DNA of 64,000 nucleotides from Botryllus schlosseri (Eukaryota). The translations under genes and the position numbers were made by a program. Of this stretch, positions 1 to 64,000 are shown piece by piece (the stretch's first letter is position 1; each line of letters opens with the position of its first letter). The notes under the pieces are model-generated. The model saw only the letters and a list, made by a program, of their open reading frames with translations, had not been told where the DNA came from and did no database searches. The stretch spans positions 38,316,001-38,380,000 of the forward strand of contig CM119371.1 in NCBI GenBank assembly GCA_051294905.1, read 5' to 3'.

Positions 1-198
1 AAACCCGAAGACGGCATTGTCTTCAACTCTCAAAGACATGTTTATACTGCCACGAGAATAATTATTCTATCTGTGATGAAAATTTACCAACAAGTCGCTG
101 CAATATTGGTCAATTCAGTACAAAAATAAATATTTGGAAAAGAGCCATATCTTATACCCAAAAGAGCCATAGGTTCCTGACCACTGCTATAACGAAAG

Positions 199-1475
199 CA
201 GAGGTGTCAAAGTAGTCAAAAAAGCTACCAATTAGAAGTAGAAGTAGAAGTAGCGACGCAAAAATCTACTCTAGTACAAGTAGCAGTAATACTTGCAAAA
301 GCCACCTAAAACCACTTCAAGTAGAAGTAGAATTGACTGACTTTGAATCTACTCACGTGAGTGAGTAGATGTGAAAACTATCGTAATTCGTTCGCATGGA
401 CTGTCAAAAGCTGCAAATTAATTTATGTGGAAGGTGCAGAGAGCTTGATTTATACTGATCTATCCCAGCAGCTATCAATTTTTGACAGAATAAGTATTCG
501 TTCGCATCATGGGATGCAAATGATAGTATTGATACGGAAATGCGATACTGATCCTTTGTTTTCTCGAACATCTAGTTTTAGAAAATATCATGGCATGGCG
601 CCCTCTTCCATACTATAAGGCCCGTACTTTAGTCGAAGAGCAATACGGAGAAGTTGTATCGGATAACACTTTGCGAGATTAGTAAACGTTAATAAAAGTA
701 CGATCGATCGTAAAAATGCCATATGGTGTAGCTTCATTTTCGGAAAATAGACGCATTATGACACTTGCTTTTATACTTCAACATGTATGTTTTCAACACA
801 CAAAAAATATGAAACTAATCAGAACCCAAAGCATAACACTGGGAATTGAAAGAGAAATACGAATACTACTTCTAAAAAGCGAAAAGAAAAATTTCATATC
901 TTTTGTCCCGAAAGTTTCAACGGTGGTATGCAAAAACATGTCTAACGCTAAAAAAAAGTCAGAGTCCACTTTTCCAGATTAGGACACACCATTGACTGCT
1001 AGACTACGATATGATAGGTAATTGCTAGATTTCGAAACGGTAGTTTCAAAAGTTATGGTCGGCCATATTTACTGTGATGACATATTTTATGTGAGTGAGA
1101 ATGCGGTGTGAACGGGACCACACAACCCGCTGCCTGGATTATATTCACTAATACTTACGTGAAAACATATTAATCACAATATATCTACTGTGCAAGACGA
1201 AAATTATGGGCTGTAGGCTGCCTAAATTTTATGAAAATTAAATCTAGGCGCTCCGCGCAAATAGCCCTGAAATTCATTAGGCTATCTTTCTGATTGGAGG
1301 ATTAAACGACTGCTACTTGACAAACTGAAAATAGTGAAAAACAAGTAAGTAGATCACAAAATATTACGAAGAGGAAGTAACGGAAATTAGAATTACTTGA
1401 GTAGGTAAAGCAAGTAGTGTAAAACTACTCGAGTACTTCGAAAAAGTAGAAGTACTTCGCTACTGTCCACCTCTG
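199..1475 (+). mobile_element. hAT-type MITE, family A (CAGAGGTG TIRs, AGTAGA subterminal repeats)
   Basis: Starts CAGAGGTGTCAAAGTAG and ends CCACCTCTG; homologous along its length to 9186-10503 (inverted) and 35193-37002. TSD not preserved in this copy. Confidence 0.75.
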
Positions 1476-3827
1476 AACTCGTGTCCACATTTAGTTAATG
1501 ATATCACTTTGACTAGAATTTTGGCATATATTTCTCCACTTTCGTCTTCTTAATATTTTTCCTCGAACGTAAAGCAATTTTTTCAATGCCCGAGGTACAA
1601 CACAATGATATATACTGTGAATGTATAGCGTTTGAATCCTTTACTCAAAAGATTATGAACGTGACCGCAATAGTTCCTATTCGAGCTAATGACCAGGCCA
1701 AGTAAGATGTCTCTTGAGAATTTATACAATTGGTATGCGGAGAGTTCGGAGTCAAGCTAACAATTATCCACGCGCCTACAGGTAATGGCGGTTTCAGTGA
1801 TCCGCGATAAGGGATTATCTGATGCTTGCGACAATCTGTACAAAGAAGCAGAAGTGTTTTCAATACTTTAATGCCGCGGGCAGTGTCAATTCATAATGAC
1901 TTCATTTTTCGATTTTAATATAGTAGCGCCCGTTGCAATCAGAGCCCCACGATACAGATGCGAACAGCAGTGGAAAATGATTCGCCTCATATGGAATATC
2001 AACTCGGAATCGTGTGATCCTCATTATACTGACAATCCTGATTAGAGGTCAAGGAATAAAAGCATGCCAAAAAGTGACTAAAAGCAATTGCCCAACCCGA
2101 AGATGCATCAAAATTGATAAATTGCCCTAAATTTTCGAAAACACCCCCTGCATCATCTCTATACCGGTGAATCTGATCACATGGGCAGAGAAAGGGTAAA
2201 TGTTTGATCGTACTATGAAAAACTACTAAAATTAATGAGGAAATTCATTAGGGATTCCGAAAATTTTCTCGCGCATGGCGCGACGATAACATGTCCCTTA
2301 ACATTACCAGTGACCACTCGAGATTTCGGTGCGTATAGTTAGCCTATTATAATGAAATATATTAGCCCAGAGTTCACCGGAAATGAACATAGACACTTTT
2401 ACATCGGTATTGGGCGTCCAACTTGTTCATTACGACTATGCCCTCGAATGCGGCCGCAGTCTACATGAGTAGTCGTAATGCGGCCGTGCATGGCTAAAAG
2501 ATTGACCACCCCGGATCTAGGCCATTCCTGTGTCTAGCGCATTTTGCGATTGCCAGACGCCACGCAATGCCGTGGTGTGTTCTGACTGCATTCTATTCGG
2601 AAATCATGGGTGGGTTATGTCGGAGTCCGTTACCCCTGTGATGTCTGGGGTAGCCCTGAAGTGTGTTGGTACCGCGTTGCCAACATACTTTAAATAACTT
2701 TCGCTACACTATGTTAAGAATACCAAAGTCAGTATTTCAACGCCAAAAACGATGGAAGTACAAGTCGTACATACGTTACTACGAACAAGTAGAAAAAACT
2801 ACTAGAGTAGTCCAGAAAGTAAAAGTAGTTTTGTACCGATGTCATGCAGCTTTTCGAGGGGCGAGAAATGTAGCCTATGTCAAGCTTGACGAGGTAACGA
2901 TAAATCAAAAAAAGTTTAGGAACCAATGTTTTGGTAGAAGGTATGTATTTCACACAAACATAAAAAATATGAACCGCGTATCGTCCCTTTGTATATATTC
3001 CACGGTAGACACCAGTTATCGTAGAAGTTCTATGGAGTGATGGTTTTGAAGTTAAGGAAAACTGAGATGTTATGCGCTCTTGTACATAGGAGGGTCATTT
3101 GATGACCAGTAATGTTGTAATGATGTGAAATCAAAAATAAAAGGTGGCATCTCGAGACAATGCTGGTTTCCGAACTATCACCGAACACCGCGGAATGCTA
3201 TATTTGTTATCAGATTTAATATCAACCCGCAAGATCGCGGATCAGCTCTCGCGTGATTAGAAGAATATCGACATCGACGCTAAGCTTCGGATTTCACATT
3301 CTCCCCTTTCACACAATTCCCTCTAATTGGCTTGCCGGTGCTATAGTCACCGAGGGGAAGTGCAATCTAATTCACGCGGTAAGCGCGAGCTCGTTTGCAG
3401 CAATGTCAATATATTTTATTTAATACCAACATGAGGAATCGTCACCACGCAATATAAGACGGAACATAACCTTACCGGAAATTCTGCATTTCTCGATTTA
3501 CAAAGAAGCGGATAATATTGTAATCCTTATTTGTAAAAGATGAGCGGCGGTTATCACCACAAGCGAATAGGTATGTTCGAAGGAAACATGATTTCTCGCA
3601 GGCGCGATCTATTCAAGAACAGGAATTTTATCATAACTTATATTTGACTGTTGTAGTTATACTTAACTCCAGTATACAATCGGATATTATATTCAAATTG
3701 TAATAAACACGAATATTATCGGTTGACACTCGTCAAAAGCATGCGCCAGGAACTACCAGATACTTGAAAGTAATATTCTATATCAACAATGATATTATCA
3801 GATATGTATTGCTGCTAAGTGGATGTG

Positions 3828-4103
3828 TTAAAATTGGCATGCGTCCTTAGCACTGTGTGACTTTGCGAGTAGCTTTGCTACCGTTACTAGGTGGTCCGTA
3901 TCGGCCGAGTGTAAGTATTTCGATGCATGATTAACCACATAATGCCGACTTAAGTTATATTCCCTAATACGATCTCCTGCTCCGTGCTCATCACCAATTA
4001 AAGAGATCGATTCACGGCCGTCTTTAGCTAATTCATATTTAGTGCTCCAAATTTTGTTGAAATATCTACCCGTAGTCATATCTTTCATTGTTGAACATAA
4101 CAT
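3828..4103 (-). pseudogene. Decayed hAT (SPIN/GTF2IRD2-like) transposase N-terminal fragment
   Basis: IREYNLSRHYVVNHASKY...DHL resembles the KEYNLxRHYxTKH BED-finger motif of SPIN/GTF2IRD2-type transposases (recognised from memory). No downstream catalytic domain visible. Confidence 0.6.
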
Positions 4104-6497
4104 CGTTTGTGAGTGAGGATAACCGAGAACACGTGCATTGCTGCATTATTTTACGAATCCAGATTGGGAAACGTATGACGTAAACCTGTCAACAAACAAT
4201 ATTTGAACTTGAATATGGAAATAGTGACTTGTAACTTCAATTGTTACGGTAAACTTTGATATATTGGCTTTATTTTGTACCCGGGTTACTCACACGACGT
4301 ACGTAGCGGGTAATCACGGTGCATAAATAAACTAGATTTCAAAGTAAATGCATTTCCGGTTCATATTATACAGCATATATCACGCATTATCATTATTAAA
4401 TAGATTTCATAGTCTAATTTCAATGGAACTTATCGCGGGGCGCTCAGAATCGAAGCTCGGAATCCTAAGCAAAGCCCAATTTCGGGCAGGGACAAAACTA
4501 GCGCGCCACAAAGAGAGTAGCGCTATAACTAATTAATAGATGGGTGGTTTGGTATTGGCAATTTATCGGATGAGACATATCGAATCCCTTCCTTTCTCTC
4601 TCTCCCTTATATGTTGCTCGTTACGGATCATTGCTTCCGCTACTCTCGTTGTCATATCGATCTTCAATTTGACAACTTCTTCACAACTGTTTTCACCTGA
4701 CACTCGTCAGTGGTAATCGTTAGCTAATACGAAAGGAACATCGTATATCAACAATCATATCACCAAATATGACGTTGCCGGAATGAGAATTCGAGTAATC
4801 AAGGCGAACAGATGACTGAATGTATTACTTTAATATTATATACTAACTCCTAACGTTCGCAGAAATTTGGTTCACCGGGTGGCGATAAAAGTTCGAAACC
4901 AAGGCACATGAATGAAATAATGAACGGCTCCTCCCGACGATTCGAAATCTGTCGTCTCGGTAATTTATCGCACAAATATAATTATCAGTTAACCGTTTGC
5001 CAATATCGAACTTCATGGCTGTTGCCCGTTCTAAATATGGACCAGATTCCTTACAATAACTCGAACGACAAACCCAGCCGTTTAAAGCTCCCTGTCCAAT
5101 ACCATATCGTCATCAGACCAACACTTTTCAAGCAATCTCAATCTCTGTCTTTTACAGGGCATTTTTCACCTCTGATTTTAGTAAAATGTGTAAATATTGT
5201 ACTCTGTGGAAAGGATGCCGATGTGTTACGTGTTACTCCGCAAGCTGCAGTTAAGCTATATAGCGAAACGAATTTACAGCAGATACAATAATCGTCGCTC
5301 GGCGGTATTGCACTTCATGAAACAATCAGTTTTATGTGTTCCTCTCGAGTACATACGGTTTAGATTTTCAAAACTTTTGATAATTCCATGGCAACTTCTA
5401 GTAATAATTTGTTAAAGGGATAAATAGTTACATCAAGGTGTCAATTGGCTGTTAAAGTTCACTGTCCAGAAAAAAATGATTATTTCGCTGTGGGATTTAA
5501 AATCAACGCACGAGATCTTTAACTGGTTTGAGCGCCTTTGGAGAGAATTGACTTCGACGCTTAGCTTTCACAGACGCCCCTCCGACGCAGTTTCCTCTGA
5601 TCCGTTTTTCGCTGGATGGCAGTTCAACCGGAAACAGGATATATCCGTCATGTGACGTATTTTCAAGCGAAGAGCGACATATATGCCTTTATACAAACTT
5701 GATAAATCGGTGAGCTTCAAAATCTAGTCTCAATCTAAACCTGATTCCACGCAACAGTTGATGCGATTTGACGAAATTTCGTTAAGGTTTCGCTCAATCA
5801 CACAGTTCAGCATTAACGCTTTGTCTCCTGGCGTCCTTGATATCAGCTCAGAAAAATCTCAGGCTACAGTTACATCGAATAAAAGTTTCACTCAGTTTGC
5901 TATATACAGAGGTTATCATAGTCTGTCTCATTTTCCCTCGTCTACAAGTGGAATTTTCCACAATACGCATGGTTCCGGTCGTTACCCGGATGTGGCCACA
6001 TTAGAATCTGAAATATGTATCCACGCGCTTGGCATTACCTGAACCGATAGAAGACAGATGCTGTGCATTAGTAGGAGAGGTCGAAGTCTTGACGAGTTGC
6101 TTCATTTCGTAAAGACTGTAGCACAGACGGAACTGAGGGAGCTGCGGGCGATGGGATGCAGCTTTGTGGGCCGGCCGCTACCATCGTCATTGAGGTGGGA
6201 CGAAGAAGAGGTGTTAGGGTTATAGTGTTATTGGCTGTTTGCACCCGCGAGCAAATTTCTGTTTTCGTTCAGTCGCAGGTATGCTTTAGAGCCGGGCTTC
6301 CCAACCTGTAAGCCATTAGAGGGGCATTGATTCCAATGATATTCTAAGGGGGACGAGGCATAAAAAGGTAGGGAGCCTCTGGTGGGGTCACTTCGCTCTC
6401 TCTTTATATATATGATTAAAATTGAGCGCAATCGCGGTCATCACCCTTACTTAGACGTCGTATTCGAACTGCAGTTGAGAGAAAAAACTCTCTAGTG

Positions 6498-6900
6498 CAG
6501 TGGTTTGCAAACTTTTTCGGCCTGTGGCACACAAGTAAAATCATATTACGCTCGCGGTACACTCACAAGAAAGTAGCTTTAAAATATAGTCGAAAACAAG
6601 GCGTTAGGTCAATAAATGAGCTGTTCTACTCTTGTAAAACGATTGCTTGATTTATGGCTTCCAAATCGATTGACTACGCAGCTATATTTGTTTACAGCAA
6701 ATCCTGAGAAGTATTGGTGAAGTGTAAGTAAGTGTACATATTGTCATATTTTGACCTTAAAAAACTTAATTATGACAAAATCTTGACCTTGCGTTTGTAC
6801 ATTAGGTGTTTTCATACATAATGTTAGAATTGTACTACTAATATTCATTTCTGGTTGGAACTGACTGTCCTTACGAAGTAGTTTGACCTGACAAACTTTT
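6498..6900 (+). mobile_element. hAT MITE left end (right end not found)
   Basis: CAGTGGTTTGCAAACTTTTT directly follows CTCTAGTG. No matching right TIR seen, so the end coordinate is approximate. Confidence 0.4.
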
Positions 6901-8255
6901 TGCCTATTTTAACCAAATCTAGACCTATGAAGAATTCCAGTAGTTACACCACGCATTTTGGTGGAAATAATTAGAATTTGTTGTAGTACAACGAAAGATA
7001 CTCTCCTACATTCTCGGCAGAAAGTATCGGTCTTTACTAAGTAGCTTGCCAAGAATGCAGAAAGAACGTGCAACACAGAACTTGTGCATACGCTGCCGGT
7101 GACACACCGTGTTGCCTCATTCTGACAATGTTGTCTACAACCACATCACAATATTTCATCATGCGCTTCTTGACATAAGAACCAATGCCCACACAGTCGT
7201 GCTGCAGTTAGAATATTGCGGTACGTTGGGCATACCACCTCGTCTACCTATTTGTTTCATTTGACCATTTATGATTCACAATGAGCAGACAATGGGCAGA
7301 CAACAACGGTAGGCCTATGAAGTGGGCTACAAAATGTAAAATGATAAGTTCACCGACAGTGCAAAGATCTACGATACAAGCGAAATGCATGTTGCAAAAA
7401 ATTTTGGACATTATAAACAATTTTGACAATTTTTTTTATCCTAACGCTACAATATTGACAAATTTTTGACTTTTTTTGACATGTCGAAAATAAATTGCCC
7501 TTCTAATCCCTTCATGGCGAGAGTGAAAAATTTAGTTCCTGATGACTGGCCCGATTTTCTCGCATGTCAGCGCCACGTCAGTGTCACGGCAGTGTCAGCT
7601 GACCGATGAAATGCACAGATATCGAAATCAGATTCTATATTTCCTCGTCTTTCTCGGTTCCACGATTAGAAACGCATCATCGCGAATACTACCTCCACAG
7701 GGACGCAATATTAACTGCAAAGGATCCCCTGTTTAAGCGATGTATGCTGCCTTTGGCATCACACTACTACGCGATATTGCCTTCACAGGTGAATCCCGTA
7801 TTGTAGCACAGAAAATAACACGAAATAGGATCGCGAACTAAATATTTACTGGTCGAGGAAACGGAAAAGTACCGAAAGAATTTGCGGGAATATATCAGAA
7901 TTACAAACGCACAAACAGGAAATCTATATCGAACATAATGGCAGAATGTTCCGCACTATACTAGACATTGTAAAGTTGCAGCGATTTAGTCCACACCGAT
8001 TACAATTGAGAACTTGAAATGGACTCGAAAATTTCGCTTAAAATCACGAATCAATCCGCATTCATGAAACAACGAGTGCAACACAAGTATTAGTATCGAA
8101 TTTATAGCTAGACAGTTATTTCTTATTTGGCGAAGCAACTGAGAGAGAAATTCCGGAACTATGTCAGTAACAAACGCCCGAAATACACGATCACTATGAC
8201 TTTTGAGTTGCCATTGTCCTAATAGTGTGATTGAACGCGACCCCGTCATATATGC

Positions 8256-11200
8256 TTAGGGAGGACAGTACTCGCAAACGTAGAAGGCCGTCGATAAACT
8301 CATTGGGAACTGAATGGTACTGTAGCTGCTACCGATCGCAGTGGCACCCGCGGAGTCATCTCCATCCCCGATCAGAGTCGTGTCGCTGTCTGTGACGTAA
8401 TCGGAATGGACAGAGTTAGCAAAGTCGAAAAACTCGATCCATTGAAGCACGATATCGTTGGGGTCGCTGTCGTTGTCGCGAAGAGGCAACCAAACGGTGC
8501 CCGTCAATCCCAAGTGGTCCCGAAAAAGCGCTCTAAAATTGGAAAGGAATGGTTAATGTCATAGTGTCATGACTAAGGCTGGGTACAATGACTCGAGTAC
8601 GCGGATCTGAATCGAGTATTATTTCTTTTGATTACCGTCGATTAGTAAGATACAATTCCTTCGAGTAACGAAATTATGCGCTCGCTGCCAATAATGGTTG
8701 TATCAGATCGAGCTTTGCGACGATGGCGTTTGTTTGCTTCAACAAACTTGAAACGCTGGAAACGCCAGCGAATATAATTGACAGTTTTAATTAATTCAGC
8801 TTCGACGCCAGAAGTGATAGTAGATCCAAGGCAAAGATAGAAGAGAGAATCAGTCATCCATGTCCAATGTCCATATATAAACGTGTATATTGTGTACAAA
8901 ATCTATGTCGATTTAGTATTTATCCTTGTGAAATAATGGTCGATCTGTTTGCCTCCCTTGCCTTGAACTCAACTTATACTGCCACATTCCGTGTACCACT
9001 AGGTATTTTTTTAACCAAGTCACAATGATGTGGCTGTTGGTATATTATATTGGTATGTGCTATAGCCTATAGGCCTATGCCCTGATCCGTGGACATATGA
9101 GGCAATATATAGATATCTCATGAAATCAAATATCCTCACATGCAGCATGATATGTAATATCTTCACGTATGATTTATATAACAACCAGAGGTGGTCAGTA
9201 ACGAAGTACTTCTACTTTTTCGAAGTACTCAAGTAGTTTGCCTCTACTTCTGGTACTTACTCAAGTAGATCGAATTTTCCCTAATTCTACTTCTACTTAG
9301 TAATATTTTGTGATCTACTTACTTACTTTTCGCTATTTTCAGTTTGTCAAGTAGAAGTAGTATAATCATCCTATCCGAAAGAGAGATTGAGGAATTTCGA
9401 TGCTGTTTTCATGGAGTACTAACATACAATTTTCATAAAAGTTAAGTAAAGCCTAGAAATTCCATCGCGCTTCGCGCAAAGTAGATATGGAGGGACAAGT
9501 ATGTTTTCACGAAAACATTGGTGAAGAGGCTACAATTTACGCAGCGGTAGCGTGGCTCGCTTTACTCCCAGCGTATTGTCGTCCATATGAAATAGTTCAT
9601 CACAGTAAATATGCCCATCACAACGCTTAAAACTAGTAATTTCACAATCTAGCATTTACAACAATCATATCGTAATCCAGCAGCCCAGCATGGCGTGTCC
9701 TAATCTGGCCTCTCTGACTTTTTGACCGTCAGTCCTGTTTTAGCAGACCGCTGTTGAAGCTACCTGGACAAGAGACATGTAACACATTTTCCGCTTTTCA
9801 GAAGTAGTGCTTGTATTTCTCTTTTAATTCACAGTAGCATTAGTTTGAGTTCTAATTAGTTTCAGTTCCTTTGTCGGGATCTGCATGGGGAACTAACATG
9901 TGGAAGTTTAAAAGCTATAGGCCTAGCGTAATAATGCCTTCAATTTTTGGAAAATATAATTTCACTGTAGTATGGCATTTTTACGATCCGCCATATTTTT
10001 AGTACCGTATACTAATCTCGCAAATTCTTAACACCGTATCCGATACAACTTCTTCGTATTGCTCTTCGACTAAACTATGGACCTTATAATATGGGTGAGG
10101 GCGCCGCACCATGACGTTTTCTAAAACGGGGTGTTCGGGTAAACAAAGATTGGGATCCACAGCGATTTCCATAGCGATATTAGGATTTGCATCCTATGTT
10201 GCAGACGAATGCTTATGCTCCCGAAAATTGATACCTCATGTGATGCATTCATATGAATCAAGCTCTCTGAACCCTCCGTATAGCTCAATTTGCAACTTTT
10301 GACAGTACATGAGAACGTATTATGACCGTTTTCAAAACTACTTACTTACTTGAGTAGATTTTATGCCAGGAAATTCTACTTCTACTTCAAGTAGTTTTTG
10401 GTTGCCCTTGAAAAAAGTACTTCTACTTGTACTTGAGTAGATTTTTGCGTCGCTACTTCTACTTCTACTTGAGTAGCCTTCTTGACTACTTTGACCACCT
10501 CTGATAACAACATGTAATCATATCACAAGATATTTAGGACTCGGGGTACACAGCACTGCATATCCAGGCGACATGACGGATTACCAACCTCGGTCTTCTT
10601 GAAATGGCGTTGGATTCCAATATGGCAGCTTGATGTACAGGACAATGCCGAAGAAGCAAACAAAATTACTATCGGGTAGCAGATAGCGGAGAAGCCTTAG
10701 CAGATTTTCAATCTTTGTGTGCCTATTACGTATTAGATCTTCTGATGAATATTGATGCTACACACAACGCAGTTTAGTACCATGATTCTTACTTTCTACA
10801 ATCGCTGCTGCTATCCGGTGCGATGAAATCAATGCTCTAGCTAGGCGTATTCGCTTGACTCTCGGTGATGTCAATAAATCATTGTGAAACTCTTAGTCAC
10901 ATGCGCGTACCAAGGTCATTCATACGCAATAATGCCTCAATCCCATGAAGCGGGCGCTCGCAACGTCGGCGAATTTGGCAAAACGACGCGTGATACCACC
11001 TCAAGAATATATTTATCAACGTAAATTATAGTTTTGATAGTGCTTTCCGCAATAGAAGCCTTAACATGTCGATTGCTCGTATCGCATTTCGCAACTTATG
11101 AAACATGTTGTGCAAAGCTACGCACGTTAGTGAAATCAGATATCTGTTAAGTCGTGTTGATCCCACAACATTGCCAGAATAGCGCAATGAAATAGGCGTG

Positions 11201-14200
11201 GTTGCAAAGATAACAAATTAGCTTTAATGTGACGTGGAGCTAGCATTATATTCTTTGCGGTCGCAAAAAGGTACATATTTGTAATGACGTCATACTGAGT
11301 GAAACCCGTAGCCTATTATCATATTCCAGGTGTCGCCAACCTTTTTGAAACCAATAGCTACTTCATACTGAATAATGCGACGGACTACCATTTACGCCGG
11401 CCGTTTATCAGTTTTCAGTTGAATTTCTTCACTTTGACCAGGGGTTATCGAACTTTTGTAGACACGTCCCCCTTCATGATTGTGAAAAATGTCTCGCTCC
11501 TTATCGTCATGTCGCAAAATGCAGATGTTTTCACGCCCCTGAGGAATTAGACACCAAAATCGTTAAAATATCTATGCGCTACGTGCTACCATTTCACATG
11601 GCTATGTTTAACAAAATATTCAACTGGTATTCTTTTCGCTCTCCGCGCGATTAACCCCCAGCTGTATAGACCAAATCCCATATTCGAGACGTGTCCCAAC
11701 AGCCATAACACCTTCCATGCCACAAAACAATGCGTTGGGCTTTCAAAAAATTATGGTTGTTACTGTCTTCAATATATTTTGATACGACGATAAGGAGAGG
11801 TCATATTTTTCACTATCATCAAGGGGTGCGCGTCCAAAAAAGTTTGAGAACCACCGCTTTACTCAGAATCGAATCACTCTGTTACTCGATTTCGCCAAAG
11901 CCTATTCGCGACAGCAGTCGTGCCATAAGTGGAAGCAAATTGCATTACTCACTGACGATCGAGTGTTGTCCTGACGTTCTTATGGGCAAGGACGGCGCCT
12001 TTATCCTGGCAATCTTCCATGGCCTCGAGGAAAAAGTTTGGAGTCATCGCGGTTTGATAGCGACATCCTTTGTATTCCTTCCAATCCTGGAAATCGTCCT
12101 GGACCATCGGAAAGTTTTGTGAGATTATGGACGTAACTTTCCAAGTCACGAGACCCGGGTCTGCACCGATACTCTTGCCAAGTCCTGATATTTCTCCCTA
12201 ACTAGCTCGGTAATGACTTATGAGTGTAAAAATGAATTTATCTGATGTAAGTTGCATTAGGTATTGGTTGCGGAAAGTGGGGCACCCTTGTACTCGGTCT
12301 CATTGAAGTAGTAGGGGAGATGTGGTACCGATGGATCAAAATTTGGAGATAATCTTTGGCCCCCAAGTCTTCAGCCCATATCAGCAGATCGTATGCTGTC
12401 ACAGCACTTTGATACAAGCTCTACCTATAGGACATAAATATATATGAACATTCGCCTTTTCAAAAAACATTTATGAACGTGCAAAATTTGTTGCTCGAAC
12501 GTATCATCGGTCCGCACCCGGTGGGTCCAAAGGCTCACGACCCGGGGACTAATGTAACATACGCTCAAACACTCAACTGCTTTAACGTTGTTGCTGTGTA
12601 ATGTAATCTAAGCTACAGCAAGCCAAAGAAGAACGTGTAGTCACAATCGTCAAAAATTAGAATAACTATTAATAACTCAGATGTCGCTATAACATCACCC
12701 TGGAACTTACAAATTACAGGGTACATTCATATTGCCCGTAAATCGACATTTTGACTTCCAAATAGCTCGTTATAGCGATAAAACATCACAGGCAATTGTT
12801 ACATAAAGAATATCTGTATGTAGTTATGTTTCAGTTGTTGCATGTTTAGTTAGTGCAACTATTTTGGTTCATTTGGCAATATTATATCATCGGCCCCCAA
12901 CCTAGGCTATAAATTGTATAAATGAATCGGAAAAAGTCCACTCATTGATTGTATTGGTAAAAAAGAACATATGCATTATATAGACTGATGCAATCTCTAT
13001 ACTTTACATTAAAACTGATTGCTGATTTGTCCATGTTGAAGGTTACAAAGAAAAATGTATGCGTCGATCTAAATTTATTCTACACCCCCCAAACATAAAA
13101 CATTTGTCACAGACCCCATAACTCGCGCACGTCGAAGATTTGTGTATGTGAGGAAAGATTCTGCCAGCATAATTGTAGACAAATTAACAGATTGTAATGA
13201 TGGTATAATCACGAAGAATTTTTCAAGTATTTTCGGTCCCAGTGATCCATCGGTACCACATCTCCCCGACACCCTTGAAAAGTTCTGGTTCGCCCTAGCA
13301 GGTACCCCTACGATACACCCTGTTGAATACCACTGGTTTAGATAACTAATCCACAGAGAACACGGGACTGCGCGGCTCGGCAAACGGAGTCGACTATCAA
13401 TTTATCGTATATTCGTAAACAAATATAGCAATGTTATAGCTTGCGAACAGAGCGAAAAATGAAATGGAACTGCTCTTTCCCGAAAGCTACTGCCGCACCG
13501 ATTCTGGAAATACATATTACTAGCTGCTAAGGGCACTGTAGACATCCTGAAATTGTCCTTAAATGTTGAATATCGGCAATGCTGGGATTGTTCGCACCGA
13601 TTGCTATTTCCAGCTGTATCAAGTGGGCCTACTGTCATGTGTTGCGAATCTATCAGTACCTTATTTATCTATAGGTAACATCCGTAACAGCAGTTATAGC
13701 AGTCATGACATCGAACTTGCCACGTGATTGGACGTGACTGTGCTTCAGCTGTGACGCAATTACTGGACATGGCAGTTGGTCAAAGAATTCATTGTCGGCA
13801 CTCCGGTATAAAAGAAGAGGTAACTACGTATATATCTCGACTCAACTGAAAGTACAAGTGCTTTGAGACACCAATAACTTTTGTTTCTAATAAACGTGAA
13901 GAAGTCAAGTTTTATATATTAGCACTGTTTGCCATTTGCTAAAGAGTATTTAACGGTAACATGCATGTTACTTATGATTCTGTCGGCAGTGTGTGTCCAG
14001 GAGTTCAACGAAAAGTAGAATCATCAAATCAATGATACGATCGCTGCTCGCAGATTCAAATTTTCAGGCTGTTGTCAGAATCGGCTCAACAGACTGTCAT
14101 CGCAAATTTCGATAAAGCAGATATTGATACATAGTGCCAGAATCAGTGACGCAGTAGCTTTCGAGAAATACCAGTTCTAATACATTTTGCGCTGTGTTCG

Positions 14201-17200
14201 CAAGCTATAATATTACCATATTTGTTTACGAAGCTACGTGCTTGCATGTATCCGAGGATAAGTAATCTAAAGTACTACTCTTCAACAGGGTGTATAGTAG
14301 GGGTACCTGTTAGGATGTACCAGAACCTTCCAACGGTGTAACACGTCTATGAGAGGAGGTACAAGGGTGTCCCAGTTACCGCAACCAGTTTACCTAATGC
14401 ATCTTGCATCTAATGATATTTTTTTACTCATTACAGTGCTAGATAGTGCGGAGTATTAGGACTGGGCGAGAGTATTGATGGAGCCTGGGGTTCTTAAACT
14501 ATTTTTATCGCGGACCCCTTCAAGTATTGTGGGTGGTTGCGCACGCCCCCCAAAAAATGAGAATCCGATGTCATGCCTAAAATAAGCTAACTAATAATTT
14601 GGCAAGGTAGTCACTATACACGTGAGGGTTAAATATTATAATGTACTTGTTTGTCATCACATTCTCGCACTTGCTAGTCATGAACAATACTCGTGCACTT
14701 GTACAGTTTTTGTGTAAACCTTAACAATATCTAACATCCCGGATACGATTGAGGAACACTTATTGATAAACCCACTCGAATACTGCGGGGATACGGCCTC
14801 TTACCGGAATTACAGTAGTTGTCATTGTCGATTCCGCTGTTGTCGTGGTTGTTCTTACGAGAATGTCACGTATTACTGTATAAGAAGATAACCAGTTGGT
14901 AATGGTCGACACCAAGGATTTAGGAAAATAATCAGACAACCCGAATCAGGGAAACCCGAGTAAATTAACATATTAATTCGCATGATTCGAGTCTAGTAAT
15001 GAGCGTTGGGTTTGTCGAGTATACTGAAATTAGACGCTCTTTGTCTGGAAGATTTCATTTATGAACGAGAAGTATAGGCTCGATACCCTTTACCAGTCTC
15101 GATGGCTGTAAACCTATATTGTTTTTATCGTACCATACGAAACATGTAGTACAAAGATATGCACGTTAACGGAATTGACATATCGTGATTAACTCGCAGC
15201 ACTGTCGCGAAGTGTCATGAAATAGATATGGTCGCAAAATACTAAATAATCTAAGAAATGCATACCTCGCGTTAATTCCTTGTGGTGGCATAACAGGCAT
15301 ACATTTGAATTTTACAAATCTTGCATACTGTCATGTCGTCATGATTAGTGATACACGAACACTCGAAGCGTGACACTCGATTTAGAAACGAATCCCTCAA
15401 TTACCAGATTATGCCCATAACTATATAGTCGCCACCGATGGCTTCCCCACATCAATTACTGCGTTTCGATACACCCGGTTTGACGATACTCACATTTGAT
15501 CATTTCTACCCTCAGCAAGAGTTGGATAATGTCCTGAAACTGATTGTTAGGAGGGGAAACATGTCCGGCTGACGCAGGCTGTCTCCCATCAACGACCCCC
15601 GGTATGCCGTACTGAATGATAAGAAACTAGTTAATGCCGTACAGTTTTATTCGCGCAAATAGTAGGTGAGGTATGCACACTAATTAACTTTAAAAGTATT
15701 ATGTGACCAATGGTGATTACAGATCGTAGACCACCAGTCCTTCGTAGGTGATGAACGAAACAAGAGTTTTACAATACTACCACTACTTCTAATAAGCATG
15801 TGTGACTGGATGCTGGATGTAACAAAGCCATCAAAGCGCAGCCAATCAATACGGCCTCATTCCAGGGAATAGTCGCAATGAACTAACTCGACGCCAAATA
15901 CCAACGTGAAACTTGGCATGTTTATTTATTTTTTATTTATTGGAAAAAGAAACAGAGTGGCGCCTATCACCGTTAGGTCTTGTGCGCCACGACATGAAAC
16001 TTGGCATGTATATTTCCGGTGAACTCCGTACTAGTCTAATGTTTCACATCGGGTTACTAATTAGCCTACTATACGCACCGAAAACGAGAGCGTTTAACTG
16101 TTTATGTTCATGTTATGAATAGTTACTGTTATCGGATACGGTCAGATTTTTTCAGATTCAAGCATGAATTTCGTCATTAACATTAGTATTTTCACATATT
16201 GCTATCAAATATTTATCCTTTCTCAGCCCATGTCATCAGATTCACCGGAAGAGTTTATGGAGGAAGTGTTTCAAAAATGTACGGCAGGTGATAAATAATG
16301 ATGCATATTCGGTTTGGCGAATTGTTATTAGTTACTTTGTTGCATGCTGATATTTCTTGACGTCCCATCGAGATTGTCGGTATATTGAAAAAATACTGGA
16401 GACGCCCGAACAAATTTCTTTCGTGAGTAGCACACGATTACAAGTTGGTATTTCTATATAGGGTCCATCATTTTCCTCTGCTGTTCGCATCTGTACTGTG
16501 GGGATAAGATTGCAAAGCACGCTACTACAGTAAAATCGAAATATGAAGTCGCAATGAATCGTGCATAGCACGAAGAAAATTTCAAGATTATTTAACATCT
16601 CTCAAAAATTCGGGATCAATTCGTAAATTCAATTTGCATGTCAACGGCCACCAACACATACTAACTGAATTACATGTCCACGGTCACACAAATTTCCTTC
16701 TACGGCCACAGGTTGGCTAACCCTGTTATAGTGTAACAAAAATACTAACGTATGTTAAAAATAACAGCACTATGGAAAGTATTTCGAAATTAAGTGAATA
16801 TGAATAGTGTAGGGGATGTGGTCAGTTGGAATATTTCATATACAATTTAGCGGTAGCTTTATTGCAGAGGGTCAAAGCATGGTATATTACTAGCAAGAAT
16901 GTAAATTACGAAGCTCAGACGGTAAGGTATTTCATATACTGACGCCGATGTACGAGACTGAATTTCGCACAAGACTTGTCGAGTCGTGTTGCAAACGTAA
17001 GTACAAGATGAAGGGGATATCTTGTTTCATGTTTGCCAGTATCCGAAGGTATGTGGGCCAAAGCATCAAAATATAGCACGGCGTACTTACAGTTCCCTGC
17101 TGGGTACGTGGTTCTTCCCCAGCTTCCTCGCCGATAACTACAATGCGAACGAGTTTAGAAAGACAAAGTCAGACAAAAAGTCGCCAGAGCCGCTTACCTC

Positions 17201-17249
17201 CGACATAAGCCACCGCCACAAGGAGGATGAAGCTTGGCACGAATCGCAT
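8256..17249 (-). CDS. Secreted C-type lectin-like domain protein, paralog 1 (6 exons, 236 aa)
   Basis: Exons on the minus strand: 17249-17198 (signal peptide MRFVPSFILLVAVAYVG), 17137-17091, 15611-15494, 14875-14805 (Thr-rich), 12098-11953 (DDFQDWKEYKGCRYQ...DCQDKGAVLA), 8532-8256 (VWLPL...LQW...FYVCEYCPP*). All introns are GT-AG, phases 1,0,1,0,2; total 711 nt with no internal stop. CTLD assignment comes from the W..Y.GC.Y / C...GA.LA / WxxL / FxCE pattern. Confidence 0.88.
9186..10503 (-). mobile_element. hAT MITE family A in intron 5 of paralog 1
   Basis: TIRs CAGAGGTGGTCA / TGACCACCTCTG; perfect 8-bp TSD ATAACAAC (9178-9185, 10504-10511); empty homologous site in paralog 2 intron 5 (about 32600). 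Confidence 0.9.
11327..11856. mobile_element. Degenerate hAT-like MITE in intron 5 of paralog 1
   Basis: CAGGTGTCGCCAACC ... GTTTGAGAACCACCG ends; absent from the homologous paralog 2 intron position (about 33415). No TSD. Confidence 0.45.
12155..14490. mobile_element. Long-TIR (about 250 bp) foldback element in intron 4 of paralog 1
   Basis: 12155-12313 plus 13268-13365 is the imperfect reverse complement of about 14245-14490 (e.g. CCTAGCAGGTACCCCTACGATACACCCTGTTGAA vs TTCAACAGGGTGTATAGTAGGGGTACCTGTTAGG). The left arm is split by a younger MITE. Confidence 0.7.
12314..13267. mobile_element. MITE with 25-bp perfect TIR GGGGAGATGTGGTACCGATGGATCA
   Basis: Perfect inverted repeat at 12314-12338 and 13243-13267; it interrupts the left arm of the foldback element. 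TSD unclear. Confidence 0.75.
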
Positions 17250-17419
17250 GATGGCTTACTTTGACTATAGAACACCCGATCTGATTTAGGAAGAGAAGCA
17301 ACTGCCATTATTATTGATCTTGAAAATAAAATAAAATTTGGTGCTTATCGGTTTTGCGCGATGCGGCTAAAACTTGGCATTAAATTCAATTGCAGACAAA
17401 TAGGTTAAATTTTCACATT

Positions 17420-17842
17420 TAGGTTTGCATTAAAAACAAACAGCGTTTTAAAACATTTTGTTCAAAACATGTTTTAAACAGTGTTTTAAACGAAGGCCTC
17501 TAAAAAAATCGTTTTTTTCAAGTTGTAAAATTATGTCATAATTGTGTAAATACTTTCCAAAAAACATGTTGCATGAGCCCACGGACAACTATCACCCGAT
17601 TTAGCGTATATTGACATGGGATGGTTGGAAACCTCAAAATAGTCGGTTCAGCAGTTATAGAACAGATATTACGTCAAATGAGCTATATTTACCATGTATT
17701 TTCAATTGTCAATGTCAATCGATTATGACGTCACAAGTGAATATTCGTGACGTCATGGCTTGAAAAAATAACTTGTTTTAAATGAGGGCCTTGTTTTAAA
17801 GATGTTTGTTTTTAATTGATTTTTGTTTTAAATGCAACCCTA
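17420..17842. mobile_element. MITE (TAGGGTTGCATT TIR family) upstream of paralog 1
   Basis: TAGGTTTGCATT ... AATGCAACCCTA ends; homologous throughout to 57736-58234; carries two TGACGTCA palindromes. Confidence 0.75.
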
Positions 17843-18359
17843 ATAGCATAGTTGGCAGGACGGACTCAATGTGCTGCGGTCGAAGTTCTGGAAGGTGATC
17901 TCTCATGTGAATACAGCGACAATTCTCATTTAAATGTGCCATATGAACTTAATATGATCGTGACATCAACAAAATGACTTCGATACGAATTCACTTAACT
18001 TTAACCTGGCTTCTAACCAGCAGATCAGTGATTGACAGGCTGCATTATTCGACCGGAGACAACTTCGCCCAATCGCCTCCGGGCCGGTCGTACCGTCGCT
18101 GTCTGATGTTAGCTCTCACAAGCGGCACGAAACAATGCCCCACGACACACCTTCGGATTTCAGTGCGCTGCGTTATAATTTCACAAATTGTTGAGCAATA
18201 GATGAACTTGAAATTCAGGTGGTAAACACGTCATGTTCATTCTAACTAAAAGATTTCAAAAAATCCGGCAACGACCGAATCACTATTTCCCGACTTTAGA
18301 GCACCTGCAAATTGATGGCAAGGAGAAATTGCCAGCGCTTAGCGTTTTCTGAGATATAA

Positions 18360-19499
18360 CACTTGTCAATAAAACGATAAAAAAGGTTTTTGGCAAAACA
18401 TGAAGGAGTATTTCCGGGGATTTTCAAGGTTGCTGATTACGAATACCATATTAGTTTTGTTAGATAGACTCTAGTTAAGAAGATGCTTATACCCTAAAAA
18501 TACCCAATTTTTTGTATTTACCCCAGCAATAATTCACTTTGAAGGAAGTAAATAGTGGATTTTTTACCTTTATACGGCGAATAAACAGATAATAATTGCC
18601 TAAATAACCCTCATGTCGTTCTCAGTTATTCAATCAATATGAACATGCCCTGATGTGAGATCTTTGTTTGTCAAAAAAATATGCTTGCCGAATCTAAAAA
18701 TTGTACTTTTGCACAACGTAAATATATTGTTCCTGTAGCAGTTGGTAGTTGTACGAAGACGGAAGTGGAGTATAATGCTATAAAATTTGTCCATGAAAAG
18801 CTTAACTACAATAATCATGTGCGACCCATCTCTTTTGACTTGTCAATGGACGAATTCCTGCTGAACCGACAACGTGGGCACGCATACCTAGTATCCCTAT
18901 CAAACGAGAAGCCCACAGCTTGTATCTTTAATGAATCTCAGATATTCGATTACTAATGAAAGATTCTAATTTCATATTAAGAAAAGAGCTCAGTGCTTGT
19001 AATTCTATCCAGGGTGAAGGAAAAAAAGTTTTGAAAGATCACAAAGCACTCAACTGTACAAACAATTGGTCCAAACTAAACTGCTTATAGGCGAAAATTA
19101 CACTAGAAACAATTTTGTTTTAAAATAAATTATTGATATTATATTCCAACTGTGTATTTTGAATTTACAATATATGGCTGGCATAAAACTAATTGATTCA
19201 TGATATCCGTGACAGTCTTCAACTAGGATAAATCTAACACCACTAAATATAATGATTTTGTTTCAAGTGCATAAAAATAACAAGTAGATTGAATTTCAAA
19301 ACTTTATAATACGAAAGAGCTGTTTTCATCAGACCATACAGCGAATATAGGATATTCTAATCAAAAATTGTCCAATGGATTATCTCCAAAATAAGAGTCA
19401 ATTTGAAGGAGAAAAACAAGTCATATTCGGAATCTGTGCCCTTCAGAACGCGCAAAACTTCTCTTACTTTGTCTGCCTAAAAATTTGTTTTGACCGGTG
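18360..19499 (+). mobile_element. Internally deleted Chapaev3-like DNA transposon with transposase remnant
   Basis: CAC...GTG termini with imperfect TIRs (CACTTGTCAA / TTGACCGGTG) flanked by a TAA/TAA 3-bp TSD. 18681-18990 encodes EYNAIKFVHEKLNYNNH..ISFDL....LL..Q.G and CIFNESQI./LLMKDSNF, resembling Chapaev3 transposase motifs (from memory). Confidence 0.65.
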
Positions 19500-21292
19500 T
19501 AATATATGTTGATGAGACGTGCGTAGCTTATTGGCACTCCATGTGCCGCATGTTGCGATTCGACCAATCGACGTTTCGAGGCCTTCACGATGGAAACTTT
19601 TATCGAAACTATTATTTCCGTAGAAACATTAACTCTGGTGGCAAGGAGCACATAATCTTCGTAGTAGAAAGAACCATCCCTCATTATACTATACTTGACT
19701 CGAATCGTTAAGATTAATACTAGATTCACATTGGAGTTCTGGAATCTTCGGGGACTTGACTCGACTCTCGGCAAAATCTCGAAGACAATCTCGGCAGTCA
19801 AACATCCCCGCCAAAGTGCCTTCAAGTCGGAAAGCCAGCAGGTTTTAAGCAATCTCGCCCTTTTCTTATTTCTCATGCACTTTTCTCCTCGTTCTCTCTG
19901 GCGCACTTACTCGCTGAGGATTTTCACAGTTGCGGTAAATAACGCTTTTGACACAAGCTCAAACTATTGTTATTGCGAAATAATGCCACATTACCGGTCG
20001 TCCGGCGAACATCGGATTTCCTGTCTATCTTTTGCTGTATGATTTAATTCAAGAAAACGCAATAAATCATAGTCTGAAAACTCAGAGCTGGACGACTAAA
20101 ATTTTTCAGCCATTTCAAATTTGATCATAATTAGAATTACAGTTTTTCCAAATTGTGTTAAAATTAGAATTACTGAATTGCATAAACTTGGAATTTGAAT
20201 TTGATTCCAACTCAGAAAGAAATACAGCAATCAAGTTCAGATCACATCAAACCAGAGATCATTCTGATAACCACGTCTACTGCAAATGTCTGCACACGAA
20301 GCTTTGCACGTTTCTCACAATACCGTTCTCCTGCAGCATCTTCGTGAAAACCACAAATTAGAATTGACTTCAAATGTGCCTATAGAAACATGTTACAAAT
20401 AAGATTAGAATTTGTATGCTCGTCTGCTCTGAACGTATACGAATGTTTCTCAATCCGCACGAGCATCGGATCGTGTACCGTAACCAGGATAGTGTGGCGA
20501 GGAAAATTATGTTCACTTGCCTTTCCACGATGTAATGCGGGAACGGAATGTAGAATTTCATTCATTTCGATTTGCGCTGGGCGTGTCTTCAGGATAATTA
20601 CAGATCGACGTAGATACGCGATAGCATTTTCAGCCAAAATCATACTCCGATATCAGTATTTGTTCAACTTTATCTCGCCGTTTTGCCGTAGATATTTTTA
20701 AATCGAGTTATAGGAATCAATTGCATTTCCTAACTGTTTATTTTATCTGCTCTATCTGGAAAACAATTTCATATTGGAACGCGTACTGACAACAGCCCTG
20801 GGCTAGATTGTTGTTGACGAAATCGATGACCGAGGTTTGTTTTTACTTACGTACAAGAAAGTTTTCTCAAACATCTCATCTCAGCGATAAAATCAGACAG
20901 AAAATTCCGTGCAAATCGCCTTTGATCCTTTCTAGAGCTCAATTACGAGTTACTGCACCGACTACTTTCACTCTACAGGCCAGGGCTTCCTTTACACCAT
21001 TGTTTTACCACTGAGCCGAGTTACCATGATGATATCGAAGCAGTTTCAGTCCCCATTTCTTGTAAGCGATGATCTAATGAAGATAAATTCGCCATATCGG
21101 ATGTTTTGGTTCTTATTCCCTGCACGAAAATGTTGATCTGGGCCATGTGTTGGTCTAGTATGTCAACGAATTTGTAACAATGCCGAAATACAGAATCGTA
21201 TGACACATGGCTTTCGACGACAATATTATAAGTCGGGTAATCTCAAATCAAAGCTAAATTCCAATATTTTCGTCGGCAGGGTCAGACTCGTC

Positions 21293-22179
21293 GGCGCTTC
21301 TTCGATATACGCCCCAGATCGAAACAGTGCTCCCCATGACACCAACAAATGTTTCACATGAACACAATAAAATTTATAAACGTCAAAATAAATTGTTTTT
21401 TGTCTTTGTTGTGGAAGGGGGATATTATGGTTGGAGGAGAGGGGGATATTAGGACTGGGGAGGGTGGATTTTAGGGTTGAGTAGAGGGGGATATTAGAGT
21501 TGGAGAGGGGGGATATTAGGGTTCGAGGAATGATGGATATTAGGGTTGGGAAAGGGGGATATTAGGGTTGGAGGAGAGGGGGATATTAGGGTTAGGGTTA
21601 GAGCTGGGTTAGGGTTAGAGCTGTGTTAGGGTTAGGAAATGGGGATATTAGGGTTGGAGGAGAGGGGGATATTAGGGTTGGGGAGGGGGGATATTAGGTT
21701 TAAGGGATGGGTTTAGAGTTAGGGTTAGAGCTGTGTTAGGGTTAGGAAATAGGGATATTAGGGTTGGGGAGGGGGGATATTAGGGTTAGGGGATGGGTTT
21801 AGAGTTATGGTTAGAGCTGGGTTGGGGCTAGAGCTGTGTTAGGGTAAGGGTAACCCAAGAATAGGTTTGGAGTGCAGGACACGATATTCCACACTCTCCC
21901 GACCAAAATATCCCCAACCCTAATCTTGGGATACCCTAACACCAACTTTGACCCTAACCCACCTACAACCCTAATAACCCCCTTCCCCCGGAATACCCTA
22001 ATATCCACCTACCCCCAACCCTGATATGCCTAACCCACATCCAACCCTAATATCCGTCTCTCCACAGGCAAAAAACAATTTATTTTGACGTTTATAAAAT
22101 TTGATCGTGTTCATGGGAAACACTTGCTGGTTACATGTGAAGCACTGTTTCGATCTGGGGCGTATATCGAAGAAGCGCC
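21293..22179. mobile_element. MITE with about 130-bp TIRs and internal telomere-like (TTAGGG) repeats
   Basis: First 39 bp of the TIRs are perfect (GGCGCTTCTTCGATATACGCCCCAGATCGAAACAGTGCT); 8-bp direct repeat GACTCGTC on both sides; absent from the paralogous site near 43535. Confidence 0.88.
21420..22050. repeat. G-rich minisatellite (GGGGATATTAGGGTTGGA-type) with TTAGGG runs and an inverted C-rich counterpart
   Basis: Repeated ~21-nt units and TTAGGGTTAGGGTTAGAG at about 21420-21850; AACCCT / CCCTAAT repeats at about 21900-22050. Confidence 0.85.
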
Positions 22180-25100
22180 GACTCGTCAATGACATAAAAC
22201 GTCGGTGTATTTATCGGATCTATCATTGGAATAATTCAAGAATACGTACAGACTCAATTCTGATGTAGACATCCCTGGCGAATTGTAATGCAAGAGTACA
22301 AGCCAGATCCTTGAATATTCAAACTTCGCTAATGAATATTCTTGTTTTCAGGAAATTAAGATAGAAAATACAATTCTCAAAGAATAGCAGAATAGCAATG
22401 TACCGGGTCTAGTGACTAGGCCTACACGCTATGCAGGAGTGTGTTCTGTAAAAAAACGAAGTGTAGAGACATAGGCTCAATTTCGTTAACTCGACCTCCG
22501 CTAGACTCGAACCTTCAATCTTTTGATTCAAAGCCCGGCACCATATTCCATCACGCCACGAGGCAGCCGGCCACATCGTGACAGCAATTTCGGAATAATT
22601 TGACCACTAATGCATTGGTATTAGAATCCAGACATCGCATCAAGTCATTCAAAATGCTTATCACTGAATATTATGACATCACTCAAATTCTGTTCGTATT
22701 AATGTACAAAAGCGGTGATTCGTCACAACGGGCAAACGGATGTGGAACGGGTGCGCGCGGTACGACCAGCAACTTGGTTACAATTACTTTTAGAGTGCGT
22801 TGAAGTAGGGTTAACATATTTTGAGGCTCAAAAAGAGGAGACATTTCAAAAATCTCGAAAGCTCTAGTGTCGGAAAAGGGAACTGGTGATTTTGAAAAAT
22901 TTCCGATCAATATAGTGCTGTTTTGACTAATAAAAGGTTATCACTTCCACTCGACTCCCGCATTACCCGCTTTTTACAATATTTTTGTGGTGTTGACTGA
23001 AAAAAAGGGCGTCGCTTTCACTCAATTCCTGAATTACCAGCTTTTCAAGGTACTTCCGTGGTGTTGACGAATAAAAGGTCATCTTTCCAATCTCCACTCC
23101 CATAATACACGTTCCATCGTCATTTTCGTATATTGTCTTGCCAACTCTGGCGTTGGTTGCGTTGGAGTCGAGTTTTTGATCTCATTTTATTAATTTTTCT
23201 AGAACAAGAGGATAAATCCTCTTAAAAGAAGACATATGGTAACCCTAGCTGAAGGGAAAGCTGTGGAGTTGGACTATCGATACCTATGCTTAATTACTAA
23301 ATGACTGACGAATCCGTGCAAATGTTCAAATTATCTTCAGTCACCATAAAAGAATAGTTACATCCACCAGTTGATGTTACAATATTTTATATAAATCTGC
23401 ATACAATTGCATAATATATTCACATTGAGATATACCCGTATACGTTCGGCTGAAACTCGTTTGGGCTAATCCTCATCAACGTCTACATATTTGTAAGGAA
23501 CATCGCATAACGGCAGTCGTATCACCAAACATATGGTCATCTGCATGGGAATTCGATGAATCGAGGCACATATCAATCTTTAGATTGGCGGAATTTGATG
23601 AAAGTCGACTGTAACGTATCATAAATTGAAGAATGAACAGCCTCTCTCAACAACGCGATATATGTCGTCTCGGTAATATCCAGCTTAAATAGGATTATCC
23701 ATTAAATGTTAACCAGTGGTAGAATTCATGGCAAATTGCCTGTTCGGATTGAAGTTTCAGCGGATGAATCTATAGGGTGACTTTTTCTCCAGGTGTGCAT
23801 GGTGCGCCTGTTCTAATACATCAAAGGATATGCTATTTTCAAAGCTAGAGAAAAGGTGGGCAGTGTTGGGTCCTTAGTGAGTCTGTAGACAGAGTATCGC
23901 AATAAAGAATTACGGCCTATGGTGTTAATAACGACCGAAAGTGTCGAAAATCAATGGAAACCAAACAATAACGAAATTTAAGTAATGATATCACTTTGAT
24001 CATATTTTAGGCAGCTCTTTCTTCACGTTCATGTAGAATCATCTTCTTCCGATTTTTACACAAACGTGTAGTATTTGTTTCAAGATCCGAAAAACAACAC
24101 AATGATATATAATGTAAGTGTATAGGTTTGAATCCTCAAAATATCAAAAGGTTGTGAGCGTGACCGCAATAGTTTCGTTTCGAGCTGATGACCAGACCAA
24201 GTAAAATACATCATCAGAATTTACTCGATTGGTATGCGACGAGTTCAGAATTAAGCTGACAATTATCCGCGTGCGTGCTGGTAATGGCGGTTTGAGTAAT
24301 CCGCGATAAGGGATTATCTGATTGTTGCAAACAATTTGTACAAGGAAACAGAGCTATTGCCGTTACTCTCAAGCCGCAGGGATGATCGACAGAATCGATT
24401 CGTTATCAACACATTTCGGCCAAACGTGAACACTTTCCGATAAATATTTTAATTTGCTATGCCAAAGACAGTCTGCTAAATGCCGCACTTTGCTCGGCTT
24501 CAAAACTCCGATCAGATCCTACTTCATCTACTTTATTATCCAGCATTCTAATGTCGCATTAGCGGAGTTGAAAAAGTAGGGAACCGGGATTGCTGTTTAG
24601 GAGTTGCCCTCAACTTTTACCGGGCGTGTGTCATAACCATAAGGACGGAAGCACTCCATCAGACGGATTCGGACTCCAAAATTACCAAATCCGTTTCATC
24701 TGTACGCCGACAATGACCATAATGAAAGGTACGTGAACCAACGAGCATCATGATCATGAACAATGTGTTAGAACCTCATTGTGACTGGAACATGACTGAC
24801 ATTTGTCTGGGTCGTTCATGTGTCTGGTGCATTTTGCGAATGCCAGACACCATGTCCGTGGTGTGTTCTGACTGCATTGCTATTCGGAAATCATATCTGG
24901 GTTATTTTCGTAGTGCGTTACCACTCTGACGTCATGTCTGGGGTATCCGTGAAGTACTTTGGTACTGCGTTGCTAACAATTAATTTTCGCTTATACACAA
25001 TGTTATGAATGCTAAAGGTAATATTTCAACGTCACAAACGGCGGAATAACACAGTAGTATACAGACATACGTGAGTGAGGACGAGAAGATAAAAATACTA

Positions 25101-26087
25101 GGGTAGTCCAAAAAGTAGAAGTACTAATACCGGTGTCATTCGGCTTTTAGAGGAAAGGGGAATGTATGTCGGAGCTGGACGAGGAAATGACGAATGAAAA
25201 ATGTTGGAAACCACTGTTTTGGAACAAGGCATACATATTTCACACAAACATAAAAATATGAGCTCCTCATCGCTCATTTTTATGATTTTCACGGAAGGCA
25301 CGAAATATAATCAAAATTTTATGGCGTGATAGTTTAGTAGTTAAACAAAACTGAAATGTTACGCGACCTTGTACATAGAAAATTCATTTCAGGACAAGTA
25401 ATATCGTAATGATATGAAAATACAAATAAAAAATTCCCATCTCCAGACCGTGCTGGCTTCCTAACCATCACCGAACACCGCTGAATACTGTATTCATTTT
25501 CGGATTTAATATCAACCCTTAGGATCGCGGATCAGCTCTCGAGTGATTAGAAAAATATAGACTTCGACTCTAAGTGTCGAATTTCGCATTCTCCCTTTTC
25601 ACACAGTTCCCTCTAATTGGCATACCGGCGCTGGTCGCCCGAGGGGTAGTTCAATCTGAATCGCGCGGTAAGCGCAAGCTCGTTAGAAACATGATCAAGA
25701 TATTTCATTTAATATCAACTTGAGGAATCGTAACCACGCAATATAAGACGGAAGACAACTTTATCGGAAATACTGTAATTCTCGATTCACTAAGAAGAGG
25801 TTATAATTGAAATCATTATTTCTAAAAGATGAGTGGCGCTTATCACCACAAGCGATTAGGGATGTTTGAAGGAAACATGGTTTCTCGCTGACGCCATCTA
25901 TTTAGGACAAGAGTTATATCAATATTTATTTATATATTATAATATATTATAATTATATTTAACTGTAGTAGATAAACATAACTCCATACACTTGAATTAA
26001 ATAGAATATTGATGGAAACACGAATATTGTCGGTTGACACTCGTCAGGTGCATGTGCCATGAATATTGTATATCAATAATCGCATCA

Positions 26088-26396
26088 TCAAATATGACTT
26101 GCTGATGTGTTAAAATTAGCCGGCGACCCTAATAGCACTGTATGACTTAGCAAATAGCCTTGCAGCTTTGCTAGCTTCGCCATGTGATCCGCATCGGCCG
26201 AGTGTATGTATGTCAATGCATGATTAACCTCATAATGCCGAATAAAATTATATTTCTTGAGCGTGGACAGCTGCTCGGAGCTCATCATTAAGTGAAGAGA
26301 TCGGTCACGGCCGACTTTAGTTAATACATATTTAGTGCTCAAAATCTTGTTGAAATATTGGCCTGTAGCCGCATCTTTCGTTGTTGAACATAACAT
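26088..26396 (-). pseudogene. Decayed SPIN/GTF2IRD2-like hAT transposase fragment (unit 2 copy)
   Basis: LKKYNFIRHYEVNHALTY; collinear with 3828-4103. Confidence 0.6.
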
Positions 26397-27444
26397 CGTT
26401 TGTGAGTGAGGATGGCCGCGAACACGTGCATTGCTGCATTAATATACGCATTAGGATTTGGAAACGTGTTTGGAAACAAACAATTTTTGAACTTGAATTT
26501 GGAAATAACTTTAATTGTAACGGCACAGTTTGATACGATATAGCTTTATTTTGAACATTTTCGATGTCTGGCTGCTATCGAAGAACCGCCAATAATTTCA
26601 ACTGACACTCGCCAGGAGTAATCGTCAGCTACTGGCAGAAAGATGAAAGAACATTGTATATCAGCGTTCAACAATCATGTATCTTTAATTGTCCTTAGGC
26701 GCTTAAACGGCTGCCACCGATTGTTTCTGTCCTGGCAATTTGAACCCCACAAGACAAATGCCTTTCCACAGAGAAAAATATTTGCCAGAAATAACAATTT
26801 GAAATCGTGTGCGTCTTTTAGTTTAATACGTTTGGGTGATTTCAATATATTTTGTCTTACAGACAGGAGGACACGAAATAACATCATGTAACGAATTCAT
26901 TTTACCAACGGACCCGCTCGAATATGTTAAATTAGTATTTACTGGCCCTATATTTTCCAAGACAACGCATCATTGATCTTAACCGGTAAATCTGATTACG
27001 TGGGCAGAGAGAGGATAAAAAAGTTTATAGCAATATAGATGTAATTCCCGATACTATTGACCGATTTAATCATGAATTATGGAAATTTTTCGCGGTATTG
27101 GGTGAGGTAAACTGACATAAAGTAAGGCGAAGCCCCACAAAAGTTTGGTTTATCACCTTACGAGGCCCCAAGATCAACGTTTGGTGGGGGTGGGGGGGGG
27201 GGGCGAAGTGCTGTTTAGGCTCTAATTACTAGAGGAGATTGAAAACTTGACAAGTTGCTACATTTCTTAAAGACTACGCAGCACGGGCATAACTGAGTGA
27301 ACTACGTGCGATGAGGTGCAGCTTTCCAGCACTACTATGTCATGGAGGGGTGATGAAGCATATGTGTTAGAGTTGTAGTGTTATTGGCTGTACGCTTCCG
27401 CGAACAGATTATTGCTTTAGTTCAGCCGCAGGTATACTTTAAAG

Positions 27445-27530
27445 CAGGGGTTCGCGACGTGTGGGTCATTGGGAGGGGGGCATTTTTTTAATTCTAAGTG
27501 GCCACTGTTTAAAAAGGTTGGGAACCTCTA
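27445..27530. mobile_element. 86-bp hAT mini-MITE
   Basis: CAGGGGTTCGCGAC ... GGTTGGGAACCTCTA flanked by CTTTAAAG / CCTTAAAG; a similar element sits at the homologous site about 6294-6380. Confidence 0.6.
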
Positions 27531-27654
27531 CCTTAAAGGATCATTTCGCTCTATATATGATGCGTTCTCAAATTAAAATTGAGCGCAAGAGCGGTCATCT
27601 TTCTTATAAAGACATCGTATCGGCACCGCAGTTACGAGAACAATAGCTCTAGTG

Positions 27655-28552
27655 CAGTGGTTCTTAACCGGGGATCCGCGAAGCATTTTCAGGGGGTCCG
27701 CGGGACAAAATAGTTGGTAACCCAATTTGTATTTATTTAAATTAGGAAAATCACGAGGCAGTTTTGCTTCATTACTGGTAAAACTCCAGGACTCACATGA
27801 GAGGAAATATCCTACTGCGCAAACTCATTTTAATATCCTACTGCGCAAACTCATTTTAATTGTTAAATTGCCTATAGCCTACTGATACAAACATATTGCT
27901 GTTTAGAAATGTTTTGTTGAGGATTGTGGAAAAATAAGAAGTAGGAAGGTCAATCACGATGACTTCGAAATGTTTGCAGGGATCCATTTTCTCCTGTAAT
28001 ATACACAACCACTATTCCATAATAAGTTCAAGATGAGATGCTAAATAAAAAAGACCAAGCTGGACGTTGTATGTTCACTTAAAATCTGTTTCTCAATTTT
28101 GGTGCCATATTTGTTGCGATCATACTCGAATGTGTTGTCAGAAGCGTTATGCGTTATTATCACGTTTATTACCACCTGTCTTTGTGGAAATGGATTTAAG
28201 GAACTCGTTCATATGAAATCGAACGCACCGATGTTCAAGACACGAACAGGCACTGTCGAGACGGCGCAGTGGTATAATCCACGGCTGTAACACCGACGGG
28301 TAGCGGGTTCGAGTCCGACCGACGTCGACTTCAGAATTCGTATACCTAAGTTTTGGAGGTTTATCTACGACGTTATTTTCAAGAAAAGTAATTTTGGTTC
28401 TGTGCATCGCCTGCCTATAGTTAATATTCACACAAGCTAAATGACGATTGCACGATAATTAAACAAAATCTTAACTAAAAGATGTGGGGGTCTGCGGGGG
28501 TCCGTGACCGTCCAAAAGGGGTACGCGAAGACAAAAAGGTTGATAACCTCTG
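27655..28552 (+). mobile_element. hAT (Buster-type) MITE
   Basis: CAGTGGTTCTTAACC ... GGTTGATAACCTCTG with perfect TSD CTCTAGTG (27647-27654, 28553-28560); contains a SINE 5' fragment at about 28255-28375. Confidence 0.85.
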
Positions 28553-28684
28553 CTCTAGTGTTTGATACGCAATACCACTACGACAGGGTGTGTCGCAAGA
28601 AATTCCGCGGCATATCACAGTTTCAATATTATTCTATTTAGATATTTTACCGACACCTTCATGGCCGTGAATAACAAAAAGGCT

Positions 28685-28947
28685 TCCCACCCCTGGCGTA
28701 GTGGTATGATCCACAGCTGCAACACCAATGGGTTGCGGGTACGAGTCCGACCGAGGTCGACTGCTGAATTCCTGCCTAAGTGTTGAAGGTTGATCTAGGC
28801 GTCTACTCGCCACGTTATCCGCGTAAGCGCTGTCTTATAAAGGGCTAGACGTCGGTAAATGCGGAATCAAAAATAAAAAGAATATCGGCCTGGTGTAAAA
28901 GGACCAATGCAGACGAAACACGATGAATATCAAACAAACAAACAAAC
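28685..28947 (+). mobile_element. tRNA-derived SINE ending in (AAAC)n
   Basis: A-box (TGGCGTAGTGGT) and B-box-like (GGGTACGAGTCC) head; homologous to 58863-59144 (minus), 28255-28375 (5' part) and about 46995-47125 (3' part). Confidence 0.75.
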
Positions 28948-29717
28948 GAGAGTGATCAATTCCGTTCCGGATGACTGCCTCGATTCCTTGCATGTCGCGG
29001 AAGAATCAGCTGACGGAAAAAATGCACACTGCAAAAGTGAACAGTGCACATATATCGCATATCGATATCCGATTTTGTCTTTTCTTCTCTTTCTCGGTTC
29101 CACGATTAGAAACGCAGCATCACGAATACCATCTCCATACGGAAGTAATATTTACTGTGAAGGATTCCAGGTTTAAGCGATGTACATTACCATTGTCATC
29201 ACACTAGTACGCAGTATTGCCTTCCTGGGTGAATCCCGTTTTCATGCACAGAAAATAACACGAAGTAGGATCGCGAACAAGATATTTACTGGCCGAGAAA
29301 AATGAGAAGTACTGAAAGAGTTTACGGAATTGTATCAGTATAAGAAATGCACAAAAATGAAATCAATATCGACAAATATGACACAATGGTCAGCACTGTA
29401 CCAAGAATTCTAAAGTTGGAGCGAATTAGTCCACACATATTACAATAGTCTCGAAAATTTCGCTTCTAGTCACGCGTCAAACCGAATCTCCGAAATAACG
29501 AGTCCGAGTCAAGTCAACGCCAGACTCGAGTCGTTGCAATACTGGTTCCGAGATTAGTATCGAATATATGACTCGAATGTTATCTCTTGGCGACGTAAAT
29601 AAGAGAGAGAGTCTCCGTATTATTGTTAGTAATAAACGCACGAAATAAGCAATCAATATAACGGATGAGTTGTCATTGTCCTAATAGTGTGATTGAACGC
29701 GGCCCAATCATTCATGG

Positions 29718-32700
29718 TTATGCTGAGGGAGGACAGTACTCGCAAACATAGAAGGCCGACGAAGAAAAACCTATTGGGAACTGAATGGTACCGTAGCTGC
29801 TACCGATTGCACTGGCGCTCTGAGCCGCATCTCCATCCCCGATCAGTGTCGTGCCGCTGTCTGTGAGGTATGGTGAGGCGACACTGTCAATTCCGTCGAA
29901 TATCTCGATCCACTGAAGATCGACTTCGTTGGCGTCTACGTCATTGTCGAAAAGAGGCAACCAAACGGTGCCCGTCAATCCCAAGTGGTTCCGGAAAAGC
30001 GCTCTAAAATTGAAAACTGCTGTATAAGTACAATTTGCAAAAAGCTGAGGAAATCACTCATAACGGTAGAGATGTACAGCACAGCAACATACTGTATATA
30101 GGCTGCAGCTAAATAAGTTGTGCTGTCCAAAATGGAGTGTTTTCAATGTCTTGTTTCTGAGTAATGGGATGCTACAATATGAAATAGACATAGTGGAGTA
30201 TCTATAGTCCCGAATAAGTCATGCATTTCCAATAGGGATGTTACTGATACTTCTGTATACATTTGACAGTTACTAAAGTTAAGGATTTTCCTTATTTTTA
30301 TTAGGAAATATCACTATCTCAAAAAATATAGCCAATTCAAGGAAACGAATGTCATTTTCGGACTCAACAGCCCCAAATACTCAGAAACCATTAAAATACC
30401 TTTGGTACTAAAAAAAGATTTTTTGTTCGCCAGTGTAATTTAACGATCTCAAAATTTAATGAAAGTTCAGAATTTTCGTCGTGCTTCACGTGTCGTGTGA
30501 CCCTCTAGTGCAGAGGCTCTCAAACTGGGGGCGCGGTGTCCTTGAAATTTTTCACCATCATAAAGGGGGAGGGGGTGTCTAAAAAAGTTTGTGAACCACT
30601 GCTCTACAGCATTCGACCGTTGATTGCCAACCATCGTGAAAACTGTCAAGCCAAAAAATATGAAATCTATTCTCCCTTTCAAAATATACTAGTTGTATTT
30701 CTCTTTATGCACGGTATCGATATACATATAGATCATCAATGTATCTGAGTTCTTTTGTCCGGAGCTCATGCACGAGTTGATAACTACGAAGTAAAATTAA
30801 ATGTAAATGGCAATTTTACGAGCTACCATATGTTTGGTTCAAGTCCGACAGTGTCCGCCACAACTCTGCATTGCTTTACGCCCGAACTACGTGCTTTATA
30901 ATACGGCAGACGGCTTCATTACATGACAAATGAAATGATCTGAAATAGATTTTTGGGTTAAAAAAAAGTAAAGAGCCGCTGTTCCAAAGCAAAGCTATGA
31001 TCTGTGTTCAATAATGCGGTCGAATTCACATGTGTGGAAACTTTGTACCTCTTGGTGGGCTACGTTGGCCTACCAGCACGGACCCATATCGCTGTACCGC
31101 CAACAGGGATCAGTTTCCAACATTTGACAGCCCTTAAGAGCGTATTTACTAGGGATGGTGTGAACGTGCGAGGTTCACGTTCGCGTTCTGTGTGTGAACC
31201 TCGGAAATTTAGAGGTTCGCGTTCACAACAGAACCTTGGTAGGTTCTGCACTGTGAACCTTATTCATATGTTACAATTTTCACTTCATTATAACATTGCT
31301 GGTTTAAATTTATTGCATGTTAACGGCAGGCCAATCTGTTCATGGCGCTGGCAGCATAAAAAAATCGACACTAAACGAGCATGCACCGTGAAAATCTCAA
31401 AAGTTTTGCTTGCTTTGTTGCAAAAGTTGGCTCGAAAGATCCAGCTTCCCGTTTGTAAATATTTAATGACTCTATGCTGCGAGCTTGACCCGCAATCACA
31501 AAACATCACGAGCGAAATAAGCTATGTAGTCAGAGAATGATGCTTATTCAACCAATCAATGAGATTGATATCGTTTTCTGATGTAAAAAAAACTAACAGG
31601 CTTACGGGGTCAATCTTCACTTCATGTTTACTGTACCATTAAAACCAAATCGGTGCGATTGACTGAATGACTTGTTAATGGGGTAATATCAGTAGCAAGC
31701 ATAGATACCCGTTTCACACTCTGCTCAATATCAATATATGATGTCGAATACATTTTCCGGTATCATATGAAAAGGTGATTCGAGTTTGACTTAAGTAAAG
31801 TCATGACTCGAGTCATCCCAACACTGCTACAAGGCTATATCTGCATCTTCCTTGCACATCATGTACTCATGGTGGGCATATGCGCAGATAGTGTGTATTT
31901 ATTTCATGATTCGGTGTATATGCGGCAAAAAACATCAAGGACAAAAATAAACTACTTTCTTTCCTGTCATTATATTCCCTGGTAAGTCCTCATCGAAATT
32001 GTTGGCAAAGCGGCGGAAGAAATTGATTTTACGAGATTAATATATCACTTGATTTCCCCCGTTGATACATTTGGCGACGTTTAAAGCGTCAGTATATAGG
32101 ATACTTCAGCATTGAGACATTATGTCGCCCGAATCGTCGCTCGGTATCATGTACAATCTGTACATTATTGTAGGCTATCATTTCATTGAAGGATAGGGTT
32201 GGAATTAGCAATATGACGTCACGTGACGTCATGAGGTTCACGTTCGTGTTCACACAGAACCTTTCAAAAAGGTTCGCGTTCACACGAACCTGAACCTTTC
32301 AGAGGTTCACACTTCACACCATCCCTAGTATTTACGACTGATTCTCCCCCAATTACTTATTTACTTGGGAGATCTTCGCATCGCTACTTCTACTTCTACT
32401 TGAAGTAGTTTTAGGATACTTTTAAAAGGACTACTTCTACTCGTAATTGGGTATATTCTAGCGTCGCTAATTCTACTTATTCATGACTAGCTTTCTTGAC
32501 TACTTTGACCACATTTGGATAGGCCTACGCCCTAGCTGTCTTTCGGGGCATTAATGTCATCTAATGATATCAGATATCTTCACTTATGATTTTTAATATA
32601 TCAACACGTAGTCACCAGATATTGAAGACTCAGAATACGGAGCAGTGATTGTACAGACGAATCAATGATGGAATACCATTTTCGGTCTTCTTGAATTGGC

Positions 32701-35700
32701 GGGGCATTCCATTATGGTAGCATGCCGTCCAGAACAATGCCGAAGAAGAGAACAAAATTACTGTTTGGTAGTAGATAGCGGAGAAGCCTTAGCAGATTTT
32801 CAATATTTGTGTGCCTATCACATAGCCTAATATATCTTTCGATATATATTGATGCTCTTACACACAACACAGTTTAGTATAACATGTTTCTCACTTTCTA
32901 TAATCTTTGCTGCTATCCGGTACAATTAAATCAGTGCTCTAGCTAGGCCAGTTCGCCTGAGTCTCGGTGATGTCAATGAATCCTTCCGAAACTCTCTGGC
33001 ACATGTGCTTACCAAGGTCATGCTTACGCAACAATGCCCCAATCCCATGGAGCCGGCGCTCGCAACGTTGGAAAAGCTGGCAAAGCTACTTGTGATAATT
33101 CCTTAAGAATCAATTTATCACCGAATATTACAGTACCCACTCTATTTCCTTTTGCAGAAACCTTGAAATTGACCGTATCGCAGCACACGAAACATGTGGT
33201 ACAAATCCACCCAAATTAGTAAAATGAGATAGCCTATCTGGGAAGTCGTGTCGAACCAACATCATTGCCACAATTGTGCAACGAAATAGGCGTTGTCCAC
33301 ACGATAGCAGATAAGCCTTAATGTAATGTAGAACAGGCATTATATACTTTGCGGTCTCAAAAAAGGTACACATTTGAACTTTTCACATATTTCATAATGT
33401 ACTGACGTCATAATGAGAATCGAATTACTCAGCTACTCGATTTCGGCAAGCCCTAGTCGCGACAGTCTTGACTCAAGTTAAAGCAAACTGCATAACTCAC
33501 ATACGATCGGCCGTGGTCCTGACGTTCTTATGGGCGAGGACGGCGCCTTTATCTTGGCAATCTGCAAAAGCCTCGCGCAAAATATTTGGAGTCATCGCTC
33601 TTTGATAGCGACATCCTTTGTATTCCTTCCAAGCCTGGAAATCGTCCTGGGACATCGGAAAGTTTTGTGAGATTCTGGACACAAATATCGAGGTCGTGAT
33701 GGCATGAGTAAAGGTTGCCCGACATTTGAGCTTGCGCGATAACAATATCCCCAACCCTCGTATAAATATCTCTACTCTAAATCGAACCCTAACTCATCCC
33801 CAGCCCAACATTTAATCTCTTTGCGCAACATCCACAAATGCCTAAATGTCGCATGCTAAAGTCGGGCATTTTATTATGTACCCCCCCCCCCTGAAATGCC
33901 CAGCCCACAGACCACGCGGCAAATCGATCGCCCCTATCGACAAGAATCGCGTCTTCAACCATCTATTCCACATACCGGAATCTGCGAGCCCGCTGTTGTA
34001 TCCGACGCCATCGTAACGGTGGTCGTCGCTGGCGAAAGCAGACCTGCGTGAAAATCTTGTCGTAAGCTGGCGGGAGTGATGTATAAGTCGATTCGTTAAT
34101 TCGCGACATCCTGGACGAAAAAGCCGTCAGATCTGTCTCGGGGTTGTAACCAAGCCAAAAGGTTCCAAGTCCCAAGTCAACTTGACTTTTTTAGTTTTAG
34201 CCAAAGAAGTCACCGTCACCATTCAAGTAGAAGTGGAAATGGCGGCTTAAAAGTAACTAAATATAGTAAGCCCATTTTTGCCTAAAAACTGAAATCTGCC
34301 AAGTAGAAATCGAAGCAGCCTGAAATCAGAACTACTCGAGAAAGTAGTGCGAGTAGGCAAAATCTTATTCAAGTGCTTAGAAAAGTAGAAGTACTTCGTT
34401 ACTGACCACATCTGGTTTTAGTTCGAGTAAAGTCGAGTCAATTTCTTTTCAACACCGAGTCAAGTCCAAGTCTTACACATGGAGCAACGGGTCGAGTCCG
34501 AGTGATATTGTTTACTGTTCAAAGTCGAGCTCATGTTATGTTCAACTCCATTCTGTGAAACCATAGTGTCCTATATCGTGTGAGCACCAGCAAATCTCAC
34601 GGATCAGTGAAATTGGTTTACGTCACACTTTCCATTTGTTCAAAGGCAATTTGACGGCTTGCCGAGCATTAAATATGATAAAACGGGTATCAGTCGAAAG
34701 CTACCGCCGTACCTATTGCAAAAATATACATTTTATTCTGCTCGTTGTCCCGGAACCCCCCTCCCCCCAAAAAAGCGCCGAATGTTGCGCTGTAACGGAG
34801 TTTGATATTGTGACGCAGCCATGCCGTCTGAGCAGCTCAGGAGCAAGCGCGCATAAGAGTGAGAGTGTGAATGGTCAATCGGTTGCGCAACAACTGCCAA
34901 TACGCTTGCGGTATGCGCTGCTGCCCACCTGCTCCAAGACGGCATTGTTGCGTCACAATACCAAACTCCGCTACAATGCTACATTCTAGGCTGATTTTGG
35001 GGGGGTTCAGGACCACGAGCAGAATAAAATTTATATTTTCGCAATCAGTACCGGTAGATTTCGATTGATACCCGTTTTATCGAATTTAATGCTCGGAAAG
35101 CCGGTCAAATATTACCGTCAAATTGCCTTTCACCAAATAGAAAGTGTGACGTAGACCAATTTCACTGAGCCATGAGATTTGCGTGTGTCCACCAGAGGTG
35201 GTCAAAGTAGTCAAGAAAGCTACTCAACTAGAAGTAGAATTAGCGACGAACAAATCTACTCAAGTACGAGTAGAAGTACTTCTTCCATAAACAACCTAAA
35301 ACTACTTGAAGTAGAAGTATAATTGACTGACTTTCAATCTACTCAAGTAAGTAAGTAGTTGTGAAAACGATCGTAATTCGCTCGCATCGATTGTCAAAAG
35401 CTGCAAATTGAGCTATGCGAAAGGGGCCGAGCTTGATTCATATTGATGCATACCAGGAGGTATCAAATTTTTGACAGCATAAGCATACGTCCACATCAGG
35501 GGATGAAAATGATAGTATGAATATGGAAATGCGATACTAATCCTCTGTTTACTCGAACCGTCCGTTTCGAAAAATATCATGGTATGTCCACTGGCGTAGC
35601 AGCATGTGCTTCCGCCCCGGCCTCTCGCTTAAAATGCCGTCCCTCTAAGTAGACCACAGCAAATTTCGACATAGATTCATATTCAAACAATCTTGTCAAT

Positions 35701-37730
35701 AAAAATAATTACAAATAATATGCCGCGTCTCAGCCTCAACGGTAATAAGGCCAAAAATAATACAGACAAGAAATAGCGAACGAATGTATCGTGCAAATAG
35801 AAAATCAACAGCCGCCTCAAAACTTAACTTTTCGGTCTTTCGCCGAAGCAAAATCAGCGATAATATCCTCAAATGCAAGTTTCTGAACATAGTCTCTTTC
35901 TATAGACAGAATGAATGGAGCTGATAGCCGATCATCATTCATGGTAGAATGTAAATTTAGCTCACGGGACGCCAGCTATAGGACTACCAATTACGCTGTT
36001 TTAGCCGGCTCTGTACAGTTTGCAGCCTCATTTTGCCGCCCCCTTGGAGCCTGCCGCCACTGGCGCAGAGCCAGAACCGTCAAGTGGCTGCTACGCCACT
36101 GGGTATGTCGCCTTCCCCCATATTATAAGGCCCGTGGTTTAGTCGAAGAGCAATATGGAGAAGTTGTATCGGATACGTTGTAAACACTCTGCGCGATTAA
36201 TAAACTTTAATTATTAATATGGTGGATCGCAAAATGCTTTAATATGTAGCTTTATTTCCGGAAATTAAAGGCATTACTACATTCGCTTTTATACTTCAAC
36301 ATGTATGTTCTCCAGACAAAAGAACTGAAACTGATTAGAACTCAAAGTACGATACTGGGAATTGAAAGAGAAATACAAATACTACTTCTGAAAGTGGAAA
36401 ATGTATTTCATGTCTTTAATCAAGAAAGCTTTAAAGATGGTATGCTAAAACAGGCCCAAAGCTAAAAAAAAGTCAGAGTCCACTTTCCAGATCTGGACAC
36501 GTCATGAGCTGCTAGATTACGACATGAGTAAATGCTAAAGTGCGAAACATCAGTTTCTAACGTTATGATGGGCCATATATATAGTGTGATGAAATATTTC
36601 ATAGGGGCGACAATGCGGTGTGAACGAAACCACACAACACGCTACCTAAATTATATCTACCGATACTTTCGTGAAATCATACTGGTCACTCCGCATTCAC
36701 TGTGCGCAAAGCGCGACGAAAATTCTGGGCTTTACTCAAGTTTTATGAAAATTAAATGATAATACTCCGTGAAATCAGCCCCGAAATCTCTCAGGCTATC
36801 TTCCTGATTGGAGGATTAAACTACTTCTATTTTACAAACTGAAAATAGCGAAAAAGTAAGCAAGTAGATCACACAATATAACGAAGTAGAAGTAGAAGTA
36901 GAAGTAGCGGGGAATTAGATCTATTTGAGTAAGTACCCAAGTTGCGGAAAACTACTTTAGTACTTCAAAAAAGTAGACGTAGTTAGTTACGGACCACCTC
37001 TGGTGTCCACACCATATAGGTCACTATGGTGAAACTCTTTAGTGATATCGAAGGCCGTGGATTCATATTATACTCATTTTTTCCCGTTCTAATCGTGTTT
37101 ATTCATACAGATAGGACAGTGTTTGGGCCTATTTTTCAATTATCAGTCTGATATGCCAGACTTGAATACGTCCCATATAGAATGCGCCCGGTCATGTGAC
37201 TTGATCGAGTCTTGCGCAACGACCCGAATACAAGTCGAGTTACTACACATATTGACATATTGTTAGGAAGATGACTCGAGTCAAGTCGAGGCAACGAAAA
37301 TTTGTAGTAGGACTTTAGTCGAGTCATCACAACCCAGCTTGACCAGTCCTGCTGGAAACAACAGTTTGACGTTCGACTTGGTACTTACGCTCGATAATTT
37401 GTAGCCACACGTACGATTCTATGAGCCGCTTGGTGTCGAACCGTGGTCGAGGAGTGGGTGCTGAGTAATACATCGGTCTGTTGATTACGGGCCCCGTGTG
37501 CTGGATTAACGCGAGGAGTTTTCATCATAAATCAAAATGAAGGGTTTCATACACATACACACACACACAATAACAGACTCACCCATCCGTGTTTACTTAT
37601 CGGCACATCCGAGGTTGCTGCAAGGAAAAGAATTTTCAAAATGATGGCGTCATCGACTGATTGATACGTAACACTCACCTCGAATACAGATCACCGTCAG
37701 AAGAAAAATAAAACCAGCAACGAATCGCAT
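29718..37730 (-). CDS. Secreted C-type lectin-like domain protein, paralog 2 (6 exons, 232 aa)
   Basis: Exons 37730-37679 (MRFVAGFIFLLTVICIR), 37617-37583, 37500-37389, 34043-33976, 33646-33501, 30003-29718. GT-AG introns with the same phases as paralog 1; 699 nt open. Confidence 0.88.
30511..30601. mobile_element. 91-bp hAT mini-MITE in intron 5 of paralog 2
   Basis: CAGAGGCTCTCAAAC ... GTTTGTGAACCACTG flanked by CTCTAGTG / CTCTACAG. Confidence 0.6.
31150..32327. mobile_element. hAT MITE (TAGGGATGGTGTGAA TIRs, GTTCAC subterminal repeats) in intron 5 of paralog 2
   Basis: Perfect TIRs and perfect TSD GTATTTAC (31142-31149, 32328-32335). Confidence 0.9.
32336..32517 (-). mobile_element. Family A MITE terminal fragment
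   Basis: CTACTTCTACTTCTACTTGAAG...CTTGACTACTTTGACCACATTTG matches the end of 9186-10503. Confidence 0.6.
33718..33866. mobile_element. Small foldback/MITE with internal AACCCT motifs in intron 4 of paralog 2
   Basis: GCCCGACATTTGAGCTTGCG vs CGCATGCTAAAGTCGGGC inverted ends; interior contains CCCCAACCCT and GAACCCTAAC. Confidence 0.45.
34202..34414 (+). mobile_element. Short family A-related hAT MITE in intron 3 of paralog 2
   Basis: Ends GTAGAAGTACTTCGTTACTGACCACATCTG; flanked by GTTTTAGC / GTTTTAGT. Confidence 0.6.
35193..37002 (+). mobile_element. hAT MITE family A in intron 3 of paralog 2 (contains a nested element)
   Basis: CAGAGGTGGTC ... GACCACCTCTG, perfect TSD GTGTCCAC (35185-35192, 37003-37010). 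Confidence 0.9.
35589..36101. mobile_element. Nested 513-bp hAT deletion derivative (family B)
   Basis: CACTGGCGTAGCAGC ... GCTGCTACGCCACTG, perfect TSD GGTATGTC; both ends homologous to 40272-42169; empty site in family A copy at about 590-600. Confidence 0.88.
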
Positions 37731-38029
37731 CTCGGTCTATTGCAGAACTAATGAGATAAATCTCAGTCTGTAGAGTAATGAGATCATAATTTATGGAAAG
37801 TCTTGGAGTCAGTCATGACGAGATCCGGTTTGGAATAGCGGTCTTATGAGATCACAGGTATAAATGCCAAATGGTCATAATAATTCGAGGACTAGAATTT
37901 GAATTGAATATTAGCGTTGAGTAGTGAGAGATGATATTTTCGAGAAATAATTTTATACATTCTTTCCACTAAAAAATAATTTATCAACGAGAATGATAGT
38001 TTTCATACAATTTTCCTATGTGCCTAGAA

Positions 38030-38778
38030 CAGTGGTTCTCAACCTTTTTCTCTTATCGGCCCCATTTTGAACCGTCACGAACTTCCGTGGACCACAAGTT
38101 TTAGTTCAAATTTAGCTCAATTACCTGCAACCGTCATCTGTCTTGTGCAAATGCTAACTGTAGGCTAGTGATAAATAGCAATAAAATGACTTTTCTTGAA
38201 TATAACAGCATACTAGTTATGTAGAAATAGGGAACACTTTTGTTATTTTAAACCGAATTGTGTAGCTGCATTTCCTGAAATACGCGGCCGTATCTTGAAA
38301 ATCAATGTGCCGAATATGTGCCTAGAATCCATTTCCATATAGATAGGTGGCGACGAATACAATAATAACACGTGACGCTTCCGACGACACTTTTGGGTAT
38401 GATCGCAACATATATGGTACCAAAATCAAGAATCAGATTTTTTATGAAGATATAACGTCAAGCCCGATCATTTCTATTTTGCAGCTCATCTGGAAGAGCG
38501 GGTATGTATATTACAGGAGAAAATCTATTTTTGCATGAATTTTTTTCCAAAATTTCAGCAAAACACCTCTAAGCAGCAATATGTTGGTATTAGTTGGCTA
38601 TTGGCTATTTGGAAATGAAAACGAGTTTGCAAAGTAAAGTATTTCATGTTACAAAGCGAAACTGCCTAGTGATTTCTTTAGTTTAAAAATACAGATTTGG
38701 TTATTAATAATTTTTCAAATTTGGAGGTTTCTTGGACCCCCTGAAAATGCTTCGCGGACCCCAGGTTGAGAACCACTG
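38030..38778 (-). mobile_element. hAT (Buster-type) MITE upstream of paralog 2
   Basis: CAGTGGTTCTCAACC ... GGTTGAGAACCACTG, perfect TSD GCCTAGAA; its right end is the reverse complement of the left end of 27655-28552. Confidence 0.85.
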
Positions 38779-40419
38779 GCCTAGAAGCCTCGATAGGTCG
38801 CATTGCAGCATACCAAACATGCAGTACACGAGTACACAAGTTATTGAAAATGAAGTCGTAATCAACCCACGGCAGGTACATATTTAAACTTTCCACAGCT
38901 TCACATAACGTCACAAAGAATAATTCTCGAATACATAACTCGACTAGAAACTCAACACTCGATTTGGAATCGACTCTCTCAGATACTCAATTTTATCCAG
39001 CCCTAGTCACAGGGCGTGTCGTCCTGCCGATTCTTCACTGCCGATGATGCTCACATGTATTGATCTTAAGCCAGAGGTGGAATCAGGCCGTGTGCATCGA
39101 GTCCGAACAAACCCGAATCCAACAGGTTTCAATCTGAGCCCGACGCTACGGTTGACTGTATTCCGATGCGAGCCAAATAGATATTTTCAAATGGCGAATC
39201 AAGGCTAATAGACGGAAGATAATATTTGGGACTGCGGAGGAAAATTGCGTACCTGAGTAATACGATTATTAATCGAGCATTAGGATTCGAGTCTAATCAA
39301 GTATTCGAACATCACCACTCGTTACGACGCCATAACAGTATATGGAAGATGTGAAAAGCCCCTACATCCCCTTTATGCCAGCCAGTGGTGACTATTGGAC
39401 TGCTCAGGAGTGCCGCGGTAAAATGTGATAAACAAAGTCGACATATACCAAGAAATAAGGAATCCAAATTATGAGTGTGGCATAATCGGTGAATATATTT
39501 TACCCACTCAAGACACGCAATGTACAATGCGGCACAATGAACAGATGGGGAGAATGTCGACACGTTTTTCAATTTGGCATCCCCATCCACCTAATGCCAG
39601 TGTTCGATTTTCATCCTTTTTTAGGCTAGGGCGCTCTTTTCATTCTCCTCAGTGGAGTGGTCCTCGATCAGGTCTTTCATTATTTTTCAGAAGACGATAC
39701 GAGTACAACGACGTACGGTAAGACAGCCTCATACAAGCCCCGAGCGCTACGGAACGTTCTACTAATAAGAATGAAAAAACGGGCCTCCATCGTATATGGT
39801 GGCGGTACGTTAACTCGTCCACATTAGTAGCATTGTTGAGCAACGTACGACTACGCTACTCTCCACTCAAGGAACTCGAAGTGCTATAGGGGACCGAGAA
39901 CTATTTGCCCTTTGAGACGGTGCCGCGTGGTCGAACGGGTTGAAAATCCCTGCTTTATGCTAACACAAAGAATATAATTCTAGTTCTACTTATCATCAAA
40001 TATATTCCGGCATTTTATCTACCGTGCCTATTTCATAGCACTTTGTGACGATGCTGTGCGTTGATCACGACCTCGCAGAAATATCATTTCCAGTAACATA
40101 CGTAGCTTTGCACTCTGTGTTTCGTATTATGTGATTCGATCGAAAGGCTGTTTCGGGACCTCCACTACGGAAACGTCTATAGAAACTGTAATTTACGCGA
40201 GAACATTAACTCTAGTGACACGGATCGCATAATTTCCGTACTTGAAATAATCATCTCTCACTATTCTGCACCACTGGCGTAGCAGCATGTGCTACCGCCC
40301 CTGGCTCTCGCCTAAGATGCCGCCCTTCCCCCTCCTAAGTAGAACACAGCAAATTTCGATATAGATTCATGTTCAAGCAGTCTCGTCAATAAAAATAATT
40401 ACAAGTAATATGCCGCGTC

Positions 40420-41683
40420 TCAGCCCCACCGTCTCAACGTTGATAAGGCCAAAAATAATAAAGACAAGAAATAAAGAACGAATGTATTGTGCAAACAGAA
40501 AATCAATAGCCGCCTCAAAGCAAAATCAGCGATAATATCCTCAAATTCAAGTTTTTGAACGTAGTCCCTTTCTTTAGACAGAATGGATAGAACTGATAGC
40601 CGATCATCATTCATGGTAGACCGTAAATGAGACTTGAACAGTTTGAGCTTTGAGAAGCTCCTCACACAGCTCGCAATTGAGAACACAATGGTCAGATAAA
40701 GTTTCAGACACGAGTCGAATCAAGTAGCTTTGCATTAACTTATAGCCACTGTAAAACATCAAACGCTATTGCACTACGATCAGTCGAGGTTTCACTGCTC
40801 CGCACCAGCCTCTTAACCCTTTTTAAATGATATGAACAATACTTCATATGATAGGCTTGCCATACGTCCTCTTTTAAGAGGATTTTTCCTCTTTTTTGAC
40901 TTTTTTGAAAGTGTCCTCGGAGGACGCCCTTTTGTCCTCTCTTTTGAAATTTTAGGTCAGATTTAGAGCAAATTGCGAGTGAAATGCCGCAAATTAGCAC
41001 AGAAGTGAAGCTCCGGCGGGTATTTCGGAGTGAAAAACGGTGATTTTAGCTCTGAGTGAAAAGATGATTTTTTTTTCAGTCATTTACCTGGCAATGTGGA
41101 GAGAAAAACGGTATTTTGAGCTCTCAACCGATCACAAAGTGGGAAAAATTCACCGGTTTTTGAGAATTCTACTCCGGTTTTGCAAGTTGCAAATTTCTCA
41201 AAAAGTGTCCTCTTTTTAGATTTCCAAAATATGGTAAGCGTATCATATGATCATATCTTGATTTGTGTTCGTCCTAGAGGCCTCATATTGGTTAGTACGA
41301 AAAGCTAGCAATCTTCTGATTTATATGATCTCAAATTCGAAGGTATAAGGCATGACAATTTTCGCAGCTAACTCCAGAAAGTCGACCTCGTCGTCATAAG
41401 TGCTTCTAAAAGCGATGGTGAATAAATTGTGACTTTCGATTTTCAGCAGCGCGTAGGAATGTAAAAATCCAAACATATCATTTAAGTGGTGTATGCCGGT
41501 AAACCTAGTTTCAGCTTCAAGTTTAAATGTGTCCAAAGCTTGAAACATGGATCGTCTAACTTCTTCAACAACAGTGAGACCAGCATATTCTGATTGTTCG
41601 CCACGCATTCTCCTTTTCTGCGAACTCTCCGAACAATCGGCCTTGACGGCTATTTTGGAGTGGTTCCATCGCCATGTTAACAT
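40420..41683 (-). pseudogene. hAT transposase fragments including the C-terminal dimerisation domain
   Basis: 40420-40686 SIASCVRSFSKLKLFKSHLRSTMNDDRLSVLSILSKE matches the hATC motif (ERSFSKLK.IK..LRSTM...RL..L..L.IE); 41321-41683 has the LETRF.GI..L...FGFL-like segment. Interrupted by a MITE. Confidence 0.8.
40852..41242. mobile_element. MITE nested in the family B hAT element
   Basis: TAGGCTTGCCAT ... ATGGTAAGCGTA, perfect TSD TCATATGA (40844-40851, 41243-41250). Confidence 0.85.
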
Positions 41684-41822
41684 AGCCTATTAATTGGTGT
41701 TTTGGGAATCAGCGCGACACTAACTTTCGATTGAGACCTGTTTGATTAAATTTTAGTTCACCAGCCAGCTACAGGACTACCAATTACGCTTCTTTTAGCC
41801 GCCGTGTGTACGGACACTGTGC

Positions 41823-42083
41823 CGAGCGAGATAGTGTAATGGCGATGCGTTCGGCTTTTTGATCGGTAGGTCATGGGCTCTATCCCAGACCGGGCCAGAC
41901 CAAAGACTCGACAACTGGTATCCGTGGTTATCTCACTAGGGCTTGGCGCTCAGCAATCACGGAGGAGAAAAAACGGGGATGCAGACTAGATGACCTTACT
42001 ATAAAGTCCGTATCGCATCTCCGTCGTCAAAGCATCTCGATGGTGCAGGCGAAAAAGAATACCAGATCTCTCTCTCTCTCTCT
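41823..42083 (+). mobile_element. tRNA-derived SINE with Meta-domain-like core and (CT)n tail
   Basis: tRNA-like head (GATAGTGTAATGG ... GGGCTCTATCCC), core CCAAAGACT...CTGGTATCCGTGG...GCTTGGCGCTCAGCA resembling the MetaSINE domain (from memory), (CT)n tail, TSD CACTGTGC; empty site in 35589-36101. Confidence 0.7.
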
Positions 42084-45000
42084 CACTGTGCAGCCTCATT
42101 TTGCCACCCCCTTAGAGCCTGCCGCCCCTGGCGCAGAGCCAGAACCGCCAAGTGGCTGCTACGCCACTGTTCTGCACTCGAAGTATTAGGATTAATACTA
42201 GATTCACATTCTAGTTCTGGAATCACCGGGGAGCCCAGCGCTATTTATGAACTTACTCCCGCAAAATCTCGAAGAGAAACTTGGCAGTCAAAGTACCTTC
42301 GAGTCGGAAAGCCAGTAGGTTTTAAGCAATCTCGTACTTTTCTTGTTTTTTCAGGCACTTTTTCTTCTCTTTCTTTCTGGCGAACATTCTGAGGATTTTC
42401 ACAGTTGCGGTAAATAACGCTTCCGACATAACCTCAAAATATTAATATTGCGAAATGAAGCACCACGTCGGGTCGTCGGTCGAAAAAAAGGTCAGCTTTT
42501 CGGCTCGACCACCAAATAACACTTTTACAGCTAAATTTTCGTGAGTTGACTACAAAAAAGGTCATTTCTCCGACTTGACTTCCCCCTTCGTCCGTTCTCG
42601 CTTCCCTATCGTCCCCTTCGTTATTTCCGCCTTCTAGACCACCAAATCGCCCCCTGGGGGTCAATATCGCCACTGCTGTAGTTTAACCAGGATAGTGTGA
42701 CGAGAAAATGATGTTCATTGGCCTTTCTACGATGTAATTCGGAAATGGAATCTAGAATTCTATTCATTCCTGTATATGATGGACGTGTCTTCAGGATACT
42801 TACTGATCTACCTAGACACTCGATAGAAAGTTCAGCACAGATCATACTCCCGGATATCAGTAATTTTTCAACTGTTTGTTACCTTGTGTTTTTCCTATTG
42901 ATATTTATAAATCGAGTTCGAGGAATCAATAGCATTTTTGTAGCGCCGCAAACCTCTTCTGAACTGATTCTTTATCTTCAGAAATATCTGGCAAACGATT
43001 TCAGATTTTAACGCGTTCCCGAGAACAGCCCAGGGCAGAATTGCTGTTGACGAATTCAATGATCTACGTTTATTTCTGCTAGCGAACAAAACAGCTTTTT
43101 CACGGATTTCATCGCAGCGCTAAAATCAGGCAGAATATTCCGCGCAAATCGACATTGATCCATTTTAGACCTGCATTCCTAGTTAGAGCACGGACTGTTT
43201 TCTCTTTATTAGGCCAGTGCTTCTTACACCATTGCTTTTAAAACTGAGCCGAGTTACCGGGATGATATTCAAGGAGTTTCAGTCCCCATAACTTGCAAGC
43301 GATAATTAATCCAAGTGCGATGCATTCTCTGTATCCGGTGTTTTGCTCTTATCCTCTGCACAAAATGTGGATCTGAGCCATCTGTTGCTCTATCTATTAT
43401 GTTAAAGATTTCCTAAGAGAGCAGTACCGAATTATAGAATCGTATGATAGGCCTACATGGCTTTCGACAACAAGAATATAAGTCAGATAATATCAAACTA
43501 AACCAAAATTCCATTCTTTTCGTCGGCAGGGTCTGACTACAATTCAATGACTTTCAATGGAGTGAGATTTAACGTAAAACGCAGAAATTTTATCGGACCG
43601 ATCATTGGATTATTTCAGCAAAAAGCACAGACTCAATTCTGATATAGACATTCCTGGTGAATTGTACATGAGTGCAAGACAGATACTCGAATATTCAAAC
43701 TACGCAAACTGTTTGATGGAAATTTAAATAGAAAAAGTAATTCAAAAAGAATAACAGAATGGCAATGCACCGCGGCCAATGCCTGTACAGTAGCCTATAC
43801 ACGTCATGCAGGAATGTATTCTGTAAAATAATATATTGCAGAGACGTGCAGGCAATATCTGATTTGCCCGTGCGACATCCGATGAACTCGTACCCTCAAT
43901 ATTTTGATTCGGAATCAGGCACCATATTTCATCACGCCGCGCGGCCGCCGACCACACCGCGATAGCAATTTCAGAATAATTTAACACGAGGGCACATTGC
44001 ATTGGTATTAGTATCCGGACTACACATCAAGTCTTTCGAAAGTGCCTATCACTGAATATTCTTGCATCACTCATATTTTGTTCGTGTCAATGTACGATAA
44101 TGGGGATTCGTCGTGACAAGCAAATGGATGTGGACCGGGTGTGTGCGGTATGACTTCGCAACTTGATTCTCACAGTCACCTTGGGACTGCGGTGAGGGTA
44201 GAGTTGTGAAGTCGGAGTTGTGCTAGGGGAGACCGGGGACAAATGTAACTAGGGGCAATTGTAACAATCGACCTCACCGCTAGTAGGATGGAGAAATCAG
44301 CTTGATATTTTAAGTGCGCATGCAGTAGTTATCTCTCCTACTATACCTGGAGTTACGTTGAGCTACGATGCGAAACCCCGGAATAATTTGCAAAAAACGA
44401 CATTTTTGACCCTTGAGTAAAATTTTTCTGGTCTGGAATAATTTGCCTGGACGAATAGTACCTCAAGTAGTTGCAACGTAATATGTGTAGCTGGAACAAT
44501 GTTACTATAGTCTACCGAGGTGATGGAAAGAATAGGACTTGCATCGCCGGGAAGGTACCATACTGAGACACCAATCATGGTCGAGCGTGTCAGGGGCGAT
44601 CGTAACACTCTGTTACTTTTGCCCCGTTACAATATGTTATCAATTATGAATGTCTTTGTTCATATGTTGGTATTACCATTCATCTACAGCAGAATAATCT
44701 TGCAACAGCCAGAAGTTCACCAGAACAGATACTGCCTTGCGATACCAATTCTAACATGATCATCTGTCGAAACGGCCATACAATAGTGGTGATGTGAATC
44801 TGACGGTTCGGTTATTTTCGTGATTCAACCACCCTTTCTCATGTTGATCGACTTTTGGTGTGTCGAACTTCAATAGTCATGGCTTAATTCTCGTCCTCTG
44901 ACTTTGATCATGGCCCACTTACATTTTGATATTTGATGTGAACAATTTATGTTAATTTTCTACAGCACAGATAAATGTCATTAGCTTTGACGCCACACTA

Positions 45001-46394
45001 TATGGGCAGTACGCCGTAGGCCTATTCTACGTCTTCGATATCTTGTTATTTTACTACATGTTGGTATAATACTATATGTAATTGGGGATATTTGATATCA
45101 TGATTTTAAGTGTTTATATACATGTAGTGTCATTTCTAAGTCACATGTTATAGTGTGATTTAAGCAACAATAGCTAAATCACTCAATTAATATATTTAAA
45201 AGCTCACTGGTGATAATCTGACGAATATTGGCATATGCTGTTATTCGATCTACTTTTAGAACAGGCTCGCGGGCCACTCATCTGGTCCTCGCGGGCTACC
45301 TGGTGCTCGCGGGCACCAGGTTGGTGACCCCTGCTCTACACAATGTTAAGAATGCAAAAGTGAGTATTTCAACGCTAAAAACGGTGGAAGTACACAGCAG
45401 TATACATACATATATGAGTACCGACAAGTAGATAAAACTGCTAGAGTAGTCCAGAAAGTGAAGCACTTTAATTTCAATGCCATGCGTCTTTCAGAGAGGC
45501 GAGAAATCAATGTCGACCTTGAAAAGATATTGATGAATCGAAAAAGTTTGGGTACCACTGTTTTGGAACAAGGCCTATGTATTTCACACAAACAAAAACG
45601 TTTTATATTTCCACGGAACGCACGAGTTATCATGAAAGTTCTATGGAGTGACAGTTTCGAAGTTAAAGAAAACTGGAATGCTACGCGTCCTTCAACAATG
45701 TACAAAGTGATTTCATGATAAGTAATGTCGTAATGATATGAAAATAAAAATATAAAATGGCATCTCGAGGCTGTGCTGGCATTAAAACTAGCCATGAACT
45801 CAGCAGAATGCTATATTTGTTATCGGATTTATTATCAACCCTTCAGAACATCTCTCGCGTCATTAGAAGAATATTGACGCCGACGCTAAGCTTCGAATTT
45901 CACATTCTTCCCTTTCGCAACGTTCCCTCTAATTGGCATGCAGGGGCTGGTCGCCGGGGGGCAATTCAATCGGAATCACGCGGTAAGCGCGAGCTCGTTA
46001 AAAGCATGATCAAAATATTTCATTTAATACCAACTTGAGGAAACGTCACCACGATATAAATTAAGACGGAACAGAACCGTATCGGAGATAACGCACTTCC
46101 CGATTTACAAAGAAGAGGTGATTATTGTAATCATTATTTGTAATAGCTGAGAGGCGCTTATCACCACAAGCGATTAAAGAGGTTCGAAGGAAACACGGTT
46201 TCTGGCTTACGCGACCTATTTAAGACCAGGAATTATATTGGTAAATATACTTAACTCTTGTATACAATTGGATATTATATTCATATTGAAAAAAAAACAC
46301 GAATATTGTCTGTTGACACTCGTCGGGGGCATGCGCCAGGACCTACCAGATACCTGAAAGGAATAGTGTATATCAAAAATCATCAAATATGACT

Positions 46395-46695
46395 TGCTGC
46401 TAAGTGGACGTGTTAAAATTAGCCTGCGTCCCATAGCACCGTGTGGCTTGGCAAATAGCTCTGCTAGCTTCGCTAGGTGGTCCGTATCGGCCGAGCGTAT
46501 GTATTTCAAAGCATGGCCAACCTCATTATTACCGACTGAAATCATATTACTTAAACACGGACGCCTGCTTGGTGCTCATCACCAACTAAAGAGATCAGTT
46601 CACGGCCAACTTCAGTAAACAAATATGTAGTGCTCCGAATCTTGTTGAAATATAGGCCCGTATATAAACGCATCTTTCATTGTTGAACATAACAT
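46395..46695 (-). pseudogene. Decayed SPIN/GTF2IRD2-like hAT transposase fragment (unit 3 copy)
   Basis: Collinear with 3828-4103; HALKYIRSADTDHLAKLAEL retained, frameshifted. Confidence 0.55.
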
Positions 46696-48435
46696 GGTTT
46701 GTGGGTGAGGATGTCCGCAAACACGTGCATTGTTGCATTATTTTACCGATTGGGATTTGGAAACGTAAGACGTAAACCTGCCAACAAACATCATTCGAAC
46801 TTAAATCTGGAAATGGGGACTGGTAACTTTAATTGTTACGGCATACTTTAATATATTGGTATTATTTTGAACCTGGATTACTCATGCGACGTATACTCAG
46901 CTTAGGTAATCGCGGTACATAAATAAACTAGACTACAATGTTACAAGACTACAATCCCTACTCGCCATATCATCCGAGTAAGCATGTGTCTTATGAAAAG
47001 CCTAGAAGAGGGCCGTGGTACAAGTCGATAGCTACGGAATAAAAATGATGAAAATTGGCCTGGTGTAAATGACCAGTCGACACCCACCATGTATACCTCA
47101 AAAGACAAACAAAGAAACAAACAAGGCTACAATTTCTTGTTCATATTATAGAGCCCATTACAGTTTTGTCAACGCATTAGCATTTACAAATAGATTCCGT
47201 AGTATAAATTCACAGGAGCTTTTCACGGGCTGCTTCGAATCTCGGCGCCGGCCGCATTTGACCCGTGGCGTCGCACAATACCCAGGTCTGGTTTAGAAGA
47301 TCCACGATATACTCTGTTGTTATGAATGAACGGTGATGCATGTCAATGCATTGACATGATGATCTGAAAGTAGGCACTCCAAATGTTTTTAATCAACTTC
47401 GAAACCGCATTAAAGGCTTATATGATTTTTTTCGAGCAGATGGCGCAAGCACACCGCACTATTATTATTACAGCAATCCAGGCTGGCAATGTTGACAGCA
47501 TCGTGACACCTACCATCGGGTACATCCAACGAACACTGGATTAAAACTAGCTAATTAAATAACAGCCTGCCCACTTGAGTAATGACTCCTGGCACGCAAC
47601 TTCACATTTCCAAAATATTCGAATGCCCCATCAAGTGTGCATGGTGCATGCCCGTAACCGTGATTGTGTCTGATTGCAAGGCTACTACAATTCGTTAGGA
47701 ATTTAACCTTTATATCCATTCATTTTATCGCATTTTTGTGGTTTTTCGGAAAGATCAAACTATTTGTTTACTATGAGTTAAAAATTATCAAACGACATGT
47801 AATCATTTGAACAGTTTGTACCACCAGGCCTACTTATACTCGAGTTAAATCAATGCCGCGGGGCGATGCCGACTAGATCGTCACATTAGCAACCAACGGC
47901 ATCCTAGTGAAATTTTACCATTTCTCCATAACCCCATTTCAATGAAGTATTTCACTAACAATTTATTCGTGGGACAATACTGGAAATATACTCCAATTAA
48001 AAGTTTCATCGTTATATATGTTCTCATATCCTTTAAAGCAGCGCTTCCCAGACTTTTTGTATACGCGCACCATTTTAAGCATTTTTAATGAGCTCACGTA
48101 TACCCGCTAGTCATATGGACGGCATCAGAGGTTACTAACTAAAAGTTCTGAAAGCTGATGTTTAAGTTTGGTCTCGAGTTATTAGTACCGACGTCAGTTT
48201 TACAGAATTGGTCCGCCGAGAAGGCAAAATCTGGTACGCTGTTATGGTTGTGACATGGCTTGATAATCGAAAATCCCAAAATAGTAAATGACGCCAAGGA
48301 CAGGAAATTGTTCCGAAGATTCGATGTATTTGTAAAAGTGCGGTCGCGGTATTATAGCATTATACGAGCGAGCTTTTGGGAATATGGGAATGTGTTTTTG
48401 CCTTGCGGCTGCACAATGGTGACCGTCGCTGAAAA

Positions 48436-50510
48436 CAGGGCTGTGGAGTCGGTAAATCTTACCACCGACTCCGACTCCACACATTTCAATGGACCAACTC
48501 CGACTCCGAATCCGACTCCTGAGTCTTGGAACGTACGGACTTCGACTCTTGAGTCATTGGACCTACCGACTACGACTCCGACTCCAACCCCGACTCCAAC
48601 AGTGTTACCATTTTACTTCGAAAATTATATGCCACAGTGACGGTAAATGACTATCATATAACCATTAAACATATGCAAACAGATGATTAACGATGGCATG
48701 TAAAATTGTTTCATTGTGGCACAGCCCGAATTATTCACTAGGCATGAAAAATTGCCTTTCTAAATATCCTTCCCTTTTTCATATTTTATCAGTTTTTATA
48801 ACATGAACTCTCTAATAACCTAACATGTATGAATCATTCAAACACGACATATATCCCATCCTGTATAATTAAAATGTAGATAAAACAATCGAAGTGTTGC
48901 TCCTGTGTATGAGTCAGCAACTAATACAGAGATGCATCTTACTAATTTTCTCATTACACACTGTACTGATTGCAAGCACGCACACTCTCACTACTAATAG
49001 TCATTGGTCATGAACGGAATTTAGGAAGTACTCAAATAGCTTATGTCTAGTCTACATGCACTCATTCAAGTATTCAAGGACTAGGACTTGCAGTCTTTCC
49101 TAATCATTTGTTCGACCAAAGCAACTAAGATACACTACAAATATTTTTAATTTGGCAAGTGGGAAGGAGCGTTTGGTTATATTTACATCAATTTTTACAA
49201 CCAGACGATATGTTTGCTCTGTCACAATATCACGGTATAATTCCAAAAATTGCATCAATCTGTGACTGCATCGAAGACGCATATTGCTTCTTTCTTCCTC
49301 TGTGCAACTGAATTGTAATTTGCAAATAATCTACAAATTTATCTATGTCAGGGGTGGCCAACCTTTTCGGCCAAAGGCCCACATGAGATTTATGAACCAT
49401 TGCGCAGGCAACTTGAATGTTGATAACTTTTTTTTAGTCGTTCGATAGGAACGAACTGAATTAGGTAACATTGAAAACAAGTCCTGACTAAGCTTTAAAA
49501 TTGAGAACAATTATGTCACGAAAACTCCGTGTGCAACTGTACAGTGTGCAACTGTGCAGTCATGCCTTGGTCGCGCGAAGCACGAAATCTTGTCAACGGT
49601 ATTGAGCGAATTTGATCATTGAATATGTTACTTGCATATATTGGGGGTCGCCTCTATATAGGAATAAGCCCATTTGGCAAGGACAGGATTATTTGGCGGT
49701 TTATACATAGCAATATCTACGGTTTCTTGAGCATGCCTCTTTCATTTGGTGCAAATGTTGCATCACCGACGATCTCGCTTCGAGCGCACAAGCGAAGTCG
49801 CATGTTGGACGACATTTTACCTCCTAATTGCGAGTATAGTTGAACTCAATTCTGTAAATTACCCGTATTTATAGCTTTCAGGAGGGGTTCCAACACTAAA
49901 TGCAAGAAATGTGACAATAAATCATGTGAAGTGCTAAAAATAATTTCAAGTCAAATAAATCTGCTACGGAATATTCCACTTTATGGTCATATACGAATAT
50001 TTGCGATGAATGTGGCTGGCCCCTGGTTACGCCAATGCGTTGAAACTGGTGTTTTAGTCATCATCAAATTTCGCGGTTAGGCTAATCAAATTTTGGTTTG
50101 GCCTTGCAATTTTACCTGATGTTTTACCTTATTTCGAGAATTACCTCGCAGGTCACACAAAACCTTCTCGCGGGCCACATTTGGCCTGCGGTACACGCTT
50201 TCGCCGCCCCTGATCTTTATCGTTACTAATAACAGTGATTGATGGTACATAAAAATCCTATTATAGTTGTAATGTCAGTAATTTTAAGATACCTTTTAAA
50301 GCAAATGTTTTCATGAATAAGAAGTTGGAATCGTAGTCGAAGTCAAGGTCATTTTCACAAACTCCGACTCTGAAACCAGTCAGTATTTTTTCCACGACTC
50401 CGACTCCAGCCACTATAGTTATCACGACTCCGACTCCGACTCCGACTCAATCTAGCGAAAATTAGCCAAACTCCGACTCCACCGACTCCTACTCCGACTC
50501 CACAGCCCTG
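48436..50510. mobile_element. Middle hAT MITE with CCGACT subterminal repeat arrays
   Basis: Perfect TIR CAGGGCTGTGGAGTCGG / CCGACTCCACAGCCCTG; TSD GCTGAAAA / GCTGAAAG. Confidence 0.88.
49349..50212. mobile_element. Inner hAT MITE
   Basis: CAGGGGTGGCCAACC ... TTTCGCCGCCCCTG; TSD ATCTATGT / ATCTTTAT (6/8). Confidence 0.7.
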
Positions 50511-52958
50511 GCTGAAAGTATGATTAAATTCAACCACGAAAGGTAATTAGGCCCCGAGCAATCAAACATACTAGATAGTTTGTGCATCAGTTCATTATTA
50601 CATTGAAGATCGTCAGTTACTGGAGACATGAAACTACCCTGTGTCACTTTTACTATCTGGTTCGGTAAGGCGTAGCATTGCTTGAATACACCGGAAATTA
50701 GAAGTCTTGCTCAAAACTTTTATTTTCAATGCAGAAATTATTGGTCCACTGAAGTCACTCGAGAATTATTTGTGATGCTCCCGTGCACAACTATTGGTAT
50801 GCGTACCACAGTTTGGGAACTACTGCTTTAAAGCTTCTTAATTGACTCCCGACAGGACGAGACACAAATACAAACGTAAATAAAAAGGATAAAATTGAAT
50901 GTAGTAATAAATATGAGTTAAAATGGTTTATTATTATGATATCCTTTGTCAAAATAGCAGCTAAGCTTGTTATCGCAAAAGGGAAACAATTGAACCTGAT
51001 TTAAATATATAAAATATATAACAGCCGGACTAAGTCTAATCTGGAATACACCAAATTTACTGCAATACGCAACTTTGATTGATCAAACACACTCTAGTTT
51101 CACGCTGAATCACAACGGTACGACGCTCTGCGCCAATGGCGTAGGTAATGACAATAGGACCACGATTTACGCATTAAATTATGGTCATGACATTACACAA
51201 TTTATAACCCAGTATTGCCGTCCTGAGCAAGTTCCAATTTCATGCACCAAAAATACCAGGAAGTGGGCTAACTACGCGAATGAGATTTTCATTATTGATT
51301 TTCATCTCGCCTTCCGACACATCCACCTTTTCTTGTCACCAGTCCTTTTATAGTACCTTCTTCTACCTTTCATGCAGTGTGCGTGCCTTCTTTTTGACAT
51401 CGCCTAGGCCAGGTGGGTGTCTGATTTTGAAGACTACTCCAAGTCGTTTCGACACCTTCCTATCTTTCATTGTATCACAGTCTTGTGGTGTATTGAAATG
51501 ATGAAATTTTTAGGAGCAAGTTGAATTGAATTGAATTGCTTCGTTCTTAGTGGTTAGCATCCCCTAGTGGATGTTTATAAATGTTCATCTTCGGTTATGC
51601 TTTAAAGGGCCATTCCGCTCTAAATATGTTGTGGTTTCAAATTTTAGATGGCCAAAAGAGCAGCCATTTGTCTTGGAAAGCCACCGCATTCGAACTGCAC
51701 TTGAACGAACTGCACTCAAATCCACTGCTACAGGGATATGGCAATAGCTTGGAAATAATTTTATTAGGATATTTCACATTGTAGCTCACGCTGTAGCTAC
51801 CCCCAGCAATACTGATAGCCCGGATTCTTGCGTCATAATAGCTACGACATAAAAGCTAGTCGGACAAAACACGAGAGTTATTGATCCTCACGATGAGACA
51901 GATCATTTTCGATCTGAATGAATTCCTCGTTTCTCTCGCCTGTGGCGCAGGATCCCGAACAAAGGATCAGATTTATTTCAGATCAGATTTTTAAGTTTGG
52001 AGCACTGCTGCAATAAAGTCACTACCTACCAGTCCCAAGTCGAAGTACGAGGCCTGACTCATTTCATGGTATTATGCAAGATGACTGAAGTAGGCCTATA
52101 TATTGAATCCCTGTTTAATCCGAATCGAGTCGAATTGGTATATTGTTATGCAAAGGTGCGTTTTGACACTCAAACATATGTCGAATTGCTAATCTAGGTA
52201 GGTAAACTCCATCGTATTTCTCTATAATTCAGCCAGATAGCTGGTAAGACACGAAACACGGGAACGTTAGAAAAATTGATATGATGTAATAGCCCAGCTA
52301 CACATCCGTAAAATAGAATTTACTCCTGCACCAATTGTGAACGAAAAATATATATGCATAAACTATATCATTCCGATTCGAATCACACAAGACCTTCATT
52401 AAGGGAGTATTGCGCAGTCAGAATAACAGAAAGACGTTGATATATATAGATTGCTATCAGTCTGTTAAAACGAAAGCTCTAATCATTCATCTGCGGTTGA
52501 TTTATAGTGACATAGCAATGGAGGCTCAGTAAAATCAGCCTGCACAATATCCTTGTTTGACTGGTTGCGCTCAGAGGTCACACAATCATTCCGATTACAC
52601 TCTAAAGTTTCAACGATTCAGTAGACACCGATTGCTGTCTATTATTGAAATTGATTCGAGAATTTTTCTTCTACTTACAAGTCAGTCCGCATTTCTGAAA
52701 CACCGATTCAGAGTTAAAGCCATGTCAATTTTGCATGTCAGGTCAAATCATGTGAAATAATTCTCTTGAGTGATCCCGAGACTGGTTTCAAGATGCCAAC
52801 TTGGGCGCGGTAAATGAATTCAGGAAGTTCAGGAATAATCTTGATAACAATTAAGCGCAAGCAACATGCAAGCAACAAACAACTACCAATATGACACATT
52901 AGTTGTCAGTGTCCAAATATAGGGTGAGCAATCATTCCTACGCGGTCCTCATGTAAGT

Positions 52959-55891
52959 TTAGGAAGGACAGTACTCGCACGCGTAAAAGGCCGTCCCAAC
53001 AGCATCTCCGAATTGGATCGAACTGTAAGTGCTACCGAACGTAGTGGCGGTTACGGCATTATCCCCGTCCCCGATCAGAGTCGTTCCGCTGTCTTCTTCG
53101 TAAGGTGACGTGACGAATTCTGACCCAGTGGAATCCTCGACCCATTCAAGTTCAACAACCGAAGCACCATCCACGTTGGTGTCAAACAAAGGCAACCAAA
53201 CTGTCCCTGACAATCCCAAGTGGTCCCGCAAGAGCGCTCTGAAATTGAAACCGATTTGAAATAACATACCGGAGGCAAATCATCGGTGGTATCTAATGAT
53301 CATGACTAGGAATGAACAGAATCGACCACCTGACCACCCCTATTCCGAATCACGTGTTAGGCTTCGAGTCGTGTAGAATACCGAGTCACACTTATTGTGA
53401 CGTCATGGCAGTACGAATTATGTGGAAGATATGTCCACCTTGACCGCAACGAATACAATCTCACTTCAACATCGCATTAAAGACAATTTGATCCATCCCG
53501 ACCAGATCTATTTCTATGCACATTGCGACAATGTCGTGGGTTGGTTACGACATGACAGAAAACAAATTGTTATTAACGAGGGTCACAGGTTGGTACAAAA
53601 AATATCCTTTTTTCCGGATCCCGGGGACTCACTGATTAAAAGTTATAGGTTGCCTAAAACACGCTGCACGCCAAGTTTCGCTCGATTCAAACCAGTACAC
53701 GCCGACGCAGAGGTAATTGAAATTTTCGAATTTACTGTGAAAAAAATTCAAATTTTACTGTAAATCCCACGAAATTGTTGAGTTGTCTACAAAAACGATG
53801 CGAAACAAAATTGACGCAATCACAACCCGTTTGCGGCTGAAAGTTTTGGATTCGCAAAAATAGTAATTAAGGTGAAAAATCCCCGAATCATGAATGAAAA
53901 ACTCAAAAAATTTGCGCATAATTTATTCGGCATCGTTTTGGTAGAGGGCTCAACAATTTTATGAAGTTGCCAGTAAATTCTGATTTTTTCTTCTCCATTT
54001 TTTTTTTATAATAAATTCAGAATTTTTAATTTATCCTTGCGCCCAGCCCATTTCGTGGTGCATTAGCGTTACGATTCTGTGATTTCATGACGTCACGTAA
54101 AACATGACGCGTTACTTACGCACGATCAGCGGCAGTCCTGACGTTCTTATGAGCAAGGGTAGCGCCTTTATCCTGACAATATGCAAGCGCTGCGGAAAAT
54201 CCACTTGGGACTCCTGGGGCCTGATAGCGACATCCTTTGTATTCCTTCCAATCCTTGAATTCGTCCTGTAACATCACAGCGTTTTGTAAGATTCCGTACG
54301 TAATTTAAGAGGCCCCGATAGTGAAAGTTAGAAATACGATCGCACCTACCCAGTGTTGAGAGCAATTCACTACTAGCGATTCAGAAGCATATTTTGACCT
54401 TGGTCAAGTCACTTAAATATAGAAGGTGATATGACTCAAGTGAAGTCACAGCGATGTAAAGGGCAAAAGCAAAGCAATATAATAATGACTGTAATACAGA
54501 CCGAGTTGCTATATATTTTGAATCAAGTAAGGAGTTGATACTGATTTTGAAAAGAGCGCTGTATCGTTTGCATATGCATATACCTGTTAAATTACATTGG
54601 TAGCTATCCGTCCATAAGTCTGCAGTATATCATTATCAATCAAAATAGAGGATAGCTTACGAAACCTCGAAAGGTAAAAACAAATCGATATGAGGCTATA
54701 GAAAACCAATGTTAACATCCATGAGACAACTAAAGTCGCACCAATTGTTGGCGAGTACTATAATTTAAAAAACCATATTATATATTCGACTTTAATGATA
54801 CAAAACGGTTTCTCAAGTATAATAAGAGCACATACTGCCTCTTTAATGACTTCAACTTTGACACATTTCTGAAAGGCTGAGTTAAGTCAAATGAAATCAA
54901 GTCGTTTTTGCTAAGTGACTCAGATCAAGTCAATTCATGTGATAAAGTTTACTCGGTCCGACAAGAGTCAAAATATATCTGGAGGCCCCTAAGACTCTTT
55001 TTATCGCGTCGTCAAGTATTAATTCTACAAACCGGAAGCGGCGTGGTCGTGTCTGACGCCATCGTAGTCGTCGTAGTCGTCTCTTGCGAACGTAAACCTG
55101 CGAAAAATTATAACTTGTCGCTAGACGACGGAAGTGATTTGAAATAAAATCTATCCGTTTCGTCAATTCACGACTTCCCGTGCCAAGGGTCCACGACATC
55201 TCACTTTATTTTGCCTACCCTCCCTTTTGACGTACGAGATTATTTCGTCTCATATACATAGCTCATCGCTCGGTCACTAGCGACAGTGCTGACCTTATCA
55301 GGTAGATAATCAGGCCGATGTATTAGGCAACAACTATAGACCTATGATTGGACCGTCATAAAAGATGTCTTTTTAAGTCATCATCCCATACATTTAGCCG
55401 TTAGGGGGTTAACTCATCCACCCACAGAACCTTGGGAATATGCGAGGAAAAAGTCCAGGAATCAATGTTCTGGATGAGAACAAATCTTATTTTGTGTCAG
55501 CCTTTCCGGCAATAATCGTCTGAGGTCTTAGTTCATACTTACGATTGATCAGTTGCGCCAACACGATTATTCGCACGAGCCGCTCCGTGTTGATCGTATT
55601 TCGTGGGGCCGGTGTTGCGTAGTACCTCTGATCGTTGGTTTGGACCCCCGTGTACTGGAACAATAATTATTCGACAAATTCATCATAAATCTAAATAAAG
55701 GATTGCTTGCTCTCACACACGCGCACTCGCTATCAGACTCACCGCTTCATGTCTAGTTTCGGGCTCGTCCGATGATGCTGCAATAGAAAAATGCTTTCAG
55801 AATGATGGCGTCATCGATTGATTCGTCCGTAACACTCACCTCGAATACAGATGACAGTCAGAAGAAAAATGAAACTAGCAACGAATCGCAT
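52959..55891 (-). CDS. Secreted C-type lectin-like domain protein, paralog 3 (6 exons, 229 aa)
   Basis: Exons 55891-55840 (MRFVASFIFLLTVICIR), 55777-55743, 55654-55543, 55097-55033 (donor GTTTGT), 54265-54120, 53238-52959. Same phases; 690 nt open. Confidence 0.88.
53722..54022. repeat. Imperfect inverted repeat (about 100-bp arms) in intron 5 of paralog 3
   Basis: AAATTGTTGAGTTGTCTACAAAAACGATGCG (about 53772-53802) is near reverse-complementary to GGCATCGTTTTGGTAGAGGGCTCAACAATTT (about 53929-53959); the arms extend further with gaps. Confidence 0.6.
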
Positions 55892-56184
55892 CTCTCACGA
55901 TTGCAGAACTACTGATATATATTTGGATCTGTATTGGAATTGGAAGCTAATTCAAGTAAAGCGACACTCATACAGAAGTTATTGTGGTGTGTGGACCCGG
56001 TTTGTAGCAGCGATCTTATTAGAACACAGGAAGAAGCTCGAAACGACTTGAAATTGATTTTCTTTCTTGTTTTTGGAAACGAGAGAAAGGAATCTTTTTC
56101 TTCAAGCAGCCCGCATAATTCAACTACATCAAATCGAAATATAATTCGACCTCGTACGCACACATGTCTTCGTCGTTCAACTAC

Positions 56185-56345
56185 CATAACATTGGCATGA
56201 GTTACATAATAACACATCGCTCCATCAAGTATGCCGGACCATACCTGTGGAACAGTATCTTGTCGGCTATCCGACATTCGTCGACACTGCCAACATTCAA
56301 GACTAAATGCAGGTTGTTTCTACTAAATATTACGAAACAGCCCTT
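56185..56345 (+). mobile_element. CR1/L2-group LINE ORF2 3' fragment
   Basis: SIKYAGPYLWNSILSAIRHSSTLPTFKTKCRLFLL matches the C-terminal Y.G..LWN.L...I....SL..FK motif of CR1/L2-type RT ORFs. Confidence 0.7.
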
Positions 56346-56411
56346 AACGTGATGAGGTCACGATGTGACATAACAACCTCGCCTACCGACGCATGTCACA
56401 TTCATTTTCAT

Positions 56412-56901
56412 GGGAAGCAAGTGGCGCAGTTAGTTAAGCGCCAGCGTCACGACACCAATGGTGGTGGTTCGAATCCCGGTTCGGACTAGTTACTATGAGT
56501 TGGAGGTTCTATGGGCGCCTCATCGCCGACCTCACTGCAGTCGCAGTGACTTGAAAAGCCCAGTCAGTCAGTCGGCCGGCAGCAAAAAGAGACGATGATA
56601 AAGCGCGCGTGACAGAGACTGCCTTAAGAGAGTGCCTGAGAGAGTGCAAGAACGAACATTCAAGAGACGAAGAAATGCATATTCATTGTACTGTATAACT
56701 TGTAATGCAGTCGGCAGCAAAAAGAGACGATGATAAGGCGCGCGTGACAGAGACTGCCTGAAGAGAGTGCCTGAGAGAGTGCAAGAACGAACATTCAAGA
56801 GACGAAGAAATGCATATTCATTGTACTGTATAACTTGTAATGCAGTGGAGCACAAAGCCTTAAACAGGCTATAAGCACCACTGACGTGAATAATAATAAT
56901 A
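56412..56901 (+). mobile_element. tRNA-derived SINE with internal tandem duplication and LINE-like (AAT)n tail
   Basis: A-box TGGCGCAGTTAG, B-box GGTTCGAATCC, 3' hairpin AGCC-TTAAACA-GGCT, (AAT)n tail; perfect 14-bp TSD ACATTCATTTTCAT (56398-56411, 56902-56915). Confidence 0.88.
56577..56846. repeat. Direct tandem duplication, 2 x 135 bp
   Basis: 56577-56711 vs 56712-56846 differ at 2 positions by my count. Confidence 0.92.
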
Positions 56902-57735
56902 ACATTCATTTTCATAGCTTGTTCATATGATTGCTTTTCATCCATTGTGCATGCCTTTTATTTACGTGCTCCAGGCCAAGGTGGTCTTTTCAGATTTAGA
57001 GACTAGCCCGAATCGTTTCGACATCTTCTTATCTAATCATTATGGGACAGTATTGTGCTGCTTTGATCTGATGAAAATTTCAATAACTGACCGCGTGACT
57101 AGCTGACTGACTGACTGGTATTCAACAATCGGGTCGATACTGCGTTGCCGATGCCACGCACAGGTATTACTTTTACGACAGAGGTGGAATCAGGCCGTGT
57201 ACATCAAGTCCGAACCAACAATAAACGGGCAGGTTCAAATTCGAAATATTATTGATGCGTCACAGCAAAAATGCTAGTTTACAACCAGATCTTTACGAAA
57301 ACTCTAATGAGGCAGCCAGCCGCCAAAGGCTCCTTGTAAATGATCGTCAACTCGGAAACTCAGCAGGTTTTAAGCAATCTTAATCTATTTGTACATACAG
57401 GCATTTTTTCTTCTCTCTCGTTGTTAAAAACTTTTGCAAGGCGCTTTTTCATCGCCTTCGACAAAAAAGTGTTCGACAGAATCTGAAACTATTGATGTCG
57501 CCAAATAAGCAACATTTCAGTGGTTGACCCAACTTTACCTATAGTTGTTTTCTTTTAAACACGAGGGACGGGATACTGCGAACTTAAAACGTCCTAACTC
57601 TCGTCAGACTAAACGAAAATCCCATTTCATTCGTTGAACGTAACCCGGAATGCGCGATAACCACTGCGGTTTTTAGATAATTTGTAAATTGAAGTTGTTA
57701 ATCGCTTTTAGTCCCAAAGGACTCTGGGATAGAGT

Positions 57736-58234
57736 TAGGGTTGCATTTAAAAAAAGCGGTATTTTAAATCACTTTTTTTTAAAACATGTTTTATACAGTG
57801 TTCTAAACAAATGCCTTAAAAAAAATTATGTTTTTTCAGACGTTGTCTAATTATGCCATAATTGAGTAGACAGTTTCGAAAAACCATGTAGCATGAGCCT
57901 AAGGACGATTTGCACTTAGAACAGTCGACGTATACGATATGGGGTAGCTAGAACCCTCGAAATCGTTGACGTTTCAGCATGTAGAGATCATTGGTACGGA
58001 ATAGCTGTTCCGATGATGATGAACGCCGACCGAAAAAATGCTACATAACGATGTTCCCGGTTAATGATATTTTTGTTCTGTTTATCACAGTGGTCGGAAG
58101 CCCGTTTCGTCGAAGAAGCCATATTTACCCTGTATTTTCAATTGTCAATGCCAATCCACAGTGACGTCACAATTAAATATTCGTGACGTCATGGCTTGAA
58201 AGAAAAATTGATTTTTGCTTTAAATGCAACCCTA
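57736..58234. mobile_element. MITE (TAGGGTTGCATT TIR family) upstream of paralog 3
   Basis: Perfect TIR TAGGGTTGCATTTAAA; TSD GATAGAGT / GATAGCGC (6/8); homologous to 17420-17842. Confidence 0.8.
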
Positions 58235-58862
58235 GATAGCGCGATGGTAGTTTGCGTTTTCTTAGCAATTTGGAGAGTTATTCACTTCCAAATTGAGATT
58301 CCGTTGTATGGTGGATAAACTGTCAGAATACTGGTCGACGTAAAACGCGAAGGAGAACGCCTATTTGAAATAACGTCAGTGATTGCTGAGCTGTTATACG
58401 GCATCTTTTACTATTGCTATTTATAAATCGAATTCGAGGACTGCATTTTGTGAGAGCTGTAAAGCTCTTCTGAAATGATTTTATTTATCTCTATAGAAAT
58501 CTGGCAGACAATGTTACATTAGAACACTTTCTAAAAAGTAGCCGGCGGCTTTTCGACCGTTCAGGAAGGCAGTGTGGTCGAGGTTTGCCTTTATCAGCTA
58601 ACAAGAACGCCTTTCCACGGAATTCACCACGTCGACAGATCATATCGGAAAAAGTCGACAGTGATCGATTCAATAACTGCATGCCAAATTACAGCACGCG
58701 ACACTTTTCACTTCAACTGGAATTTTGTTCGCGCTCGCCGCGATGTACCTCTAATTCATAGTTATTGCTCTGTGTATAATCCGAATTTCATAATTGAGAT
58801 TTGTCTTATCAAAATTCGTAACTTTCCATGTCGTCACACTATGCGTTGGGTGGTTGCATTTT

Positions 58863-59144
58863 TTTTTTGTTTTTTTTTTTGTTTTTTTGGGGGTATTTAC
58901 GGTGTTTGTCAACTACTATGGTAATTTACACCAGGCCGATATTCTTCCTTTTTTTCCGTAACTGCCGACTTATAGCACGGCCCACCTCTAGGCTTTTGTA
59001 AGACACCGCTGACGCGGATGAGGTGGCGAGGAGGAGCCTAGGTAAACCTCCAACACTTAGGTATCGGAATTCGGAAGTCGACCTCGGTCCCGCACCCATT
59101 GATGTTGCAGCCGCGGACTATACCACTGCGCTATCTCGCCACTA
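58863..59144 (-). mobile_element. tRNA-derived SINE (same family as 28685-28947)
   Basis: Reverse-strand head TAGCGCAGTGGT, A-rich tail (T-rich on the + strand), TSD TGGTTGCATTTT on both sides. Confidence 0.82.
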
Positions 59145-62100
59145 TGGTTGCATTTTGTGATATGACGATAAGAGGGGTGGCGGCGCGAAATTTTTCACTA
59201 GCCGTGCCTAAAAAGTTTGAGAACCACTGCATCGAGGAGATATTGACAATAAAATTTTGATTGCATATATGGAATGTGGTTTGCAATGAGACATCTTAAA
59301 CTGTTCATTTTTTTAAAAACAGCGTTTTAATAATAGGGGCGTCTGGCAAATCAATGAGCTGCTCTTCTTCAAATGTCTAGACAAATCGTATATGATGACT
59401 CCCTAAATATGTGTGTTCTGTGCATCGTTTCAGACGATCACCTTTTATTGGTAGTGAGAAAATGTCTGATGGGCATTAGTATTAGGGTTTGTATATGTTC
59501 TCTATATTCGTGACCGACTCATATACAAGAGTGTGGGTGGAGATTTGAATTAACAAAAGATTCGGTAATGTGACTGAAATCGTTGCAAGCCCAGTTATTG
59601 ACCAAATTTGGGAGTGTATGGCGTGATTACCGACTAGGACTTAGGAAAATTGAGTATACCTCAGTGGTCCGATTCTGAATCCGTGAATCCGCTATTGAGC
59701 TTCGAGCCGAGTCGAAAGTTAGAATAGTGGTAATTATGACGTCATCGCAGTATGAATGATGTGAGATGGTAAAATATGTTCCTAATTTTTTACCACAAAG
59801 GCTGCAACGCCAGTTCTACTTCACATTGAAGTTGAATGGATATTTTTGATCATACTTATTTCATTTCATTTTGTAACAAACCTGTGGTACAATCACGACT
59901 TCGTGGGTAGGCCCACATCATTTCTACTAATGTGCATATTTATGCATATTTCGTATGTTGCGACACGGCCAATCTATGTTTATAGCTTCCACAGCAGAAA
60001 TAGTATCGAAATTATAATTATCGGTGATCTATACTGTGATACTACCGAAATTTGAATCTGTACAGAAACAATATGTTGTTCATGTGACCGAAATAGACTT
60101 GCGCGGAGTTAATGGGTAGGCCAAGCGAAAATCAAAATCTTCTCTACAATTAACCCGATCGGTGTGCGGCGTGTTCCGAGTTGAGCTAACAATTATCGGC
60201 GTGCTCATTGGAAATGGCGGTTTGATAATCCGCGATAAGGGCTTGTCGAACAACATGTACAATGTACATGGAAACAGAACTGTTATCGTTATATTAACGG
60301 CGCCGGTATTTTATACGGAATCGTGAGCTTCCCTATCAGCCCACTTCCGCGAAACGTGAACCTTTACCGATATCCTTTTAAATTCGATATTTTAAAACAG
60401 TCCGCTCACTGCTGTACTAATGCTATTCTGTTGTCAAATACCGATTCTATGACACTTTAATATAACATGTGATCACTCATTTATCCAGCATTAAACTGCT
60501 ACATTGACGGAAACTCAAAACACGACAACTAGTTTTTTTATTCGTGGCGACTTCTTACAGACGAGCGTCATAACCACAGAGAGGGAAGGATTTCACCACC
60601 AGATGTATTCGGACTCAGAAAGTACCAAGTCCGTTTCGTCTGTATGTTATGCTGAAGCCAAATGACCATAATGAAAAATAGTAAAACCAATGGACATACG
60701 TATGTGAAGAGACTCTCGGAGGTAAATGCCTTGAATATACAATTGAATAATATATTCATATTTAAATAAAACCGAATATTGTCGACTGATACTGGTAAGG
60801 AGTAGTTGTCATCTACTAGTGCAGAATCGAAAAGAACTTTGTCGTATCACAAATGACATCACTGGCAGGAAAGTTCGTATCACTGAGGCAAACAGATTTC
60901 AATGTACAATTATTGCCAAAACAGTCGAATTACAAGAACTGTACAAACATAACTGTGTTTACTATGAATATGAATACAAATGGAATGAGCCTACTTGTTA
61001 GTCCATAATATAAAAACATTTCGTTACTTTGTCTAGTGTGGCAATAAAGGTATATAGAGCTTGCTCAGAGGGCGTCGAGACAAAAACGTTTGGGAGACAC
61101 TGCTTCAGAACAAAGCATACGTATTTCACACAAATACGGGGATAAGAACCATGTAACATTGCTTATCTGCATTTCTCGTGCCAGCCACGAGGGGCCATGA
61201 AAGTCCCGTCTAATGTTCGTGCTTTATGACGCGATCGTGTTTCGAGACTATGTTTGTGAATTGCTATACTGGTGCAATTGTTTACTCGAGCTTTATCGTC
61301 AAAGTTTATCAGGATACGTTCCGTTAAAACAGTATCCCGGGGCGATCAAATAAACAATCGGGTGATATTTTAATTAAGTCCTCTACTTGCGTCAGCACAT
61401 TATCGAACTATCGATTAAAATGTTGAAAAGCGCGAGAATAGCATAACACTCAACAAACGAAATTGGGATGTCACGTGATTTAATGACAAGGGATGTCGTT
61501 GTGTTTAGGGATTGGCACAATGATTTGAATACTTGAATCTGAATTTAGGGTTACTCTTAATAATTCCAGCCAGGTAGTGTGAGAGAGGAGCTCTTCGAGT
61601 GTTGATCGTATATGTTGCCTGTCACTAAGAGTTAACTTCGTACCTCAATCTGTGTGTCTTGGAGTCGAATTTTATCAAAATACACCAGCCAAGGCTGTGT
61701 AAACCAGAGGAGTTCCTGTACCATATAAAATTGAACGCTCTCTCATTCGAAATTTCACGCTGGTGACGTCATATTTTGTGTTACAATTGTTGATATACAA
61801 TGTTCCTTCCAATTCTCTACGGGTTGCTGACGATTACCCCTGACGAGTGTCAGCCGAAAATATTCGGGCTTATTTCAATATGAATGTACTATTCAAGTGT
61901 ATATTGACGTTCTGTATCTCCGAGAAGGTCTTCAACGAGAATTATAGTTTCGATGCCATTTTCCACAGTAAAAGCCTTGAAATTACAGCGGTTTACGTCA
62001 AAACATACGAAACTCTTGGTGCAATGATACCCACTCTAGCGGAAGTGACATATTGTTAAGTTGTATTTAACCCACAGCATTGTTGCAAAGTGCAATGAAA

Positions 62101-62995
62101 CATGTATGATCATAAATTACCTTACGTTTAATGTGGAACTGACATTTTGTTCATTGTGGTCGCATAAATGTACAGTACATATTCTAACTTTACACAACAC
62201 TTTTATGACGTCAAAAAGAGACACACTCGCATACCCTACTCGACTCGAAGTCTACTATTCGAATCTTAAATGCTCAGGTAGCCTACGCGACATTTTTCTC
62301 TGATTCACAGAGTGACGTTTTTCGCCGCAGGGCCGTTCGATTTAAAGTGAGAAATCCCAGCCGCCGTGTCATTACAGAATCTCAAGCGAAGACCGTGCCT
62401 GTTAGAAAAACGATCAGTAGAAATGATTTCGCCCGTAATTAAAAATCAATAATTATCTTTATCCGGCAAACGACGGATAAGACGCTATAAGAAATATGAC
62501 ACATCTCGGTGTGCGGAAAAGGGGTGAGAAAATAGTTAATATTAGTTATAATATATTAAAAATACAGATCAGTAGTGCTTCTTACCGCAAGCGGTTTTGG
62601 CATTGCTGCGAAACGCTGATCTCCGCTGACGACATTCATTCAAGACCATGAATTATACCACTACAAGCAAGATTAGTTAATGATCTGGATTACCGGTCAA
62701 TTTTACTGCGCAGAGCAAATCACACATCTCAACAAATACAGTTAATACATTTCCTTGTTCCAAGATCCGGCACGTTGCATATTTAATTACGATCAACTCG
62801 TCTGTCACTCGGAATTCAGTTTTTAGCATCTAGGCTAGTAACTGATATGTAAAAAATCTTCGACCAAACAGTATATGTTTCGATGGCCTAATCACATAAA
62901 GAAATAATGTAACAAAATTGGTATACAACCAGTCTCTTGGAATATGCAGTGGCGATGCTGTCCAGAGTGGTAACATTGGAGGCTGTCGTCTAGAT

Positions 62996-63919
62996 CAGTG
63001 GTTCCCAAATTTTTTTAGCTCGCGGATCGGTAAAATTTCAAAAAATATTTGGCGGACCGGTGCAACTTCAAAAATTGAAATCAAGTAAAAATGTAAAGTG
63101 GAAAACCGTCTTTCTCTAAGTATGGTATTTGAGAGCGACATTTTGAGTCTTTTCTTTGTAATTAAATATGTTCATGATGGTATTCATGTAATACTGTAGT
63201 ATGTCTGCAGAGTCGAGGTAAAACTGCCTTGCACAGATGAACGTGCTACCGCCGAAGGCCGTGAATGAAACGACTGTATGCCAACTAGAATAATATTCTT
63301 TTCTTCGACAATATCTAGAGGAAAAGTATTTGAGCGTCGGACCTAACACCTTGGTACAGACATTATCCACTGCCACTATAGACGTATTACGAATACAATG
63401 ACCCACACAAACACCTGTCAACAGCGACACCCGGAAATCCAAATCGAATGATCGTGTAAACTGCGCGATTTATGTAGTCAGTTCGGAGTTTACACTCGCG
63501 TGTCGTCACTGGAGACGGCGTTAACTTCAACTCAAATCGAACATGTTCCCAGGACTAATGTTATCTCGCAATGCTGTATGTTATGGAATTGGTGAAGCTC
63601 TCCATCAGGTTGTAGCTTGATATCTTAAATTCCTCTATCAAATGGCACGCCCTCAACATCTTTCATTTTTTAATCAGGGGTTACAGTTACAAAGTTTCAT
63701 TCTGCCTGGCGGACCGGTAGAAAAGTCGTCGCGGACCAGCACCAGCCGGTTGAGAACCACTACTGTACGTTATGAACTGGTGAAATTTTCAGTCAGTTTT
63801 TTACTTAATGCTTGAATTATTTTATCAAAGGACACGCCTTTAGCATCGTGCCTTTTGTTATTACGGATTAGGATTATAAAGTTTATTATATCTTGCGGAC
63901 CGGCGGTTGGGAACCACTG
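62996..63919. mobile_element. hAT MITE cluster
   Basis: Left TIR CAGTGGTTCCCAA after GTCTAGAT; two right-TIR-like ends (GGTTGAGAACCACTA about 63760, GGTTGGGAACCACTG 63919). TSD degenerate. Confidence 0.5.
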
Positions 63920-64000
63920 GTTCAGGTACTTCGAATTGAGAGAAACGAGAATCCGCACGAGTACCATCTGTAATCCGAAATCTGTTCAAAATCTCTTCCC

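What the first reader, a model, noticed from the sequence alone, without database searches (positions are those of the whole stretch)
8256..55891. Tandem family of secreted, hyper-acidic, non-canonical C-type lectin-like proteins
Seen: three intact six-exon genes with a conserved architecture. The CTLD keeps the outer scaffold (GC.Y, C..KGA.LA, VWLPL, L.W, FY.CE) but has no EPN/QPD, no WND and no inner Cys pair. It has an extra C-terminal Cys (CEYC) that could pair with the N-terminal GC Cys. Exon 6 encodes 14, 12 and 15 Asp/Glu against 2, 1 and 1 Arg and no Lys (hand count). Known: CTLDs lacking the canonical sugar site serve as mineral, ice or protein binders (lithostathine, ovocleidin-17, perlucin, sea-urchin SM30/SM50, type II antifreeze proteins). 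Inference: an undescribed matrix, biomineral or metal-binding (tunic or spicule) family rather than sugar-binding lectins.
Basis: partly seen in the sequence, partly recalled or inferred. Interest (0 to 1): 0.78.

Follow-up and report, generated by a model that had tools for sequence, protein, structure and literature searches.

The report
Sea-squirt secreted lectin-like gene trio
Three neighbouring sea-squirt genes, one shown here to be transcribed, encode small secreted proteins whose end domain looks like a heavily remodelled C-type lectin fold with an acidic, lysine-free face. The family is real and undescribed, the fold is only weakly supported, and nothing points to a mineral-forming role.

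Summary
Three intact six-exon genes lie on the minus strand (8256-17249, 29718-37730, 52959-55891), encoding 236, 232 and 229 aa. All five introns of gene 3 are confirmed by spliced RNA.

"Hyper-acidic" is overstated. Asp+Glu is only 13-16% of exon 6. The real oddity is near-total loss of Lys and Arg there, and it is conserved in all eight known family members.

A profile search of 1.84 billion protein representatives found only five unnamed ORF fragments. All come from one sequencing run of a closely related species, so the family is undescribed and narrowly distributed.

Support for a CTLD fold is weak but consistent. Pfam is silent, and only exon 5 gives sub-threshold, in-register matches to CD69, NKR-P1A, DEC-205 and poxvirus A33. 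Exon 6 matches nothing. The spliced domain could not be folded because it has no reference.

Best reading: a lineage-specific secreted, O-glycosylated, probably CTLD-derived binding protein without the Ca/sugar site. The biomineral or metal reading has no support. Earlier notes of this scan identify the host as Botryllus, which as far as I know makes no spicules.

The parts
17198..17249 (-). gene 1 exon 1 (ATG at 17249; signal peptide)
   Evidence: tblastn with the exon 1 of genes 2 and 3; GT donor. By homology only.
17091..17137 (-). gene 1 exon 2 (47 nt, 12 nt longer than in genes 2 and 3)
   Evidence: AG/GT sites and kept phase. By homology only.
15494..15611 (-). gene 1 exon 3 (118 nt; divergent, ends in a hydrophobic stretch)
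   Evidence: The only open AG..GT candidate of the right phase between exons 2 and 4. Least certain exon.
14805..14875 (-). gene 1 exon 4 (Thr-rich linker)
   Evidence: tblastn to the exon 4 of gene 3 (E 0.001); splice sites.
11953..12098 (-). gene 1 exon 5 (146 nt; first third of the lectin-like domain: W..Y.GC.Y hairpin and the helix carrying the C..KGA.LA motif)
8256..8532 (-). gene 1 exon 6, coding part with stop (acidic, Lys-free two thirds of the domain; VWLPL, FYVCEYC)
37679..37730 (-). gene 2 exon 1 (ATG at 37730; signal peptide)
   Evidence: 85% identical to gene 3's exon 1 over the 27-aa tblastn match that spans it (94% over the 17 exon-1 residues); splice sites.
37583..37617 (-). 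gene 2 exon 2 (35 nt)
37389..37500 (-). gene 2 exon 3 (112 nt)
33976..34043 (-). gene 2 exon 4 (Thr-rich linker)
33501..33646 (-). gene 2 exon 5 (146 nt)
29718..30003 (-). gene 2 exon 6, coding part with stop
55840..55948 (-). gene 3 exon 1 (5' UTR seen up to 55948, ATG at 55891; signal peptide)
   Evidence: RNA contigs of X1 and X2, and the joint 55777|55840.
55743..55777 (-). gene 3 exon 2 (35 nt)
   Evidence: Joints 55654|55743 and 55777|55840 in X1 and X2.
55543..55654 (-). gene 3 exon 3 (112 nt; ends in a hydrophobic stretch)
   Evidence: Joints in X1, placed on GT..AG.
55033..55097 (-). gene 3 exon 4 (65 nt; Thr-rich linker)
   Evidence: Joints in X1 and X15.
54120..54265 (-). gene 3 exon 5 (146 nt)
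   Evidence: Joints in X1 and X15, 25 and 11 raw reads.
52400..53238 (-). gene 3 exon 6 (coding 52959-53238 including stop; 3' UTR covered at least down to 52400, the edge of the stretch laid)
   Evidence: Continuous RNA depth in X1, X2 and X15; ORF.

Best explanation
This is a tandem trio from a small gene family restricted, as far as the databases show, to this sea squirt and one close relative. Each gene encodes a secreted glycoprotein of about 210 residues after signal-peptide removal. The parts in order are a cleavable signal peptide (exon 1), a fast-evolving N-terminal part that ends in a hydrophobic stretch (exons 2-3), a Thr-rich mucin-type linker (exon 4), and a 140-residue four-Cys domain (exons 5-6). 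The domain is most likely a strongly derived C-type lectin-like domain. It keeps the beta0-beta1 hairpin, helix alpha1 with its Cys, a WIGL-type strand (VWLPL) and the beta5 'F/Y-V-C-E' strand with its Cys. It has lost the beta3/loop disulfide and every Ca/sugar motif. It has gained a Cys three residues after the beta5 Cys, which probably staples the C-terminus to the Cys of strand beta1. The part that would form the ligand face (exon 6) is uniformly anionic and essentially free of Lys. The protein would therefore act as a soluble binding module for cations or basic ligands, not as a classical Ca-dependent sugar lectin. Shown: the genes, the splicing and transcription of gene 3, the composition, the conservation and the narrow distribution. 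Inferred: secretion, O-glycosylation, the fold, the disulfide map and the ligand class.
For: Genes and splicing. The same six-exon plan, with the same exon lengths and phases (52, 35.., 146 nt), appears in a diverged paralogue of the related species, L001. L004 shows the Thr-rich exon 4 and an exon 5 of the same 146 nt. Purifying selection acts on exons 5-6 (dN/dS 0.3-0.75), while exon 3 evolves at about 0.7-1.5. All four Cys are kept wherever the sequence is available, and exon 6 has net charge -9 to -15 with 1 Lys in 706 residues across eight members. Zero Lys in the window's 277 exon-6 residues has P about 6e-8 at average usage. CTLD pointers, all sub-threshold but all in the correct register at the domain's N-terminus: Pfam Chordopox_A33R at E 0.06; NKR-P1A at E 0.65; DEC-205 at E 0.36, with six of its ten CTLDs aligned at alpha1, and CD69 at E 0.94. 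Five of the eight PDB sequences below E 10 were CTLD proteins. AF2 of exon 5 alone gives a hairpin plus helix, and its top Foldseek row is DC-SIGNR at E 9.5. In the AF2 model of exon 6 alone, the putative beta5 stretch is the low-confidence part, as expected if its partners lie in exon 5.
Against: No match reaches significance. Pfam finds no Lectin_C in any exon of any member. Exon 6, two thirds of the domain, matches no solved structure by sequence. Its stand-alone model (pLDDT 66) matches no fold (best Foldseek E 1.0; best VIA Z 2.5). The C2-C3 disulfide, one of the most conserved CTLD features, is absent. Single exon-5 sequences of the relative's paralogues hit nothing in the PDB. The full spliced domain was never tested. 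No ligand, tissue or oligomer data exist. Genes 1 and 2 have no RNA evidence of their own.
Confidence: 0.6

Rival explanations
1. The exon 5-6 domain is not a CTLD. It is a lineage-specific four-Cys fold of its own, and the CTLD-like motifs are convergent or chance resemblances.
For: No significant hit to any family or structure. The exon-6 model has no structural neighbour. The inner Cys pair, WND and EPN/QPD are all absent. The family has no detectable relatives among annotated proteins.
Against: Independent sub-threshold hits at exon 5 all fall on CTLDs and all in register. The spacings from the alpha1 Cys to the W of the WIGL-type strand (34 residues) and on to the beta5 Cys (about 72 residues) fit a long-loop CTLD. 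This spacing comparison rests on my knowledge of CTLD anatomy and on no tool. The exon-wise models are partial domains and cannot exclude a CTLD.
Confidence: 0.25
2. One reading: an acidic matrix, biomineral-nucleating or metal-binding protein of tunic or spicules.
For: Net charge of -11 to -14 on exon 6 and a conserved 'IGDGD'-type acidic loop in four of the eight members. The protein has a secretory signal. A C-x-x-C pair sits at the C-terminus. Non-sugar CTLDs do serve in mineralisation elsewhere (established knowledge: lithostathine, ovocleidin-17, perlucin, SM30/SM50).
Against: Asp+Glu is only 13-16% of exon 6 and 11-15% of the mature proteins, with no poly-Asp/Glu runs or repeats. Earlier notes of this scan give the genome as Botryllus schlosseri (not re-checked). 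To my knowledge that styelid forms no calcareous spicules. The acidic loop motif is not conserved across the family.
Confidence: 0.08
3. The N-terminal hydrophobic stretch is an uncleaved signal anchor, so the proteins are type II surface receptors of blood cells. They would be akin to BsCD94-1, the published Botryllus CD94/NKR-P1-like receptor.
For: The best sub-threshold matches are NK-receptor-type CTLDs, NKR-P1A and CD69. BsCD94-1 is described as a type II CTLD receptor with a very short cytoplasmic tail. Gene 1's hydrophobic stretch is 18 residues long.
Against: The hydrophobic stretch in genes 2 and 3 is only about 14 residues, with two residues before it and a small residue (Ala) at the likely -1 position, which is typical of a cleaved signal (my inference, since no signal-peptide predictor was available). 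BsCD94-1 is reported as BLAST-similar to mammalian receptors, and this family is not. No annotated protein was hit by the exon-6 profile. The 2003 paper was not held, so no direct comparison was possible.
Confidence: 0.07

Closest known systems
NK-receptor-type (group V) C-type lectin-like domains: CD69, NKR-P1A/KLRB1
   Same: They give the best sequence matches, in register over the W..Y..C hairpin, the alpha1 helix with its Cys and the following 'GA.LA' strand. Like them, this family lacks Ca/sugar motifs.
   Different: E-values are only 0.65-1.8. Group V domains are type II membrane proteins with three canonical disulfides, C0-C0', C1-C4 and C2-C3 (established knowledge). Here the proteins are probably secreted, C0 and C2-C3 are missing, and a new C-terminal Cys is present.
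Free secreted non-sugar CTLDs: lithostathine/REG, type II antifreeze proteins, perlucin, ovocleidin-17, sea-urchin SM30/SM50
   Same: All are small secreted proteins made mostly of one CTLD, often acidic, and they bind something other than sugar.
   Different: These keep the canonical Cys framework and are recognisable as CTLDs by sequence (established knowledge). This family is invisible to Pfam when scanned exon by exon. No mineral or ice context is known for the host.
Tetranectin and collectins (neck plus CTLD)
   Same: The order is signal peptide, short N-terminal segment, a hydrophobic, possibly helical stretch, then the lectin-like domain.
   Different: The stretch is only about 16 residues and not clearly amphipathic. 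A Thr-rich linker separates it from the domain. No collagen or heptad region is present. Oligomerisation is pure speculation.
Poxvirus A33 (Pfam Chordopox_A33R), a CTLD-like protein without a Ca site
   Same: It is the only Pfam family that points to a CTLD, matching gene 1's exon 5 (E 0.061, 13.1 bits).
   Different: The score is below the 22.5-bit cut-off, and only one of six exon-5 sequences matches.
BsCD94-1 of Botryllus schlosseri (Khalturin et al. 2003, PNAS 100:622)
   Same: It is from the same organism (by the scan's earlier notes) and is a CTLD protein without sugar motifs, compared in the literature to CD94/NKR-P1.
   Different: It is described as a type II membrane receptor clearly similar to mammalian receptors. 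The exon-6 profile hit no named protein. No direct comparison was possible because the paper is not held.

Membership tests
C-type lectin-like domain (CTLD) superfamily | Cys in helix alpha1 and Cys in strand beta5 (the C1-C4 disulfide) | tested here: met
   The Cys of 'C.DKG' and the Cys of 'F/Y-V-C-E' are invariant in all sequences that cover them. That they form the disulfide itself was not testable.
C-type lectin-like domain (CTLD) superfamily | Inner disulfide C2-C3 (beta3 to the loop after beta4) | tested here: not met
   No Cys lies between the alpha1 Cys and the beta5 Cys in any member.
C-type lectin-like domain (CTLD) superfamily | WIGL-type motif in strand beta2 | tested here: met
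   The variant 'VWLPL' is present in the three window genes, 34 residues after the alpha1 Cys. Trp is kept in 6 of the 7 members that cover the motif, and Leu in all.
C-type lectin-like domain (CTLD) superfamily | Significant match to a CTLD profile (Pfam Lectin_C or relatives) or to solved CTLDs | tested here: not met
   Tested exon by exon only. There was no Lectin_C hit. The best results were A33R at E 0.06 and, in the PDB, DEC-205, NKR-P1A and CD69 at E 0.36-1.8. The spliced domain as a whole was not tested.
C-type lectin-like domain (CTLD) superfamily | CTLD fold (two helices, two sheets, long loop region) | tested here: inconclusive
   Only partial-domain models could be made. Exon 6 gave pLDDT 66 and no fold neighbour. 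Exon 5 gave pLDDT 52, a hairpin plus helix as in beta0-beta1-alpha1, with DC-SIGNR as top row at E 9.5.
C-type lectins in the strict sense (Ca-dependent sugar binders) | EPN or QPD triplet together with the WND motif at Ca site 2 | tested here: not met
   No EPN, QPD, EPS, EPD, WND or WSD occurs in any of the three proteins.
Acidic biomineral matrix proteins | Strong excess of Asp/Glu (typically a quarter or more of residues, often in runs) and a mineralising tissue context | tested here: not met
   Asp+Glu is 13-16% of exon 6 and 11-15% of the mature proteins, with no runs. Tissue context was not obtainable. The threshold is from general knowledge.

The most novel reading that the evidence does not exclude
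The family would be a new CTLD group, so far seen in only two closely related sea squirts. In it the fold has been re-stapled: the C0-C0' and C2-C3 disulfides are both lost, and a new link joins strand beta1 to a Cys three residues past the beta5 Cys. The whole ligand face has been turned into a Lys-free polyanion, which gives a binding mode for cations or basic partners that no described CTLD group uses. Such a module might serve colony-specific biology, such as the blood, tunic or vasculature interface or recognition between colonies. Alternatively the domain is not a CTLD at all but a new small disulfide fold.
Probability: 0.3. Interest if true: 0.6.

Novelty: new variant of a known kind. 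Interest (0 to 1): 0.4.

Why it matters
CTLDs are a classic case of one scaffold reused for many ligands. A natural variant that drops the most conserved inner disulfide, moves a second one and clears Lys from its binding face would show how far the scaffold can be remodelled. It would also give colonial sea squirts, models for allorecognition and regeneration, a new family of secreted recognition or matrix proteins to test. As it stands, this is a well-documented, expressed orphan family of unknown function. That is useful for annotating this genome but is not a surprise in kind, because lineage-specific tandem expansions of odd lectin-like genes are common in invertebrates.

Tried and rejected
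1. Structure prediction, Pfam or HHpred on the spliced protein or domain was not possible. A spliced sequence has no reference, and I did not type it. No full-length or exon 5+6 protein exists in the searched collections.

2. I scanned metagenome contigs for a cDNA-like exon 5/6 junction, hoping to obtain a referenceable spliced copy. There were no hits.

3. AF2 on exon 6 alone and on exon 5 alone gave low-to-middling confidence and no significant fold neighbour. I treat these as uninformative about the fold, not as evidence against a CTLD.

5. Single exon-5 sequences of L001 and L004 against the PDB gave nothing.

6. The BsCD94-1 paper could not be read.

7. A helical-moment test of the exon-3 hydrophobic stretch was indecisive. 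I therefore offer the 'neck' idea only as speculation.

8. I rejected 'hyper-acidic' after counting residues.

9. I rejected the idea of pseudogenes or extra copies in the window. tblastn finds exactly three copies each of exons 5 and 6, all intact.

10. Rfam found no RNA families in the window.


Full report
**What is there**

All lie on the minus strand, and the window contains no N runs. ORF listing, blastn and tblastn among the three regions showed two strongly conserved coding blocks per copy. Further upstream lie a conserved start exon and small upstream exons. The start exons sit at 55891, 37730 and 17249.

**Transcription and splicing**

Twelve small runs from three studies hold 5-18% of the sampled words of the gene 3 region, about what its exons make up. 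I laid four runs on 52400-56200, which gave five joints:

- 53238|54120
- 54264|55032
- 55095|55541
- 55654|55743
- 55777|55840

All five are carried by spliced contigs of X1. Two are also in X2, and two are in raw RNA reads of X15 (25 and 11 reads). After resolving the stated 1-2 base ambiguity, every intron is GT..AG on the minus strand.

The joined exons give a 229-aa ORF. RNA depth continues at least 560 nt past the stop, which is the 3' UTR. X15 gave 344 reads out of 12.9 million records read. X19 gave 5 out of 10 million, so expression differs between samples. X15 differs from the window at eight coding positions, five non-synonymous and three synonymous. That is ordinary allelic variation for a polymorphic animal.

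**Genes 1 and 2**

I modelled these by homology. Both give six exons with identical phases and GT..AG introns, and intact ORFs of 236 and 232 aa.

| Exon | Gene 1 (nt) | Gene 2 (nt) | Gene 3 (nt) |
|---|---|---|---|
| 1 (coding part) | 52 | 52 | 52 |
| 2 | 47 | 35 | 35 |
| 3 | 118 | 112 | 112 |
| 4 | 71 | 68 | 65 |
| 5 | 146 | 146 | 146 |
| 6 (coding, with stop) | 277 | 286 | 280 |

These models have no RNA check of their own, and gene 1's exons 2-4 are the weakest part.

**Composition**

But Asp+Glu is only 13-16% of exon 6 and 11-15% of the mature proteins, near the roughly 12% of an average protein (general knowledge). "Hyper-acidic" is therefore wrong.

The net charge of -11 to -14 comes from the near absence of basic residues. 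Exon 5 of the same domain has 8-10% Lys and is close to neutral. Zero Lys in 277 residues has P about 6e-8 at average usage.

The trait is family-wide. Eight exon-6 sequences carry net -9 to -15 and one Lys in 706 residues. The domain pI is 4.2-4.4.

**Architecture**

- Exon 1 encodes M-R followed by 14-18 hydrophobic residues and then a small residue. I read this as a cleaved signal peptide. This is an inference, as no predictor was available.
- Exons 2-3 are poorly conserved (16-42% identity, dN/dS about 0.7-1.5). They always end in a hydrophobic stretch of about 16 residues.
- Exon 4 is a Thr run, a typical mucin-type O-glycosylation cluster (general knowledge).
- Exons 5-6 encode the 140-residue four-Cys domain, under purifying selection (dN/dS 0.3-0.75).

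Its exons 1-4 resemble gene 3 (94% and 67% identity in exons 1 and 4). Its exons 5-6 resemble gene 1 (82% and 73%). The switch lies in intron 4, between about 33946 and 33680.

**Relatives**

A profile of exon 6 was searched against 1.84 billion cluster representatives. It found five proteins of 77-121 aa. All are unnamed singleton ORF fragments from one Logan-assembled run, SRR25569784. Two word searches added nothing.

These contigs are genomic and carry introns. L003 aligns to gene 1 at 81% over 824 bp, including intron and 3' flank, so the run is from a close relative. L001 holds a complete diverged paralogue with the same six exons, including the 52-, 35- and 146-nt exons and a Thr-rich exon 4. 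L004 holds exons 4-6 with a 56-nt intron 5.

The family therefore has at least five members in that species and probably more than three in this genome. No annotated protein from any organism matched. Coverage of ascidian genomic DNA in that collection is patchy; even this window's own ORFs were absent. So absence from other ascidians is shown only for annotated proteomes.

**Is the domain a CTLD?**

Pfam finds nothing significant in any exon of any member. Every weak pointer at exon 5 is nevertheless a CTLD, and each is in the right register:

| Search | Match | E-value |
|---|---|---|
| Pfam, gene 1 exon 5 | Chordopox_A33R | 0.06 |
| PDB, three-sequence exon-5 profile | NKR-P1A (two of three hits) | 0.65-0.79 |
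| PDB, six-sequence exon-5 profile | DEC-205, six of its CTLDs aligned at helix alpha1 | 0.36 |
| PDB, six-sequence exon-5 profile | CD69, residues 6-40 | 0.94 |
| Foldseek on the exon-5 model | DC-SIGNR (top row) | 9.5 |

Five of the eight PDB sequences below E 10 were CTLD proteins. AF2 of exon 5 alone (pLDDT 52) draws a hairpin followed by a helix, as in beta0-beta1-alpha1.

Exon 6 matches no solved structure by sequence. Its stand-alone model (pLDDT 66) has no structural neighbour: the best Foldseek E is 1.0 and the best VIA Z is 2.5. A partial domain cannot decide the question.

Motif positions and spacings fit a long-loop CTLD. The alpha1 Cys is 34 residues before the Trp of 'VWLPL', and the beta5 Cys follows about 72 residues later. 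That comparison rests on my knowledge of CTLD anatomy. The inner C2-C3 pair, EPN/QPD and WND are absent.

I put the CTLD fold at roughly two in three. The decisive test, folding the spliced domain, could not be run because a spliced sequence has no reference here. My attempts to find a referenceable spliced copy failed.

**Function**

Nothing tested here speaks for mineral, matrix or metal binding. The acidity is unremarkable in Asp+Glu content. The 'IGDGD' loop is kept in only four of the eight members.

Earlier notes of this scan name the genome as Botryllus schlosseri (I did not re-check). To my knowledge that species makes no calcareous spicules. The known Botryllus CTLD receptor BsCD94-1 is described as a type II membrane protein clearly similar to mammalian NK receptors. 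This family is not similar in that way, but the original paper was not held.

The most economical reading is a lineage-specific, secreted, O-glycosylated binding protein built on a remodelled CTLD. Its anionic, Lys-free face would bind cations or basic partners. The ligand and the tissue are unknown.

**Verdict**

The "undescribed non-canonical CTLD-like family" is plausible but unproven at the fold level. The biomineral or metal inference is unsupported. Interest is moderate.

Noticed in passing
window 21408-21831: An interstitial array of degenerate telomere-type repeats (TTAGGG variants; periods 17-132 nt) lies in the spacer between genes 1 and 2.
   Followed up: no
window 56577-56857: A 135-bp unit is repeated 2.1 times at 96% identity, about 630 bp upstream of gene 3's first exon. 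It produces the duplicated 'ORFs' listed at 56568-56957.
   Followed up: no
window 53543-53923 (intron 5 of gene 3): RNA contigs of run X2 alone cover this intronic stretch at up to 66x, with loose ends on one side. X1 has no depth there and X15 next to none. This is probably a transcribed repeat or transposon fragment and not part of the gene.
   Followed up: no
window 9712-10503 versus 35193-36478: Two blocks in gene 1's intron 5 recur in inverted orientation inside gene 2's intron 3 (75-80% identity, about 400 bp each). They are likely copies of one mobile element.
   Followed up: no
window 10523-11281 versus 32612-33376: About 780 bp of intron 5 is 76% identical between genes 1 and 2, and about 900 bp downstream of the stop is 75% identical. 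This fits the shared origin of their 3' halves, the mosaic of gene 2.
   Followed up: partly
L001 1-3215; L004 440-980: In the related species (run SRR25569784) the paralogues are much more compact. Intron 5 is about 106 nt in L001 and 56 nt in L004, against 881-3497 nt here. The introns of this cluster have therefore grown, or those of the relative have shrunk.
   Followed up: partly
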